NCBI GenBank assembly: GCA_963575745.1
Contig: CAUYUJ010000141.1
Span: forward strand, 62,001-117,710
DNA length: 55,710 bases
Source: Prorocentrum cordatum
Taxonomy: Eukaryota
Reading direction: 5' to 3'
Shown here: positions 1 to 55,710 of the stretch, in pieces
How positions within the stretch are numbered: position 1 is the first letter of the stretch
Layout of the letters: every line of letters starts with the position of its first letter
Made by a program: the position numbers and the translations under genes
The notes under the pieces: model-generated
Databases searched by the model: none
Told to the model about the DNA's origin: nothing
Seen by the model: only the letters and a program-made list of their open reading frames with translations

Positions 1-349
1 TTCTAGATCGGTTTCTCTAATTATCAGCTCTGTAGATGTCCCAAGTCTCGAGTGAAGTACAGAAAACCGTCAACGCGTGTCAAGATGACTCGAAACGGCC
101 GACAGTTCCCTCAAGTCTTTCGATAGAAATACTGCAGCTACAGACCTGAGAATTTAACTGGCAGACGCGGCATAATCCACTACAGGTGGGAAAAATAGCG
201 GCTCTTAAAGCGAATTTTCAAATTTTACACAGAGACAGAAAAACCGACTCCGAGTCGTCACATTGTCTCATAAGGTCGGGTCGGCCAACTAGCTTCACCC
301 TGCGCCCGAATTCCTCTTAGCTCATCTTGCCGAAGAGATCCACGAGGTA

Positions 350-1144
350 CTGGCGCCGGCGGTGAACCGTCAACCTGGTCACCGCCGGGAACCTCGTAGA
401 GCTCCTCTCACTAGTAAGAGTGCAGAGAATCGAGAGAGAATCAAAAAATGGAGATTTTTCGAAAATCTTGAAATTCGATTTTTTCGATGTTCACATTCGC
501 TCAGTTCCCGGAAGTCAACTCACGCAAAAATGCATCGATAGAGCTGAGCTGCTGTCAGAGAGGAGTTCATATGCCAATGCTCGCGTAAAAATCTGCTTCT
601 TCAAAATAAATGGTCAAATATCTTTGAAATTTTCGCAAAACCACCCAAAAGTTGCCACATTGTCCGCCTCGGCCGGCTGGGCCAACTGGCGCCGGCGGTG
701 AACCGTCAACCTGGTCACCGCCGGGAACCTCGTAGAGCTCCTCTCACTGGTAAGAGTGCAGAGAATCGACACAGAATCCAAAAATTGAGATTTTTCGAAA
801 ATCTTCAAATTCGATTTTTTCGATGTTCATATTCGCTCAGTTCCTGGAAGTCAACTCATGCAAAAATGCATCGCGAGAGCTGAGCTGCTGTTAGAGAGGA
901 GTTTATATGCCAATGCTCGACGTAAAAATCTGCTTCCTCAAAATAAATGGTCAAATATCTTTCAAATTTTCGCAAAACCACCCAAAAGTTACCACATTGT
1001 CCGCCTCGACCGGCTGGGCCAACTAGCTCCACCCCGCGCCGGAATTCCTCTAGCCCAACGATGCCGAAGAGCTCTACGAGGTACTAGCTCCACCCCGCGC
1101 CGGAATTCCTCTAGCTCATCGATGCCGAAGAGCTCTACGAGGTA
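350..1144 (-). mobile_element. Short-family (~398 bp) non-autonomous element, split by a nested copy at 686-1083
   Basis: 350-685 plus 1084-1144 rebuilds one unit, joined at gccaa|ctagctcc, that is near-identical to the intact inner copy. Confidence 0.85.
686..1083 (-). mobile_element. Complete short-family non-autonomous element (398 bp)
   Basis: Runs from the ctggcgccggcggtga hairpin to gagctctacgaggta; its flanks rejoin to the empty site seen in sister copies. Confidence 0.85.
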
Positions 1145-4100
1145 TTACTGGGCGCCGGCGGTAAACCGTCAACCTTTCTTACCGCCGGGGGACTCGTAGA
1201 GCTTCCTGACAATATATAATGTGGAAAAGAATTTCAGAGAACGACTAGTTTTTCAGCCCAAGCGATTATAGACCTCTCAAGATGACTCTAACAAAACAAA
1301 CGAACAGTTTTCCAATCGAGCTCGAGTATGAAACCGAGTTCAGACCTCTGAATGCGACAGGCGGACGCGTCTGATTTCTGCGGATCGATTCCTGTGATTA
1401 CCAGCTCTGCAGCCCCCCATACAGCCTGAGTTAAGTGAAGAAAACCGAGAGTACCTCTCAGGATGACTCGAATAATACAACAGTTTGGCGGATCCCGGTC
1501 GAGCAGCAGACCGAGTTCCGAGCTCTCGATTCGACGAACGGACGCGCCTGATGTCTCGAAATCGATTCCTGTGACCAGCAGCACTGCAGCCCTCCCCCAA
1601 CACGATTTAAGTACAGAAAACCGAGAGCACTTCTCAAGATGACTCGAACAATACCAATAGGTTCGCGAACCTAGCTCGGGGAGCAGGCCCAGTTCAGAGC
1701 TTTTGATTCAACAGACGAACGCGCCTGATAATTCTCAATCGATTTCTGTGATTATCAGCTCTGTGGCTGCCCTACAGATCGAGTTAAGTACGAAAAACCG
1801 AGAGCGTCTGCTACAATGATTCGAATAATACGAATAGGTTTGCGACCCTAGCTCGGCTAGCAGACCGAGTTCAGACCTCTGGATTCAACAGGCGAACGCG
1901 CCTGATCATTCTGAATGCATTAGCTGTGCTGACCAGCTCTGTAGTTGTCCTGAAGCTCGAGTTATCTTGAGAAAACCGACAGCGCGTATCAAGATGACTC
2001 GAAACGGCCGTTCCCGCCTGCCTGCTTTTTGGCCTTCAAAGTTACCCGATCGAGCTGAGATCAAGATGGCGAGCGGGAATAAGATCGAATATCATGGGAA
2101 AAAATACTAGAGCTCTAACGAATGGTCAAATTTTGAGAACAAAATTTTGATCCGACCAAAAGTCACCAAAAGGTCCGTCGAGATTTTTCTTGCCAACTAG
2201 CTCTCCAGCTCCCCGGAATTATGGGAACCGGCGGTAAACCGTCAACCTGGCTGCCGCCGGGGACATAACCCACGCGAAAAATCTGCTTTATCAAAATAAA
2301 TGGTCAAATATCTTTCAAATATTCGCAAAACCACCCAAAAGTTATCACTTTGTCCGTTCTGGCCGGGGCGGCCAACTGGCGCCGGCGGTGAACCGTCAAC
2401 CTGGTCACCGCCGGGCACTCGTAGAGCTCCTCTCACTGGTAAGAGTGCAGAGAATCGACACAGAATCCAAAAATTGAGATTTTTCGAAAATCTTCAAATT
2501 CGATTTTTTCAATGTTCATATTCGCTTAGTTCCTGGAAGTCAACTCATGCAAGAATGCATCAAGAGAGCTGAGCTGCTGTCAGAGAGGATTTTATATGCC
2601 AATGCTCGGCGTAAAAATCTGCTTTCTCAAAATAAATGGTCAAATCTCTTTGAAATTTTTGCAAAACTACCCAAAAGTTACCACATTGTCCGCCTCGGCC
2701 GGCTGGGCCAACTGGGCGCCGGCGGTAAACCGTCAACCTTGGTTACCGCCGGGGGACTCGTAGAGCTTCCTGACAGTATATAGTTTGGAAAAAACTCCAA
2801 AGAACGACTAGTTGTTCAGCCCAAGCGATTTCAGACCTCTCAAGATGACTCTAACCAAAAAACAAACAGTTTCGCAACCCAGTTCGAGTATCGAACCGAG
2901 TTTAGACCTCTCAATGCGACAAGCGGGCGCGTCTGATGTCTGCGAATTCACTCATGTGATTCCCAGCCCTGCAGCCCCCCTACAGCCCGAGTTAAGTGCA
3001 GAAAAACGACAGTATCCACTCGAATAATAGAATAGTTTCGCAACCTAGTTCGTGCAGCAGACCGAGTTCCGAGCTCTGGAATCGACCAACAAACGCGCCT
3101 GATGTGTGCAAACCGATTCCTCTGCCCCGCAGCACTGTAGCCCTCCCCCAGCACGAGTTGAGTGCAGAAAATTGAAAGCACTTCTCAAGATGATTCGGAC
3201 AATACGAATAGATTCGCGAACCTAGCTCGGGCAGCAGGCCGAGTTCAGAGCTCTCGGTTCAATAGACGAACGCGACTGATGATTCCCCATCGGTGTCTGC
3301 GACAATGAGCCCTGTAGCTGCCCTACAGCGAGTTAAGTACAGAAAACCGAGAGCGTCTGTCAAGATGACTCGAATAATACGAATAGGTTTGCGGACCTAG
3401 CTCGGCTAGCAGACCGAGTTCAGACCTCTGGATTCAACAGGCGAGCGCGCCTGATAATTCTGAATCCGATGGATGTGCTTACCAGCTCTGTAGCTGCCCT
3501 ACAGCTCGAGTTAAGTACAAAATACCGACAACGCGTATCAAGATAACTCGAAACGGCCGATCCCGCCAGTGTGCTTTTTGGCAGGAAAAGGTACCCGATC
3601 GAGCTGAGATCAAGATGGCGAGCGGGAATAAGATCGAATATCAGGGAAAAAATACTAGAGCTCAAACGAATGTTCAAATTTTGAGAACAAAATTTTCAAC
3701 CGACCAAAAGTTGTGAAAAGTTCAGTTCTTTTTTTTCGAGCCAACTAGCTCTCCAGCGCTCCGGAACTGGGCGCCGGCGGTAAACCGTCAACCTTCCTTA
3801 CCGCCGGGGGACTCGTAGAGCTTCCTACAGTATATAGTGGAGAAAAATCCAGAGAACGACTAGTTTTCAGCCCAGGCGATTTCAGACCTCTCAAGATAAC
3901 TCTAACAAAAAACAAACAGTTTCGCAACTCAGTTCGAGTATCAGACCGAGTTCAGACCTCTAAATGCGACAGGCGCACGCGTCTGATGTCTGCGAATCGA
4001 CTCATGTGATTACCAGCCCTGCAGCCCCCCTACAGCCCGAGTTAAGTGCAGAAAACCGACAGATCTCTCAGGATGACTCGAATAATACAATAGTTTCGCG

Positions 4101-5324
4101 GACCTGTTTCGAGCAGCAGACCAAGTTCTGAGCTCTCGAATCGCCCAACGAACGCGCCTAATGTGTGCAAATCGATTTCTATGACCCGTAGCATTTTAGC
4201 CCTCCCCCAGCACGAGTTGAGTGCAGAAAATTGAGAGCACGTTTCGGACAATACGAATAGTTTCGCGAACCTAGCTCGGGCAGTAGGCCGAGTTCAGAGC
4301 TCTCGATACAACAGACAAACGCGCCAGATAATTTCCAATCGATTTCTGTGACTACAAGCTCTGTAGCTGCCCTACAGCTCGAGTTAAGTACAGGAAACAG
4401 AGAGCGTTTGTCAAGATGACTCGAATAATACGAATAGATTTGCGAACCTAGCTCGGCTAGCAGACCAAGTTCAGACCTCTGGAGTCAAGGGCCGAGCGCG
4501 CCTGATGATTCTGAATCCGATGGATGTGCTTACCAGCTCTGTAGCTGCCCTGCAGCTCGAATTAAGTACAAAATACCCACCACGCGTATCAACTTGACTC
4601 GAATAATACCAATAGGTTTGCGGACCTAGCTCGGCTAGCAGACCGAGTTCAGACCTATCGATTTAACAGGCGAACGCGCCTGATGATTCTGAGTGCGATA
4701 GGCGTGTTTACCAGTACTCTAGCTGCCCTACAGCTCGAGTTGAGTACAAAATACCGACAACGCGTATCAAGATGACTCAAAACGGCCGATCCCACCAGTG
4801 TGCTTTTTGGCAGTAAAATGTACCCGATCGAGCTGAGATCAAGATGAATATCACGGGAAAAAATACTAGAGCTCAAACGAATGGTCAAATTTCGAGAACA
4901 GAATTTTCAACCGACCAAAAGTTGTGAAAAGTTCAGTTCTTTTTTTTCGAGCGAACTAGCTGTCCGGCGCGCCGGAATTACTGGCGTCGGCGGTGAACCG
5001 TCAATCTGGTCACCGCCGGGAACCTCGTAGAGCTCCTCTCACTCGTAAGAGTGCAGAGAATCGACACAGAATTAAAAAAAAAAAAAAGAGATTTTACGAA
5101 AATCTTGAAATTCGATTTTTTCGATGTTCATATTCGCTCAGTTCCCGGAAGTCAACTCATGGAAAAATGCATCGAGAAAGCTGAGCTGCTGTCAGAGAGG
5201 AGTTCATATGCCAATGCTCGGCGTAAAAATCTGCTTTTCCAAAATAAATGGTCAAATATCTTTCAAATTTTCGCAAAACCACCCAAAAGTTGCCAACATT
5301 GTCCTTTCTGGCCGGGTCGGCCAA

Positions 5325-6959
5325 CTGGGCGCCGGCGGTAAACCGTCAACCTTGGTTACCGCCGGGGAACTCGTAGAGCTTCCAAGCTCGACTTAAGTTG
5401 AGAAAACCGAGAGCACCTACCAACATTCTGACTCATAGGGAATAGTTTTTGACCTCTGAATGCGACAAGCGGACGCGTCTGATCAGACCGACTTCAGACC
5501 TCTCAATGCGACAGGCGGACGCGTCTGATGTCTGCGAATCGATTCCTGTGATTACCAGCTCTGCAGCCCCCCCCCCCTACAGCCCGAGTTAAGTGCAGAA
5601 AACCGACAGCATCTCTCAGGATGACTCGAATAATATAATAATTTCGCAGACCTGTTTCGAGCAGCAGACCAAGTTCTGAGCTCTCGAATCATCCAACGAA
5701 CGCGCCTGATGTGTGAAAATCGATTTCTATGACCCGCGACACTGTAGCCCTCCCCCAGCACGAGTTGACTGCAGAAAATTGAGAGCACTTTTCACGATGA
5801 TTCAGACAATACGAATAGGTTCGCGAACCTAGCTCGGGCAGCAGGCCGAGTTCAGAGCTCTCGATACAACAGACAGACGCGCCCGATAATTCTCAATCGA
5901 TTTCTGTGACTGTAGCTCTGTAGCTGCCTCCAGCTCGAGTTAAGTACAGAAAATACCGAGAGCGTTTGTCAAGAGGACTCCAATAATACGAATAGGTTTG
6001 CGGACCTAGCTCGGCTAGCAGACCGAGTTCAGACCTATGGATTCAACAGGCGAACGCGCCTGATGATTCTGAGTGCGATAGGTCTGCTTATCAGCTCTGT
6101 AGCTGTCCTGCAGCTCGAATTAAGTAAAAAATACCGACAATGCGTATCAAGTTGACTCGAATAATACGAATAGGTTTGCGGACCTAGCTCGGCTAGCAGA
6201 CCGAGTTCAGACCTATCGATCCGACAGGCGAACGCGCCTGGCGATTCTGAGTGCGATAGGTGTGCTTACCAGCACTGTAGCTGCCCTACAGCTTGAGTAA
6301 GTAGAAAATACCGACAACGCGTATCAAGTTGACTCGAATAATACCAATAGGTTCGCGTACCTAGCTCGGGGAGTAGGCCGAGTTCAGACCTATGGATTCA
6401 ACAGACGAACGCGCCTGATGATTCTGAGTGCGATAGGTGTGCTTACCAGCACTGTAGCTGCCCTACAGCTCGAGTTAAAGAGAAAATACCGACAACGCGT
6501 ATCAAGTTGACTCGACTAATACGAATAGGTTTGCAGACCTAGCTCGGCTAGCAGACCGAGTTCAGAACTGTGGATTCAACAGGCGAACGCGCCTGATGAT
6601 TCTGAGTGCGATAGCTGTGCTTACCAGCTCTGTAGCTGTTCTACAGCTCGAGTAAAGTACAAAATACCGACAACGCGTATCAAGATGACTCGAAACGGCC
6701 GATCCCGCCAGTGTGCTTTTTGGCCTTCAAAGTTACCCGATCGAGCTGAGATCAAGATGGCGAGCGGGAATAAGATCGAATATCACGGGAAAAAATACTA
6801 GAGCACAAACGAATTGTTGAATTTCGAGAACATAATTTTCAACCGACCAAAAGTTGTGAAAACTTCAGTTCTTTTTTTTTCGAGCCAACTAGCTCTCCAG
6901 CGCGCCGGAATTACTCTTAGCTTCCAGCTATAACTAGCTAAGGGAAGCTCTACGAGTTA
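5325..6959 (-). mobile_element. Complete long-family non-autonomous element (1635 bp) with internal 178-bp repeats
   Basis: Left end has the hairpin plus aactcgtagagcttcc; right end is ggaagctctacgagtta. Inserted at ccaa|ctagctcc of the short element that starts at 4981. Confidence 0.85.
5620..6700. repeat. Internal 177-178 bp tandem repeat (representative array; present in all long-family copies)
   Basis: The anchor gactcga recurs at 6154, 6331, 6509 and 6687 (spacings 177, 178, 178). Confidence 0.92.
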
Positions 6960-9900
6960 CTAGCTCCGCCCCGCGCCGGAACTGGGCGCCGGCGGTAAAC
7001 CGTCAACCTTGGTTACCGCCGGGGAACTCGTAGAGCTTCCAAGCTCGACTTAAGTTGAGAAAACCGAGAGCACCAACCAACATTCTGACTCATAGTGAAT
7101 ATTTTTTGACCTCTGAATGCGACAAGCGGACGCGTCTGACCAGACCGAGTTCAGACCTCTCAATGCGACAGGCGGACGCGTCTGATGTCTGCGAATCGAC
7201 TCATGTGATTACCAGCCCTGCAGCCCCCCTACAGCCCGAGCTAAGTGGAGAACACCGACAGCATCTCTCAGGATGACTCGAATGATATAATAGTTTCGCA
7301 GACCTGTTTCGAGCAGCAGACCAAGTTCTGAGCTCTCGAATCGACCAACGAACGCCCCTGATGTGTGCAAATCGATTTCTATGACCCGCAGCACTGTAGC
7401 CCTCTCCCAGCACGAGTTGAGTGCAGGAAATTGAGAGCACTGTTCACGATGATTCGGATAATACGAATAGTTTCGCGAACCTAGCTCGGGCAGCAGGCCG
7501 AGTTCAGAGCTCTCGATACAACAGACAAACGCGCCCGATAATTCTCAATCGATTTCTGTGACTGTAGGCTCTGTAGCTGCCTACAGCTCGAGTTGAATAC
7601 AGAAAATACCGAGAGCGTTTGTCCAGATGACTCGAATAATACAAATAGATTTGCGTACCTAGCTCGGCTAGCAAACCGAGTTCAGACCTCTGGATTCGAA
7701 AGGCGAGCGCGCCTGATGATTCTGAGTGCGATAGGCGTGCTTACCAGCACTCTAGCTGCCCTGCAGCTCGAATTGAGTACAAAATACCCACCACGCGTAT
7801 CAAGTTCACTCGAATAATACGAATACGTTTGCGGACCTAGCTCGGCTAGCAGAGCGAGTTCAGACCTATGGATTCAACAGAAGAACGCGCCTGATGATTC
7901 TGGGTGCGATAGGTGTGCTTACCAACACTGTAGCTGACCTACAGCTCGATTTAAGTAGGAAATACCGACAACACGTATCAAGTTGACTCGAATAATACGA
8001 ATGGGTTTGCGAACCTAGCTCGGCTAGCAGACCGAGTTCAGACCTGTAGATTCAACAGGCGAACGCGCCTGATGATTCTGAGTGCGATAAGTGTGCTTAC
8101 GAGCACTGTAGCTGCCCTACAGCTCGAGTTAAGTAGAAAATACTGACAACGCTTATCAAGTTGACTCGAATAATACGAATGGGTTTGCGAATCTAGCTCG
8201 GCTAGCAGACCGAGTTCAGAGCTCTGGCTTCAACAGGCGAACGCGGCTGATGATTCTGAGTGCGATAGCTGTGCTCATCAGCTCTGTAGCTGTCCTAGAG
8301 CTCGAGTTAAGTACAAAATACCGACAACGCGTATCAAAATGACTCGAAACGACCGATCCCGCCAGTGTGCTTTTTGGCAGTAAAAGATAACCGATCGAGC
8401 TGAGATCAAGATGGCGAGCGGGAATAAGATCGAATATCACGGGAAAAAATACTAGAGCTCTAACGAATTGTCAAATCTCGAGAACATAATTTTCAACCGA
8501 CCAAAAGTTGTGAAAAGTTCAGTTCTTTTTTTTCGAGCCAACTAGCTCTCCAGCGCGCCGGAATTACTGGGCGCCGGCGGTAAACCGTCAACCTTGGTTA
8601 CCGCCGGGGAACTCGTAGAGCTTCCAAGCTCGACTTAAGCTGAGAAAACTGACAGCACCTACCAACATTCTGACTCATAGTGAATATTTTTTGATCTCTG
8701 AATGCGACAAGCGGACGCGTCTGATGTCTGCGAATCGACTCCTGTCATTACCAGCCCCGCAGACCCCCTACAGCCCGAGATCAGTGCAGAAAACCGACAA
8801 GATCTCTCAGAATGACTCGAACAATACAATAGTTTCGCGAACCTAGTTCGGGCAGTGAGTTCCGAGCTCTGGATTAGACATGCGAACGCGCATGACCTCT
8901 TTAAATCGATCTCTCAGTACTGTAGCCTCCTCTCAGCGCAAGTTAAGCAAAGAAAACCACTTCTCAAGATGACTCGTCTAATACGAATAATTTCGCGATT
9001 TTAGATCGGGCAGAACACCGAGTTCAGAGCTCTGGATTCGACAGACAAACGCAACTGACGATTCTGAATCAGTTTCTGTAAATATCAGTTCTGTAGCTGT
9101 CTTACAACTCGAGTTAACTACAGAAAACCGAGAGTTTCTGTCAAGATGACTCGAATAATACGAATAGGGTTGCGGACCTAGCTCGGCTCACAGACCGAGC
9201 TCAGACCTTTGGATTCACCAGGCGAACGCGCCTAATCATTCTGAATGCGATGGGTGTGCTTACCAGCTCTGTAGCTGCCCTACAGCTCGAGTTAAGTAAA
9301 AAATACCGACAGTTTCTGTCAAGATAACTCGAATAATACGAATAGGTTTGCGGACCTAGCTCGGCTCACAGACCGAGTTCAGACCTCTGGATTCAACAGA
9401 CGAACGCGTCTACTCATTCTGAATGCGATAGGTGTGCTTGCATGCTCTGTAGCTGCCCTACAGCTCGAGTTAAGTACAAAATACCGACACCGCGTATCAA
9501 GATGACTCGAAACGGCCGTTCCCGCCACAGTGCTTTTTGGCCTTCAAAGTTACCCGATCGAGCTGAGATCAAGATGGCGAGCAGGAATAAGATCGAATAT
9601 CACGGGACAAAATATTAGAGCTCTAACGAATGGTCAAATTTCGAGAACAAAATTTTCACCCGACCAAAAGTCACCAAAAGTTCCGTCGAGATTTTTCTTG
9701 CCAACTAGCTCTCCAGCGCGCCGGAACTGGGAACCGGCGGTAAACCGTCAACCAAGTTACCGCCGGGCACCTCGTAGAGCTCTCTTCTTACACAGCGCTC
9801 CTCCGAACACGTGAAGGAAGCTTCTGAGCGAGAGCCGAAAAAATCGAAAAATACGATTTGTCGGTTTTCATGCAGTGGGTTCCTCCAAGTGTTTTGATAG

Positions 9901-9996
9901 TAATACTGGACCTAGAGCCATAGAAAATTTACCAGAAGGTGCGCCATAGCTTACTACAGGGAATAAAAATCTCACTTCTACAAACGAACTTCAAAA

Positions 9997-10396
9997 CTGG
10001 CGCCGGCGGTGAACCGTCAACCTGGTCACCGCCGGCCGGGAACCTCGTAGAGCTCCTAACACGCGTAAGAGTGCTCAGTATCAAACGAGAGGGCTTCTGG
10101 AAGTTTCTCAGAAAAGAGAAAACATGATTTTTTTCACATCGGCATGAAGTTGGTTCCTCCAAGTGTTTTGATAGTAAGAGTGCATGTAGAGAGCTCATAT
10201 TAAGACGCTGAGGCCATCATAGTTGTCTACAGGTGCGAAAAATCTGCTTTCTCAAAATAAATGGTTAAATATCTTTCAAAAAATCGCAAAACCACCCAAA
10301 AGTTGCCACATTGTCCGCCTCGGCCGGTGGGCCAACTAGCTCCACCCCGCGCCGGAATTCCTCTAGCTCATCGATGCCCAAGAGCTCTACGAGGTA
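9997..10396 (-). mobile_element. Complete short non-autonomous element, second subfamily (400 bp)
   Basis: Same termini, different interior (gcgtRagagYgct...). Sister copies start at 16839, 23410 and 25969. Confidence 0.8.
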
Positions 10397-10792
10397 CTGG
10401 CGCCGGCGGTGAACCGTCAACCTGGTCATCGCCGGGAACCTCGTAGAGCTCCTCTCACTAGTAAGATTGCAGAGAATCGACACAGAATGAAAAAATCGAG
10501 ATTTTTCGAATAAACTTCAAATTTGATTTTTTTCGATGTTCATATTCAGTTCCCGGAAGTCAACTCATGCACAAATTCATCGAGAGAGCTGAGCTGCTGT
10601 CAGAAAGGAGTTCATATGCCAATGCCTGGCGTAAAAATCTGCTTTTTCAAAATAAATTGTCAAATATCTTTCAAATTTTGGGAAAACCACCCAAAAGTTG
10701 CCACATTGTCCTTTCTCGCCGGGTCGACCAACTAGCTCCACCCCGCGCCGGAATTCCTCTAGCTCATCGATGCCGAAGAGCTCTACGAGGTA
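10397..10792 (-). mobile_element. Complete short-family non-autonomous element (396 bp)
   Basis: Both termini present; interior matches 686-1083. Confidence 0.82.
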
Positions 10793-11004
10793 CTAGCGCC
10801 ACCCCGCCCCGGAATTCCTCTAGCTCATCGATAACGCTCTACGAGGTACTCTTAAGCTTCCAGCAACTAGCTTAGGGAAGCTCTACGAGTCACTAGCTCT
10901 CCAGCGCGCCTGAATTACTCTTAAGCTTCCAGCAACTAGCTTAGAGAAGCTCTACGAGTCACTCTCAAGCTTCCAGCAATTGCTGAAGGAAGCTCTACGA
11001 GTCA
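10793..11004 (-). repeat. Stack of displaced 5' termini of nested elements
   Basis: Four consecutive terminal fragments ending in ctctacgaggta or ctctacgagtca at 10848, 10892, 10961 and 11004. Confidence 0.85.
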
Positions 11005-12452
11005 CGTATCCACGCGTGCCTGCACGCTTGGAGGCACGCGCGGACGCTTGCCGGCAGCTCCCGCCGACAAGCTGCCGGCTCAGGCGAGGCACTGCGAGGA
11101 TCGTGGACCGGCCAAGATGGGCTGCTGGCGGCCGAAACCACGCCCGGCTTCTAATCTAAAATCATTTAGCTCTCAAGCCCTCCAGGAAAAACCCGCACAG
11201 CGAACAGACCAATAGAATATTTTTCCTGGAGAGCTCTGGGGCTCCCCAGAAGCGCTTCTCAAGCGCTGGCAGGCACTCCTCAACGCGTGCCTGCCCTCGT
11301 GCACGCACGTGTGGGCGCGTGCCGGAACCTTTCCCGGACTCGCTGCCGGGCCGAACGAACTTGTGCGAGGATTCTGGACCGGCGAAGATAAGCTGCTGGC
11401 GGGCACCACCATCGTCCGGCTTCTAACTTGGTGCCGTCCAAAACCCGGAGAGCGGAGAGAGCCTACGAAACCGGAAACCCTTCCTACGGAGTTCTGGGGG
11501 GCGCCCCTGCAGCTCTTCCGAAGAACTGCCAGGAACGCTTCCACGCGTCCCTGCACGCGGGCAGGCACGCGTGGAAGCTTGCCAGAAGCTCTCCCGGACC
11601 AGCTGACGGCTTAGGCGAGGCGCTGGGAGGATTGTGGACCGGCGAAGATGGGCTGCTGGCGGGCACCACCACCGCCCAGCTTCTAATCTTAAACCCTCTA
11701 GCTCTCAGAGAGCTCTCCGGGAATCTACTTGGTGGCGTCCAAAACCCGGAGAGCAAAGAGGACATACACCGGAAAGAATTCCTGGCAAGCCCACGGAAGC
11801 TCTCGGGAAGCTCTTCGGGGGTTCTGGGGGCTTCCCTGCAGCGTCTCTGAAGCGCTGCCTGGAACGCTTCCACGCGTGCCTGCACGCGTGCAGGCACGCG
11901 TGGAAGCTTGCCGGAAGCTCACCCGGACCAGCTGCCGGGCCAGGCGAGCCGCTGCGAGGCTCGTGAAGCGGCGGAGATGGGCTGCTGGCGGGCACCACCA
12001 CCGCCCAGCTTCTAATCTTAAACCCTCTAGCTCTCAGGCGCTCTCCGGGAAAAACTGCCTGCGCGCTTGCAGGCGCGCGTGGACACATGCCGGAAGCTCT
12101 CCCGGACGGCTGCCGGGACGGGCGAGTTGCTGCGAGGATCGTGGACCGGCGGACTGCTCGCGGGCACCACCACCGTCCAGCTTCTACTTTTAAACCCTCT
12201 AGCTCTCAGAGAGCATTCCGGCAAAGAGATCCTTCGGGACGGGAAATCGGGCACCACCACCGTCCGGCTTCGAATCTTAAACCCTCTAGCTCTCAGTGAG
12301 CTCTCCGGGAATAAATGGTGGAATATCTCTCAAATCTCGAGAAAACCTACCAAAAGTTTTACACTTTGTCCGCCCGGGCCGGGTGGTCTAACTAGCTCCA
12401 CCCCCCGCCGCCATTCCTCTAGCTCATCGATGCCGAACAGCTCTACGAGGTA
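11005..12452 (-). repeat. GC-rich tandem repeat interior of a longer element, ending in a short-family-type 5' terminus
   Basis: The unit ggaccggcgaagatgggctgctggcgggcaccaccaccgcccagcttctaatcttaaaccctctagctctc recurs at about 11106, 11377, 11636, 11965 and 12143. The region ends in ctctacgaggta at 12452. Confidence 0.75.
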
Positions 12453-12455
12453 TAT

Positions 12456-13085
12456 CTGGGAGCCAGCGGTAAACCGTCGACCAGGTTACCGCCAGGAGCC
12501 TCGTAGAGCTCTTGTCTGCAAGACTCTGCTTGGAACACATGGGGAAAGCTTTCTTACGCGTGAGCTAAAAAGCTTGAAAAACTACGTTTTCCAGCTTTCC
12601 CCGAAAGTCGGTTGATTCAAGTGGGGAACCCACAGCACCTCTCAGATCACTCGTATAATACGAAGAGTGTCGCGGATCTAGCTCGAGTAGAAGACCGAGT
12701 TCAGACCTCTCGATGGAACAGACAAACGCGCCTGATGATTCTGAATCGGTTTCTGTAAGTAGCAGCTCTGTACATCTCCTAAATCTTGAGAAGCACAGAA
12801 AACCGTCAACGCGTGTCAAGGTGCTCGAAACGGCCGACGGTTCCCTCAAGTCTTTTGCATAGTAATTTTGCAGCTACGGACCTGAGAATTTCACTGGCAG
12901 ACGCGGCACAAGCCACTACAGGTGAGGAAAATACCGGTTCCCAAAACGAACTGTAAAATTTTGCAGAAGGATTGCAAAACCGACCCAAAGTTACCACATT
13001 GTCTCTTAAGGTCGGGTCGGCCAACTAGCTCCGCCCTGCGCCCGAATTTCTCTTAGCTCATCTTGCCGAAGAGCTCTACGAGGTA
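12456..13085 (-). mobile_element. Complete 630-bp non-autonomous element of a third family (positions 1-349 are a partial sister copy)
   Basis: Degenerate hairpin terminus on the left and gagctctacgaggta on the right; 12740-13085 aligns by eye with 1-349. Confidence 0.78.
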
Positions 13086-13151
13086 TTTTGCATAAAGTGA
13101 AAAACACCGACCCCAGGTTACCACATTCTCTCTTTTCGTCGGGCCAGCCAA

Positions 13152-14780
13152 CTGGGCGCCGGCGGTAAACCGTCAAGCTTGGTTACCGCCGGGGAACTCG
13201 TAGAGCTTCCAAGCTCGACTTAAGTTGAGAAAACCGAGAGCCCCTACCAACATCCTGACTTATAGTGAATATGTTTTGACCTCTGAATGCGACAAGCGGA
13301 CGCGTCTAATCAGACCGAGTTCAGACCTCTCAATGCGACAGGCGGACGCGTCTAATGTCTGCGGATCGACTCATGTGATTGCCAGCCCTGCAGCCCCGCT
13401 ACAGCCCGAGTAAAGTAGTGAAGTCCGACAGTATCTCTCAGAATAACTCGAAAACTATAATAGTTTCGCAGACCTGTTTCGAGCAGCAGACCAAGTTCTG
13501 AGCTCTCGAATCGACCAACGAACGCGCCTGATGTGTGCATATCGATTTCTATGACCCGCAGCACTATAGCCCTGCCCCAGCACGAGTTGAGTGCAGAAAA
13601 TTGAGAGCACTTTTCACGATGATTCGGACAATACGAATAGTTTTGCGAACCTAGCTCGAGCAGCAGGCCGAGTTCAGAACTTTCGATGCAACAGACGAAC
13701 GCGCCCGATAATTCTCAATCGATTTCTGACTGTAGGCTCTGTAGCTGCCTACAGCTCGAGTTAAGTACAGAAAATGCCGAGAGCGTTTGTCAAGATGACT
13801 CGAATAATACGAATAGGTTTGCGGACCTAGCTTGGCTAGCGGACCGAGTTCAGACCTATGGAGTCAAGAGGCGAACGCGCCTGATGATTCTGAGTGCGAT
13901 AGGTGTGCTTACCAGCACTGTAGCTGCCCTACAGCTCGAGTTAACTAGAAAATACCGACAACGCGTATCAAGTTGACTCGAATAATACGAATAGGTTAGC
14001 GGACCTAGCTCGGCTCGCAGACCGATTTCAGACCTATGGATTCAACAGACGAGCGCGCGGGACAATTCTGAGTGCGATAGCTGTGCTTACATACCGACAG
14101 CGCGTATCAAAATCATTCGAAACGGTCGTTCCCGCCTGCCTGCTTTTTGGCCTTCAAAGTTACCCGATCGAGCTGAGATCAAGATGGCGAGCGGGAATAA
14201 GATCGAATATCATGGGAAAAAATACTAGAGCTCTAACGAATGGTCAAATTTCCAGAACTGGCGCCGGCGGTGAACCGTCAACCTGGTCACCGCCGGGAAC
14301 CTCGTAGAGCTCCTTGCATCCGTGACAAAGCTCAGGATCAAAGCGAGAGCTTCTGGCAGCTTTTCTACAAAAACTTCAAGTTGAGATGTTTCGGAGTCAA
14401 CATGAAGTCGTTTGCTCCAAGTAAACTGGTATTAAAAATGGCTCTAGAGAGCTCAGCTGCTCAGGGAACGAAGTTTATATGTCAATGCTCGGAGTAAAAA
14501 TCTGCCTTCTCAAAATGAATGGTCAAATATCTTTCAAATCTTAGCAAAACCGACCAAAAGTTAATACTTTCTCCTTTCTGGCCGGGTCGCCAACTAGCTC
14601 CATCCCGCGCCGGAATTCCTCTAGCTCATCGATGCCGAAGAGCTCTACGAGGTACAAAATTTTCAACCGACCACAAGTCAGCAAAAGTTCCGTCGAGATT
14701 TTTCGTGCCAACTAGCTCTCCAGCGCGCCGGAATTACTCTTAAGCTTCCAGCAACTAGCTTAGGGAAGCTCTACGGGTCA
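13152..14780 (-). mobile_element. Long-family element containing a nested 397-bp element at 14258-14654
   Basis: Removing 14258-14654 restores ...agaa|caaaattttcaaccgacc, as seen uninterrupted in sister copies. No duplication at the site. Confidence 0.85.
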
Positions 14781-17700
14781 CTAGCATTACCCTGCGCCCG
14801 AATTCCTCTTAGCTCTTTGCCGAAGAGCTCTACGAGGTACTGGGCGCCGGCGGTAAACCGTCAACCTTTCTTACCGCCGGGGGACTCGTAGAGCTTCCTG
14901 ACAATATATATTGTGCAAGAGAATTTCAGAGAAGGACTAGTTTTTCAGCCCAAGCGATTATAGACCTCTCAAGATGACTCTAACAAAACAGACGAACAGT
15001 TTTCCAATCGAGCTCGAGTATGAAACCGAGTGCAGACCTCTGAATGCGACAGGCGGACGCGTCTGATGTCTGCGCATCGATTCCTGTGCTTACCAGCTCT
15101 GCAGCCCCCCATACAGCCTGAGTTAAGTGCAGAAAACCGAGAGCACCTCTCAGAATGACTCGAATAATACAACAGTTTCGCGGATCTCATTCGAGCAGCA
15201 GACTGAGTTTCGAGCTCTCGATTCGACGAACCGACGCGCCTGATGTCTCGAAATCGATTGCTGCGACCAGCAGCACTGCAGCCCTCCCCCAGCACGATTT
15301 AAGTACAGAAAACCAAGAGGACTTCTCAAGATGACTCGAGCAATACCAATAGGTTCGCGAACCTAGCTCGGGGCGCAGGCCGAGTTCAGAGCTCTTCATT
15401 CAACAGACGAACGCGCCTGATAATTCTGAATCGCTATAATTATCAGCTCTGTGGCTGCCCTACAGATCGAGTTGAGTACGAAAAACCGAGAGCGTCTGCT
15501 ACAATGACTCCAATAATACGAATAGGTTTGCGACCCTAGCTCGGCTAGCAGACCGAGTTCAGACCTCTGGATTCAACAGGCGAACGCGCCTGATCATTCT
15601 GAATGCATTAGCTGTGCTGACCAGCTCTGTAGCTGTGCTGAAGCTCGAGTTATCTTCACAAAACCGACAGCGCGTATCAAGATGACTCGAAACGGCCGTT
15701 CCATGTTGGCCTTCAAAGTTACCCGATCGAGCTGAGATCGAGATGGCAAGCGGGAATAAGATCGAATATCATGGGAAAAAATACTAGAGCTCTAACGAAT
15801 GTTCAAATTTCGAGAACAAAAAAATTCAACCGATCAAAAGTCACCAAAGGGTCCGTCGAGATTTTTCTTGCCAACTGGGCGCCGGCGGTAAACCGTCAAC
15901 CGTTCTAACCGCCGGGGGACTCGTAGAGCTTCCTCACAATATATAATGTGGCAAAGAATTTCAGAGAACGAACAGTTTTCCAATCGAGCTCGAGTATGAA
16001 ATCGAGTTCAGATTACCAGCTCTGCAGCCCCATACAGCCTGAGTTAATTAAGTCCAGAAAACCGAGAGTACCTCTCAGGATGACTCGAATAATACAACAG
16101 TTTCGCGCTCGTTCGAGCAGCAGACCGAGTTCCGAGCTCTCGGTTCGACGAACGGACGCGCCTGATGTCTCGAAATCGATTCCTGTGACCAGCAGCACTG
16201 TAGCCCCCCCCCCCAGCACGATTTAAGTACAGAAAACCGAGAGCACTTCTCAAGATGGTTCGCGAACCTAGCTCGGGGAGCAGGCCGAGTTCGGAGCTCT
16301 TGATTCGACAGACGAACGCCGCTGATAATTCTCAATCGATTTCTGTGATTATCAGCTCTGTGGCCTCCCTACAGATCGAGTTAAGTACGACAAACCGAGA
16401 GCGTCTGCTACAATGACTCGAATAATACGAATAGGTTTGCGACTCTAGCTCGGCTAGCAGACCGAGTTCAGACCTCTGGATTCAACAGGCGAACGCGCCT
16501 GATCATTCTGAATGCATTAGCCGTGCTCGCCAGCTCTGTAGTTGTCCTGAAGCTCGAGTTATCTTGAGAAGACCGATAGCGCGTATTAAGATGACTCGAA
16601 ACGGCCGTTCCCGCCTGTCTGCTTTTTGGCCTTCAAAGTTACCCGATCGAGCTCAGATGAAGATGGCGAGCGGGAATAAGATCGAACATGATGAGAAAAA
16701 TACTAGAGCTCTAACGAATGGTCAAATTTTGAGAACAAAATTTTCAACCGACCAAAAGTCACCAAAAGGTCCGTCGAGATGTTCCTTGCCAACTAGCTCT
16801 CCAGCGCTCCGGAATTACTCTGAAGCTTCCAGCAATAACTGGCGCCGGCGGTGAACCATCAACCTGGTCACCGCCGGGAACCTCGTAGAGCTCCTAACAC
16901 GCGTAAGAGCGCTTACTACCAAAAGAGAGGGCTTCTGGAAGAATTTCTCGGAAATCAAAAAACATGATTTTTTTCATGTCGAGATAGAGTTCGTTTCGCC
17001 AAGTGTTTCGATAGTAAAAGTGCATGTACAGAGCTCATATTAAGATGCTGAGGCCCTCATAATCGTCTACAGGTGCGAAAAATCTGCTTTCTCAAAATAA
17101 ATGGTCAAATATATTTCAAAAAATCGCAAAACCACCTAAAAGTTGTCACATTGTCCGTTCTGGTCGGATCGACCAACTGGCCCCGGCGGTGAACCGTCAA
17201 CCTGGTCACCGCCGGGAACCTCGTAGAGCTCTTTCTATCCGTCAGAAAGCTCAGGATCAAAGCGAGAGCTTCTGGGAGCTTTTCTCCAAAAACGTCAAGT
17301 TGTGATTTTTCGGAGTCAACATGAAATCGGTTCCTCCAAGTGAACTGATACTGAAAACTGCTCTAGAGAGCTGAGCTGCTCAGGGAACAAAGTTTATATG
17401 TCAATGTTCTGAGTAAAAATCTGCTTTCTCAAAATGAATTTTCGAATATCTTTCAAATCTTCGCAAAACCGACCAAAAGTTATCACATCTTCTTTTCTGG
17501 TCGGGTCGGCCAACTAGCTCCACCCCGCGCCGGAACTGGCGCCGGCGGTAAACCGTCAACCTTTCTTACCGCCGGGGGACTCGTAGAGCTTCCTGATACT
17601 ATATACTGTGGAAAAAACTCCAAAGAACGACTATATTATTAAGCCCAAGCGATTTCAGACCTCTCAAGATAACGCTAACGAAAAACGAACAGTTTCGCAA

Positions 17701-18993
17701 CCCAGTTCGAGTATCAAACCGAGTTCAGGCCTCTGAATGCGACAGGCGGGCGCGTCTGATGTCTGCGAATCCAATGCTGTGATTCCCAGCCCTGAAGCCC
17801 CGCTACAGCCCGAGTTAAGTGCAGAACACCGACAGTATCGACTCGAATAATATAATAGTTTTGCGAACCTAGTTCGAGCAGCAGACCGAGTTCCGAGCTC
17901 TGGAATCGACCGGAAGACGCGCCTGATGTGTGCAAATCGATACATGTGACCTGCAGCACTGCCCTCCCCGAGCACGAGTTGAGTGCAGAAAATTGAGAGC
18001 ACGTCTCAAGATCATTCGGACAATACGAACAGTTTCGCGAACCTAGCTCGGGCAGCAGGCCGAGTTCAGAGCTCTTGCTTCAACAGACGAACGCGTCTGA
18101 TAATTCTCAATCGATATCTGTCACAATGAGCCCTGGAGCTGCCCTTCAGCTCGAGACAAGTACAGAAAACCGAGAGCGTCTATCAAGATCACTCGAATAA
18201 TACGAATAGGTTTGCGAACCTAGCTCGGCTGGCAGACCGAGTTCAGACCTCTCGATTCAATAGGCGAACGCGCGTGATAATTCTGAGTGCGATAGCTGTG
18301 CTCACCAGCTACCTAGAGCTCGAGTTGAGTAGAAAATACCGACAGCGCGTATCAAGATGACTCGAAACGGCCGTTCCCGCCACAGTGCTTTTTGGCCTTC
18401 AAAGTTACCCGATCGAGCTGAGATCAAGATGGCGAGCGGGAATAAGATCGAATATCATGGCAAAAAATACTAGAGCTCTAACGAATGGTCAAATTTCGAG
18501 AACTTGTAAGCGTCCAAAACCCGGATAGCGAAGCCAAGGGACCTCTGCCAGGCCGCCTGAAACGATGCGCGGGACGCTGGACACCTCGCAGGAGACGCTT
18601 GCAGGGGCGCCGTTTACGATGCGTGGAGCCCTGCAAAGCGCGCAAAGAAGATCTGCCTAGGAGCCTGGAAGAACTGCCGAAGCTCTGCCGAAGCTCTGCC
18701 GAAGCGCTTCGCGCACCCTGGAGCTACGCGTAATGGGAAACGCTGGGAAGCCACGCTCCCGGACCCGCTGCAACCTTCGGCGAGTTTCTCCGGCGAGCGT
18801 GGACCGGCGGAGGTGGGCGTGTCCTCCTCACCACCCACCGCCGGCTTCTTCTCTGAAACCCTCAGCTCTCCAAGGAGCTATCCGGGAACAAAATTTCCAA
18901 CCGACCAAAAGTCAGCAAAAGGTCCGTCGAGATTTTCCTTGCCAACTAGCTCTCCAGCGCTCCGGAATTACTCTTTTCTGCTTCCAGCAATAA

Positions 18994-21900
18994 CTGGGCG
19001 CCGGCGGTAAACCGTCAACCTTGGTTACCGCCGGGGGACTCGTAGAGCTCCTAACTCGACTTAAGTTGCGAAAACAGACAGCACTTACCAACAATCTGAC
19101 TTACGGTGAATAGTTTTTGACCTCTAAATGCGACATACGGACGCGTCTCATGTCCGCGAATCGACTACTGCCATTACCAGCCCTGCAGCCCCCCTACAGC
19201 CCGAGTTGAGTGCAGAAACTCGACAGCACCTCTCAGGATGACTCGAACAATAGGAATAGCTTCGCAGACCTAGTTCGGGCAGCAGACAGAGTTCAGAGCT
19301 CTTTATTCAAAATCCGGACGCGCCTGATGTCTTCAAATCGATCCCAGTGATTACCAGCCATGCAGCCCCCCCTACAGCCCGAGTTGAGTGCAGATAACCG
19401 ACATAATCTTGCAAGCGACTCGAACGATACGAATAGTTTCGCGATTCTAGATCGGCAGCAGACCGAATTCAGAGCTCTGGAGTCGACAGACAAACGCAAA
19501 TGATCATTCTGAATTGGTGCCTCTGAATACGAGCTCTGTAGCTGTCCTACAGCTCGAGTTAAGTGCGGAAAAACCGGGCGTTTCTGTCAAAATGACTCGA
19601 ACATTACGAACAGGTTTGTGGCCCTAGATCGGCTAGCAGACCGAGTTCAGACCTCTGGGTTCAACAGGCGAACACGCCTGATCATTCTGCATGCATTAGC
19701 TGTGCTTACCAGCTCTGTAGCTGTCCTAGAGCTCGAGTTATGTTCAGAAAACCGTCAGCGCATGTCAAGATGGTTCAAAACGGCCGATCCCGCCACAGTG
19801 TTTTTCGATAGTAATATTCACCCGATCGAGCTGAGATCAAGATGGCGAGCGGGAATAAGATCGAATATCACGGGAAAAAAATACTAGAGCTCTAACGAAT
19901 GTTCAAATTTTGAGAACAAAATTTTCAACCGAGCGAAAGTTGTCAAACTGGGCGCCGGCGGTAAACCGTCAACCTTTCTTACCGCCGGGGGACTCGTAGA
20001 GCTTCCTGACAGTATATAATGTGGAAAAGAATTTCAGAGAACGACTAGTTTTTCAGCCCGAGCGATTCTAGACCTCTCAAGATGACTCTAACAAACAAAC
20101 GAACAGTTTTCCAATCGAGCTCGAGTATGAAACCGAGTTCAGACCTCTGCATGCGACAGGCGGACGCGTCTGATGTCTGCGGATCGATTCCTGTGATTAC
20201 CAGCTCTGCAGCCCCCCATACAGCCTGAGTTAAGTGCAGAAAACCGAGAGTATCTCTCAGGATGACTCGAATAATACAACAGTTTCGCGGATCTCGTTCG
20301 AGCAGCAGACCGAGTTCCGAGCTCTCGGTTCGACGAACGGACGCGCCTGATGTCTCGAAATCGATTCCTGTGACCAGCAGCACTGTAGCCTCCCCCAGCA
20401 CGATTTAAGTACAGAAAACCGAGAGCACTTCTCAAGATGACTCGAACAATACCAATAGGTTCGCGAACCTAGCTCGGGGAGCAGGCCGAGTTCAGAGCTC
20501 TTGATTCAACAGACGAACGCGCCTGATAATTCTCAATCGATTTCTGTGATTATCAGCTCTGTGGCTGCCCTACAGATCGAGTTAAGTACGAAAAACCGAG
20601 AGCGTCTGCTACAATGACTCGAATAATACGAATAGGTTTGCGACCCTAGCTCGGCTAGCAGACCGAGTTCAGACCTCTGGATTCAACAGGCGAACGCGCC
20701 TGATCATTCCGAATGCATTAGCTGTGCTGACCAGCTCTGTAGTTGTCCTGAAGCTCGAGTTATCTTGAGAAAACCGACAGCCCGTATCAAGATGACTCGA
20801 AACGGCCGTTCCCGCCTGCCTGCTTTTTGGCCTTCAAAGTTACCCGATCGAGCTGAGATCAAGATGGCGAGCGGGAATAAGATCGAATATCATGGGAAAA
20901 AATACTAGAGCTCTAACGAATTGTCAAATTTCGAGAACAAAATTTTCAACCGACCAAAAGTCAGCAAAAGTTCCGTCGAGATTTCTCTTGCCAACTAGCT
21001 CTCCAGCTCCCCGGAATTACTGGGCGCCGGCGGTAAACCGTCAACCTTTGTTACCGCCGGGGGACTCGTAGAGCTTCCTGACAACATATACTGTCGGAAA
21101 AAATTGCAGAGAACGAATAGTTTTTGAGCCCAACTCGAGTATCAGACCGAGTCCAGACCTCTGAATGCGACAGACGGACGCGTCTGATGTCTCCGAATCG
21201 ATTCCTGTGATTACCCGCCCTGCAGCCTCCCTACAGCCCGAATTGAATGCAGAACGCCGACAGTAGCTCTCAAGCTAACTGGAAGAATACGAACAGTTTC
21301 GTGATTCTCGATCGGCTAGCAGACCGAGTTCAGACCTCTGGATTCAACAGGCGAACGCGCCTGATGATTCTGAGTGCGGTAGGTGTGCTTACCAGCACGG
21401 TAGCTGCCCTACAGCTCGAGTTAAGTGGAAAATACCGACAACGCGTAGCAAGTTCACTCGAATAATACGAATAGGTTTGCGCACCTAGCTCGGCTAGCAG
21501 ACCAAGTTTAGACCTATGGATTCAACAGGCGAACGCGTCTGATCATTCTGAGTGCGATAGGGGTGCTTACCAGCGCAGTAGCTGCCCTACAGCTCGAGTT
21601 AAGAGGAAAACACCGACAACGTGTATCAAGTTGACTCGAATAATACGAATAGGTTTGCGTACCTAGCTCGGCTAGCAGACCGAGTTTAGACCTATGGATT
21701 CAACAGGCGAACGCGTCTGATCATTCTGAGTGCGATAGGGGTGCTTACCGGCACTGTAGCTGTCCTATAGCTCGAGTTAAGTAGAAAATATCTACAACAC
21801 GTGTCAAGTTGACTCGAATAATACAAACAGGTTTGCGAACCTAGCTCGGCTGACAGACCGAGTTCAGACCTCTGGGTTGAACAGGCGAACGCGCCTGATC

Positions 21901-22375
21901 ATTCTGCATGAGTTAGCTGTGCTTACCAGCTCTGTAGCTGCTCTAGAGCTCGAGTTATGTTCAGAAAACCGTCAGCGCATATCAAGATGACTCGAAACGG
22001 CCGATCCCGCCACCGTGCTTTTTGGCCTTCAAAGTTACCCGATCGAGCTGAGATCAAGATGGCGAGCGGGAATAAGATCGAATATCACGGGAAAAAATAC
22101 TAGAGCTCTAACGAATGGTCAAATTTCGAGAACAAAATTTTCAACCGAGCAAAAGTCACCAAAAGTTCCGTCGAGATTTTTCGAGCCAACTAGCTGTGGG
22201 CGCGCCGGAATTACTCTTAGCTTCCAGCTATAACTAGCTAAGGGAAGCTCTACGAGTTACTCTTAAGCTTCCAGCAATAACTAGCTAAGGGAAGCTCTAC
22301 GAGTTAAGTTCAGTCGAGTTTTTTCGAGCCAACTAGCTGTGGGGCGCGCCGGAATTACTCTTAAGCTTCCAGCAA
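18994..22375 (-). mobile_element. Three-level nest of long-family elements: 18994[19948[21020-22259]22306]22375
   Basis: Junctions rejoin at gaatta|ctcttaagc and gttgtcaaa|agttcag, matching empty sites in other copies. Confidence 0.85.
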
Positions 22376-23409
22376 CTGGGCGCCGGCGGTAAACCGTCAA
22401 CCTTTGTTACCGCCGGGGGACTCGTAGAGCTTCCTGACAACATATAATGTCGAAGAAAATTGCAGAGAACGAATAGTTTTTCAGCCCAACTCGAGTATCA
22501 GACCGAGTTCGGACCTCTGAATGCAGCAGACAGAGGCGTCTGATGTCTCCGAATCGATTCCTGTGATTACCCGCCCTGCAGCCCCCCTACAGCCCGAGCT
22601 AAGTGCAGAACGCCGACAGTAGCTCTGAAGATGACTGGAAGAATACGAACAGTTTCGTGATTCTAGATCGCGCAGCAGACGGAGTTCAGAGCTCTGAATT
22701 CAACAGGCGAACGCGCCTGATTATTCTGAGTGCGATGGGCGTGCTTACCAGCACTGTAGCTGCCCTACAGCTCGATTAAAGTAGGAAATACCGACAACGC
22801 GTATCAAGTTGACTCGAATAATACGAATAGGTTTGCGGACCTAGCTCGGCTAGCAGACCGAGTTCAGCCCTATGGATTCAACAGGCGAACGCGCCTGATG
22901 ATTCTGAGTGCGATAGCTGTGCTTACAAGCTCTGTAGCTGCCCTACAGCTCGAGTTAAGTAGAAAATACCGACAACGCGTATCAAGTTGACTCGAATAAT
23001 ACGGATAGGTTTGCGGACCTAGCTCGGCTAGCAGACCGAGTTCAGCCCTATGGATTCAACAGGCGAACGCGCCTGATGATTCTGAGTGCGATAGCTGTGC
23101 TTACAAGCTCTGTAGCTGCCCTACAGCTCGAGTTAAGTACAAAATACCGACAGCGCATATCAACATGACTCGAAACGGCCGTTCCCGCCAGAGTGCTTTT
23201 TGGCCTTCAAAGTTACCCGATCGAGCTGAGATCAAGATGGCGAGCGGGAATAAGATCGAATATCACGGGAAAAAATACTAGAGCTCTAACGAATTGTCAA
23301 ATTTCGAGAACGAAATTTTCAACCGACCAAAAGTCACCAAAAGTTCCGTCGAGATTTTTCTTGCCAACTAGCTCTCCAGCGCGCCGGAATTACTCTTAGC
23401 TTCCAGCTA

Positions 23410-25092
23410 CTGGCGCCGGCGGTGAACCGTCAACCTGGTTACCGCCGGGAACCTCGTAGAGCTCCTTTCTCGCGTGAGAGTGCTCAGAGTCGAAAGAGAG
23501 AGCTTCTGGAAGCATTTCTCGAAAAAGGGAAAAGTTGTTTTTTTTCGTGTCGACATGAAGATGGTTCCGCCAAGTGTTTTGATAGTAAAAGTGCGCCTAC
23601 AGAGCTCATATTAAGACAGAGAGGCCCTCATATTCGTTTACAGGTGCGAAAAATCTGCTTTCTTGAAATGAATTGTCAAATATTTTTCAAAAAATTGCAA
23701 AACTACCCAAAAGTTATCACTTTGTCCTTTCTGGCCGGGTCGACAACTGGGCGCCGGCGGTAAACCGTCAACCTTTCTTACCGCCGGGGGACTCGTAGAG
23801 CTTCCTGACAATATATACTGTGGGAAAAATCTCCAAAGAACGACTATTTTCAAGCCCAAGCGATTTCAGACCTCTCAAGATAACGCTAACAAAAAACAAA
23901 CAGTTTCGCAACCCAGTTCGAGTATCAAACCGAGTTCAGACCTCTGAATGCGACAGGCGGGCGCGTCTGATGTCTGCCAACCCACTCATGTGATTCCAGC
24001 CCTAAAGCCCCCCTACAGCCCGAGTTAAGTGCAGAAAACCGACAGTATCGACTCGAATAATATAATAGTTTTGCGAACCTAGTTCGAGCAGCAGACCGAG
24101 TTCCGAGCTCTGGAATCGACCGAAAGACGCGCCTGATGTGTGCAAATCGATATATGTGACCTGCAGCACTGTAGCCCTCCCCCAGCACGAGTTGAGTGCA
24201 GAAAAATTAAGAGCACGTCTCAAGATCATTCGGACAATACGAACAGCTTCGCGAACCTAGCTCGGGCAGCAGCCGAGTTCAGAGCTCTCGGTTCAATAGA
24301 CGAACGCGACTGATGATTCCCCATCGATGTCTGTCACAATGAGCCCTGTAGCTGCTCTACAGCTCGAATTTAAGTACAGAAAACCGAGAGCGTCTATCAA
24401 GATGACTCGAATAATACGAATAGGTTTGCAGACCTAGCTCGGCTAGCAGACCGAGTTCAGACCTCTGGATTGAACAGGCGAACGCGCGTGATGATTCTGA
24501 GTGCGATAGGTGTGCTTACCAGCACTCTAGCTGCCCTAAAGCTCGAGTTAAGTACAGAAAACCGAGAGCGTCTATCAAGATGACTCGAAGAATACGAATA
24601 GGTTTGCGGACCTAGCTCGGCTGGCAGACCGAGTTCAGACCTCTGGATTCAACAGGCGAACGCGCCTGATAATTCTGAGTGCGATAGCTGTGCTTACCAG
24701 CTCTGTAGCTGCCCTACAGCTCGAGTTAAGTACAAAATACCGACAGCGCGTATCAAGATGACTCGAAACGGTCGTTCCCGCCGGGACGCTTTTTGGCCTT
24801 CAAAGTTACCCGATCGAGCTGAGATCAAGATGGCGAGCGGGAATAAGATCGAATATCAAGGGAAAAAATACTAGAGCTCTAACGAATTGTCAAATTTCGA
24901 GAACAAAATTTTCAACCGACCAAAAGTCACCAAAAGGTCCGTCGAGATTTTTCTTGCCAACTAGCTCTCCAGCGCTCCGAATTACTCTTAAGCTTCCAGC
25001 AATAACTTGCTGGGGGAAGCTCTACGAGTTACTAGCTCCACCCCGCGCCGGAATTCCTCTAGCTCATCGATGCCGAAGAGCTCTACGAGGTA
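23410..25092 (-). mobile_element. Short element (23410-23746 plus 25032-25092) with a complete nested long element (23747-25031)
   Basis: Both pairs of termini are present and the host rejoins at caa|ctagctcc. Confidence 0.85.
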
Positions 25093-26327
25093 CTGGGCGC
25101 CGGCGGTAAACCGTCAACCTTTCTTACCGCCGGGGGACTCGTAGAGCTTCCTGACAATATATAATGTGGAAACGAATTAGAGAACGACCAGTTTTCGCTT
25201 ATGAACCTCCAAAGATGACTCTAACAAAAACAGTTTCGCAGATTTCGTTCGAGCAGCAGACCGAGTTTCGAGCGATCGGTTCGACGAACGGACGCGCCTG
25301 ATGTCTCGAAATCGATTCCTGTGACCAGCAGAGCTATAGCCCTCCCCCAGCACGATTTATGTACAGAAAACCGAGAGCACTTCTCAAGATGACTCGAACA
25401 ATACGAATGGGTTCGCGAACCTAGCTCGGAGAGAAGGCCGATTTCAGAGCTCTTGATGCAACAGACGAACGCGCTTGATAAGTCTCAATCGATTTCTGTT
25501 AGTATGAGCTCTGTGGCTGCCCTATAGATCGAGTTAAGTACGAAAAACCGAGAGCGTCTGCTACAATGACTCGAATAATACGAATAGGTTTGCGACCCTA
25601 GCTCGGCTAGCAGACCGAGTTCAGACCTCTGGATTCAACAGGCGAACGCGCCTGATCAATTCTGAAGCATTAGCTGTGCTGACCAGCTCTGTAGGTGTCC
25701 TGAAGCTCGAGTTATCTTGAAAAACCGACAGCGCCTATCAAGATGACTCGAAACGGCCGTTCCGGGCCTGCCTGCTTTTTGGCCTTCAAAGTTACCCGAT
25801 CGAGCTGAGATCAAGATGGCGAGCGGGAATAAGATCGAATATCATGGGAAAAAATACTAGAGCTCTAACGAATGGTCAAATTTCGAGAACGAAATTTTCA
25901 ACCGACCAAAAGTCACCAAAAGGTCCGTCGAGATTTTTGTTGCCAACTAGCTCTCCAGCTCCCCGGAACTGGCGCCGGCGGTGAACCGTCAACCTGGTCA
26001 CCGCCGGGAACCTCGTAGAGCTCCTAGCACGCGTGAGAGTGCTCAGCATCCAAGCAGAGAGCTTCTGGAAGCATTTCTCGAAGAAGCGAACACATGATTT
26101 TTTTTCATGTCGACATGAAGTTGGTTCCGCCAAGTGTTTTGATAGTAAAACTGCATGTAGAGAGCTCACATTAAGATGCAGAGTCCCTCATAGTCATCTA
26201 CAGGTGCGAAAAATCTGCTTTCTCACAATAAATGGTCAAATATCTTTCAAAAAATCGCAAAACCACCCAAAAGTTATCACATTGTCCGTTCTGGTCGGGT
26301 CGACCAACTGGCGCCGGCGGTAAACCG

Positions 26328-26338
26328 TCAACCTGGTT
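26328..26338 (+). repeat. Target-site duplication copy 1 (TCAACCTGGTT); other copies at 32161-32171 and, as AACCTGGTT, at 38133-38141
   Basis: Direct repeats at all three retrotransposon junctions. Confidence 0.93.
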
Positions 26339-29300
26339 TGTTTGTTTGTTTGGACTCGCGTTCCCAGCTGGGTGCAGCTGGGCGAGGACCGGTCCCGCAG
26401 AAGCACACGGGCAGCGCTAAGCAGCGCTTCGGCTGCCGACAATTCACATTCTGTGACTGTAGCTCCTTCGAGGAGCCACGCGGCCTCGGCCACATCCCTC
26501 AAAACGAGGGGCACGGCACTAGAAACAGCAAACTCATGCCCAGCAGGGAAGGGGCCCACGGTTCTCGCGGAAGCGATTCCTATCTCACTGGGATTGCACT
26601 GAGTATTGATTAAGCCGATCTGAAGCCAGAAACCACATCCTGATCCTTGCTGGTCAACCCCGCCATCAAAGCCTCCCCTGATAGCGAACGGTACGAGATA
26701 AGTTTCGAATGGATATAGATAACGATGAGTTCTGTAGAATGTGCGGCCATATCTGGCCTCATGCGTCAATTCATCCGCTCGTGTATTGTCCTCCCTGAAT
26801 TCGTGTCTCCATATCTCACGTCCCAAGGCAGCAGGCCTCAGATTGAAACACGCGGCGAGCTCAAAGGTACAATCAATCATGGCAGCTGTCCTCTTGCAGT
26901 AGCCACGATTCTCACATCTCCATTTACCCTGGAGCCAGGAGCAGATAAGTAGTGAGTCACCCTTGAACTCAGCAGCAAAACCCTCTGACGATATGTCCCA
27001 CACAGTCGCGCGTTCCTGGATCATCGCATATCGTATTGCAAGCTTGGCGGACTCTTTGGGGTCATACTTGGGGTGCAGAGGGTTGGTCGCGGTATCGACC
27101 ATCTCAGCATCGGCCTTCTCACGAGCCTCAGGGGAGCCTCGAGGTCCATTAGGAGAGCCCTTCCAAGACACCACAAAGTAATCATAGACCTTAGATTTGT
27201 TGTATTGTATAAGGAGTTGCTTCCATACCTCCAAGAATTGAACCCAATCACCCCGTACAGACTCCCACCACTTTTCCCCAAAGAACTGAATGTATGGGAA
27301 CTGCCAAGACCGTCCGCCCACAGACACAGGGCCTCCACGAAGCCGTTTGCCCGAACTAGATAAGGCCCTGCTGCCGTGTTGTCGTAGAACCTCTGTTATT
27401 GTGTCGCGAGCCGTGACCCAGCCAACATTGTACATCATAAGCGCACGTCGGGAGTCTCGAAAGGCCCTCCTCCCCTTTGAGACGGCAAGCGGCTCGTCTC
27501 TGAGAGCGTGGGCAGCTCCCTCTCCAGAGGGCATCGGCTGTGAGCGGGCAATGGAACAGGCGACCTGCGAGCAGAGATCCTCCAGCCTCCTCTCCATGTC
27601 CGTAATCCTCCCCTCCGCCTCCATCACAGTCGCAGCAGGTATATCCTCCCCCCGTCCCTCCGTAAAGCGAACACGTTTAGCACGTTGAGTCGTTGATCCC
27701 TCCACCTCAACCTCCGTCCTTGCCGTCCTGTCCTCCTCCAAAGATAGTAAATATTGCCTCGTGGAGCGCATCATGCCCCAGCTCTTCCAGCACAGCATCT
27801 GCACAGCCGATGGGAAACCCCCATCGCAGAAGATTGTCCTGACACGTGTCAGTGCAGCTGGCCGCCATACCTCCCACCCCACATCTCCTGGCTTCCTCCT
27901 CCCTGACATTCTCAGAAGACACATACCCTCGAACGCATGAATAACCCTCACACACTCACTGTCAATCGTGATGGCCTCTGCTGCATATAAAAGGCGGCTC
28001 TGCACAGTCGATTGATATCGACGAAACTTCTTCACCAGAGGCAACGCCCTGCACGTAAAATACTGCACCTGCGCAAAGAACGCCCGTCGGGCCTGCTGGA
28101 CGCGCTCCTGCACATCCGTGTGGATAGCAGTGAAACTTCTGGGAATCTGATATCCCAGCACATTCAAACTCTCAACATGCTTGAAAGGTACAATCCGCGA
28201 GCCAATCTGAACCGTGACCGTATCAGTGTACTGAGTACCACACACCATCATTTCTAAACTCTCCTCCTTCCACTCCATCCCCCAATCCCTGAGAGCAGTA
28301 GTGAAGGCAGTGGCTGCTACCTGCGCCTCCGATGCTGACTTGGCGGCCAGAAAAATATTGTCGGCCCAGAGAGCATGATTCCACCGTGCGTACCGGCAGT
28401 GATCGTCATGGCATGGCATCTCGACTCCGACACCGCGCTGGTCCAGGCGAGCAATCACATCCCGCCACATAGCAATAGTGACAATAGTAAACGCGATAGG
28501 TGATTCGGTACCCCCAGTGCGGAGTGACCTGTCCCATTGCACATTTGGGATTGTCACTCCTTCAAACAGCACCGTGCATGAGGTAGATGAGAGAGGCTCC
28601 AATAACGCATACTGTAACCGTGCACTGATCCCCAGGGCCGTCATCGCTCTCGAGACTGTCGGCAGCGTCACAGCATCGAACGCCCGCTCGATGTCACAGC
28701 TGAGGAGCCACGCCGTTTGATCTCGCCCCCATGTGGAAGCATGCTGTGCAATACATTTCATGGCCGATGAAATCTCCCAGCAACGCCGTCCGCTGGTAAA
28801 ACCGTAGACCGCCATATCACTCATGAAGGGTTCCACACATCTTTCCAGTAAAATCGTCACGCACGTGAGATACCACTTGGCCAAGGTATTTCCAACAAGC
28901 AGGTTCCTTGTTTGTCGCAATGTTTCCAGTTTACTCGTTTTCGGCATAAGTGTTAGGTATACTTCCTGCCATTCCCTTGGCGTCGGGCGAAGCCCGTTGA
29001 ATATATCAGAGAAAACCTTACCAATAGAACGCACTGACCTCCACGAAAGAGCCTTGAGAAGTTCAACCGAGATGCCGTCGGGCCCACAGGCCCGTCCTGT
29101 TCGGAGTCTGCTCCGCGCCTGCAGAATAGTAGAGTATGTGATCGTAAGTGTGTTGTCCGAAGAGGCTGTTGATTGAGATGCATGGCGACGCAGTGTGGAC
29201 ACTAGCTCCCGATTGCGGGCTCTGGAGTCATCACAAGTCATACTCTGCACAGCATATCGCTCCACCTCCTCCGCCCATAGTTCCCTGTCCTCCGTCATCA

Positions 29301-30607
29301 TAGTCGTAGGACCCACATCCCCTCCCCCAGTGTCCGTCACCCTCAACTCCGTCACACGTGTCCTCCTCCCCTTCCTAGATGGTAGTGCCTCCCACTCCAC
29401 CTTCCGTCGGCGATATTCCCGCGCCAGCGGTCTGATGCGACGTCGAAGGTCTCGAGCCAACGCTCTGTCCTTCCTAGCACGTGCCTCTCTGAGTTGTACC
29501 TCCAGGTCGGCATGTTGAGGAGTCCTACTTGGTGGGAGCCCTCTGGAGTACCTGGGGGCCCTCACCGCGAGGAGTGGTAACGCATGTTCAGCGATCGTTC
29601 CAGCAATACGTTGTGGGGGCACCGTCGGGATCTGCACGTCCGCCAGGACCTGGAATTGGGCCTCCTCCCGATACGATTGGAACTCTTTGTGGCTTGTGTG
29701 GTGGCTAGGGGGGCCTTGATATTTCGTGACCTGAGGGTTCTGCATCTGGAACTCGGCGTAGACACAGGCGTGATCCGAGAAGTTGGTAGTCGGGGTCTCT
29801 GGGATCCAATCCGTTCGGCATTCAACCAAGTCACCCTCCCAGGATTGTGGGACCATGAGATAGTCAAGCACTTTTGGCGCAATAGTCTTCGCCCCAGACT
29901 TGCGTCGAGCATTGTTCGCACGATGCACGAAGGTCGGCTGCCGAGAGTACGGCGAGCCAAGAATTGACTGCCAGCAAGCGCATCCGACATAGCCACTCCT
30001 GCAGCTGAGATCGCCACATGTCCTCCTCCCACCGTCTATCCTCCGTATCATTCCCATATCCCCTCCCGTCGAGAATCTGCACAGCGCCTCCAGTCACCGT
30101 GCCTCCTGAACAGGTGATGTCGGGCGCAAGCTCAACATTAAAATCCCCTGCAATCACAAGCTCACATGTGTATCTGCACTCCTCCTTCCACCTCCGATAT
30201 GTTGTTTCGATTGTTTTCAGCATCTCAAAAGCCACCTCCAATGAACGATTCTCCGATCTATTCGGAAAGTACGCAGAGACAAGAAGGATACACGGATGAC
30301 GCAAGCACACAATAGCAAGACGAGCATGATTGTTCCAAGAACGAACTATGTTGTGACAAGACTTCCCCCTCAAAGCTATGGAAGCCTTCCTGTCACTTGA
30401 GTAAACTAGGTGCCAGCCAAGCAGCTGAATTGAATTGGACGGTAAGTGTTCACACTCCTGTAAACAGAACACTTCACAGCCGTGAGAAAGAAGTGCCCTC
30501 ATGCAAGCAAATCCCCGATCTGCTGTAGCCCCTTGTTTCATAAGATTCTGGGTGCCTAGCCTATGCTGGGCTGTGGGGCCACCAGCCCGACTGGCACCTC
30601 TGCACCG
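26339..30607 (-). pseudogene. Pol region of LINE 1: APE endonuclease, reverse transcriptase and permuted RNase H; one frameshift near 29950
   Basis: APE motifs GTQN, LQE, SAYFP, AGDFN in the 29864..30541 frame, then LDY and SDH in the 26236..30057 frame. RT motifs GPDG, LMPK, DIERAFD, LRTGGTESP, WADN, LNVLG. RNase H motifs GDS, REDNTRAD, FDGG, ECE. Confidence 0.9.
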
Positions 30608-31924
30608 TCACACCCTGCCGGCAAGACTCGCAACAAATGTGTCGTATGTAGTCGTCACACCGCTGCGCATAAGTACACCCTCCCAGATCTCGCGGTCCAC
30701 TGTCCACCCCGTATTGATACGAAAGGATGCCAGTTCCACAGGTCGGTGCTGAGGATCCTGCGGTTTGGTCCACATTGTGCTCCGTCCGTTGGGTCCCGAT
30801 CCTGTCTCCCCCCTGATCTCCATAGCCTCACCGTTGGTGCACTCGCGGTATGTCCCGTAGAAACGCCCCACAGCTCCGATATGATCACGTTTCCATGGTG
30901 GAGCTTCTATACGTACTCGGACCCGACTGGGTCGCTGTAACATGCCCTGGAACATGCTGTCATAGTCTGGAGGTGACCTCGAAACCTGAGCCGCATTCCT
31001 CTGGGGATTCGGAGTTAAAGCATCATCAAAAGCACGCTTCACGTTGTATAGTATCGAAGAGTCGGTTCCTACAATGAATTTGATTTTGATCGTACTCAAC
31101 ATCATTCTACTTCCATTCATACGTAATGTGCCCTCGTAATCGATCCTAGCTTCATCCTCTGCAGCGATGGCCGTCTTCAAATTAGTAATAAATTGTGCAG
31201 CGTCCGTATCTCTCATCATACTGGCCGAACGTGTAACCGCTGTCCCGCTCCAGTCAGTCCAGCCTGTGAGTTCCACATAGCTGGGATTGAAGCTGGATGG
31301 TCCCGAGAGTCCTGGCGGGCCTCCTCCATAGGAAGGTGCCGTGGTCGAGGCAGCACCTGATATCACACTGGGGTTCTTCTTGAGATCCTGCATTTGTCGT
31401 TCCAAGTTGCTCATCCTGATGTCGGAGGCCTCCTGACGGTTCGAGATGCTCTGAATATCGGCCCTAATTTCGACGTTTTCTTGTTGCCTAACTTTGCTCT
31501 CGAGTACGTTGAGCTCCGCGAAGGCCTTGAACCAGGATGGGGCCTCGTCCGAGACCACACTGAGTTTCTTTCGCTTCTCCTCGAGTTCCCCCAAGAGTGC
31601 CTCCTGAGGACCATTGACACGATGTTTGACATTTCGTTGGGCGTCGTCGCTAACACCCTGCATACCCTGACGCTCTCCAGCACCTTCAGGGACAACAGCC
31701 GCTTGGGCCGCCGCTTGTTGTGCCTCCGTGGGCATACCTGGGGGTCCCCCTAGAGCACCTTGTGGAGCTGGGCCTCTAGGAACAACAGGAGCGCCTCCAG
31801 ATCCTTGACCTCCAGGACTGACCTGACCTGCTGGAGCCCCTCCCACACGCCCTCCGTTGATCGTATTTCCCGCCACAGCTGCGTTGGAAGGAGTCTGCAT
31901 CATATTCATGAGCCCTGTATTCAT
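30608..31924 (-). CDS. ORF1-like region of LINE 1 (Gly/Pro-rich N-terminus, coiled coil, probable RRM-like domain)
   Basis: Open frame from the first ATG at 31924, with a heptad-like segment (LEEKRKKL...MSNLERQMQDLKK). Motifs FNPSYVELTGW and EAPPWK are shared with LINE 2 (FTPTFIQLTGW, EPAPWK). Confidence 0.75.
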   Translation of the reverse strand: MNTGLMNMMQTPSNAAVAGNTINGGRVGGAPAGQVSPGGQGSGGAPVVPRGPAPQGALGGPPGMPTEAQQAAAQAAVVPEGAGERQGMQGVSDDAQRNVKHRVNGPQEALLGELEEKRKKLSVVSDEAPSWFKAFAELNVLESKVRQQENVEIRADIQSISNRQEASDIRMSNLERQMQDLKKNPSVISGAASTTAPSYGGGPPGLSGPSSFNPSYVELTGWTDWSGTAVTRSASMMRDTDAAQFITNLKTAIAAEDEARIDYEGTLRMNGSRMMLSTIKIKFIVGTDSSILYNVKRAFDDALTPNPQRNAAQVSRSPPDYDSMFQGMLQRPSRVRVRIEAPPWKRDHIGAVGRFYGTYRECTNGEAMEIRGETGSGPNGRSTMWTKPQDPQHRPVELASFRINTGWTVDREIWEGVLMRSGVTTTYDTFVASLAGRV

Positions 31925-32386
31925 ATTCACAAATGAAGATGGGACAGCACAATGACAATCACTATCTGGTGTGGAGTCGGCAGTATTCAATCTCCCGTCC
32001 AGTGGAAGGTCACGCACAATTTGCTCGGTATCCTGAAGTTGCCTCTTCCGAGACGCCCTCTCAACAGCAGAATCTGGTCTCTCAACAGCGTAATCCTGTG
32101 AGTCCTGCAAATAAGGTACAGTCGGGGAAATATCCTCCAGCTGGAAACGTCTACAGCTCCTCAACCTGGTTTTTTGAGTTTGAGTCAGGGCGCGGACAGC
32201 TGTGACAGCTGAGCCCTAAGACTCCCAAACGGAGCACAGGGTAGCTGGAGAGGGCAACTCTTATCATCACACTGCCGAGCCACTGAGGCATAGGCAACGG
32301 AATAGGATGCAGGAACAAGGAAAAGGATGCAATACAACATGTGAAAATGTAAAGGTGTTGGAGAGCTCCAAGCAAGATGAAGTGAG

Positions 32387-35300
32387 TCAGCTGCTTGGAT
32401 GAAAGATGCTACCCAAAATGTGCTCCACGGCCATACAGAGCCGTTGTGCTGCAATCATCTCACAAAACATGACAGAAGCAGAGGCATCAAGCGAGACAGC
32501 TTCCTCCGCCACCAACTGCCACGTCCCGTGTACACACAAATCTATACACCATCCTGCAGCACATCCCTCCACAGAGCGACCTCCGTCGAAGAATCCACGG
32601 AGGCCGTCTAGTTTTGTTTTACTCGCATGTTCAATAAGTGAGGTATGGAACGTAACGTAACTATTTTTGGTTCTGGCCAACCATGTCAGCCTGTCAGCTC
32701 TTTCGTTTCCTTCTCGATAGATCCACCTGAACATATTGTGGCCCCAACTCGGAGGCCTCATACCATACAACACAGAGATATGCTCCAGCCTATTTTGAAT
32801 GTCGCCAAGAATGTGCTTGTAGATAATATTGGATGTTGCCCAGAGACCGTTAATCCAATTCACCCCTGTGGCGGAGTCCCCAATCAATTCCATCGGTATC
32901 GAGTCCCGAGGCTCCGCATTCCACTCCGATGCATGTTCATTAATGTACGCAAGTCGTTTCTCCATCTTCTCGTCCTCCTTCCTTTGCTGCTCCTCCGTCT
33001 TCTCCCTCTCCTCCTCCTCCCTAGCATATCCCGCAGGTTGTGCATGTTTAAAGTAACAGTACCCCCACGCCTCCTCCATGTTAGTAACATCCAGTGCCCG
33101 CTTCAGAAATTCTTTCCATCCCTGACGTGAAAAGGATAACGTGTGATACCAATCCTTCCCTGATACCAACTCGAAAATGTAATGGAAGTTTCTCAACGCC
33201 AGTGGTCTCCCCCCCTCATGCCGACGCGTCATTAATGGGCGTTCTTTCCAAGGCAGCGATGCAATGAAGGCCTGCCGTCGGTCAGTCCACTCCCCCGACC
33301 ATGCAAAAATACATTCTCTAGCCTGCATATGCGAGTCCCCTGTACTACGATGCTGAGGTGGAGCCACCCGTCGCCGCTTGTTTGCAGCGATTTCCTGCGA
33401 CGGCAACTCAACAGAGGAACGCTTTTGCGACAGAGAATCCTGAGATGGATGGAATGTCTTTGCACGCTTATGCATCTGGGAAATCAGATTGCGCCGATGC
33501 GCGGGTAATTGTGTCTGAGAACCAGGGAGCTCAAAGGAATCAACAGCATGCATCGTCTCACACACGTCAGGATGACATCCCATTGATGTCGAGCACGCAA
33601 TACTTGGTAGCACATACATGGGTTCATCCTGACGTTGTCTCTTGGCCGGCGGTGGCTCACACGCAGCAAAGACGTTGGGGCCAGGCTTGCCTGAAGAATC
33701 AAAAGTACCTGGAGGAATCTGTGCGGGTGTTGGGTTCAGGCGTTTCACAGTAAACGTACAGTCCTGAGCCCACTGCCACTGACGAAACAAGAATAGCTGC
33801 ACAAGAGACGGCCGTCCCAATTCCAGGAGCATACGCCGCCCACGTTTGTACAAGTTGCATAAGTATATACTCCAATCCATGTCGGCAGGTTTCGGGCGGC
33901 GTACCATAGAACACAATATTTTACCTTCCCACGTGTGCAACTGTTTCAAAGTGTGGTGGTCCGCTGGCATGCCTTCAACACCGAAAAGTACAAAACTACG
34001 CAACCTAGATTCATAATGCTTGATTTTCTTCTGGAAGGGTACAGCACGATTCGTATAAAACTTGCGGAACTGGTTAAATCGCTTCCAACCCCGAGCCAAT
34101 TTCCAAGCCACATCATGGTGTTTGTCAGTCTTGGTCGTGACCAGGCAACCCAGGCACTCCATTTCAGAGCATCGCGGAAGACACAGGGTACCGAGATCGT
34201 TCACCTGACAACGAGGTTCCCCGTCGAGGCGCCTTCACAGTCCTCCCCAAAGGCAAGATAGTGTAGTGAGGAATCTTTCCATCTGAAACCGTGCGTATAC
34301 AGCTGAGCCGAGAAGTCCCCCACCATACGTGTGAGCACAGTCTTTGATTTCGAGAAAAGCAAAATGTTATCGGCCCAGAGCGCATGAGTAAGATACCTCC
34401 CACCAGCCTCCACCCCCAAATCGTACCCCAACTTCACCTCCTCCCAATTCAGTACAATCCTATCCCACATCAGTAGTGTCACACACTTCCACAGGAAGGG
34501 GGCCTCCACACTACCAGTACGTACACATGCATCCCAGGGAATACCCGTCGCCGTGGAGTCCTGAAAGGTAAAGTCCGCTGTGTCCAGGACACTGGGAGCG
34601 AGTAGCGCCAACGCAAGGTCATTGGGGAACCCAGGGATGGCATCCAAGGCCCGACTGGCCTTCTCAACCGTGACGTTATCAAAGGCAGTCTGCACAACTA
34701 ATGACGCGAGGTGCAGGGTCTCATCTTTCCCCCACTCCAGAGCGTGTGTGGTGGCATGCTTAAGCATGGCAGTGATCTCGTGCGTGCGCCTTCCCTTGCA
34801 AAATCCGTAGTTATGTAGATATTGTGGGACCCTTTTCAGATAACCTTCAGCAATCTCAACCAAACATGAAGTATACCATTTGCTTAGGCTGCTAAGTAAG
34901 ACTAGAGCACGAGTATCAGACAACTTAGTGATATCTTTAGCTTTCGGCATCAACACCACAAGCAACTCAGACCAAATCCGAGGAGTAGGATACCGTTGAA
35001 GATACTGGTCTTGGAATAACCGAAGAATATGACGCAAACCTACCCACGTGATACGTTTCAACATAGAAGGAGAAACTCCGTCCTTACCCACCGCCTTACC
35101 ACACTTTAAGCGTGATCGTGCCTGTAACAATACGGACATGGAAATGGGGGAGACGTCCACTGTGTTCGTGTCCTGCAACCTCCTCCTCCTCCTCCTCTCC
35201 TCGATACACTCCACGTTACGTATCCCTTGCGCAGCACAGTGGTACTTGGCGAACCCGTGAGCATAGAGCGCCTTCTCCCACAACTCCCTATCCTCCGTGA

Positions 35301-36690
35301 GCACATCGTCAAAACTCAATTTGTCCACCACCGTCCGAGCGAGCTTCCCGTCACGATGATCGTATTCGAGTCGACGACGAGTGTGTGCACGCATCTCCTT
35401 CCTTCTCTCTTTCTTAACCCTGATGAGCTCCTCCTCCTCCCCTCCTTCACGACGCAGTCGGCGATATTCCTCATCAAGTTCCTTATGACGATCTGTCTTT
35501 TTGGGGATCTGCATTTTCTTTGGGACATTGGTGTATGACTCCTTGTCCTGTGTACATGCATTCAAGATAACAGGAGCCAATTCATCCGGGCAGAGACCAG
35601 ATGGGTAACGAGCTGCAGCATGCAAACGACGATCAAGGTTAGCCGAAACTTGCAATTCCGAGGCTTCTTCGCAGCACCAATGAGTGAACGTTTGTCGTGG
35701 CTTCGTTCTCCAACGTCGAGTCGGAGCGGCCGATTCGGGGACAAGCAAGGTGAGCAGGGCATGGTCCGACAGGCGGGTCTTTCTGGGGTCCACGGAGCCC
35801 CTGAGTGTTGGCCTTAACCACGACACCTCCCACTGAGGCCTTTCCCAGGAGCTCGGAATACACAGGTAATCAAGAACCTTGTCCTCCTCCTCCGTCTCCT
35901 CCCTGGCCTTCCAGGTCGTATGACGGGTCCCAAAAGAATTCGAGAAAACCAAATCATAATGCCACATACATTCACAGAGCTCGTCACACATGTATTGTTG
36001 CATCCTCCTCCTACCCTGCTGGAAACCTCCACGTCCACCTCCTCCTGCATTGTCCCATTCTTCAAATCTCTCACCCTGCACTGCAGAACCAGTCAAAGCA
36101 ACATCTCCAAATACCGTGTGAGGCAGAAGCTCAACGTTAGCATCCATCCCGATGAACAAGTCCCACCCTTCCTTGGGAAACCTAACTCGGAGCGTATCCA
36201 AATCCTTTCGAAACGACTGCAATGTTTGTGTGAATAAGATATTGTGATCCCCTTTTTTCGGCGCATGTGGTAAGTACAAGCTGGCAACAATCAACGATTG
36301 AAAAACGAGAATGACATAACGATTACCCCTGATGCATTCACGTATGGAGGCTCTCCACACCCTCTTGTAGAGAACCCCGGCCTTCCCATCATTAGAAAGA
36401 GTAAAGGTGAAACCATGCTCAGAGCACCTACCTATTCCAAGGAACTGGCACTCCTGCAAAGCGAGAACTTCCGAATTCGAGGTCTTGATCTGAGCAAGCA
36501 TGTCGTGGCTGTTCATGCTGCCACAGCGCCTCACGTTATACGTGCCCACGATGGCGCCATGGCACCTTCTCCAGGTACGAAAGTTGAGCTTGGCCAGAAA
36601 GACCTCGCAATCCAACTTGTCATCGACCTTACGCAGCAGCTCGGCGTCAACCTTCCACCCCAAGTTAGGATCAAACACGGCAATGCATAC
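32387..36690 (-). pseudogene. LINE 2: ORF1 C-terminus fused to APE endonuclease, RT and permuted RNase H; frameshift near 34205
   Basis: APE motifs GTYN, LQE, SLYLP, GMDAN, LDY, SDH. RT motifs GKDG, LMPK, VVQTAFD (first Asp lost), VRTGSVEAP, WADN, MECLG. RNase H motifs GDS, REGNERAD, FDGG, FCE. Confidence 0.9.
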
Positions 36691-37704
36691 TCAATCCGTC
36701 TTCGGCGTCGTGGCCGAAGGGTAGCCCCACACATAGCTGACAGGAGGACCCATCTCACCCTTCAGCCACTGGGATCCACTCCTGAGAGTAGCAAAGAAAG
36801 CTTGACAACGACCCACGGCAGAAACATGTGGCTGCTTCCAGGGTGCTGGTTCACAGGATACGCCGAGACGCTTGTTGGCCAGGATGGGAGTGACTTGCTT
36901 CAAGTCGTGCGTGTCATTCTCAAGCTCGACGGCCCAAGAGTTGCGTATCTCCCAAATTTCATCGTTCGTCAACTTGCCACTTATAACATATAATCGTATA
37001 CGATAAAGACCATATGGTTTATTTTTGTGCTCCCGCTCGATCCTACTCATGTCGAAATGCTCCTCAGTCATCTTTCCTGTGCCACGGACAAATTAACGAA
37101 TGACAGGCAGGGCATGATCCCAGGAGAGCATATCCGATGAACGAGTCTTGAGATTGCCGACTCCACCTCGCGCCCAACCTGTGAGTTGGATGAAGGTCGG
37201 TGTAAAATCCTCCCGCACTCGATTCCATTCGCGAATTGGCGTACGACTACCATACCTGGGAGCAGTGGCCGTAGCAGAGGAGCCCGCAGGGCCCGCATAG
37301 TTACTCCAAGCATCCGTGGACCCTGATCCTGCATCACTGGGTGGACCCTTCTGCTGAAGCGAGCGGATCTGCTGCTGCATAGCAGCAATGTCAGCCTCAT
37401 TTTTCTCACCACGCTGGTCGATCCGTTTCACATCCTGCTCAATCCGTGAAATTCTTTTCTTCTGAGTGTTCTGTTTAGCTAGCATAGCCTTCATCATAGC
37501 AAACTGTTGCTTCATAGGATTGCCGTCATCAAATTCGCCGAACTGCTCCTCCTCCTCACTGCTTGCCTGAATCATATCCTCCTCCTCACCCACAGCCTTA
37601 CTCTTCTTACAACAGGGCGCACCTGCTGGGTGTTGCTGAGACATCGCTGCGAAGGTGACGGTGTTCGAATACTTGAGCTCCTCTGGAAACCCCCACTGGT
37701 CCAA
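36691..37704 (-). pseudogene. ORF1-like region of LINE 2 with in-frame stops (TAA 37093-37095, TGA 36691-36693)
   Basis: ORFs 37093..37704, 36691..37071 and 34201..36678 are all in one frame. Coiled coil RISRIEQDVKRIDQ...MQQQIRSLQQ; motifs shared with LINE 1 ORF1. Confidence 0.78.
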
Positions 37705-37799
37705 GAAATTGATGTCCTCACGCGAACGCTTAGAATCTGTCGTCGTGTCGAACAGATGTCCTCACAAGAGTGTTGAACAGATGTCAAACTCGACCTCCA

Positions 37800-38040
37800 A
37801 AGAGTGTGTACGGTACTCAGGCAAAAGACACTCTGCAGCACGCGTGCGGGAATCTGAGACAAGCAAAGAATGAGTGTGTACGGTACTCGTAGGCTACCAC
37901 AAAGAATGTGCACAGGCCTTCGACACTCAATGAAAGCGCACGGTACTCCGACAATCTGAACAGTCAATGCGCACTCCGACAATCAATGAACGTGTACGGT
38001 ACTCAGGCAAAACAGACACTGAAGCACCGTGTACAGTATG
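37800..38040. repeat. Short imperfect direct repeats in the LINE 2 5' UTR
   Basis: The motif (gtgt)acggtactc recurs at about 37806, 37876, 37940 and 37993, with gtgtacggtactcaggcaaaa present twice. Confidence 0.7.
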
Positions 38041-38309
38041 AGGAACCAAAGACTCCTTTCTGCACAATGCAGCTCGAGACGAGGGGGACCCCAGCGGTGA
38101 GGCCAGGCTGAGCAGGAGGTAAGCTCTGCCCTAACCTGGTTACCGCCGGGGACCTCGTAGAGCTCCTCGCACCCTCGAGAGTGCTCGGAAAAAAAGCAGA
38201 GAGCTTCAGATATGATCTTCTTAAACATTTCAAACAAGGTATTTCCTATGTCCCCATCCGACCCTGAAAGTGTTCGGCGCGAGGTCGAGAAACCGAGTAG
38301 CGAAGATGC

Positions 38310-38909
38310 ATTCACACATACAAGCACACGCACACACGAGCACAAACGAGCACATACAGACACACAACAGACACGCAACACACCTAAAAACACAGACATA
38401 CAGAGAAACATGAAACCACGCGTAGGACAGCATGCGAACACACACACATACACACTCACGCACACACAGACACGCACGCACGCACGCGTTCACACATAAT
38501 CATATATATATATATGTATTATACATACATACATACATACACACAGGCGCACACACCCCTACACACAAGCCGCCCACGCGCGCCTCGCCCCCCGCCCTCT
38601 CCGCCGGCGCTCCGGAGGAGGGAGGCGCTGCGCCATTCCGGGGCCGGCCCTCCCCCCACTCCACCCACACCGCCCCCGCGGCGCGCCCGAGGCAGGGGAG
38701 AGAGAGAGAGAAAGGGGGGGGGCGCGCGGACCACGGCGCCACCGAGGGCGCGCGCGCGCACACGCACGCGCACGCACGCACACAGAATCACACACGAGCA
38801 CAGACACAAACACACATCCACACGCGCGCGCATACTCATCCACGCGCGCCCATTCATGCGCGCGCACCCCACACGCACGCCCATGCCCACACACACACAC
38901 ACACAGACG

Positions 38910-38949
<40 letters not shown>

Positions 38950-39048
38950 TACCAAACACACGCGCACCCACTCATACAAACAGAAACACACGCAAACGGA
39001 AAAGCACACACACACACACACACACACACGCACGAACACACAGGCACA

Positions 39049-39089
<41 letters not shown>

Positions 39090-39461
39090 CAGACACACAC
39101 ACGCACCAGACACACGAACGCAATCGCGAACACCCACAGAAAAGACGCACTGAGAACAGAGACAGTCACACAAGCAAACGCACACACACACACGCACAAA
39201 CGAACACACTTACAGCCACACCCACGTCACACGAACGAACACTTACAAACACACGCACGAGCCCCCCCCCGACCCCCTCCCGGCGCTCCGGAGGGGGGAG
39301 GCACCGCCGCATCTTGGGGCCGGCCCTCCCCCCACTCAAACCACTCCGCCCTCGCGGGGCGCCGGAGGAAGGGGGAGGGGGAGCGCGGGGTTGCGAGCGC
39401 CGCGCGCGCACACACACACGCACTGACACACACACGCACACACACACGCATACACACGCGC

Positions 39462-39515
<54 letters not shown>

Positions 39516-39544
39516 CGGACAGACAGACAGACCGACAGACAGAC

Positions 39545-39579
<35 letters not shown>

Positions 39580-39632
39580 GACAGACAGACAGACAGACAG
39601 ACACACACACACACGCACAGACAGCCAGACAC

Positions 39633-39671
<39 letters not shown>

Positions 39672-42557
39672 CACACAGGCATACAGACACACAGACACAC
39701 AGACACACAGACACACAGACACACGGACACACAGACACCCGGGCAACCAGACACACAGACACACAGACACACAGACACACAGACACACAGACACACAGAC
39801 AGACACACAGACAGACAGACACACACACACACACAGACACACAAACACAGAGACCCACAGACACACAGACACACAGACACACAGACACACGGACACACAG
39901 ACACACAGACAACACACACACAGACAGACAGACACACGGCCATACAGACACAAAAAACACACGGACACACAGACACACAGACACACAGACACAGGCACAG
40001 AGACACACAGACACACAGACACACAGACACACAGACACACAGACACACGGACACATAGACACACAGACACACAGACACACAGACACACAGAAACACAGAC
40101 ACGTAGACACACAGACACACAGACATACAGACACACAAATACACAGACACACAGGCACACAGACACTCAAGCACACAGACACACAGAGCACCAGATTCAC
40201 AGACACACAGACACACAGAAACACAGACACACGGACACACAGACACGCAGACACCCAGACACGCAGACACGCAGACACACCAACACACAGACACGCAGAC
40301 ACAAGCACACACAGACACGCAGGCACAAAGGCACACAGGCACACAGACACACAGACACCCAGACAACCAGACACACAGACACACAGACAAACAAATACAC
40401 AGACACACTGACACACTGACACACAGACGCACAAAAACACGGACACACAGACACACAGACACATAGACACACAGACACATAGACACACAAACACACTGAC
40501 TGGCAGACAGAACCCCCCCCCACCCCAACCCACCACACCCCCTTTCCGGCACTCCGGAGGGGGGAGGCACCGCCCCATTTTGGGGCCGGCCCTCCCTCCA
40601 CTCCAACCACTCCGCCCTCGCGGAGCGCCCGAGAAAGGGGAAGGGCGGGGGGGGGCCAGCACGGGGCTGCCAGCGCCGCGCGCGCACGCACACACACACA
40701 CTGACACACACACACGCACGCATACACACACACGCAAATACACGCGCACAGACACACAGACAGACAGACACACACACACAGACGCACCGAAAGACAACAC
40801 AGACAGATCCACAGGCAGACAGACACACAGACACACAGACAGACGGACACGCAGACACACGGACACACAGACACGCAGACACAAGGACACACAGACACAC
40901 AGCCAACCAGTCACACAGACACACAGACATCCAGACACGCAGATACTCAGACACACAAACACGCGGACACACAAACACACAGCCATGCACACACACAGAC
41001 ACGGACACACGGACACAAAAGACACACGGACATACAGACACGCAAACCCAGACACACAGACACACAGACACACAAACACACAGACACACAGACACACAAA
41101 AACACAGACACACACGCACACAGACACACGGACACACAGACACACAAACACACAGACACACAGGCACACAGACACACGGACACACGGAACACAGACACCA
41201 ACACACAGACACACAGACACACCAACACAAAAACACACAGACACACAGACACACAGACACACAGACACACCGACACACAGACACACAGAAACACAGACAC
41301 ACAGACACACGGACACGCAGTCACGCAGACACACAACCACACGGACACACACACACGGACACACAGACACGCAATCACACAGACACACAGACACAGAAAC
41401 AACCAGACACACAGATGCACAGACACACAGACACACAGACACACAGACACGCGGACACACTGACAGACTGACACCCAGACACCAAGACACACAGACACAC
41501 ATACACATAGACACACAGACACACTGACACACTGACACACTGAAACACAGACACACAGCCACACTGACACACGGACACACGGACACGCAGACACACAGAC
41601 ACATAGGCCGCCAGACACACAGATACACAGACACAAAAACACACGGACACAAAGACAGACAGACAAACACACACACACAGGAACAGGGACACACAGACAC
41701 AGAGACCCACAGACCCACAGACACACAGACGCACAGACAAGCGGACACTCAGACACACAGACACACAGACACACAGAAACACAAACACACAGAAAGACAG
41801 AAAGACAGAAACACAGGCACACAGGCACACAGACACACAGACACACAGACACACAGACACACAGACACACAGACACACAGACACACAGACACGCAGACAC
41901 ACAGACACACAGACATAAAGACACACAAATACAAAGACACACAGACACACAGACACTCAAGCACACTGACACACAGATGCACAGACACACAGACAAACGG
42001 ACACTCAGACACACAGACACACAGAAACACAGACACACAGACACACAGGCACACGCATACACGCACACAGACACACAGACCCAAGGACACACCGACACGC
42101 AGGCAAAAAGGCACACAGGCACACAGACACACACAGACAGACACACAGACACACACAAACGGATACACCGACACACTGACACACTGACACACAGACACAC
42201 AGACGCAAAAAAGAAACAGACACACAGACACACAGACACACAGACACACAGACACACAGAAAAAGGGACACCCAGACACACAGACACACAGACACACAGA
42301 CACACAGAGACACAGACACATTGACACACTGACACACTGACACACAGAAACAAAGACACGCAGACACACAGAGACACACACACACAGACACACAGACTCA
42401 CAGACACACAGACACACAGACAAGGCAACACAAACACACAGACACACAGGAAGACACGCAGACAGAAACACAGGCACACATACAAACAGACACACAGACA
42501 CACTGACTCACAGACACACAGACACACAGACACACAGACACACAGACACACAGACAC

Positions 42558-42588
<31 letters not shown>

Positions 42589-45451
42589 TAGACACACAGA
42601 CACAAAGACCCACAGACACACAAGCACACAGACACACAGACACACGGACACACGGACACACGGACAAACTCTCACACAGACAGACAGACATACGGCCATA
42701 CAGACACAAAAGACACACGGACACACAGACACACAGACACACGGACACACAGACACACCGGCAATCAGACATACAGACACACAGACAGACAGACACACAG
42801 ACACACAGACACACAGACACACGGACACATAGACACACAGACACACAGACACACAGACAAACAGACACACAGAAACACAAACACGGAGACACACAGACAC
42901 ACAGCCATACAGACACACAAATACACAGACACACAGACACACAGACACTCAAGCACACAGACACACAGACACTCAAGCACACAGACACTCAGACACACAG
43001 ACACATAGACACACGGACACACAGACACGCAGACACACAGACACGCGGCTACGAAGGACACACAGATACGCAGGCACAAAGGCACACAGGCACACAGACA
43101 CACAAACACCCAGACAGACAGACACACAGACACACAGACAAACGGATACACAGACACACTGACACACTGACACACAGACGCACAAAAACACCGACACACA
43201 GACACACAGACACATAGACACACAGACAGGCAGACAGAGCCCCCCCACCCACCACACCCCCTTCCAGCGCTCCGGAGGGGGGAGGCGCCGCCCCATTTGG
43301 GGGCCGGCCCTCCCTCCACTCCAACCACTCCGCCCTCGCGGAGCGCCCGTAAGGGGGGGGGGGGGGGCCGGCAGCGCGGGGCCGCCAGCGCCGCGCGCGC
43401 ACACACTCACACACTGACACGCACACACGCACGCGCACACACACACGCAAATTCACGCGCACAGACAGACAGACAGACACACACACACAGACGCACAGAA
43501 AGACAAACACACAGACAGATCCACAAACAGAGAGACACACAGACACGCAGACACACACACACACACAGACACGCAGACACAAGGATACACAGACACACAG
43601 ACAACCAGTCACACAGACAACCAGTCACACAGACACACAGAGACCCAGACACGCAGACACTCAGACACACAGACACACGAACACACAAACACACAGACAT
43701 ACAAACACACAGACACGAGCACACGGACACAAGGACACAAAAGACCCGGACATACAGACACACAGACAAACAGACACAGAGACAAACAGACACAGAGACA
43801 CACAGACACACAGAAACACAGGCACACAGACACAAAGACACACAGACACACATACACACAGACACGCGAACTTACAGACACACAGAAACACGGACACACA
43901 AACACACAGACACTCAGACACACAGACACACTGACACACGAACACACAGACACCAACACACAGACACACAGACACACCAACACAAAAACACACAGGACAC
44001 ACAGACATGCAGACACACAGACACACAGAGACACATACACACAGACACACAGACACATGATTACACGGACACGCTGACACACAGACACACAGACACACAC
44101 GCACACACACACGGACCCACAGACACGCAGACACACAGACACAGAGACATACAGACACACAAATACAAGGATAAGCACTCACCCAGACACACAGACACAT
44201 AGACACATAGACAAACAGACACACTGGCACTCTGACACAGTGACACACTGACACACATAAACATAGACACACAGACACACTGACACACGGACACACAGAC
44301 ACACAGGCAATCAGACATACAGACACACAGACAGACAGACAGACAGACACACACACAGACACACAGGCATACAGACACACAGACACACAGGCACACAGAC
44401 ACACAGACACACGGACACACAGACACACAGGCAACCAGACACACAGACACACAGACACACAGACACACAGACACACAGACAGACAGACACACAGAAAGAC
44501 AGACAGACACACACACAGACACACAAACACAGAGACCCACAGACACACATAAACACAGACACACAGACACACGGACACACGGACACACAGACAACACACA
44601 CACACAGACAGACAGACAGACACACGGCCATACAGACACAAGCACACGGACACACAGACACAAAGACACACAGACACAGGCACACAGACACACAGACACA
44701 CAGACAAACAGACACAAAGACACACAGACACACAGACACACGGACACACGGACACATAGACACACAGACACACAGACACACAGAAACACAGACACGCAGA
44801 CACACAGACACACAGACACACAGACATACAGACACCCAAATACACAGACACACAGACACTCAAGCACACAGACACACAGAGCACCATATTCACACACACA
44901 GAAACACAAACACACAGACACACGGACACACAGACACGCAGACACACAGACACGCAGACACGCAGACACACCAACACACAGACACGCAGACACAAGGGCA
45001 CACAGACACGCATGCACAAAGGCACACAGGCACACAGACACACAGACACCCAGACACCCAGACACACAGACACACAGACAAACAGATACACAGACACACT
45101 GACACACTGACACACTGACACACATACACACAAAAACACAGACACACAGAAGCATAGACACACAGACACATAGACACACAGACACACTGACTGGCAGACA
45201 GAGCCCCCCCCCCCCCCCACCCACCACACCCCCTTCCGGCGCTCCGGAGGGGGGAGGCACCGCCCCATTTTGGGGCCGGCCCTCCCTCCACGGACCAACC
45301 ACTCCGCCCTCGCGGAGCGCCCGAGAAAGGGAGAGGCGGGGGGGGGGCCAGCGCGGGGCTGCCAGCGCCGCGCGCGCACGCACACGCGCACGCACGCGCG
45401 CTGACACGCACGCGCGCACGCGCGCACGCACACGCACGCAAATGCACGCGC

Positions 45452-45494
<43 letters not shown>

Positions 45495-47314
45495 CACACA
45501 CAGACGCACAGAAAGACAACACAGACAGATCCACAGGCAGACAGACACACAGACACACAGACAGACGGACACGCAGACACACGGACACGCAGACACGCAG
45601 ACACAAGGATGCACAGACACACAGCCAACCAGTCACACAGACACACAGACATCCAGACACGCAGATACTCAGACACACAGACACGCGGACGCACGAACAC
45701 ACAGCCATGCAGAAACACAGACACGGACACACGGACACAAAAGACACACGGACATACAGACACACAAAACCCAAACGCACAGACACACAGACACACAGAC
45801 ACAAAGACACACAGAAACACAGACACACATACACACATACACACGGATACACAGACACACAAACACACAGATTCACAAGCACACAGACACACGGACACAC
45901 AGTACACAGACACCAACACACAGACACACAGACACACCAACACAACAACACTCAGACACACAGACACACAGACACACAGACACACAGGCACACAGACAAA
46001 CAGACACACGGACACGCGGTCACGCAGACGCACGCCCACACGGACACGCACACGGACACACAGACACGCAAACACACAGACACACAAACACAGAAACAAC
46101 CAGACACACAGATGCACAGACACACAGACGCGCAGACACACAGACACGCGGACACACTGACAGACTGACACCCAGACACCAAGACACACAGACACACAGA
46201 CACATAGACACACAAACAGACTGACACACTGACACATTGACACACTGACACACAGAAACACAAACACACAGCCACACTGACACGCGGACACACGGACACA
46301 CAGACACACAGGCCACCACACACACACAGATACACAGACACAAAAACACACTGGCACAAAGACAGACAGACAAACGCACACAGGCACAGGGACACACAGA
46401 CACACAGACACACAGACACACAGACACAGAGACCCACAGACCCACAGACACACAGACGCACAGACAAGCGGACGCTCAGACACACAGACACACAGACACA
46501 CAGACACACAGAAACACAGACACAGAGAAACAGAAAGACAGAAACACAGGCACACAAGCACACAGACACAAAGACACACAGACACACAGACACACAGACA
46601 CACAGACACACAGACACACAGACACGCAGACACACAGACACACAGACGTACAGACACACAGCTACAAAGACCCACAGACACACAGACACTCAAGCACACT
46701 GACACACACACAGCACCAGACACACAGACACACAGACACTCAGACACACAGACACACAGAAACACAAACACACAGACACACAGGCACACGCATACACGCA
46801 CACAGACACACAGACACGAGGACACACAGACACGCAGGCAATAAGGCACACAGGCACACAGACACACAGACAGACAGACACACAGACACACACAAACAAA
46901 TACACCGACACACTGACACACTGACACACAGACACACCGACGCAAAAAAGAAACAGACACACAGACACACAGACGCACAGACACACAGACACACAGAAAC
47001 AGGGACACCCAGACACACAGACATACAGACACACAGACACACAGACACACAGACACACAGACACACAGACACAATGACACACTGACACACTGACACACAG
47101 AAACACAGACACGCAGACACACAGAGACACAAACACACAGACACACAGACTCACAGACACATTGACACACAGACACGGCCACACAAACACACAGACACAC
47201 AGGAAGACACGCAGACAGGAACACAGGCACACATACAAACAGACACACAGACACACTGACTCACAGACACACAGACACACAGACACACAGACACACAGAC
47301 ACACAGACGCACAT

Positions 47315-47345
<31 letters not shown>

Positions 47346-49445
47346 CACAAAGACACACAGACACAAAGACCCACAGACACACAGACACACAGACACACAG
47401 ACACACGGACACACAGACACACGGACAAACTCTCACACAGACAGACAGACAGACGGCCATAGAGACACACAGACACACGGACAAACAGACACACAGACCC
47501 ACAGACCCACAGACACACAGACACAGAGACACACGGACACATAGACACACAGACACACAGACACACAGACAAACAGACACACAGAAACACAGAAACACAG
47601 ACACGGAGACAAACAGACACACAGCCATACAGACACACAAATACACAGACACACAAACACACAAACACTCAAGCACACAGACACACAGACACTCAAGCAC
47701 ACAGACACACAGACACACAGACACATAGACACACGGACACACAGACACGCAGACACACAGACACGCGGCCACGCAGACACACCCACACACAGACACGCAG
47801 GCACAAGGACACACAGACACGAAGGCACAAAGGCACACAGGCACACAGACACACAAACACCCAGACAGACAGACACACAGACACACAGACAAACAGATAA
47901 ACAGACACACTGACACACTGACACACAGACACACAGACACACAGACGCACAAAAACACAGACACACAGATACACAGACACACAGACACACAGACAGGCAG
48001 ACAGAGCCCCCCCACCCAACACACCCCCTTCCAGCGCTCCGGAGGGGGGAGGCGCCGCCCCATGTTGGGGCCGGCCCTCCCTCCACTCCAACCACTCCGC
48101 CCTCGCGGAGCGCCCGGAAGGGGGTGGGGCGGCAGCGCGGGGCTGCCAGCGCCGCGCGCGCACACACTCACACACTGACACGCACGCGCACACGCGCACA
48201 CACACACGCAAATTCACACGAACAGACAGGCAGACACACACACAGACGCACAGAAAGACAGACTCACAGACAGATCCACAGGCAGACAGACACACAGACA
48301 CGCAGACACACACACACAAAGACACGCAGACACAAGGATACACAGACACAGAGACAACCAGTCACACAGACACATACACACCCAGAAACGCAGACACTCA
48401 GACACACAGACACACGAACACACAAACACCCAGACATACAAACACACAGACACGACCACACGGACACACGGACACAAAAGACACGGACGCACAGACACAC
48501 AGACAAACAGACACAGAGACACACAGACGGACATATACACAGACACACAGACACACAGACACACAGACACACATACACACAGACACACGAACTCACAGAC
48601 ACACAGAAACACAGACACACAATCACTCAGACACTCAAACACACAGACACACGGACACACGAACACACAGACACCAGCACACAGACACACGGACACACCA
48701 ACACAAAAACAAACAGGGATCACAGACATTCAGACACACAGACACACAGACACACATACACACAGACACACAAACACACAGACACATGGTTACACGGACA
48801 CGCTGACACACAGACACACAGACACACACACGGGCCCACAGACACACAGACGCACAGACACACAGACACATGGGCACACGGACACGCTGCCACACAGACA
48901 CACGGACGCACACAGACACACAGACACACAGACACACAGACACAGAGACATACAGACACACAAATACAAGGATACACAGAAACACAGACACACAGACACA
49001 CGGACACACTGACAGACGGACACCCAAACACCCAGACACACAGACACACAGACACATAGACACACAGGCAACCAGACATACAGATACACAGACACACAGA
49101 CACACGGACACAAAAAAAGACAGAAAAACACACACAGGCACAGGGACGCACAGATACAAAAACACACAGACACACAAACACACAGACAAAAAGACACGCA
49201 TACACGCAAAAACTTGGACATTCAGACACACAGACACACAGACACACAGACACACAGACACACAGAAAGACAGAAAGACAGAAACACAAGCACACAGACA
49301 CACAGACACAGAGACACACATACACACAAACACACAGACAATCAAGCACACTGACACACGCAGCACCAGACACACAGACACGCAGACACTCAGACACACA
49401 GACACACAGACACACAGACGCACAGAGACGCAGTCACACGCAGAC
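38310..49445. repeat. 11-kb compound microsatellite (ACACAGAC)n/(AGAC)n/(AC)n with higher-order structure
   Basis: Degenerate octamer array, almost T-free on the plus strand, punctuated by a conserved GC-rich spacer at about 38570, 39260, 40500, 43230, 45190, 47995 and, partially, 49445. Confidence 0.95.
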
Positions 49446-49674
49446 GCGGGGCCAGCCCTCCCTCCGCTCCAGCCACTTCGCCCTCACGAAGCGCCAGCGG
49501 AGAGAAAAGACTTGAGGGGGGAGGAGCCGAACCTCGCAGCACAGCCTTGCCCTAGTTTACCCGCTCTCCCCCCCCGTCTTGCTTCCCCACTCTTCCCCCC
49601 TCAACACCCAGCTCCCACCGCACCCGCCGCCCTATCGACCCGCATGCCAGGCGGACCCCGCAGACGGATCCAGC

Positions 49675-51815
49675 TCATTCCCCTGCATATCCACGCACCT
49701 CCCTCGGGCCCCCTCCGAGACCCGCTGCGACGCGCGCGTCGCATCCCCAAAATCGCGGCTGCGCTGGAACGCAGCCAAGTTCTCGATCCTTCCCGCGCCG
49801 AAACCTGTCACCACTCGCGCGGCGCCGCCGCCACTCGACGGCCCAGACGGCTCCGCGCGCCTCGGGCGCACCAGTACCCCCCCCCGTATATACGCGCCCT
49901 CGCCCGCGGCAGCCCCCTCCTCGACCGCGACGGGGCCGGGCGCAGCTCGCGCCGCCAAACGCGCCGAGCTCCTCCGCGGGACCCCCGCCTCTGACCGAGG
50001 CTCCACCATTCGTTTCCCCGACGCTGAAACCCGCACCGCCTCCACCGCTGCCGCATCTTTCCCCCCCGCGACACTCGCGCACGCCACATCGCCACCTAGA
50101 CCCCCGCCGCCCGCGCGCGCCCCCCCGGACCCTCGAGCACCTCGGACGCGCCCTGGCCCAGCGACGTCGCGCTCCCCGCCGACATCCCTGACTCCAGCCG
50201 CGCCCGCCGCGCCACCCGCCGCCCCAGCATCCGAGCGAGGCGTCGCCGTCTTTTCCCGTGCCCGCCGCGCGGCGGAACGCGGAGCGGCGCCACCAGGCGA
50301 GCCAGAGACCCCCCCCTCCCTCGGAGACACCGCCCCCCCCGCCAACCCCAGCGGTCAAGTCGTGGGCGCCTGCCGCGCCCCTTGACTCGGCTGCGCCCGA
50401 AGCCCTGCCCTTCGTCGTGACCGCTCGCCGCCCAGCCGCACCATCACCATCGACGGCGCGCCCCTCCCCTGACGTCGAAACCGCACACTTCCTCCGCAGG
50501 CGCCTGCTCGCGGAACGCGGCTCGGCGGCGGCACCCGAGACAACGCCCTCCCTGCGTCCTCCACGGCCTGGCCCTGCACCAACTCCACCGCCGGACGTAG
50601 GCTCACCCCTCGACCCAACAGACGCCGAAGCCCCGGCCCGATCGCCAGCGACGCCGCCCGCGCGCCCGTTCCCTCGGGCCGCCGACGCCCCACTCCCCCC
50701 CTCGCGCTCCGTCGCTCCGTCGGCGCCACCACCACCAGCCCCACCCCCGCCCCATCCGCCGCCACCAGACGCACTCGCATCACCGCCCCCCGGCCCACTC
50801 CCGCCACTGCCCTGCCCCTCACGCGCTGCGTCCACCTCGGACGCACCTGCGCCCGCGCCCTGCCCCTGACCGCGGCCCAGGCGGCAATACACTGCCATGT
50901 ACGCCTCCTTCTGCTTGATGTGCGCCGGCTCGTCTCGGATCAAGCGCGGTGGCTCGTCGTCGTCAAACAAGAAGTACCTCCCATCATGAACGCGGCACAG
51001 AGTCGTGTAATGGCCGCAATTAACTGACCGCCCATTATGGTAGACCACACCGACCAACTGCATCTGGGGAAGCCCTGGCAGCCTCAGTTGCTCTTCCACC
51101 CACACTGCCTCCCGCGCCTCGGAGCCCCTCCGCAATTGAACCACCAGAACCTGTGGCACACCAGTGGCTCTCGTCTGCCTCACGTGCTTAACCCGGTCGC
51201 GCTCGTCGCGGCAGCACCCCGGGCAGCTCTTCTCGATATCTTCAGGAGCACAAAAATCGCAGTACAACTCCTGCAGCATCAAGGGCCCACCTGGACGCCC
51301 ATGAACACGAAGCTTCAGCACATCCTCAGCCTCGTACGCGACAGTCTCGTAATTGCACACGTCACACTTCTCCCGCTTCTCCACGACGAACCCGAACATC
51401 TGATCAACTCACGTCACCCGCAGATTCACCGCGCGGATGCTATCGGGTTCCCGCTGCGCAAACCGACCTGCCAACATCTCTGCGTCACGCGCAGCCACCA
51501 ACAGCTTACCCCAATACGCAAACACATCCTGCTGCTGCCACGGGTCATTGAACTCACTCGGCCGCCCCATCACATCGTCGTCGCAGTCAACGCTCGTACG
51601 CCGCAGCACACTCACAGGTCCCTGCTGCCAGCGTCGCGAGCACAACTGGTTGTACGTCTCCCACATCCCGCACACGCAACAACGCCCCGTGCCCCGGTCT
51701 TCGCACTGCTGCTCTGAATGCCATCGAAGCCACTCCAAGACGGCAGGCGTCCGCAACATCAGCTGCGTCACACTGACTACGTAGCAGGTGTGCCATGGCC
51801 GCGGCATCCCTCGAA
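49675..51815 (-). pseudogene. USP/peptidase C19-like deubiquitinase domain with a Gly/Ala/Arg-rich tail; in-frame TGA at 51409-51411
   Basis: Cys box GMPRPWHTCYVVSVTQL, QQQDV box, CDVC and CPGC Zn pairs, PQVLVVQLRR, His box GVVYHNG...GHY, then FDD and AYMAVY. Confidence 0.85.
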
Positions 51816-52229
51816 CGGGCACGCACCGCACGCTGTCCCACGAAGCCGCGCGAATGCCAGCCACGTTCGGGACATACATGTCTGCCGGGCACGGTGGCGG
51901 CGGAGGCGGGCAGGGGCTCGGCGGCGGCGGAACCGGGCGACCCAAAGCAAACAACCTCTGTGGCCCGAACGCTGCGGATATCGCTTGTTCCCGACGGCGC
52001 TGTCGGCGGCCGGCAGCCCGCTGCTGCGTCCGCAAGTACGCCTCTCGATCTCGTTCCTGCGCCAGCTGCCGGGCCAGCGCCGCGGCCTCTCGACCACGCT
52101 GTAACCGACTCTGAACCTCCACACCCTCCAGTCTCTGTGACTGATCGCGCGTCGCCTGCAGCACGACTCGCGCGCGCTGCGCCACGGCCCTCCTCTTCTG
52201 CTCCCGAGATCCAAAGCACGCGTGGGCAC

Positions 52230-52970
52230 GCACATACCCGAACAGCCCATAGTGGTCGGACATGTGGAACTCGGAACCCTCGAAGAACACCTACCCTTTC
52301 CCTACCAAGTGCACCTCGGACCAGAGATCCGCTCCAAAGAGCACCCGGTCACGTCTCTGGCCGACAGCCCCCCTCTCGCCGAGCCCCGAATAGAACTTAT
52401 TGCCGGGGCAACCCCAGGATCGGCCCTCATACCATGCGTCCCTCAGACGCAACTGCTCCACGGCTGCCTGCACCTGCGCATCCGTGCTGTTCATGTCGCC
52501 CACGATGAGCAGCCGATGGCATTCGTCCCCGCACTTCGCCACAATCTTCCCAAGTATCGCACGACGCCGTTCCATGACGCGTCCGTGGGCAGGTGCACCG
52601 CCGCCACGTGCACATGCCCATCGCCGCCGGCGCCGCCGTCTCCGGGCACCTGGACACGGCACAGCACGCACGGATCCTGCCCTGGCACAGCCACAGATTC
52701 CGCCCGCAGACCGTGCCTGACGTACAGATGCACATACCCCCTGGGCTCGTGCGCCTGCGCAACGCCCGCCAATTGAAACTCCCCTGACAGCTCCTCGTAC
52801 GCACCCCCGCCCTCGCACTCCTGCAAGGCAACGACGTCACACCCGCGCGCCTGCCTCCAACGGAGCACCTCGCCAAGAACCGCGGCGCGCTGATCCCGCG
52901 CGGACCAGGAATGCGGCGCCACGGCAGCGCGATGCCCACCAGCAATGTTCCACGTCGCAAACGACAACGT
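52230..52970 (-). pseudogene. EEP/APE-type endonuclease domain; frameshift near 52580 and in-frame TAG at 52291-52293
   Basis: Motifs FATWNI, DVVALQE, AAVHL, IVGDMN, DRV and SDHYGL in canonical order across three ORF fragments. Confidence 0.88.
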
Positions 52971-55710
52971 CGACGCGCCCTCAAGGCCCTCTCCCTCGCC
53001 TGCCTCGTCCACGGCCCTCCCCCCCACACCCGCCATCGCCCGGCCCGCGCCCGCCGCACTGGGCCCAGACACATCCGCGCGCGGGGCGACGCCGAAGAGG
53101 TCCAGAGCGTCACGGCACTCCTGGTCCAAGAGCAACAACTCCATGACATCCCGCGCACCCCGCGCGCCGACGCCCGCGCGGAAAGACGCGAACGCGCCCC
53201 GCAACGCACGACGCACGTCTGGCACGAACGACTCCGCCGACGCATCCAGCACCCTGGCACCGGCCCCGCGACCAACGTGGCCCAGCAGGAGCCCGAGTGC
53301 GCCGGCGATCCTCTGCGAAGGCACCCGAACGTGCGGCGCCTCCCCAAACTCTACCACGGGTGGCGGGCGCCGCCCATCACTGGCCTGTATCGGCCGCAGC
53401 AGCGCGTCGATATTCCGAGCGATTCGCCCTGCAACCGCCTCCCTGCGGCCTCGATCGTACACGCACACGGTCAGAGACTCGGCACGCCCGAGCGCCTCCC
53501 CCGCCCGACCAGCCTGGACGCGCACGAAGATCCAATCCAGGGGAACGCCAGACACGCTCAGAGCGTCCACGGCAGCAACCATCAGCAACTCCTTCTTATC
53601 GCTGACGCAGCTCGCGTCCCAAACGCTCGTCCAGTTGTGCGCCACCCGAGCAAAATGCTCTGGGGTCTCCTCCGCGCCGACGTGCTCGCCCACCTTTGCC
53701 GAGGCCACAGTCATCGACAGGTCTAACCCTGAGCACAGCTGTCGCGCCACCTTCAGGAAGAACACCAACGCCTGACGCTCCAGTCTGCCCTCCGCCAGAG
53801 CGCTCTCCGACCGCACGTTCACGACCCACTTGTCCATCCGCAGCGCGCAGCCACCGCGAACGTCCCCGAACGCATCCTTCATCTTCCTGGCCGCCTTATC
53901 CAAGCTCCCGTGCAGTCTCGGCGGCACCAGCGCACCCATGGCCTCCTTCACAGCGCTCATGTGCAGCGGGCCCAGGCACGGTTCCACGACATCGAACACG
54001 CGACCATCCCACCGCCCACACGCCACCCACCGATCCACCATCATGTCAGCGACACGGCCCAACAACTCCACTCCGTCGTCGTCCGGGCGCTCCCGCGACA
54101 GCCGGGCAGCAGCATCCCTCAAACGCCCCCGCAACTCTTCCACCGTGTCAACACCAGCGAAATCCTCTGCATCCCCACCCGCCAGCTCCCGCGCGGCCTC
54201 GCGTTCCTCCAACGTCACACCGCGCACCCTCTTCCGGTCCAGGAGCCTGTCAGCCACGGCGGTCAGACGCCGCCGCGCGACGTCATCACCCCCCGCCTCG
54301 GCATCGACAACCTCAGCCAACGCGGACACGCACGGCGCGCCGTCCTCACCCCAGAGCCAAGTGTCATCATCCACCACTCTGTTCAGACCTCTGAGCCTCT
54401 CCGCCTGCGCCGCACGGACGGTCTCGAGACGGCCCAACAATCTCCCCGCCGCACACCTCTCCTCTGCGGTCCACAAATCCGCCTCGCAGTACCCATACAT
54501 CCGCAACGTTGACGAAGCGCGCGCCTCCAACCGCAGCTCGAACCGACGGCGCTCCCGGAACGCCGTCGTGTGCCTGGCCCGCATGAAGTCCGCGTACTCC
54601 GGCAGGTCTTCCTCGAACACCAAGTCCCACGGATGCCTGACGCGCGTCGTTGCGACGAACCCGATCCCAGCGACGGCCGCGGTCTTCGCCGACATGTGCA
54701 CGCGGACTTTCGCCAACGTCATCCCCTGCGCCTTCCAGTGCGTCAGAGCCCACGCCAGCTGCAGCGGGTAGTTCTCGCGCGCGAGGCCGTCCTCCGTCGT
54801 GGACGATACAGTCTGCCTCCAGATGGGCACCCAGTTCTTGCGCACAGGATCGTTCTTGAATAAAGACCGCGGCTCGCCATTCTCGTCTTTTCCCAGATCG
54901 ACGTCGTCGAACTCGACAAAAACACAAATGGGCGCCTGCAAGTCCGGGCGCGCACTGTTGTGCGGGTCCGCCCCTTCCGGCCACATGTACCCGCGCAGCG
55001 TGCCCATCGCCCCGTTCATCAACCCCGCCTCGACCCATAAGTTCTGCGTCAGCAGCACGCGCGCCCCTTCACACATGTGAAGCTCGTTCTCGATCCCTCG
55101 GAAATCGTCGGCCGCCATCTCTTCCGGCCGAGATTTACTTTTATCCTTCCAATTGTGATAGGCGCGCAGAGACGCAATGGGCTTGCCACTGGCAGCCGCC
55201 ACCTGGCACAGCCTCTCCAGGTTCACCCTATCCGCGCCGCAGGAACCCGACGCCCGATCCTTCCTGCCATCCATCAGCAGCGGCGCCGTCTCGAACGCTG
55301 CGAGCTCCTCCCTGCCCTCCTTCGTCATCTGCAGCACCGACCTTTTCCGGCGCCTCAACCACGCATGATCCGACTGGTCCCACGTGCACTGCGCCATTCC
55401 TTTGGTCACCTCCAGAAAACGATCGGCATCCCGCCGGTACTCCGCCTGCCGCTCGGCGGACAGACCCTCCTTCTTCCCTCTCCATCTGTGCACGCGCCGT
55501 AGCACGGCGACGTCCTGGAACGTATTGCGCACAAACTGGCCCGTGGCCACCAACTTCTCCGTGCTCCACGCATCGTCTGGAGTGCGCTCCGCCCCCCTCG
55601 GCTTATTTTTTCCCATGCCCCTCATACTTGCCCATTCGATACAACGGATCGTCGCCGATGGGCGGCGCCTGCTGCGGATCTCCTGCCAGCACGACATCCT
55701 TCCCGCCGAG
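52970..55710 (-). CDS. PIF1-family SF1B helicase C-terminal half plus downstream domains (N-terminus outside the window)
   Basis: LRRVHR, GARVLLTQNLWVEAGLMNGAMG, YPLQLAWALTHWKAQGMTL and FVATTRV correspond to PIF1/Helitron helicase motifs IV-VI. The frame is continuous with the EEP N-terminus. Confidence 0.88.

Follow-up and report, generated by a model that had tools for sequence, protein, structure and literature searches.

Polar nesting of Helentron-like elements near one another's 5′ ends in Prorocentrum cordatum

A 55,710-nucleotide stretch of a Prorocentrum cordatum contig (CAUYUJ010000141.1, positions 62,001 to 117,710; hereafter the window) holds non-coding elements of the Helitron2/Helentron (HLE2) type that probably stacked into one another by docking of their transposase on the 5′ ends of resident copies, and a gene in the same window is likely to be a relic of that enzyme. 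The elements have shared ends, a single polarity, clustered insertion sites, exact empty sites and no trace of recent duplication, and the partner-type gene lies in canonical orientation.

Results

Organization of the window

The following features were delineated.

1..349, minus: C-type element with its hairpin upstream of the window, represented by its 5′ part with an intact 5′ tip
350..1144, minus: A-type element of 397 bp (350-685 + 1084-1144)
686-1083, minus: complete A-type copy nested 61 nt from the 5′ end of the element at 350
1148..9996, minus: chain of nested copies with hairpins at 1148 (B), 2222 (internally deleted), 2376 (A), 2712, 3767 (B), 4981 (A), 5325 (complete B, to 6959), 6982, 8567 (B) and 9727 (C)
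9997-10396 and 10397-10792, minus: two complete A-type elements, head to tail
10793-11004, minus: four orphan 5′ tips
within 10793..12452, minus: GC-rich D-type remainder of 1448 bp, ending in a fifth orphan tip
12456-13085, minus: complete C element
13086-13151 and 14781-14839, minus: remainders of host 9727
within 12456..14839, minus: B element 13152
14258-14654, minus: complete A-type copy nested about 127 nt from the 5′ end of B element 13152
14840..26307, minus: second chain, with hairpins at 14840, 15875, 16839, 17177, 17536, 18994, 19948, 21020, 22376, 23410, 23747, 25093 and 25969, and closed nests 19948/21020 and 23410/23747
26308..26338, minus: opening half of hairpin 31, interrupted within the loop
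26339..32160, minus: LINE 1, RT-coding with a short-repeat tail, in the loop of hairpin 31
32172..38132, minus: LINE 2, same target and same orientation as LINE 1
38133..38330, minus: rest of hairpin 31, the 3′ subterminal inverted repeat and about 75 nt with 85% likeness to A-type ends, followed by unrelated sequence
38390..49440, strand not given: CA-rich microsatellite sequence in which a GC-rich motif is repeated seven times, between gene and hairpin 31
49632..55710, minus: frameshifted gene for an HLE2-type transposase, C-terminal half

Element ends and class

The elements carry asymmetric inverted repeats of 13-15 bp, the 5′ copy starting 1 nt from the 5′ T, and the 3′ repeat is followed directly by a hairpin with an 11-12 bp stem (-13 to -15 kcal/mol, DNA parameters); in A, B and C tips the 5′ repeat is also predicted by folding to take part in a 5′ hairpin. 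These ends support assignment to HLE2, which, as far as the available text of its descriptions goes (Bao and Jurka 2013, PMC3627910; HELIANO, PMC11417382), shares the 5′ T, a terminal 5′ inverted repeat forming a hairpin, a partner repeat upstream of the 3′ hairpin and T-adjacent insertion without duplication. The distance from the 3′ repeat to the end differs, however (41-45 nt here versus about 20-30), the targets here are ^TT or ^TA, and end-targeted nesting is not described in those portions of the two sources. Non-autonomous Helentrons (HINE/DINE-1 and Cg_HINE; PMC4067079, PMC7492417) are likewise described as having subterminal repeats 38-60 nt from the 3′ end, a 3′ palindrome, central tandem units of 100-500 bp and T-rich unmodified targets, but in the text available they are dispersed or heterochromatin-enriched rather than arranged in polar chains at fixed 5′-end points. 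Two other classes were rejected: canonical Helitrons (HLE1) have 5′-TC and CTRR-3′ ends, A^T targets and no inverted repeats, whereas the ends here are 5′-TA/TG and CCAG-3′ with inverted repeats; Replitrons, as partly documented in PMC10288648, have short direct terminal repeats and no helicase, whereas we find inverted repeats and a candidate partner with a helicase. The Helentron-like identity proposed in an initial annotation of this DNA is thus supported by the ends, the lack of duplication and the candidate transposase. An Rfam search of positions 1-39000 returned no matches.

All 31 hairpin termini in the window lie on the plus strand and none on the minus strand, in line with the single orientation stated in the annotation; the probability of such uniformity is about 2e-8, a value that, like the clustering probability below, assumes independent events. 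The dinucleotide before the hairpin is AA in 20 cases, TA in ten and AT in one, which bears out the earlier remark that nearly all follow directly after an A (30/31 after AA or TA). Read as the target flank (TT 20, TA 10, other 1), these counts show that the target is looser than a strict TT.

Nesting and the excess of hairpins

A bracket parse of the 31 hairpins and 19 tips closed 13 elements and left 18 open; the leftover tips comprise five orphans and one belonging to an element upstream of the window. Every closed element (13/13) pairs the correct inverted-repeat variant at both ends. The bracket-like nesting claimed at the outset therefore stands for these 13, but has to be qualified for the 18 unclosed elements, the five-tip orphan block and the surplus of hairpins. 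Simulated equal-choice nesting never produced the observed imbalance (0 of 19,200 samples), which leaves two options, a strong preference for intact ends or movement of composites. The check that had been suggested, comparing divergence with nesting depth, gave no support within the window: divergence does not fall with depth in B copies (rho -0.43, p 0.10, and -0.11) or in A copies (+0.40 and +0.66, the latter with p 0.018 in the wrong direction).

One may postulate an alternative, doubtful but deserving weight, in which there is no 18-deep chain and the surplus comes from trains, many-hairpin, one-tip units that the transposase would move after starting at one tip and passing through several hairpins (bypass of the 3′ end), or from later deletion of tips. 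This alternative is compatible with end-targeting and alters the depth reading only. The simulation, which never reached 18 of 31 unclosed, speaks in its favour, and partly available sources report bypass for the reconstructed Helitron Helraiser (PMC4778049) and propose three-hairpin composites in maize (PMC3288121). Locus L005, from a metagenome, holds a complete element that opened in a B-type tip; what follows it is a D-type body where the tip was expected, although this contig is possibly chimeric. An alternative parse would close 2222 and 1148 at 10793-10892; the tip at 10849, however, differs in subtype from that assigned to 19948, a 97.5% identical sister of 1148. Moreover, no train recurs within the window, and host 9727 rebuilds to 395 bp, the normal length of a short element.

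Insertion sites cluster near resident 5′ ends

Measured from the resident 5′ end, insertions lie at 0 (four), 3 nt past the tip (two), 26-29 (four), 39 (two), 46-50 (seven), 61 (eight), 71, 96 and 127 nt (two), the offsets for 6982, 22376 and 23747 having been assigned by eye after the script misplaced them. For all 31 hairpins the distance is 0-127 nt, and 31 of 32 insertion sites are at most 127 nt from a 5′ end; in 13 whole elements only 280 of 1391 AA/TA sites (20%) fall within the last 130 nt, giving P about 7e-21 for a 130-nt limit that was itself taken from the initial annotation. The recurrent sites named there all exist and the proposed range of roughly 130 bp fits, with the exception of the site at 11004/11005, which is 1448 nt from its host's 5′ end.

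Clustering of this kind could be produced by local sequence or DNA shape alone (CTAG^TT, AG^TA, the loop and base of the 5′ hairpin), with no recruitment of the enzyme, and we consider this unlikely. The motif CTAG^TT is used at 12 sites and is almost confined to tips (17 occurrences near ends; elsewhere three, namely one far and two antisense), so a sequence preference contributes to targeting; the motif also resembles the element's own end-to-end junction, and the sites at 26, 39 and 46-50 fall where the predicted 5′ hairpin has its loop or base. Nevertheless, 13 inside sites and six abutting ones lack CTAG^TT and are all near ends, and AA^TT and AG^T(T/A) are commoner elsewhere yet unused there. 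Occurrences of AG^T(T/A) number 26 near ends, 27 farther in and 135 on the other strand, and together with a motif-specific null of 6e-6 for the nine non-CTAG sites these counts indicate that sequence by itself is insufficient for site choice. Predicted pairing did not help, as a rule based on unpaired T's failed to separate used from unused target T's cleanly.

Empty sites and junctions

Aligned with intact copies, all eight rebuilt host junctions resume at the exact base, with no gap where the cut lies, and none of the eight shows a target duplication. The four nests singled out earlier (350/686, 13152/14258, 18994/19948/21020 and 23410/23747) can all be excised to empty sites free of duplication. 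Across 25 junction-crossing self-alignments identity was at most about 87%, which argues against a recent segmental duplication, and a search of the window for identical junction series, the outcome named beforehand as refuting, found none. These results support construction of the array by insertion rather than by recent segmental duplication. The B copies carry between 3 and 8 internal units of ~178 bp, and some of these copies have a mosaic look, their best matches differing between ends, so recombination or slippage is also at work.

It is improbable that the array grew for the most part from a few founder junctions, by unequal crossover or segmental duplication, and for recent events this is largely refuted. 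The variable repeat number, the mosaic copies and the high depth of the junction types in public runs would fit such growth; however, the best junction pair (85-88% on both sides) shows only the likeness usual within the family, copies that are nearly identical differ in their flanks (the closest pair, 1148/19948, has different neighbours), there are at least ten distinct offsets, and the empty sites are exact. An integrated rolling-circle concatemer of one element, or an assembly artefact, is very improbable: four junctions are head-to-tail and abutting, and Helitrons are described as forming circles in the available parts of PMC4778049 and PMC5148889, but neighbours come from different subfamilies and are mostly 75-95% alike, the order of the tips left behind matches, and the junctions are present in four other runs.

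Related sequences in public data

The same junction types and the empty site are present in four public runs from four studies. Among the 15 joints listed of 432, nine link a 5′-end site to a hairpin, two are the empty site and none changes strand; these joints are defined at 85% likeness over short sides (18-37 nt), the best holder is possibly the source sample, the contig depths in these runs are not copy numbers, and the counts omit runs with a small share. Of 13 metagenome hairpins with a visible flank, seven are in a tip or at most 22 nt from one, three are tip-like only by eye and three are unassigned. In locus L009 one site lies about 500 nt from an end, and in L019 both strands carry hairpins (four versus two, plus one degenerate). 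A scan of prokaryote genomes gave seven loci, five of them chance matches and two (L019 and L022) eukaryote-like contigs in one bacterial bin. In viral contigs the end pattern matched twice, both times by chance, and a protein scan found no relative; by tblastn, no fetched locus encodes the transposase, so these loci give no confirmation of the link between gene and ends.

A candidate partner gene behind hairpin 31

The last hairpin is interrupted by two LINEs, each with 9-bp target duplications, LINE 1 being flanked by two copies of the 9-bp target. From 38170 to the window end we found neither tips nor other family hairpins, which places the gene at 49632..55710 inside element 31. This gene encodes a Pif1 helicase, an EEP endonuclease and a UCH peptidase, is frameshifted, and lies in the canonical orientation behind the hairpin, with 11 kb of microsatellite between. 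An AP-type endonuclease fused after the helicase, a feature of Helentron variants, is present, its Exo_endo_phos match being just under the cut-off in the window ORF (E 4.7e-5) and above it in six of six homologs. Relatives of the gene, 4,000 aa in length, carry HUH/Y2 motifs: among 30 long homologs, though not in the window gene itself, an HUH-type motif occurs in 15 and YxxKY in 23, and among six homologs DUF6570 (five) and Helitron_like_N (two) match below the Pfam cut-off. No Helitron Rep match was found among solved structures. For the candidate partner, both the Rep half and the 5′ end would be located past the window end. We infer the link between gene and hairpin 31; given that link, the broken gene is probably what remains of the enzyme's own element, and it is a likely driver and candidate autonomous partner.

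Discussion

Transposase recruitment to resident 5′ termini, as the annotation suggested, is the best reading of the clustering and polarity; it is an indirect one, and the CTAG^TT preference contributes. An HUH (Rep-helicase) transposase would dock on the 5′ end of a resident copy, and the incoming strand would be joined at a T within about 130 nt of the docked end, which would fix the orientation of new copies. A preference for intact ends may have led to a telescoping chain 18 deep, with its tips presumably stacked beyond the window, and composites starting at an outer tip may have been mobilised, of which 10397-12452, with one hairpin and many tips, would be an example. A more far-reaching version can be offered only tentatively: an intact own 5′ origin would serve as landing pad, the newest end being hit by any sister family, and transposition alone would yield a polar chain about 18 deep that has the autonomous element as its core, the LINEs being specialists of the 3′ hairpin loop.

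There are partial precedents, which we cite from the accessible portions of each source. The HUH-helicase enzymes TrwC and AAV Rep integrate at copies of their own origin (oriT and AAVS1, respectively; PMC6049929), although there a single nick site is biochemically shown, whereas here about ten sites over 130 nt point to targeting indirectly. Against local targeting, Helraiser did not show local hopping (PMC4778049). Self-insertion has been published for Fusarium and maize Helitrons. Tandem plant Helitrons were reportedly described by Xiong in 2016. A further case is FoHeli of Fusarium oxysporum, comprising HLE2 elements with short duplicated 5′ ends (31-85 nt, under 200 bp) and up to five termini (PMC5148889; PMC13342296), ascribed to self-insertion followed by composite mobilisation; it is a direct precedent for 10397-12452, but involves few cases per genome with nested intermediates largely inferred, and unlike here these texts describe neither targeting statistics nor a many-family polar island. 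Known nests with HLE1 ends are likewise intermediates to composites with many 5′ or many 3′ ends, but the material available reports no positional targeting. Tandem dimers formed by double insertion (McGurk and Barbash 2018, PMC5932611) also show target preference seeding satellite-like arrays and match the two LINEs sharing one target, but they need a fixed host target and duplications, whereas the elements here target their own ends and leave no duplication. In the literature searched, largely outside subscription journals, neither positional and polar self-targeting on such a scale nor an HLE2 mechanism was described. Also new here is the LINE-split hairpin 31 running on into the frameshifted Pif1-endonuclease-UCH gene.

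If true, end-targeted insertion would be a self-organising route to satellite-like islands without crossover. For the question of how Helitron-like transposases choose targets beyond a dinucleotide, landing at defined offsets from the own 5′ end offers a direct test of which end the enzyme binds and how it captures its target. Self-insertion would also offer a safe-haven strategy, while the nest preserves the order of insertions and the candidate partner gene points to the enzyme.

Structure of the array

A scan of the 55.7-kb window recovered 31 copies of the hairpin core, which marks the 3′ end of these small Helentron-like elements, on the plus strand from 350 to 26,337 and none on the minus strand, confirming the single orientation described in the initial annotation. 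When cut at every hairpin and every intact 5′ end (tip), 350-26,337 is fully tiled by element sequence. Read on the minus strand, an element starts with a T and an inverted repeat that forms a 5′ hairpin; after the body come the partner repeat, the 3′ hairpin and CCAG. Types A and C are short, at ~395-400 bp apart from a single C copy of 630 bp. B types are long, spanning 0.9-1.6 kb, and contain three to eight units of ~178 bp. The inverted-repeat variants of A/C differ from those of B, with the same variant at both ends in 13/13 closed elements (hairpins with an assigned tip). These ends fit the definition of the Helitron2/Helentron class (HLE2; PMC3627910, PMC4067079), and central tandem arrays are already known in non-autonomous Helentrons (PMC7492417).

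An internally deleted 154-bp copy (2222-2375) lacks the 3′ inverted repeat yet occupies a canonical site. At 11005-12452 lies a GC-rich (64%) D-type body with palindromic arms and ~172-bp repeats; the window contains no hairpin end for it. In B element 17536, the gagaa|caaaa site is occupied by a 386-bp D-type segment (18503-18888) that has neither hairpin nor tip. The left boundary of this segment recurs behind a tip in locus L009, and the segment may belong to a mosaic family or be what a composite, since lost, left behind. In B elements 13152, 8567 and 23747 (named, as elsewhere, by hairpin position), the 3′ and 5′ parts have different best matches, which suggests mosaics arisen via the 178-bp repeats.

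Insertion near resident 5′ ends

The dinucleotide preceding the hairpin is AA in 20 cases, TA in 10 and AT in one (n = 31). Insertions had been proposed to lie within ~130 bp of a resident (older) element's 5′ end or to abut it, and all 31 do, at 0-127 nt, including two 3 nt past a tip and with three offsets set by eye. The exception is a 32nd site, of which just the right side is visible (11005); it lies 1448 nt from its host's end. The final 130 nt contain 280 of the 1391 AA/TA sites present in 13 whole elements; taking events as independent and using the initial annotation's threshold, P is ~7e-21 for 31/32 sites near ends (with the rate of short elements, 4e-13). For the uniform orientation, again with events taken as independent, P is ~2e-8. 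Excision of nests was likewise found to restore empty sites without target site duplication: 8/8 rebuilt host junctions continue at the exact base.

Segmental duplication would be an alternative source of such an array. However, none of 25 junction-crossing self-alignments exceeded 87% identity, and the two most similar copies (1148 and 19948, 97.5% identical) are flanked by different neighbours, which supports construction by insertion; the best of 435 junction pairs reached ~86% on both sides. Contigs from four public runs of four studies were also aligned to 23,300-25,200, at 85% likeness, with short sides and possibly with the source sample among the runs. Among the 15 joints listed, of 432, nine connect a 5′-end site with a hairpin (including two sites unused in the window). 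Two more show 23747 as an empty site, which each of the four runs contains; the other four skip units inside internal repeats, and none switches strand. Public samples with matching sequence are mostly marine plankton.

Bracket balance and nesting depth

The bracket-like nesting described initially holds in part: against 31 hairpins there are 19 tips, so that 13 elements close but 18 stay open. The remaining tips are one from an upstream element and five orphans without hairpins (10793-12452). Under the simplest parse, element 9727 is rebuilt to 395 bp spanning the orphan block, and 10397-12452 is a composite with one hairpin and six tips, a product of the kind that PMC5148889 proposes to arise after self-insertion of Helitrons in Fusarium.

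In simulated nests where every earlier element was an equal target, a median of 3-4 of 31 elements stayed open and 18 was never reached (0/19,200 samples); that outcome arose in at most 0.3% of cases at a 10-fold preference for intact ends and in about 22% at 100-fold. Because equal choice never leaves 18 open, there is either a strong preference for intact ends, with the tips stacked past the edge of the window, or trains of many hairpins with one tip moved or tips were lost; metagenome locus L005 holds one mismatch of the latter kind. Divergence did not fall with nesting depth, a comparison blurred by subfamily structure and small numbers, and the chain is therefore unsupported as a simple clock.

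Site choice and proposed targeting

Local sequence helps site choice: 12 sites are CTAG^TT, a motif almost restricted to tips, and further sites fall in the predicted 5′ hairpin, either in its loop or at its base. Sequence by itself is not enough, because only near, sense copies of AG^T(T/A) (26 near ends, 27 far, 135 antisense) and AA^TT (24, 32 and 56, respectively) are used. For the Helitron Helraiser, PMC4778049 describes an essential 5′ end, a 3′ hairpin that terminates transposition and can be bypassed, and circle formation. By analogy with TrwC and AAV Rep, which integrate at their own origins (PMC6049929), an enzyme carrying the donor strand would bind the resident 5′ end, and strand transfer would occur at a T near it, thereby fixing polarity. 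The proposed recruitment of transposase to 5′ termini thus agrees with sites and polarity and with the insufficiency of sequence, but the CTAG^TT preference also contributes, and we infer the binding itself.

A candidate transposase gene

The loop of the last hairpin (hairpin 31, at 26308) is interrupted by two tandem LINEs, with a 9-bp target at 26330, 32163 and 38133. The two LINEs (26330-38141) are different but share one orientation, having inserted successively at one 9-bp target that is kept between them at ~32163. From 38133 follow the rest of hairpin 31 and an inverted repeat, A-type-like for ~75 nt and then divergent; from this stretch to the window end, no tip and no other family hairpin was found. 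An 11-kb CA/ACAG microsatellite with a GC-rich motif seven times at 0.7-2.8 kb spacing (38390-49440) lies between the hairpin and the candidate transposase gene, and may form a higher-order repeat within the 3′ part of the element.

49,632-55,710, minus strand: candidate driver gene with Pif1-type helicase, endonuclease and UCH domains

Despite frameshifts, the gene aligns with residues about 2060-4130 of proteins of 3,900-4,100 aa, at 35-52% identity across long stretches. Its relatives give weak DUF6570 and Helitron_like_N matches; DUF6570, endonuclease and UCH are HLE2 traits according to HELIANO (PMC11417382). Hairpin 31 is located 3′ of the gene, the expected arrangement, and gene orientation thereby backs the original 5′/3′ assignment of the elements. 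We regard the gene as a candidate transposase tied to this hairpin's end, a link drawn from the sequence of this single locus.

An HUH-type motif occurs in 15/30 and YxxKY in 23/30 of the long relatives. P0002, P0004, P0007 and relatives are ~4,000-aa Rep-helicase-endonuclease-UCH proteins with the HUH motif E-x-G-x-x-x-N-P-H-x-H, which differs from the form in typical Helitrons; they could constitute a distinct HLE2 subgroup.

Related arrays and precedents

A metagenome scan yielded 14 loci, four of them closely related and not independent. Among the 13 with a visible hairpin flank, five hairpins lie in a recognisable tip, two within 22 nt of one, three in sequence that is tip-like by eye and three in unassigned sequence. 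Two eukaryote-like contigs, L022 and L019, carry a sister family likewise clustered with tip stacks, co-oriented in L022 (5/5) and in both orientations in L019. Both contigs are full of eukaryote-type Helitron2 ends yet filed in a bacterial metagenome-assembled genome, and are likely mis-binned eukaryotic DNA.

Multiple 5′ ends through self-insertion, up to five, are known in Fusarium (PMC13342296), as are multiple termini from nests in maize (PMC3288121). A literature search covering abstracts and passages turned up no case in which several sister families target themselves in a polar, offset-specific manner on such a scale. The nested array is real, and to these precedents the window adds a candidate transposase behind the same end, a composite, an argument from depth and support from other runs.

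What the first reader, a model, noticed from the sequence alone, without database searches (positions are those of the whole stretch)
26308..38165. Two divergent LINEs inserted in tandem at the same base of a Helentron 3' hairpin: a candidate site-specific hyperparasite
Seen: ...ggcggtaaaccgTCAACCTGGTT-[LINE1]-TCAACCTGGTT-[LINE2]-AACCTGGTTaccgccgggg... Deleting both elements and the duplications restores a perfect hairpin terminus. The two elements are distant at protein level yet share orientation and 3' junction, and the nicked end (...GGTT-3') can pair with their CAAA/A-rich tails as TPRT predicts. Known: some APE-type LINEs (Tx1 and R1 clades) are sequence-specific, and Tx1L targets a DNA transposon. 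I know of none that targets a rolling-circle transposon terminus. Inference: this is a LINE clade specialised on Helentron termination hairpins, a self-renewing safe harbour. Insertion would break the hairpin and might disable the host element or let the LINEs hitch-hike.
Basis: partly seen in the sequence, partly recalled or inferred. Interest (0 to 1): 0.93.

Follow-up and report, generated by a model that had tools for sequence, protein, structure and literature searches.

The report
LINEs that target a Helentron hairpin
Two unrelated-looking retrotransposons sit back to back at the same base of one DNA hairpin belonging to a rolling-circle transposon, and copies from other samples show the same junction, so this looks like a family of jumping genes that homes in on another jumping gene.

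Summary
Two minus-strand APE-type LINEs (26339-32160 and 32172-38132) sit head to tail in one hairpin. They are collinear, 28-36% identical over the long RT alignments, and share no nucleotide similarity. Their duplications are 11 bp and 9 bp. Removing both elements restores a hairpin as stable as the 30 intact copies in the window.

The host is a same-orientation array of HINE-like units lying 3' of a Pif1-helicase/APE-endonuclease ORF, a ubiquitin-hydrolase ORF and a 10-kb microsatellite. That is a Helentron-like layout.

LINE1-type ORF2 has no stop codon before its (CAAA)n tail, so database proteins carry the translated 3' flank. Of 7 readable 3' junctions, 4 show the hairpin and 1 shows CCAGGTTGA, the only flank it can show. 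One of the four comes from a third family, 58% identical to LINE1. Two junctions are not recognisably the hairpin, and one of those matches the loop at 10 of 13 bases. In contaminant contigs of another organism the loop is conserved and the stem covaries.

I read this as a target-specific LINE lineage that nicks at the loop-stem boundary (CCTGG|TT). The hairpin's role as terminator, "hyperparasitism" and hitch-hiking are untested. No whole genome or long reads were available. It is a new target class for a known kind of element.

The parts
26314..26338 (+). Left half of the occupied hairpin: arm CCGGCGGTAA (26314-26323), loop ACCGTCAACCTGG (26324-26336) and TT (26337-26338, which could be arm or tail). 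It includes copy 1 of LINE1's 11-bp duplication, TCAACCTGGTT (26328-26338).
26339..32160 (-). LINE1, 5.8 kb. The (CAAA)4 tail lies at 26337-26352. A CAGCTG-palindrome 3' stem-loop lies just upstream of the tail. ORF2 is open through the tail into the flank.
30611..31924 (-). LINE1 ORF1. The first ATG is at 31924 and the stop at 30608-30610. It has no Pfam match and is 24% identical over 369 aligned residues to LINE2's ORF1 region.
26341..30607 (-). LINE1 ORF2: APE-like endonuclease, RT, and a C-terminal RNase H-like domain. This copy has one frameshift near 29959; contigs of 4 runs carry an extra AG there. There is no stop codon before the tail.
   Evidence: (table 4)
32161..32171 (+). Target remnant between the two LINEs. 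It is copy 2 of LINE1's duplication (TCAACCTGGTT) and copy 1 of LINE2's (AACCTGGTT, 32163-32171).
32172..38132 (-). LINE2, 6.0 kb and the older element. An 829-aa APE+RT reading frame (34204-36690) is intact. The C-terminal part is broken by many stops. The ORF1 region lies at 36694-37761 and a repetitive 5' region at about 37560-38050.
38133..38165 (+). Right half of the occupied hairpin: copy 2 of LINE2's duplication (38133-38141), arm TTACCGCCGG (38140-38149), and the conserved flank GGGACCTCGTAGAGCTC.
1..26313 (+). Same-orientation array of 1.0-1.7-kb HINE-like units. The units contain 178-bp internal tandem repeats and 30 intact hairpins: 11 with arm GGTGA and 19 with arm GGTAA.
52494..55709 (-). 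Helentron-like ORF that runs off the window end. It carries a Pif1-type helicase C-terminal part and then an Exo_endo_phos endonuclease. No Rep domain lies inside the window.
39410..49439 (+). A 10-kb (ACACACAG)n microsatellite between the Helentron-like genes and the occupied hairpin.

Best explanation
This is a lineage of APE-type LINEs with ORF1 and an ORF2 made of endonuclease, RT and a C-terminal RNase H-like domain. It integrates preferentially at one position of a conserved 10-bp-stem hairpin carried by Helentron-associated repeat units.

Inferred mechanism: the element's endonuclease nicks the strand opposite its own sense at 5'-...GTCAACCTGG|TT-3', the boundary between loop and 3' arm. 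The freed ...GGTT-3' end pairs with the A-rich end of the (CAAA)n or A-rich tail and primes reverse transcription. A second nick 9-11 bases away inside the loop gives the 9-bp and 11-bp duplications.

Each insertion duplicates the recognition sequence, so a second element can enter the same hairpin. That produces the head-to-tail LINE2-LINE1 pair seen here. LINE2 probably came first.

Shown: the junctions, the duplications, three divergent families at the same base, conservation of the loop and covariation of the stem. Inferred: that the endonuclease sets the specificity, the order of nicks, and any effect on the host element.
For: Window anatomy:
- Two elements with no nucleotide similarity and 28-36% identity over the long RT alignments lie at the same base and in the same orientation, with 11-bp and 9-bp duplications.
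- The rebuilt site folds like the intact hairpins, -20.0 against a mean of -18.4 kcal/mol.

Independent junctions read from read-through proteins:
- P0176 is 97% identical to LINE1 over 181 residues and has a 14-nt tail. It ends in NQVDGLPPAPSLVG, which is the hairpin in frame 1 with a flank unlike the window's (APVGRP).
- P0175 has a 15-nt tail and ends in PG-stop, which is CCAGGTTGA.
- P0178 is 58% identical to LINE1 over 435 residues, so it is a third family. It ends in KQTNK-PRLTVYRQRPV, which is the hairpin in frame 2 with a variant arm.

Contigs:
- Three X6 contigs place CCGGCGGTAAACCG directly before 32161, which is LINE2's junction without LINE1.
- X1 record 1 and X8 record 25 join LINE1's 3' end to the hairpin arm starting at 26314 and 26313.

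Tally: 4 of 7 readable 3' junctions (window LINE1, window LINE2, P0176, P0178) show the hairpin. P0175 shows CCAGGTTGA, the only flank it can show.

More distant relative: in L003, 62% identical in the best tblastn segment, the tail is followed by CCTGGTTGTGGGT. That matches the loop at 10 of 13 bases (chance 1.3e-4).

The target is a constrained element. Among 41 distinct hairpins from the window and from 4 contigs of another organism, the loop bases ACCGTCAACC are invariant or at least 90% conserved. Stem pairs 2, 3 and 9 show double compensatory changes: CG 24/GC 14; GC 20/AT 11/CG 2; GC 7/AT 20.

LINE identity: RVT_1 matches. Exo_endo_phos matches are weak (LINE1 0.026; relative P0021 5.1e-05 over profile positions 1-210 of 225).
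Against: - P0019, of the same subfamily as P0178, reads ...KAGRIIFFFIALRS after its tail. That is not the hairpin.
- L003's flank beyond 13 bases is unrelated to the hairpin.
- Only 1 of 31 hairpins in the window is occupied. None of 27 pattern matches in genome G001 is visibly occupied by a LINE, and no LINE protein was found in G001.
- P0175, P0176 and the X1, X6 and X8 contigs could be copies or alleles of a few ancestral insertions that spread with the host repeat. They may not be separate events.
- If LINE2 came first, LINE1 landed exactly at LINE2's T-run. Attraction to a pre-existing tail could explain that one event.
- No whole genome was held, so the share of all copies that sit in hairpins is unknown.
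- Loose ends at LINE1's 3' junction were masked as repeat.
- All endonuclease matches are below Pfam's cut-off.
Confidence: 0.8

Rival explanations
1. Structure or a pre-existing break, rather than endonuclease sequence recognition, directs the insertions. The GC-rich hairpin extrudes as a cruciform, or is nicked or stalled during rolling-circle replication of the host element. Any A-tailed LINE RNA is then primed at that recurrent break.
For: The insertion point lies exactly at the loop-stem boundary of a hairpin whose stem covaries. Three families only 28-58% identical use the same base. One hairpin in G001 (L022:612-654) breaks at the same CCTGGTT| point without any LINE.
Against: The regular 9-bp and 11-bp duplications are what paired endonuclease nicks produce. 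The priming strand is antisense to the Helentron ORF, so it is not the strand a Rep acting on the sense strand would cut; this rests on recalled knowledge of Helitron transposition. L003's junction keeps a loop-like motif (10 of 13) in a flank that is not recognisably this hairpin, which points to sequence recognition.
Confidence: 0.1
2. There is no real target specificity. One LINE landed in the hairpin by chance. The second was drawn to the first one's A-rich tail, the kind of nested tail insertion known for L1 and for Zepp of Chlorella (recalled). The other hairpin junctions are duplicates of that locus spread by amplification of the host repeat.
For: LINE1's priming site coincides with the T-run of LINE2's tail if LINE2 was first. 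LINE2 is far more decayed than LINE1. The host repeat is highly amplified: flank bins reach word depths of 16,000-32,000, against a few hundred for most bins inside the LINEs in X20 and X6.
Against: P0178 belongs to a different family (58% identity) and sits at the same base of a hairpin with a different arm and flank. P0176's flank (APSLVG) and 14-nt tail differ from the window's (APVGRP, 16 nt). Even this model needs each first hit to find the same base.
Confidence: 0.06
3. The tandem arrangement is an assembly artefact that joins two separate LINE-bearing hairpin copies through the shared 11-mer.
For: No long read or listed contig was shown to bridge 32130-32200 (one search lists none). The region is highly repetitive.
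Against: Even if the pair were mis-joined, each LINE would still sit at the same base of a hairpin, so the main conclusion stands. The left and right hairpin halves match each other (arms TAA and TTA).
Confidence: 0.04

Closest known systems
Tx1L, the APE-type LINE of Xenopus laevis that inserts into the DNA transposon Tx1D
   Same: An APE-type LINE whose preferred target is a sequence inside another transposable element. Passages read in PMC1919474 state that Tx1L inserts into the Tx1D sequence.
   Different: The target here is the loop of a conserved hairpin in a rolling-circle (Helentron-type) repeat, not a cut-and-paste transposon. ORF2 ends in an RNase H-like domain and has no stop codon of its own. 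Clade membership was not tested.
R1-clade target-specific LINEs (R1 in 28S rDNA, TRAS1 and SART1 in telomeric repeats)
   Same: APE endonuclease with ordered bottom-strand and top-strand cuts at a fixed sequence. Multicopy 'safe' targets. Fixed orientation and short duplications (passages of PMC1919474). The nearest ESM-Atlas clusters are APE-RT-RNase H LINEs, and one is auto-named 'type-1 retrotransposable element R1' (scores 0.82-0.88, a lead only).
   Different: No PDB sequence match to any LINE endonuclease was found. The target is a parasite's structural element rather than a host gene or telomere.
Helentrons and their non-autonomous HINEs (DINE-1 and relatives)
   Same: The host of the insertions shows the features listed in passages of PMC4067079: Rep/helicase with a fused C-terminal endonuclease, a microsatellite, central tandem repeats, a stem-loop near the 3' end and inverted repeats beside it.
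   Different: The Rep domain and the true termini are outside the window or undefined. The units form a long head-to-tail array. The accessory protease is UCH-type, not OTU.
Zepp LINE clusters of Chlorella and L1 insertions into older poly(A) tails (recalled, no call)
   Same: Head-to-tail LINE pairs in which a younger element sits at the tail of an older one.
   Different: Here the junction keeps a duplicated target 11-mer. A third family sits at the same hairpin base, in a hairpin whose arm and flank differ from the window's.

Membership tests
Non-LTR retrotransposon (LINE), APE type | Reverse transcriptase domain | tested here: met
   PF00078 RVT_1 gives 8.9e-13 for LINE1 and 1.8e-07 for LINE2, both above the gathering score. 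There is a weak match to human L1 ORF2p, 8c8j, at 3.9e-4.
Non-LTR retrotransposon (LINE), APE type | N-terminal apurinic-like endonuclease in ORF2 | tested here: inconclusive
   All Exo_endo_phos matches are below the cut-off: LINE1 0.026, relative P0003 0.05, and P0021 5.1e-05 over profile positions 1-210 of 225. There is no PDB sequence match. The LQE and SDH motifs seen by eye are motif names recalled from memory.
Non-LTR retrotransposon (LINE), APE type | A-rich or simple-repeat 3' tail and target-site duplication | tested here: met
   (CAAA)4 with an 11-bp duplication, and CAAACTCAAAAAA with a 9-bp duplication.
Target-specific LINE | Most copies lie at the same target sequence in the same orientation | tested here: inconclusive
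   4 of 7 readable 3' junctions show the hairpin and 1 shows CCAGGTTGA only. Two (P0019, L003) do not show the hairpin. There was no genome-wide census because no genome was held.
Target-specific LINE | Independent insertion events at the same base | tested here: met
   Three families use the same junction: LINE1, LINE2 (28-36% identity over the long RT alignments) and the P0178 family (58%). The tails (16, 15 and 14 nt) and flanks differ.
Target-specific LINE | The endonuclease cleaves the target sequence specifically | not testable with these tools
   This needs a nicking assay.
R1 or Tx1 clade | Placement inside the clade in an RT phylogeny with reference elements | not tested
   No reference LINE set (Repbase) was available. 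The ESM-Atlas neighbours are only leads.
Helentron / HINE (host element) | Rep/helicase protein with a C-terminal APE endonuclease | tested here: inconclusive
   Pif1 2B domain 0.0032 and Exo_endo_phos 4.7e-05 (23.7 bits against a cut-off of 24.5), in that order. PDB Pif1 helicases match at 2e-08. Atlas clusters combine PIF1 and Exo_endo_phos, at scores 0.83-0.88. The Rep domain would lie beyond the window end.
Helentron / HINE (host element) | Stem-loop close to the 3' end, flanking inverted repeats, internal microsatellite and tandem repeats | tested here: met
   There are 31 hairpins. In the sense of the Helentron ORF, homology among units ends about 8 bases 3' of the hairpin, and 27-28 of 30 units are conserved at most positions for about 15-19 bases on the other side. 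GAGCTCTACGAGGT and ACCTCGTAGAGCTC flank some copies. There are 178-bp repeats and a 10-kb microsatellite.
Helentron / HINE (host element) | Insertion between T-T, with defined termini | not tested
   The units lie in a tandem array, and no isolated copy with flanks was available.

The most novel reading that the evidence does not exclude
An old, diversified LINE lineage with at least three families is specialised on the conserved loop of the Helentron subterminal hairpin. The target's own sequence constraint keeps renewing the site. The lineage has co-adapted to it. ORF2 carries no stop codon, and in one tail phase it is closed by the TGA of the target loop (CCAGGTTGA). It carries a circularly permuted RNase H domain. 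It sits in the sense orientation of the Helentron, so it can be co-transcribed and carried along when rolling-circle termination fails at the split hairpin.
Probability: 0.4. Interest if true: 0.82.

Novelty: new variant of a known kind. Interest (0 to 1): 0.68.

Why it matters
Target-specific LINEs are known for rDNA, telomeres, small-RNA genes, microsatellites and one cut-and-paste transposon. I found no report of one aimed at a rolling-circle transposon. Five full-text searches were read as listings only, and none of the listed titles or abstract starts mentions one.

If the lineage is confirmed, it offers three things:
- a natural case of one mobile element using another's functionally constrained structure as a safe harbour;
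- a handle on what the Helentron hairpin loop does;
- an endonuclease with a long, defined recognition site at a stem-loop boundary that could be tested on duplex against hairpin DNA.

The stop-less ORF2 and the apparently permuted RNase H domain are further oddities worth a specialist's look.

Tried and rejected
- No whole genome is held for the window, so no copy census was possible.
- The first word-index protein search with ORF2 residues 300-1285 found nothing. A later search with the last 100 residues added nothing new.
- The search for related loci with the C-terminal domain alignment found 3 JGI loci. It found none in genome contigs or viral contigs.
- A hairpin pattern found nothing in viral contigs.
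- Of 7 genome-contig hits to the hairpin pattern, 5 (L004, L005, L007, L008, L010) had no other similarity to the window and were dropped as chance.
- G001 holds no match to LINE ORF2 or to the Helentron ORF.
- I tested whether L003's downstream 526-aa ORF is a LINE ORF1 at a second occupied hairpin. It has no similarity to either ORF1, and no endonuclease start follows it. I leave this open.
- In read laying, positions 26328-26353 were skipped as repeat, so LINE1's 3' flanks in other copies could not be read. 306 loose-end rows were not shown. No contig was shown to bridge the LINE2/LINE1 junction. Depths could not be turned into copy numbers.
- Foldseek against the PDB and VIA-align wide gave no clear fold for the C-terminal domain. 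There were only partial RNase H rows: 4h8k_A at probability 0.77, 3aly_A, and 3u3g_D at Z 3.5.
- The PDB sequence search with LINE2's endonuclease region found nothing relevant.
- The search of earlier findings returned nothing on this genome or sequence.
Full report
**1. What is in the window**

The + strand reads ...GGCGCCGGCGGTAAACCG TCAACCTGGTT | TTGTTTGTTTGTTTGGACTCGC... at 26310-26359. At 32151-32185 it reads ...CTACAGCTCC TCAACCTGGTT TTTTGAGTTTGAG.... At 38125-38152 it reads ...CTGCCCT AACCTGGTT ACCGCCGGGG....

Both inserts are LINEs on the minus strand.
- LINE1 (26339-32160) ends in (CAAA)4 and is flanked by an 11-bp duplication.
- LINE2 (32172-38132) ends in ...CAAACTCAAAAAA and is flanked by a 9-bp duplication.
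- Both have Pfam RVT_1 matches above threshold (8.9e-13 and 1.8e-07).
- They are collinear over ORF1, the endonuclease region, the RT and the C-terminal region. Identity is 28-36% over the long RT alignments, and blastn finds no match between them.

LINE1 is nearly intact. It has ORF1, and ORF2 starts right after the ORF1 stop. There is one frameshift near 29959, where contigs of all four laid runs carry an extra AG. The word depth with the AG was 9.98 of 9.98 in X8, 10.3 of 10.3 in X1, 223.1 of 610.8 in X6 and 63 of 265.8 in X20 (table 4). LINE2 keeps an open 829-aa endonuclease-RT frame, but the rest is broken by many stops. LINE2 is therefore probably the older insertion.

**2. The hairpin and its host**

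A fuzzy search finds 30 intact copies of the hairpin in the window. All lie on the + strand between 355 and 26007. Eleven have arm GGTGA and 19 have arm GGTAA.
- With 22-base flanks they fold at a mean of -18.4 kcal/mol under DNA parameters.
- The site rebuilt in a script, by removing both LINEs and one copy of each duplication, folds at -20.0.
- The two junctions as they stand fold at about -10.

The hairpins belong to a head-to-tail array of 1.0-1.7-kb units with 178-bp internal tandem repeats. To the right of the hairpin, most positions over about 15-19 bases are the same in 27-28 of 30 units. To the left, only about 8 bases are conserved before the units diverge, with 10-15 of 30 agreeing. 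In the sense of the neighbouring genes, the hairpin therefore lies about 8 bases from where unit homology ends. Some copies are flanked by the inverted repeat GAGCTCTACGAGGT / ACCTCGTAGAGCTC.

On the minus strand, upstream of the occupied hairpin, lie three features.
- An ORF running off the window end has a Pif1 2B domain and then Exo_endo_phos. PDB Pif1 helicases match it at 2e-08. The nearest Atlas clusters combine PIF1 and Exo_endo_phos at scores 0.83-0.88, which is a lead only.
- A UCH-type protease ORF follows (5.4e-12).
- A 10-kb (ACACACAG)n tract follows that.

This matches the Helentron/HINE description in the passages I read of PMC4067079. That description lists an endonuclease fused to Rep/helicase, a microsatellite, central repeats, a 3' stem-loop and subterminal inverted repeats. 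The Rep domain and the true termini were not seen. The occupied hairpin is the first one 3' of the coding part.

**3. Is the hairpin a constrained element?**

A scan of prokaryotic genome contigs with the hairpin pattern hit 7 records. Five had no other similarity to the window and were dropped as chance. Two contigs of one MAG carry several hairpins each. A pattern search of that genome (G001) gave 27 matches on 5 contigs; 26 lie on four contigs and one, with a mismatch, lies on C58. These look like eukaryotic repeats binned by mistake, since only about 50 bases around each hairpin resemble the window.

I compared 41 distinct intact hairpins, 18 from the window and 23 from G001.
- The loop bases ACCGTCAACC are invariant or at least 90% conserved.
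- The stem shows double compensatory changes at pair 2 (CG 24, GC 14), pair 3 (GC 20, AT 11, CG 2) and pair 9 (GC 7, AT 20).
- 38 of 41 form at least 8 of 10 pairs.

The LINEs therefore sit in the most conserved part of a structure that is kept by selection.

**4. Is the position specific?**

Chance coincidence of two insertions in base and strand within this window is about 9e-6. One caveat applies. If LINE2 came first, LINE1's priming site coincides with LINE2's T-run, so tail attraction could explain that single event. Evidence from outside the window was therefore needed.

LINE1's ORF2 has no stop codon before the tail. It reads ...LGTRVQTNKQT and continues as RLTVYRRRQ..., which is the hairpin. 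Database proteins of this family should therefore carry their 3' flank in translated form. They do.
- P0176 (194 aa, 97% identical to LINE1 over 181 residues) ends ...QTNK NQVDGLPPAPSLVG. This is the hairpin in another frame after a 14-nt tail. Its outer flank (APS...) is typical of other units, not the window's APVGRP.
- P0175 (183 aa) ends ...QTKQK PG-stop, which is a 15-nt tail followed by CCAGGTTGA.
- P0178 (433 aa, 58% identical over 435 aligned positions, so a separate family) ends ...KQTNK PRLTVYRQRPVTRRASP. This is the hairpin with a variant arm and a different flank.

Contigs of public runs agree.
- Three X6 contigs have CCGGCGGTAAACCG directly before 32161, which is LINE2's junction without LINE1.
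- X1 record 1 (26314-27416, 7 differences) joins LINE1's 3' end to the hairpin arm.
- X8 record 25 (from 26313) does the same.
- These runs may include the window's own source, or the same loci as the proteins above.

Evidence against strict specificity:
- P0019, of P0178's subfamily, reads ...TQKTK AGRIIFFFIALRS, which is not the hairpin.
- In the JGI contig L003 (62% identical in the best tblastn segment), the tail is followed by CCTGGTTGTGGGT. This matches the loop at 10 of 13 bases (chance 1.3e-4) and is then unrelated.
- L001 and L002 end inside the tail and are uninformative. P0012 and P0177 stop before the tail.

The tally is 7 readable junctions. Four show the hairpin, one shows CCAGGTTGA only, and two do not show the hairpin. 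One of those two has a loop-like motif.

Occupancy is low. One of 31 hairpins is occupied in the window, none of 27 pattern matches in G001 is visibly occupied by a LINE, and no LINE protein was found in G001.

**5. Mechanism (inferred)**

The priming strand is the window's + strand. A nick at ...CAACCTGG|TT (give or take two bases, because the T are ambiguous) leaves a 3' end that can pair with the A-rich end of the tail. The second cut falls 9 or 11 bases away in the loop.

This is the ordered two-nick scheme shown biochemically for R1Bm (passages of PMC1919474). The loop-like motif at L003's junction favours recognition of sequence over recognition of structure alone. A role for the cruciform or for replication-associated breaks cannot be excluded.

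Each insertion duplicates the recognition sequence, so a hairpin can be hit again, as seen here. All elements lie in the sense of the Helentron genes, so co-transcription is possible. I did not test that, nor any effect on the host element.

**6. Comparison and novelty**

The closest analogue in principle is Tx1L in Tx1D, together with the R1-clade elements. I could not place the lineage in a clade because no reference set was available. The Atlas neighbours are APE-RT-RNase H LINEs at scores 0.82-0.88.

Five full-text searches listed no paper on a LINE aimed at a Helitron or Helentron. I read only the listings for these, plus passages of PMC4067079 and PMC1919474. I rate the finding a new variant of a known kind: a target-specific LINE with a new class of target.

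**7. Side observations**

The C-terminal domain of ORF2 is conserved in the relatives. Its motifs come in the order GDS / RExNxRADxLT / RGxFDGG / TxTExEL. The AlphaFold model has mean pLDDT 73.5, and above 90 over most of residues 160-300 and 330-365. Its element order is strand, helices, strands, helix, and then three long strands and a helix.

I read that order as an RNase H fold in circular permutation. That reading rests on my recalled knowledge of the RNase H topology and motifs. Three results point the same way:
- Pfam RVT_3 matches only profile positions 63-119 in P0002 (0.011, below the cut-off).
- Foldseek gives only partial RNase H rows.
- VIA-align gives only a partial RNase H row.
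No aligner that ignores sequence order was available.

The nearest named proteins are two EukProt entries labelled Pyramimonas sp. CCMP1952. One of them, P0007, is 83% identical to LINE1.

Noticed in passing
window 26236-26352 (minus strand); P0175, P0176, P0178, P0019: LINE1-type ORF2 has no stop codon before its (CAAA)n tail. The frame runs into the target. In one tail phase (P0175) it is closed by the TGA inside the target loop CCAGGTTGA. Relatives L001 and L003 do have a TGA about 40 nt before the tail.
   Followed up: partly
window 26371-27012 (minus strand), residues about 157-370 of the 380-aa C-terminal region: The conserved C-terminal domain has its RNase H-type motifs in permuted order. 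Its AlphaFold model has an element order that fits a circularly permuted RNase H. The fold searches gave only partial RNase H rows.
   Followed up: partly
window 26353-26400 and 32176-32225 (minus strand): Both LINEs, and L003, carry a short stem-loop built from CAGCTG palindromes 15-25 nt upstream of the tail. It may be a 3' recognition element for the RT.
   Followed up: no
window 39410-49439: A 10-kb (ACACACAG)n microsatellite with strong strand skew lies between the Helentron-like genes and the first hairpin. That is far larger than the short microsatellites described for HINEs.
   Followed up: no
window 49678-51408 (minus strand): A UCH-type ubiquitin hydrolase ORF (PF00443, 5.4e-12) lies next to the helicase-endonuclease ORF. 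The passages of PMC4067079 that I read mention OTU-type proteases in Helentrons.
   Followed up: no
L006, L009, L016-L023 (contigs C80, C118, C84, C99 of G001): A MAG labelled Nitrospinota holds at least four contigs full of this eukaryote-type hairpin repeat. This is probably a binning contaminant from a marine metagenome.
   Followed up: partly
L022:612-654 (minus): One hairpin in G001 breaks off exactly at CCTGGTT| and continues into unrelated AT-rich sequence with no LINE. That is the same breakpoint as the LINE junctions.
   Followed up: partly
L003:421-432 and 506-2086: The 12-mer GGTGACCAGGTT (hairpin arm plus loop start; expected 0.0003 times by chance) lies 232 nt downstream of the LINE tail. 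It is followed by a 526-aa ORF with no similarity to the ORF1 of LINE1 or LINE2. This may be a second occupied site.
   Followed up: partly
window 32676-33086: This bin inside LINE2's 3' part has a word depth of 15,334 in X20 and 119 in X8. That is far above its neighbours, and back-joints are reported (35446 to 33002). Another repeat is probably embedded there.
   Followed up: no
window 10740-12300: A GC-rich block of about 172-bp tandem repeats and short 61-bp repeats interrupts the unit array. No protein family matched its ORFs.
   Followed up: partly

Follow-up and report, generated by a model that had tools for sequence, protein, structure and literature searches.

Two LINE elements in the window

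The window, by which we mean the whole 55,710-nucleotide (nt) stretch of DNA analysed here, carries two LINE elements whose ORF2 frames lie on the minus strand (Table 1). The reverse transcriptase (RT) of LINE 1 was identified by a Pfam RVT_1 match above cut-off (residues 416-650, E 8.9e-13), and its open frame (26236-30093) runs past the end of the element into the flank, where it stops at 26236. Homology of the flank repeat stops at 26337/26338, the LINE 1 boundary, and no stop codon closes the frame within LINE 1 itself. The endonuclease and RT frames of LINE 1 differ and overlap by 230 nt, indicating a frame break; ORF1 (30608-32215) is in the same frame as the endonuclease, which comes after it beyond one stop codon. 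Exo_endo_phos also matched the relative P0018 (E 0.05). LINE 2 contains a frame break as well, its RT frame (RVT_1 at P0003 residues 591-803, E 1.8e-7, above cut-off) overlapping the next, different frame by 34 nt. The frame breaks suggest that both copies may be dead. The APE-RT parts of the two share 30% identity over 566 residues (E 9e-65), and LINE 1 and LINE 2 are thus two distinct elements of one clade.

Table 1 Features of the two LINE elements and of their RNase H-like tails (AF2, AlphaFold2)
Feature	Position	Strand	Residue	Basis	Remark
LINE 1 ORF2 frame: RT, helical module, putative permuted RNase H	26339..30093	minus	1-1251 (P0001)		Element-encoded part
LINE 1 3′ end, (CAAA)4	26337..26352	minus		Sequence; flank repeat homology	Translated as part of ORF
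LINE 1 APE-like endonuclease frame	about 29864..30607	minus		ORF list; weak Exo_endo_phos	E 0.026, below cut-off
LINE 1 extra conserved helix ahead of domain	27013..27060	minus		AF2 helix	Model residues 13-28; family consensus AKRxAxxxE..W
LINE 1 first half (canonical C-terminal half)	26752..26979	minus		AF2; PDB profile; hhalign	
LINE 1 motif GDSLLICSWLQGKW	26961-26920	minus	1045		Holds D1046 of GDS
LINE 1 motif HEFREDNTRADEL	26805-26767	minus	1097		
LINE 1 linker, helix E (old C-terminus) to strand 1 (old N-terminus)	26698..26751	minus		AF2	
LINE 1 second half (canonical N-terminal half)	26389..26697	minus		AF2; PDB profile; hhalign	
LINE 1 motif FDGG	26670-26659	minus	1142		D1143
LINE 1 insertion between strands 2 and 3	26509-26604	minus		AF2	Low confidence
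LINE 1 motif TECELSAA	26454-26431	minus	1214		E1217
LINE 2 frame (P0003): endonuclease-like part plus the larger share of the RT	34201..36690	minus		RVT_1; ORF list	
LINE 2 frame with RNase H tail (P0002)	32387-34234	minus		Translation	Stop codon 32387-32389
LINE 2 first half (GDS D453; YREGNERAD D514)	32669..32899	minus		Motifs; RVT_3; BLASTP to LINE 1	Boundaries inferred from alignment to LINE 1
LINE 2 motif GDSATGVNWINGLW	32881-32840	minus	452		D453 of GDS
LINE 2 motif YREGNERADRL	32719-32687	minus	506		D514
LINE 2 second half (FDGG D550; FCEM E592)	32408..32614	minus		Motifs; alignment; translation	
LINE 2 motif FDGG	32590-32579	minus	549		D550
LINE 2 motif FCEMIAA	32467-32447	minus	590		E592; stop 25 residues further on

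RNase H motifs in rotated order

All eight RNase H motifs that an earlier note had quoted from the two tails were found where it had placed them, on the minus strand (Table 1). The first half of the LINE 1 tail comprises strand 4 (GDS, D1046), helices B and D, strand 5 and helix E (RExNxxAD, D1107), and the second half comprises strand 1 (FDGG, D1143), strand 2, an insertion, strand 3 and helix A (TECEL, E1217). In the AlphaFold2 (AF2) model the linker between them is largely coil apart from a short strand (E120-123), and its mean pLDDT at residues 121-130 is 71; its sequence varies across an alignment of 25 relatives. LINE 2 lacks the insertion in its second half, and the tails of the two elements are 28% identical over 153 residues (BLASTP, E 2e-16), with GDS, NxRAD and FDGG co-ordered. 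Paired with canonical RNase H, FDGG corresponds to DGS (D10), AEL to AEL (E48), GDS to tDS (D70) and RExNxrAD to RHRNteAD (D134). All four acidic residues are present in both window copies, as the note had said, and its reading that the C-terminal half precedes the N-terminal half in both LINEs is supported, the order GDS, RExNxxAD, FDGG, xAEL being a family trait. The domain spans about 230 residues.

Conservation of the swapped order among relatives

Searches with the tail revealed 122 cluster representatives at E <= 1e-3, of which 49 reached <= 1e-10; the named relatives trace to Prorocentrum cordatum, a dinoflagellate, and to a transcriptome that carries the label Pyramimonas sp. RExNxxAD was present in 96 of the 122, with GD[SN] 45-70 residues upstream of it in 76 of these 96 and [FYW]DG[GSA] 25-70 residues downstream in 80. 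Where 130 or more residues precede GDS (21 proteins), a DG-like motif occurred in that stretch in only one protein, inside the helical module. The swapped half order is common to more than 100 relatives from marine protists. The median distance from the helix-A Glu to the end of the frame was 28 residues (n = 61, range 17-79).

In the alignment of 25 relatives, whose members were picked for showing the motifs, E102, N104, A107, D108, D144, G145 and E218 were invariant and R101 was conserved in at least 90%. A second alignment of 22 longer tails, picked by length, gave G146, D147, R201, E202, N204, A207 and D208 as invariant and D244 and E318 as nearly so, and the extra N-terminal helix was conserved in it too. 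Counting D and N conservation in a 54-sequence set is partly circular because the sequences were selected by those motifs; the helix-A Glu, which played no part in the selection, was found in 52 of the 54. The earlier note had argued from conservation in two elements that the domain is functional, an argument that is better made from the 122 relatives and less well from the two window copies, each of which is frame-broken.

Similarity of each half to canonical RNase HI

In profile searches of the PDB the first half matched RNase H entry 3u3g (E 1.3e-5, residues 69-138), and six RNase H entries, all RNase HI/H1, were found at E < 0.01: 3u3g, 4h8k, 4e19, 3aly, 2ehg and 3hst. They derive from archaea, a compost metagenome and M. 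tuberculosis, and all six pair family profile positions 39-121 with the C-terminal halves of their chains. These entries are Sulfolobus tokodaii RNase HI (2EHG, 3ALY), LC11-RNase H1 (3U3G, 4H8K), Halobacterium RNase H1 (4E19) and the Rv2228c N-domain (3HST), and all of them belong to archaeal-type RNase HI, the kind of type 1 RNase H that lacks the basic protrusion (Pfam RVT_3, PF13456). With hhalign the first half gave E 9.9e-8, and E 7.1e-8 against 120 canonical "ribonuclease HI family" proteins.

For the second half, the sole PDB match at E <= 10 among 177,635 sequences was RNase H1 4e19 (residues 69-127, E 0.024), and hhalign gave E 1.7e-4 against residues 4-60 of E. coli-type RNase HI and E 4e-4 and 3.8e-4 against RVT_3-type proteins. 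A 10-sequence second-half profile had no match in the PDB, the second-half profile had none in the E. coli chromosome, and second halves alone matched RNase_H or RVT_3 in 2 of 28 cases (E 0.03 and 0.047), no better than chance families alongside. These profile comparisons provide moderate evidence for homology between the second half and the N-terminal half of canonical RNase HI, weaker than the evidence for the first half. On the profile of the 120 canonical proteins the two halves are complementary, occupying columns 49-117 and 111-176 (hhalign).

Single sequences scored weakly against Pfam. Both window tails fell below the gathering score, LINE 1 with no RNase H match and LINE 2 with 14 bits against 21.6 (RVT_3 E 0.048, tail residues 38-105 aligned with positions 64-119 of the 123-position profile). 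One of 40 scanned relatives, P0110, exceeded the RVT_3 cut-off (21.8 bits against 21.6, in two stretches, the best pairing residues 162-220 with profile 2-57). In P0101 the matches were swapped, RVT_3 pairing residues 71-87 with profile 107-123 ahead of RNase_H pairing residues 105-166 with profile 6-56. RVT_3 was matched at E <= 1 by 12 of the sequences in the 25-relative alignment. The archaeal or plant style of RNase HI proposed in the earlier note agrees with the archaeal-type PDB matches, with a Pfam match to RVT_3 and not RNase_H, and with the conserved Arg of RExN, which lies ahead of NxxAD where E. coli-type enzymes have His.

Re-ordering the halves

Comparison of the re-ordered sequence with an RNase H profile, the check set in the earlier note, turned two non-colinear matches into one colinear alignment, an outcome that favours the permutation. 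Against the 120 canonical proteins, the re-ordered halves aligned over 126 columns (score 67.6, E 1.2e-10, prob 97; hhalign), whereas the native order gave two non-colinear matches, the best with score 48.2 and E 4.8e-7; reversed controls gave E 0.1 and 0.17. Against a narrow E. coli-type reference, the gain from re-ordering was small (score 20.3 before, 27.6 after), and the alignment did not extend beyond one half. The frame breaks in both copies and the weak Pfam matches of single sequences might be expected if the motif order were a coincidence, or had been produced by decay or rearrangement of these two copies. However, the same order recurs across 122 relatives from independent sources, and profile-profile E values of 1e-7 to 1e-10 stand against 0.1-0.17 for the reversed controls. 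Contradicted by the relatives, the PDB profile matches and the re-ordering test, a chance or artefactual origin is extremely improbable.

Predicted structure of the tail

AF2 predicted a single confident alpha/beta domain (pLDDT 83.5, pTM 0.81; both halves mostly above 90) that holds five main strands and four matching helices. The first half contains E40-46, H49-56, H64-84, E96-98 and H105-115, and the second E134-148, E151-164, E197-208 and H214-236. In a longer model the region upstream of the domain consists of helices only, with no strands. Foldseek, a sequential aligner, returned no match at E <= 1e-3 for the whole model. The best VIA Z scores, 4.9 and 4.7, belong to unrelated folds, and RNase H chains aligned sequentially with Z 3.2-3.6 over model residues 31-123 only, that is, the first half.

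This pairing of RNase H with the first half only, together with the low-confidence linker and insertion, would suit halves that do not co-fold in one chain, being either relics of two RNase H domains or parts of a domain-swapped dimer of ORF2 molecules. We regard such an arrangement as quite improbable, since AF2 predicts a single compact domain with both halves above 90 pLDDT, no predicted upstream strands could complete the first half, and the halves are complementary on the canonical profile; moreover, the frames of 61 relatives stop right after helix A, so that the second half has nothing downstream to complete it. Somewhat less improbable, but still unlikely, is a permuted fold that is real and yet not an RNase H, serving at the end of ORF2 as a nucleic-acid-binding or structural module or as a nuclease for another substrate. 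Such a role would be in keeping with the distance of the domain from canonical profiles, with window tails under the Pfam cut-off, and with the extra conserved helix and helical module in front of it; degenerate RNase H folds also persist as 'tether' domains in retroviruses, according to PMC4408406. Against it, the four carboxylates are invariant or nearly so family-wide, as are the Arg, Glu and Asn of RExN, which is unexpected for a non-catalytic relic. A permuted RNase H remains the reading that we prefer: with good though not full confidence, both window elements are APE-type non-LTR retrotransposons with an ORF2 that ends in a circularly permuted type 1, archaeal-like (Pfam RVT_3-like) RNase H.

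Proposed architecture, activity and origin

Because both copies and the family as a whole have the rotated order, the domain is better described as a permuted variant than as an ordinary type 1 RNase H member. The chain would run through strand 4, helices B and D, strand 5 and helix E, then a linker of ~20-30 residues, strands 1-3 and helix A. A chain that begins at strand 4 and closes with helix A implies a cut in the helix A/strand 4 loop and joining of the old termini. The sheet of type 1 RNase H is five-stranded and mixed, with the order 3-2-1-4-5, and the two halves are predicted to pack into this usual sheet, in which D (FDGG), E (AEL), D (GDS) and D (NxxAD) would make one two-metal site. 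In other LINEs the RNase H domain presumably degrades the RNA of the RNA:DNA hybrid that arises during target-primed reverse transcription, and the permuted domain may do the same.

Archaeal-type RNase HI and the LINE domain have in common the four carboxylates, the R-E-x-N-x-x-A-D signature and the set of secondary-structure elements, with 22-27% identity over the matched half. They differ in chain order, which is 1-2-3-A-4-B-D-5-E in archaeal-type RNase HI and 4-B-D-5-E-linker-1-2-3-A in the LINE domain; the latter also has the extra conserved N-terminal helix and, in LINE 1-type members, an insertion of 30 residues that separates strands 2 and 3, and it is part of a retrotransposon polyprotein, whereas archaeal-type RNase HI is a cellular enzyme.

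Smyshlyaev et al. reportedly described an Archaea-like RNase H (aRNH) in plant L1-type retrotransposons in 2013. Two papers place aRNH after the RT of plant and oomycete L1-type non-LTR retrotransposons (PMC5348765, PMC4408406), and one gives a conserved catalytic Arg as a mark of archaeal-type RNase H (PMC4408406). Downstream of RT, aRNH LINEs and the present LINEs alike carry an archaeal-type RNase H with the conserved Arg in place of the type usual in LINEs; the plant and oomycete domains are described in canonical order, whereas those here have the rotated order, and the hosts also differ. 'Permut' appears nowhere in the main text of PMC5348765 or PMC4408406, and we found no description of a natural circularly permuted RNase H in the literature.

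The permutation probably arose when an RNase H was duplicated in tandem and the outer halves were then lost. Dual RNase H ('tether-RNH') is known from retroviruses and Tat LTR retrotransposons (PMC4408406). As described there, two whole domains persist in these elements, one of them degenerate, whereas the present LINEs hold the elements of one domain in rotated order; dual RNase H nevertheless shows that retroelements acquire a second RNase H beside the first, which is the tandem intermediate that permutation by duplication needs. No relic of a duplication or second RNase H copy was detected in the upstream AF2 model or on comparison of the extra N-terminal helix with canonical helix A, which gave no detectable likeness (hhalign E 0.32). 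The balance tips slightly towards a marine-protist (dinoflagellate-associated) LINE clade with a natural circularly permuted, catalytically active RNase H1 that probably formed via a tandem (dual) intermediate.

Implications

If this is correct, these LINEs would provide the first naturally permuted example of the classic RNase H1 domain. Tethering of the nuclease to the reverse transcriptase would be altered, because the chain would enter at strand 4 beside the active site and not at strand 1, and the spacing between polymerase and RNase H cut could shift. At about 230 residues the domain is small enough for ready structural and enzymological study. Standard domain and fold searches are largely blind to it (Pfam below cut-off; Foldseek with no match at E <= 1e-3), so protist LINEs of this clade are probably annotated without an RNase H. 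RNase H is among the best-studied nucleic-acid enzyme folds, and both retroelements and retroviruses have it as a core module. A circular permutant conserved in nature would demonstrate that this fold can accommodate a new chain topology in vivo; in the history of RNase H in retroelements, permutation would join duplication and degeneration as an outcome missing until now.

Two head-to-tail LINEs share a C-terminal RNase H in swapped motif order

LINE 1 and LINE 2 are non-LTR retrotransposons arranged head to tail on the minus strand of a repeat-rich, eukaryote-like region in which arrays of a 178-bp satellite extend to about 26.3 kb. Their APE-RT regions are 30% identical over 566 residues (E = 9e-65), and by this comparison they are separate members of the same clade. 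The earlier note had proposed that both elements end in a circularly permuted RNase H, and all eight motifs that it quoted were found where it had placed them. In both tails the order GDS, RExNxxAD, FDGG and xCEL (xCEM in LINE 2) was borne out, that is, the canonical C-terminal half precedes the canonical N-terminal half. The tails are 28% identical over 153 residues (E = 2e-16), an alignment covering three of the four motifs, and LINE 2 reaches its stop codon 25 residues past the last motif. In LINE 1 the four acidic residues are D1046 (GDS), D1107 (RExNxxAD), D1143 (FDGG) and E1217.

Features of the window (nt from its start)
Feature	Position	Strand	Basis or remark
Other repeat units interleaved with the satellite arrays	1-26338		spaced about 1.4-2.4 kb
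LINE 1 long frame (P0001, RT-RNase H)	26236-30093	minus	RVT_1, E 8.9e-13
LINE 1 terminal CAAA units	26337-26352		four units
LINE 1 module between RT and RNase H	27100-27330		P0001 residues about 920-1000
LINE 1 endonuclease-like frame	29864-30607	minus	Exo_endo_phos, E 0.026, weak match
LINE 1 overlap of ORF2 frames	29864-30093		230 nt
LINE 1 lone stop	30605-30607
LINE 1 ORF1 frame	30608-32215	minus	ORF list
Interval from LINE 2 stop to LINE 1 ORF1 frame	32216-32386		about 170 nt
LINE 2 stop	32387-32389
LINE 2 frame P0002	32387-34234	minus	open frame
LINE 2 module between RT and RNase H	33000-33300
LINE 2 overlap of ORF2 frames	34201-34234		34 nt
LINE 2 frame P0003	34201-36690	minus	RVT_1, E 1.8e-7
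Imperfect (ACACACAG)n microsatellite	39410-49439 (39.4-49.4 kb)		about 10 kb, some 1250 copies
Open frame running off the window end	52494-55709	minus	1072 residues, 68% GC region; weak Exo_endo_phos E 4.7e-5 (residues 918-1041), Pif1 2B-domain E 0.0032 (Pfam)

Each copy carries one frame break, at which adjacent ORF2 frames overlap, so the two copies may be dead or the assembly may contain indels. The ORF1 and endonuclease-like frames of LINE 1 lie in the same frame with the lone stop between them. The CAAA units close LINE 1's own DNA and abut a copy of a flanking repeat; ORF2 therefore has no stop inside the element and reads through these units into the flank, as far as a stop at 26236. 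In the relative P0008, too, the frame apparently continues beyond a comparable 'NTQKTK' stretch. The stop of LINE 2 falls just upstream of the start of the LINE 1 ORF1 frame, so that little sequence separates the two elements, and one of the interleaved repeat units adjoins the LINE 1 3′ end. Directly upstream of both LINEs, the (ACACACAG)n tract shows extreme strand skew, with AT skew up to 0.9. The frame running off the window end might belong to a further mobile element.

The swapped-order tail defines a family

Single-sequence comparisons of the LINE 1 tail returned nothing relevant in Pfam and a chance match to MamP in the PDB (phmmer, E = 2), and a homologue search with residues 960-1285 of P0001 among proteins of 706-2249 residues gave no match. 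The relatives emerged when the 286-residue tail was used in a word-free HMMER search: 122 cluster representatives reached E ≤ 1e-3, of which 49 reached ≤ 1e-10 and 14 reached ≤ 1e-30. Judged from these sequences, the permuted-order tail is a family and not two oddities. Several relatives (among them P0009, P0018 and P0075) are complete ORF2 proteins, about 1300-1450 residues long, and match at their very end. RExNxxAD was present in 96 of the 122, preceded 45-70 residues upstream by GD[SN] in 76 of these 96 and followed 25-70 residues downstream by [FYW]DG[GSA] in 80. Where GDS was preceded by at least 130 residues (21 proteins), a DG-like motif occurred in that stretch in just one protein, inside an unrelated helical module. 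The proteins end a median of 28 residues (range 17-79) beyond the conserved last-helix Glu (n = 61 with the last-helix motif).

An organism was named for two of ten clusters looked up, Prorocentrum cordatum (P0112) and Pyramimonas sp. CCMP1952 (P0004), the latter a transcriptome protein so labelled and 83% identical to LINE 1. No stretch of A1, the alignment (and profile) of 25 full domains, was conserved enough to seed a search for related loci, and tblastn of the relative P0110 against plasmids gave chance matches inside an efflux gene only (E = 0.9).

Each half matches canonical RNase H and re-ordering joins the two matches

The A1 profile matched solved RNase H structures in the PDB, led by 3u3g (E = 1.3e-5) and followed by 4e19, 4h8k, 3aly, 2ehg and 3hst; in all six, A1 positions of about 39-121 fell on the C-terminal half of the chain. 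Against 4e19, three stretches aligned in swapped order, A1 137-158 on chain residues 69-92, 41-68 on 133-160 and 96-116 on 177-197. The Pfam profile RVT_3 was matched by 12 of the 25 A1 members, and the first halves of relatives fell on its positions of about 52-123; in P0101, RVT_3 positions 107-123 were followed by RNase_H positions 6-56. RVT_3 sought in E. coli K-12 and five other genomes gave none. Starting from four RVT_3-type genes of prokaryotes, we assembled a canonical reference of 120 'ribonuclease HI family' proteins; against canonical RNase HI of this kind, hhalign placed A1 positions 44-118 on 59-122 (E = 9.9e-8, probability 94%).

For the second half, P0110 matched RVT_3 at 21.8 bits, the cut-off being 21.6, with its best stretch placing residues 162-220 on profile positions 2-57. 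The sole PDB match at E ≤ 10 of A4, a profile of 28 second halves, was RNase H1 4e19, residues 69-127 (E = 0.024). In hhalign, A4 aligned with residues 4-60 of E. coli-type RNase HI (E = 1.7e-4), setting FDGG on TDGS (D10) and AEL on MEL (E48), and its positions 11-80 aligned with 1-63 of the RVT_3-type reference (E = 4e-4). A narrower second-half profile of ten sequences (A2) found nothing in the PDB, and A4 found nothing at E ≤ 10 in the E. coli K-12 chromosome. Relatives of E. coli rnhA, all at least 79% identical, formed too narrow a reference, with which hhalign reached only E = 0.034 and 0.11 and re-ordering the halves brought a small gain in score, from 20.3 to 27.6.

We then compared 54 family members with both halves, chosen by motif and spacing, with the 120 canonical proteins. 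Conservation counts for D and N are circular in such a motif-picked set; the helix-A Glu, which was not a picking criterion, was present in 52 of the 54. The half alignments paired FDGG with DGSA, AEL with AEl, GDS with tDS and RExNxrAD with RHRNteAD. The earlier note had named a re-ordered sequence scoring no better against RNase H as grounds for abandoning the permutation; the swapped halves scored 67.6 against 48.2 for the best native-order hit, and the proposal stands on this point.

Alignment of 54 family members to canonical RNase HI (200 columns)
Query	Canonical columns	Score	E
First half alone	111-176	46.2	7.1e-8
Second half alone	49-117	27.9	3.8e-4
Native order, hit 1	111-176	48.2	4.8e-7
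Native order, hit 2	46-116	28.3	1e-3
Halves swapped (126 aligned, prob 97)	49-176	67.6	1.2e-10
First half reversed, control	100-160	14.0	0.1
Second half reversed, control	95-103	13.3	0.17

Predicted structure

AlphaFold2 on A1 yielded one confident domain (pLDDT 83.5, pTM 0.81), with helices (H) and strands (E) at H13-28, E40-46, H49-56, H64-84, E96-98 and H105-115, then a linker, E134-148, E151-164, a low-confidence insertion, E197-208 and H214-236. The predicted order is an extra helix, strand 4, helices B and D, strand 5, helix E, strands 1-2-3 and helix A. The conserved module between RT and RNase H has the family consensus R..GG...G.R.W...F....G..WW......Y..F and no Pfam match. A degenerate strand 1-3 unit upstream, completing the first half in canonical order, was considered and rejected: a longer model of 352 residues that includes this module had helices only upstream, and the module, predicted all-helical, would therefore hide no such unit.

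Foldseek with the whole model returned nothing at E ≤ 1e-3 (3aly ranked 12, probability 0.75), and neither Foldseek, VIA-wide nor VIA on Foldseek's top 1000 gave a strong whole-domain match. The top VIA-align rows were unrelated alpha/beta folds (Z 4.7-4.9); for 3u3g, 4h8k, 3aly, 2ehg, 4e19 and 3hst the Z scores were 3.2-3.6, the match being confined to model residues 31-123, and these RNase H entries had the highest identities in the VIA tables (22-27%). Such an outcome would be expected of aligners that depend on sequence order when given a permuted fold, and speaks neither for nor against the full fold.

Proposed function, origin and significance

LINEs reverse-transcribe their own RNA at the target site; in elements that encode an RNase H, this enzyme strips the RNA template from the hybrid. 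Because the family alignments retain all catalytic positions together with the Arg of archaeal-type enzymes, we infer that the domain would be a working RNase H with a rotated chain topology. That Arg is a mark of archaeal-type RNase H according to PMC4408406, and archaeal-type RNase HI are the closest enzymes to the permuted domain. Among retroelements, the nearest counterparts are L1-type LINEs of plants and oomycetes with an acquired Archaea-like RNase H (PMC5348765), which is described in canonical order.

The cut would lie in the loop between helix A and strand 4, and a variable linker, some 20-30 residues long, would connect the former termini. The likely route would be a duplication in tandem with subsequent loss of the two outer halves; retroviruses and Tat elements are known to carry dual RNase H domains (PMC4408406). 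In the permuted LINE family, no trace of such a duplication was detected. The idea that the extra helix before strand 4 is a relic of the first copy's helix A found no support, the hhalign match (E = 0.32) lying elsewhere on the profile.

The openly available literature searched yielded no account of a circular permutation in a natural RNase H, and 'permut' has no occurrence in the main texts of PMC5348765, PMC4408406 or PMC3985635, a survey of the RNase H-like superfamily; an earlier description may exist. The permuted RNase H is of real interest for specialists in retroelements and in protein evolution, and it is an annotation blind spot because the tails of the two LINEs lack a Pfam match above the cut-off.
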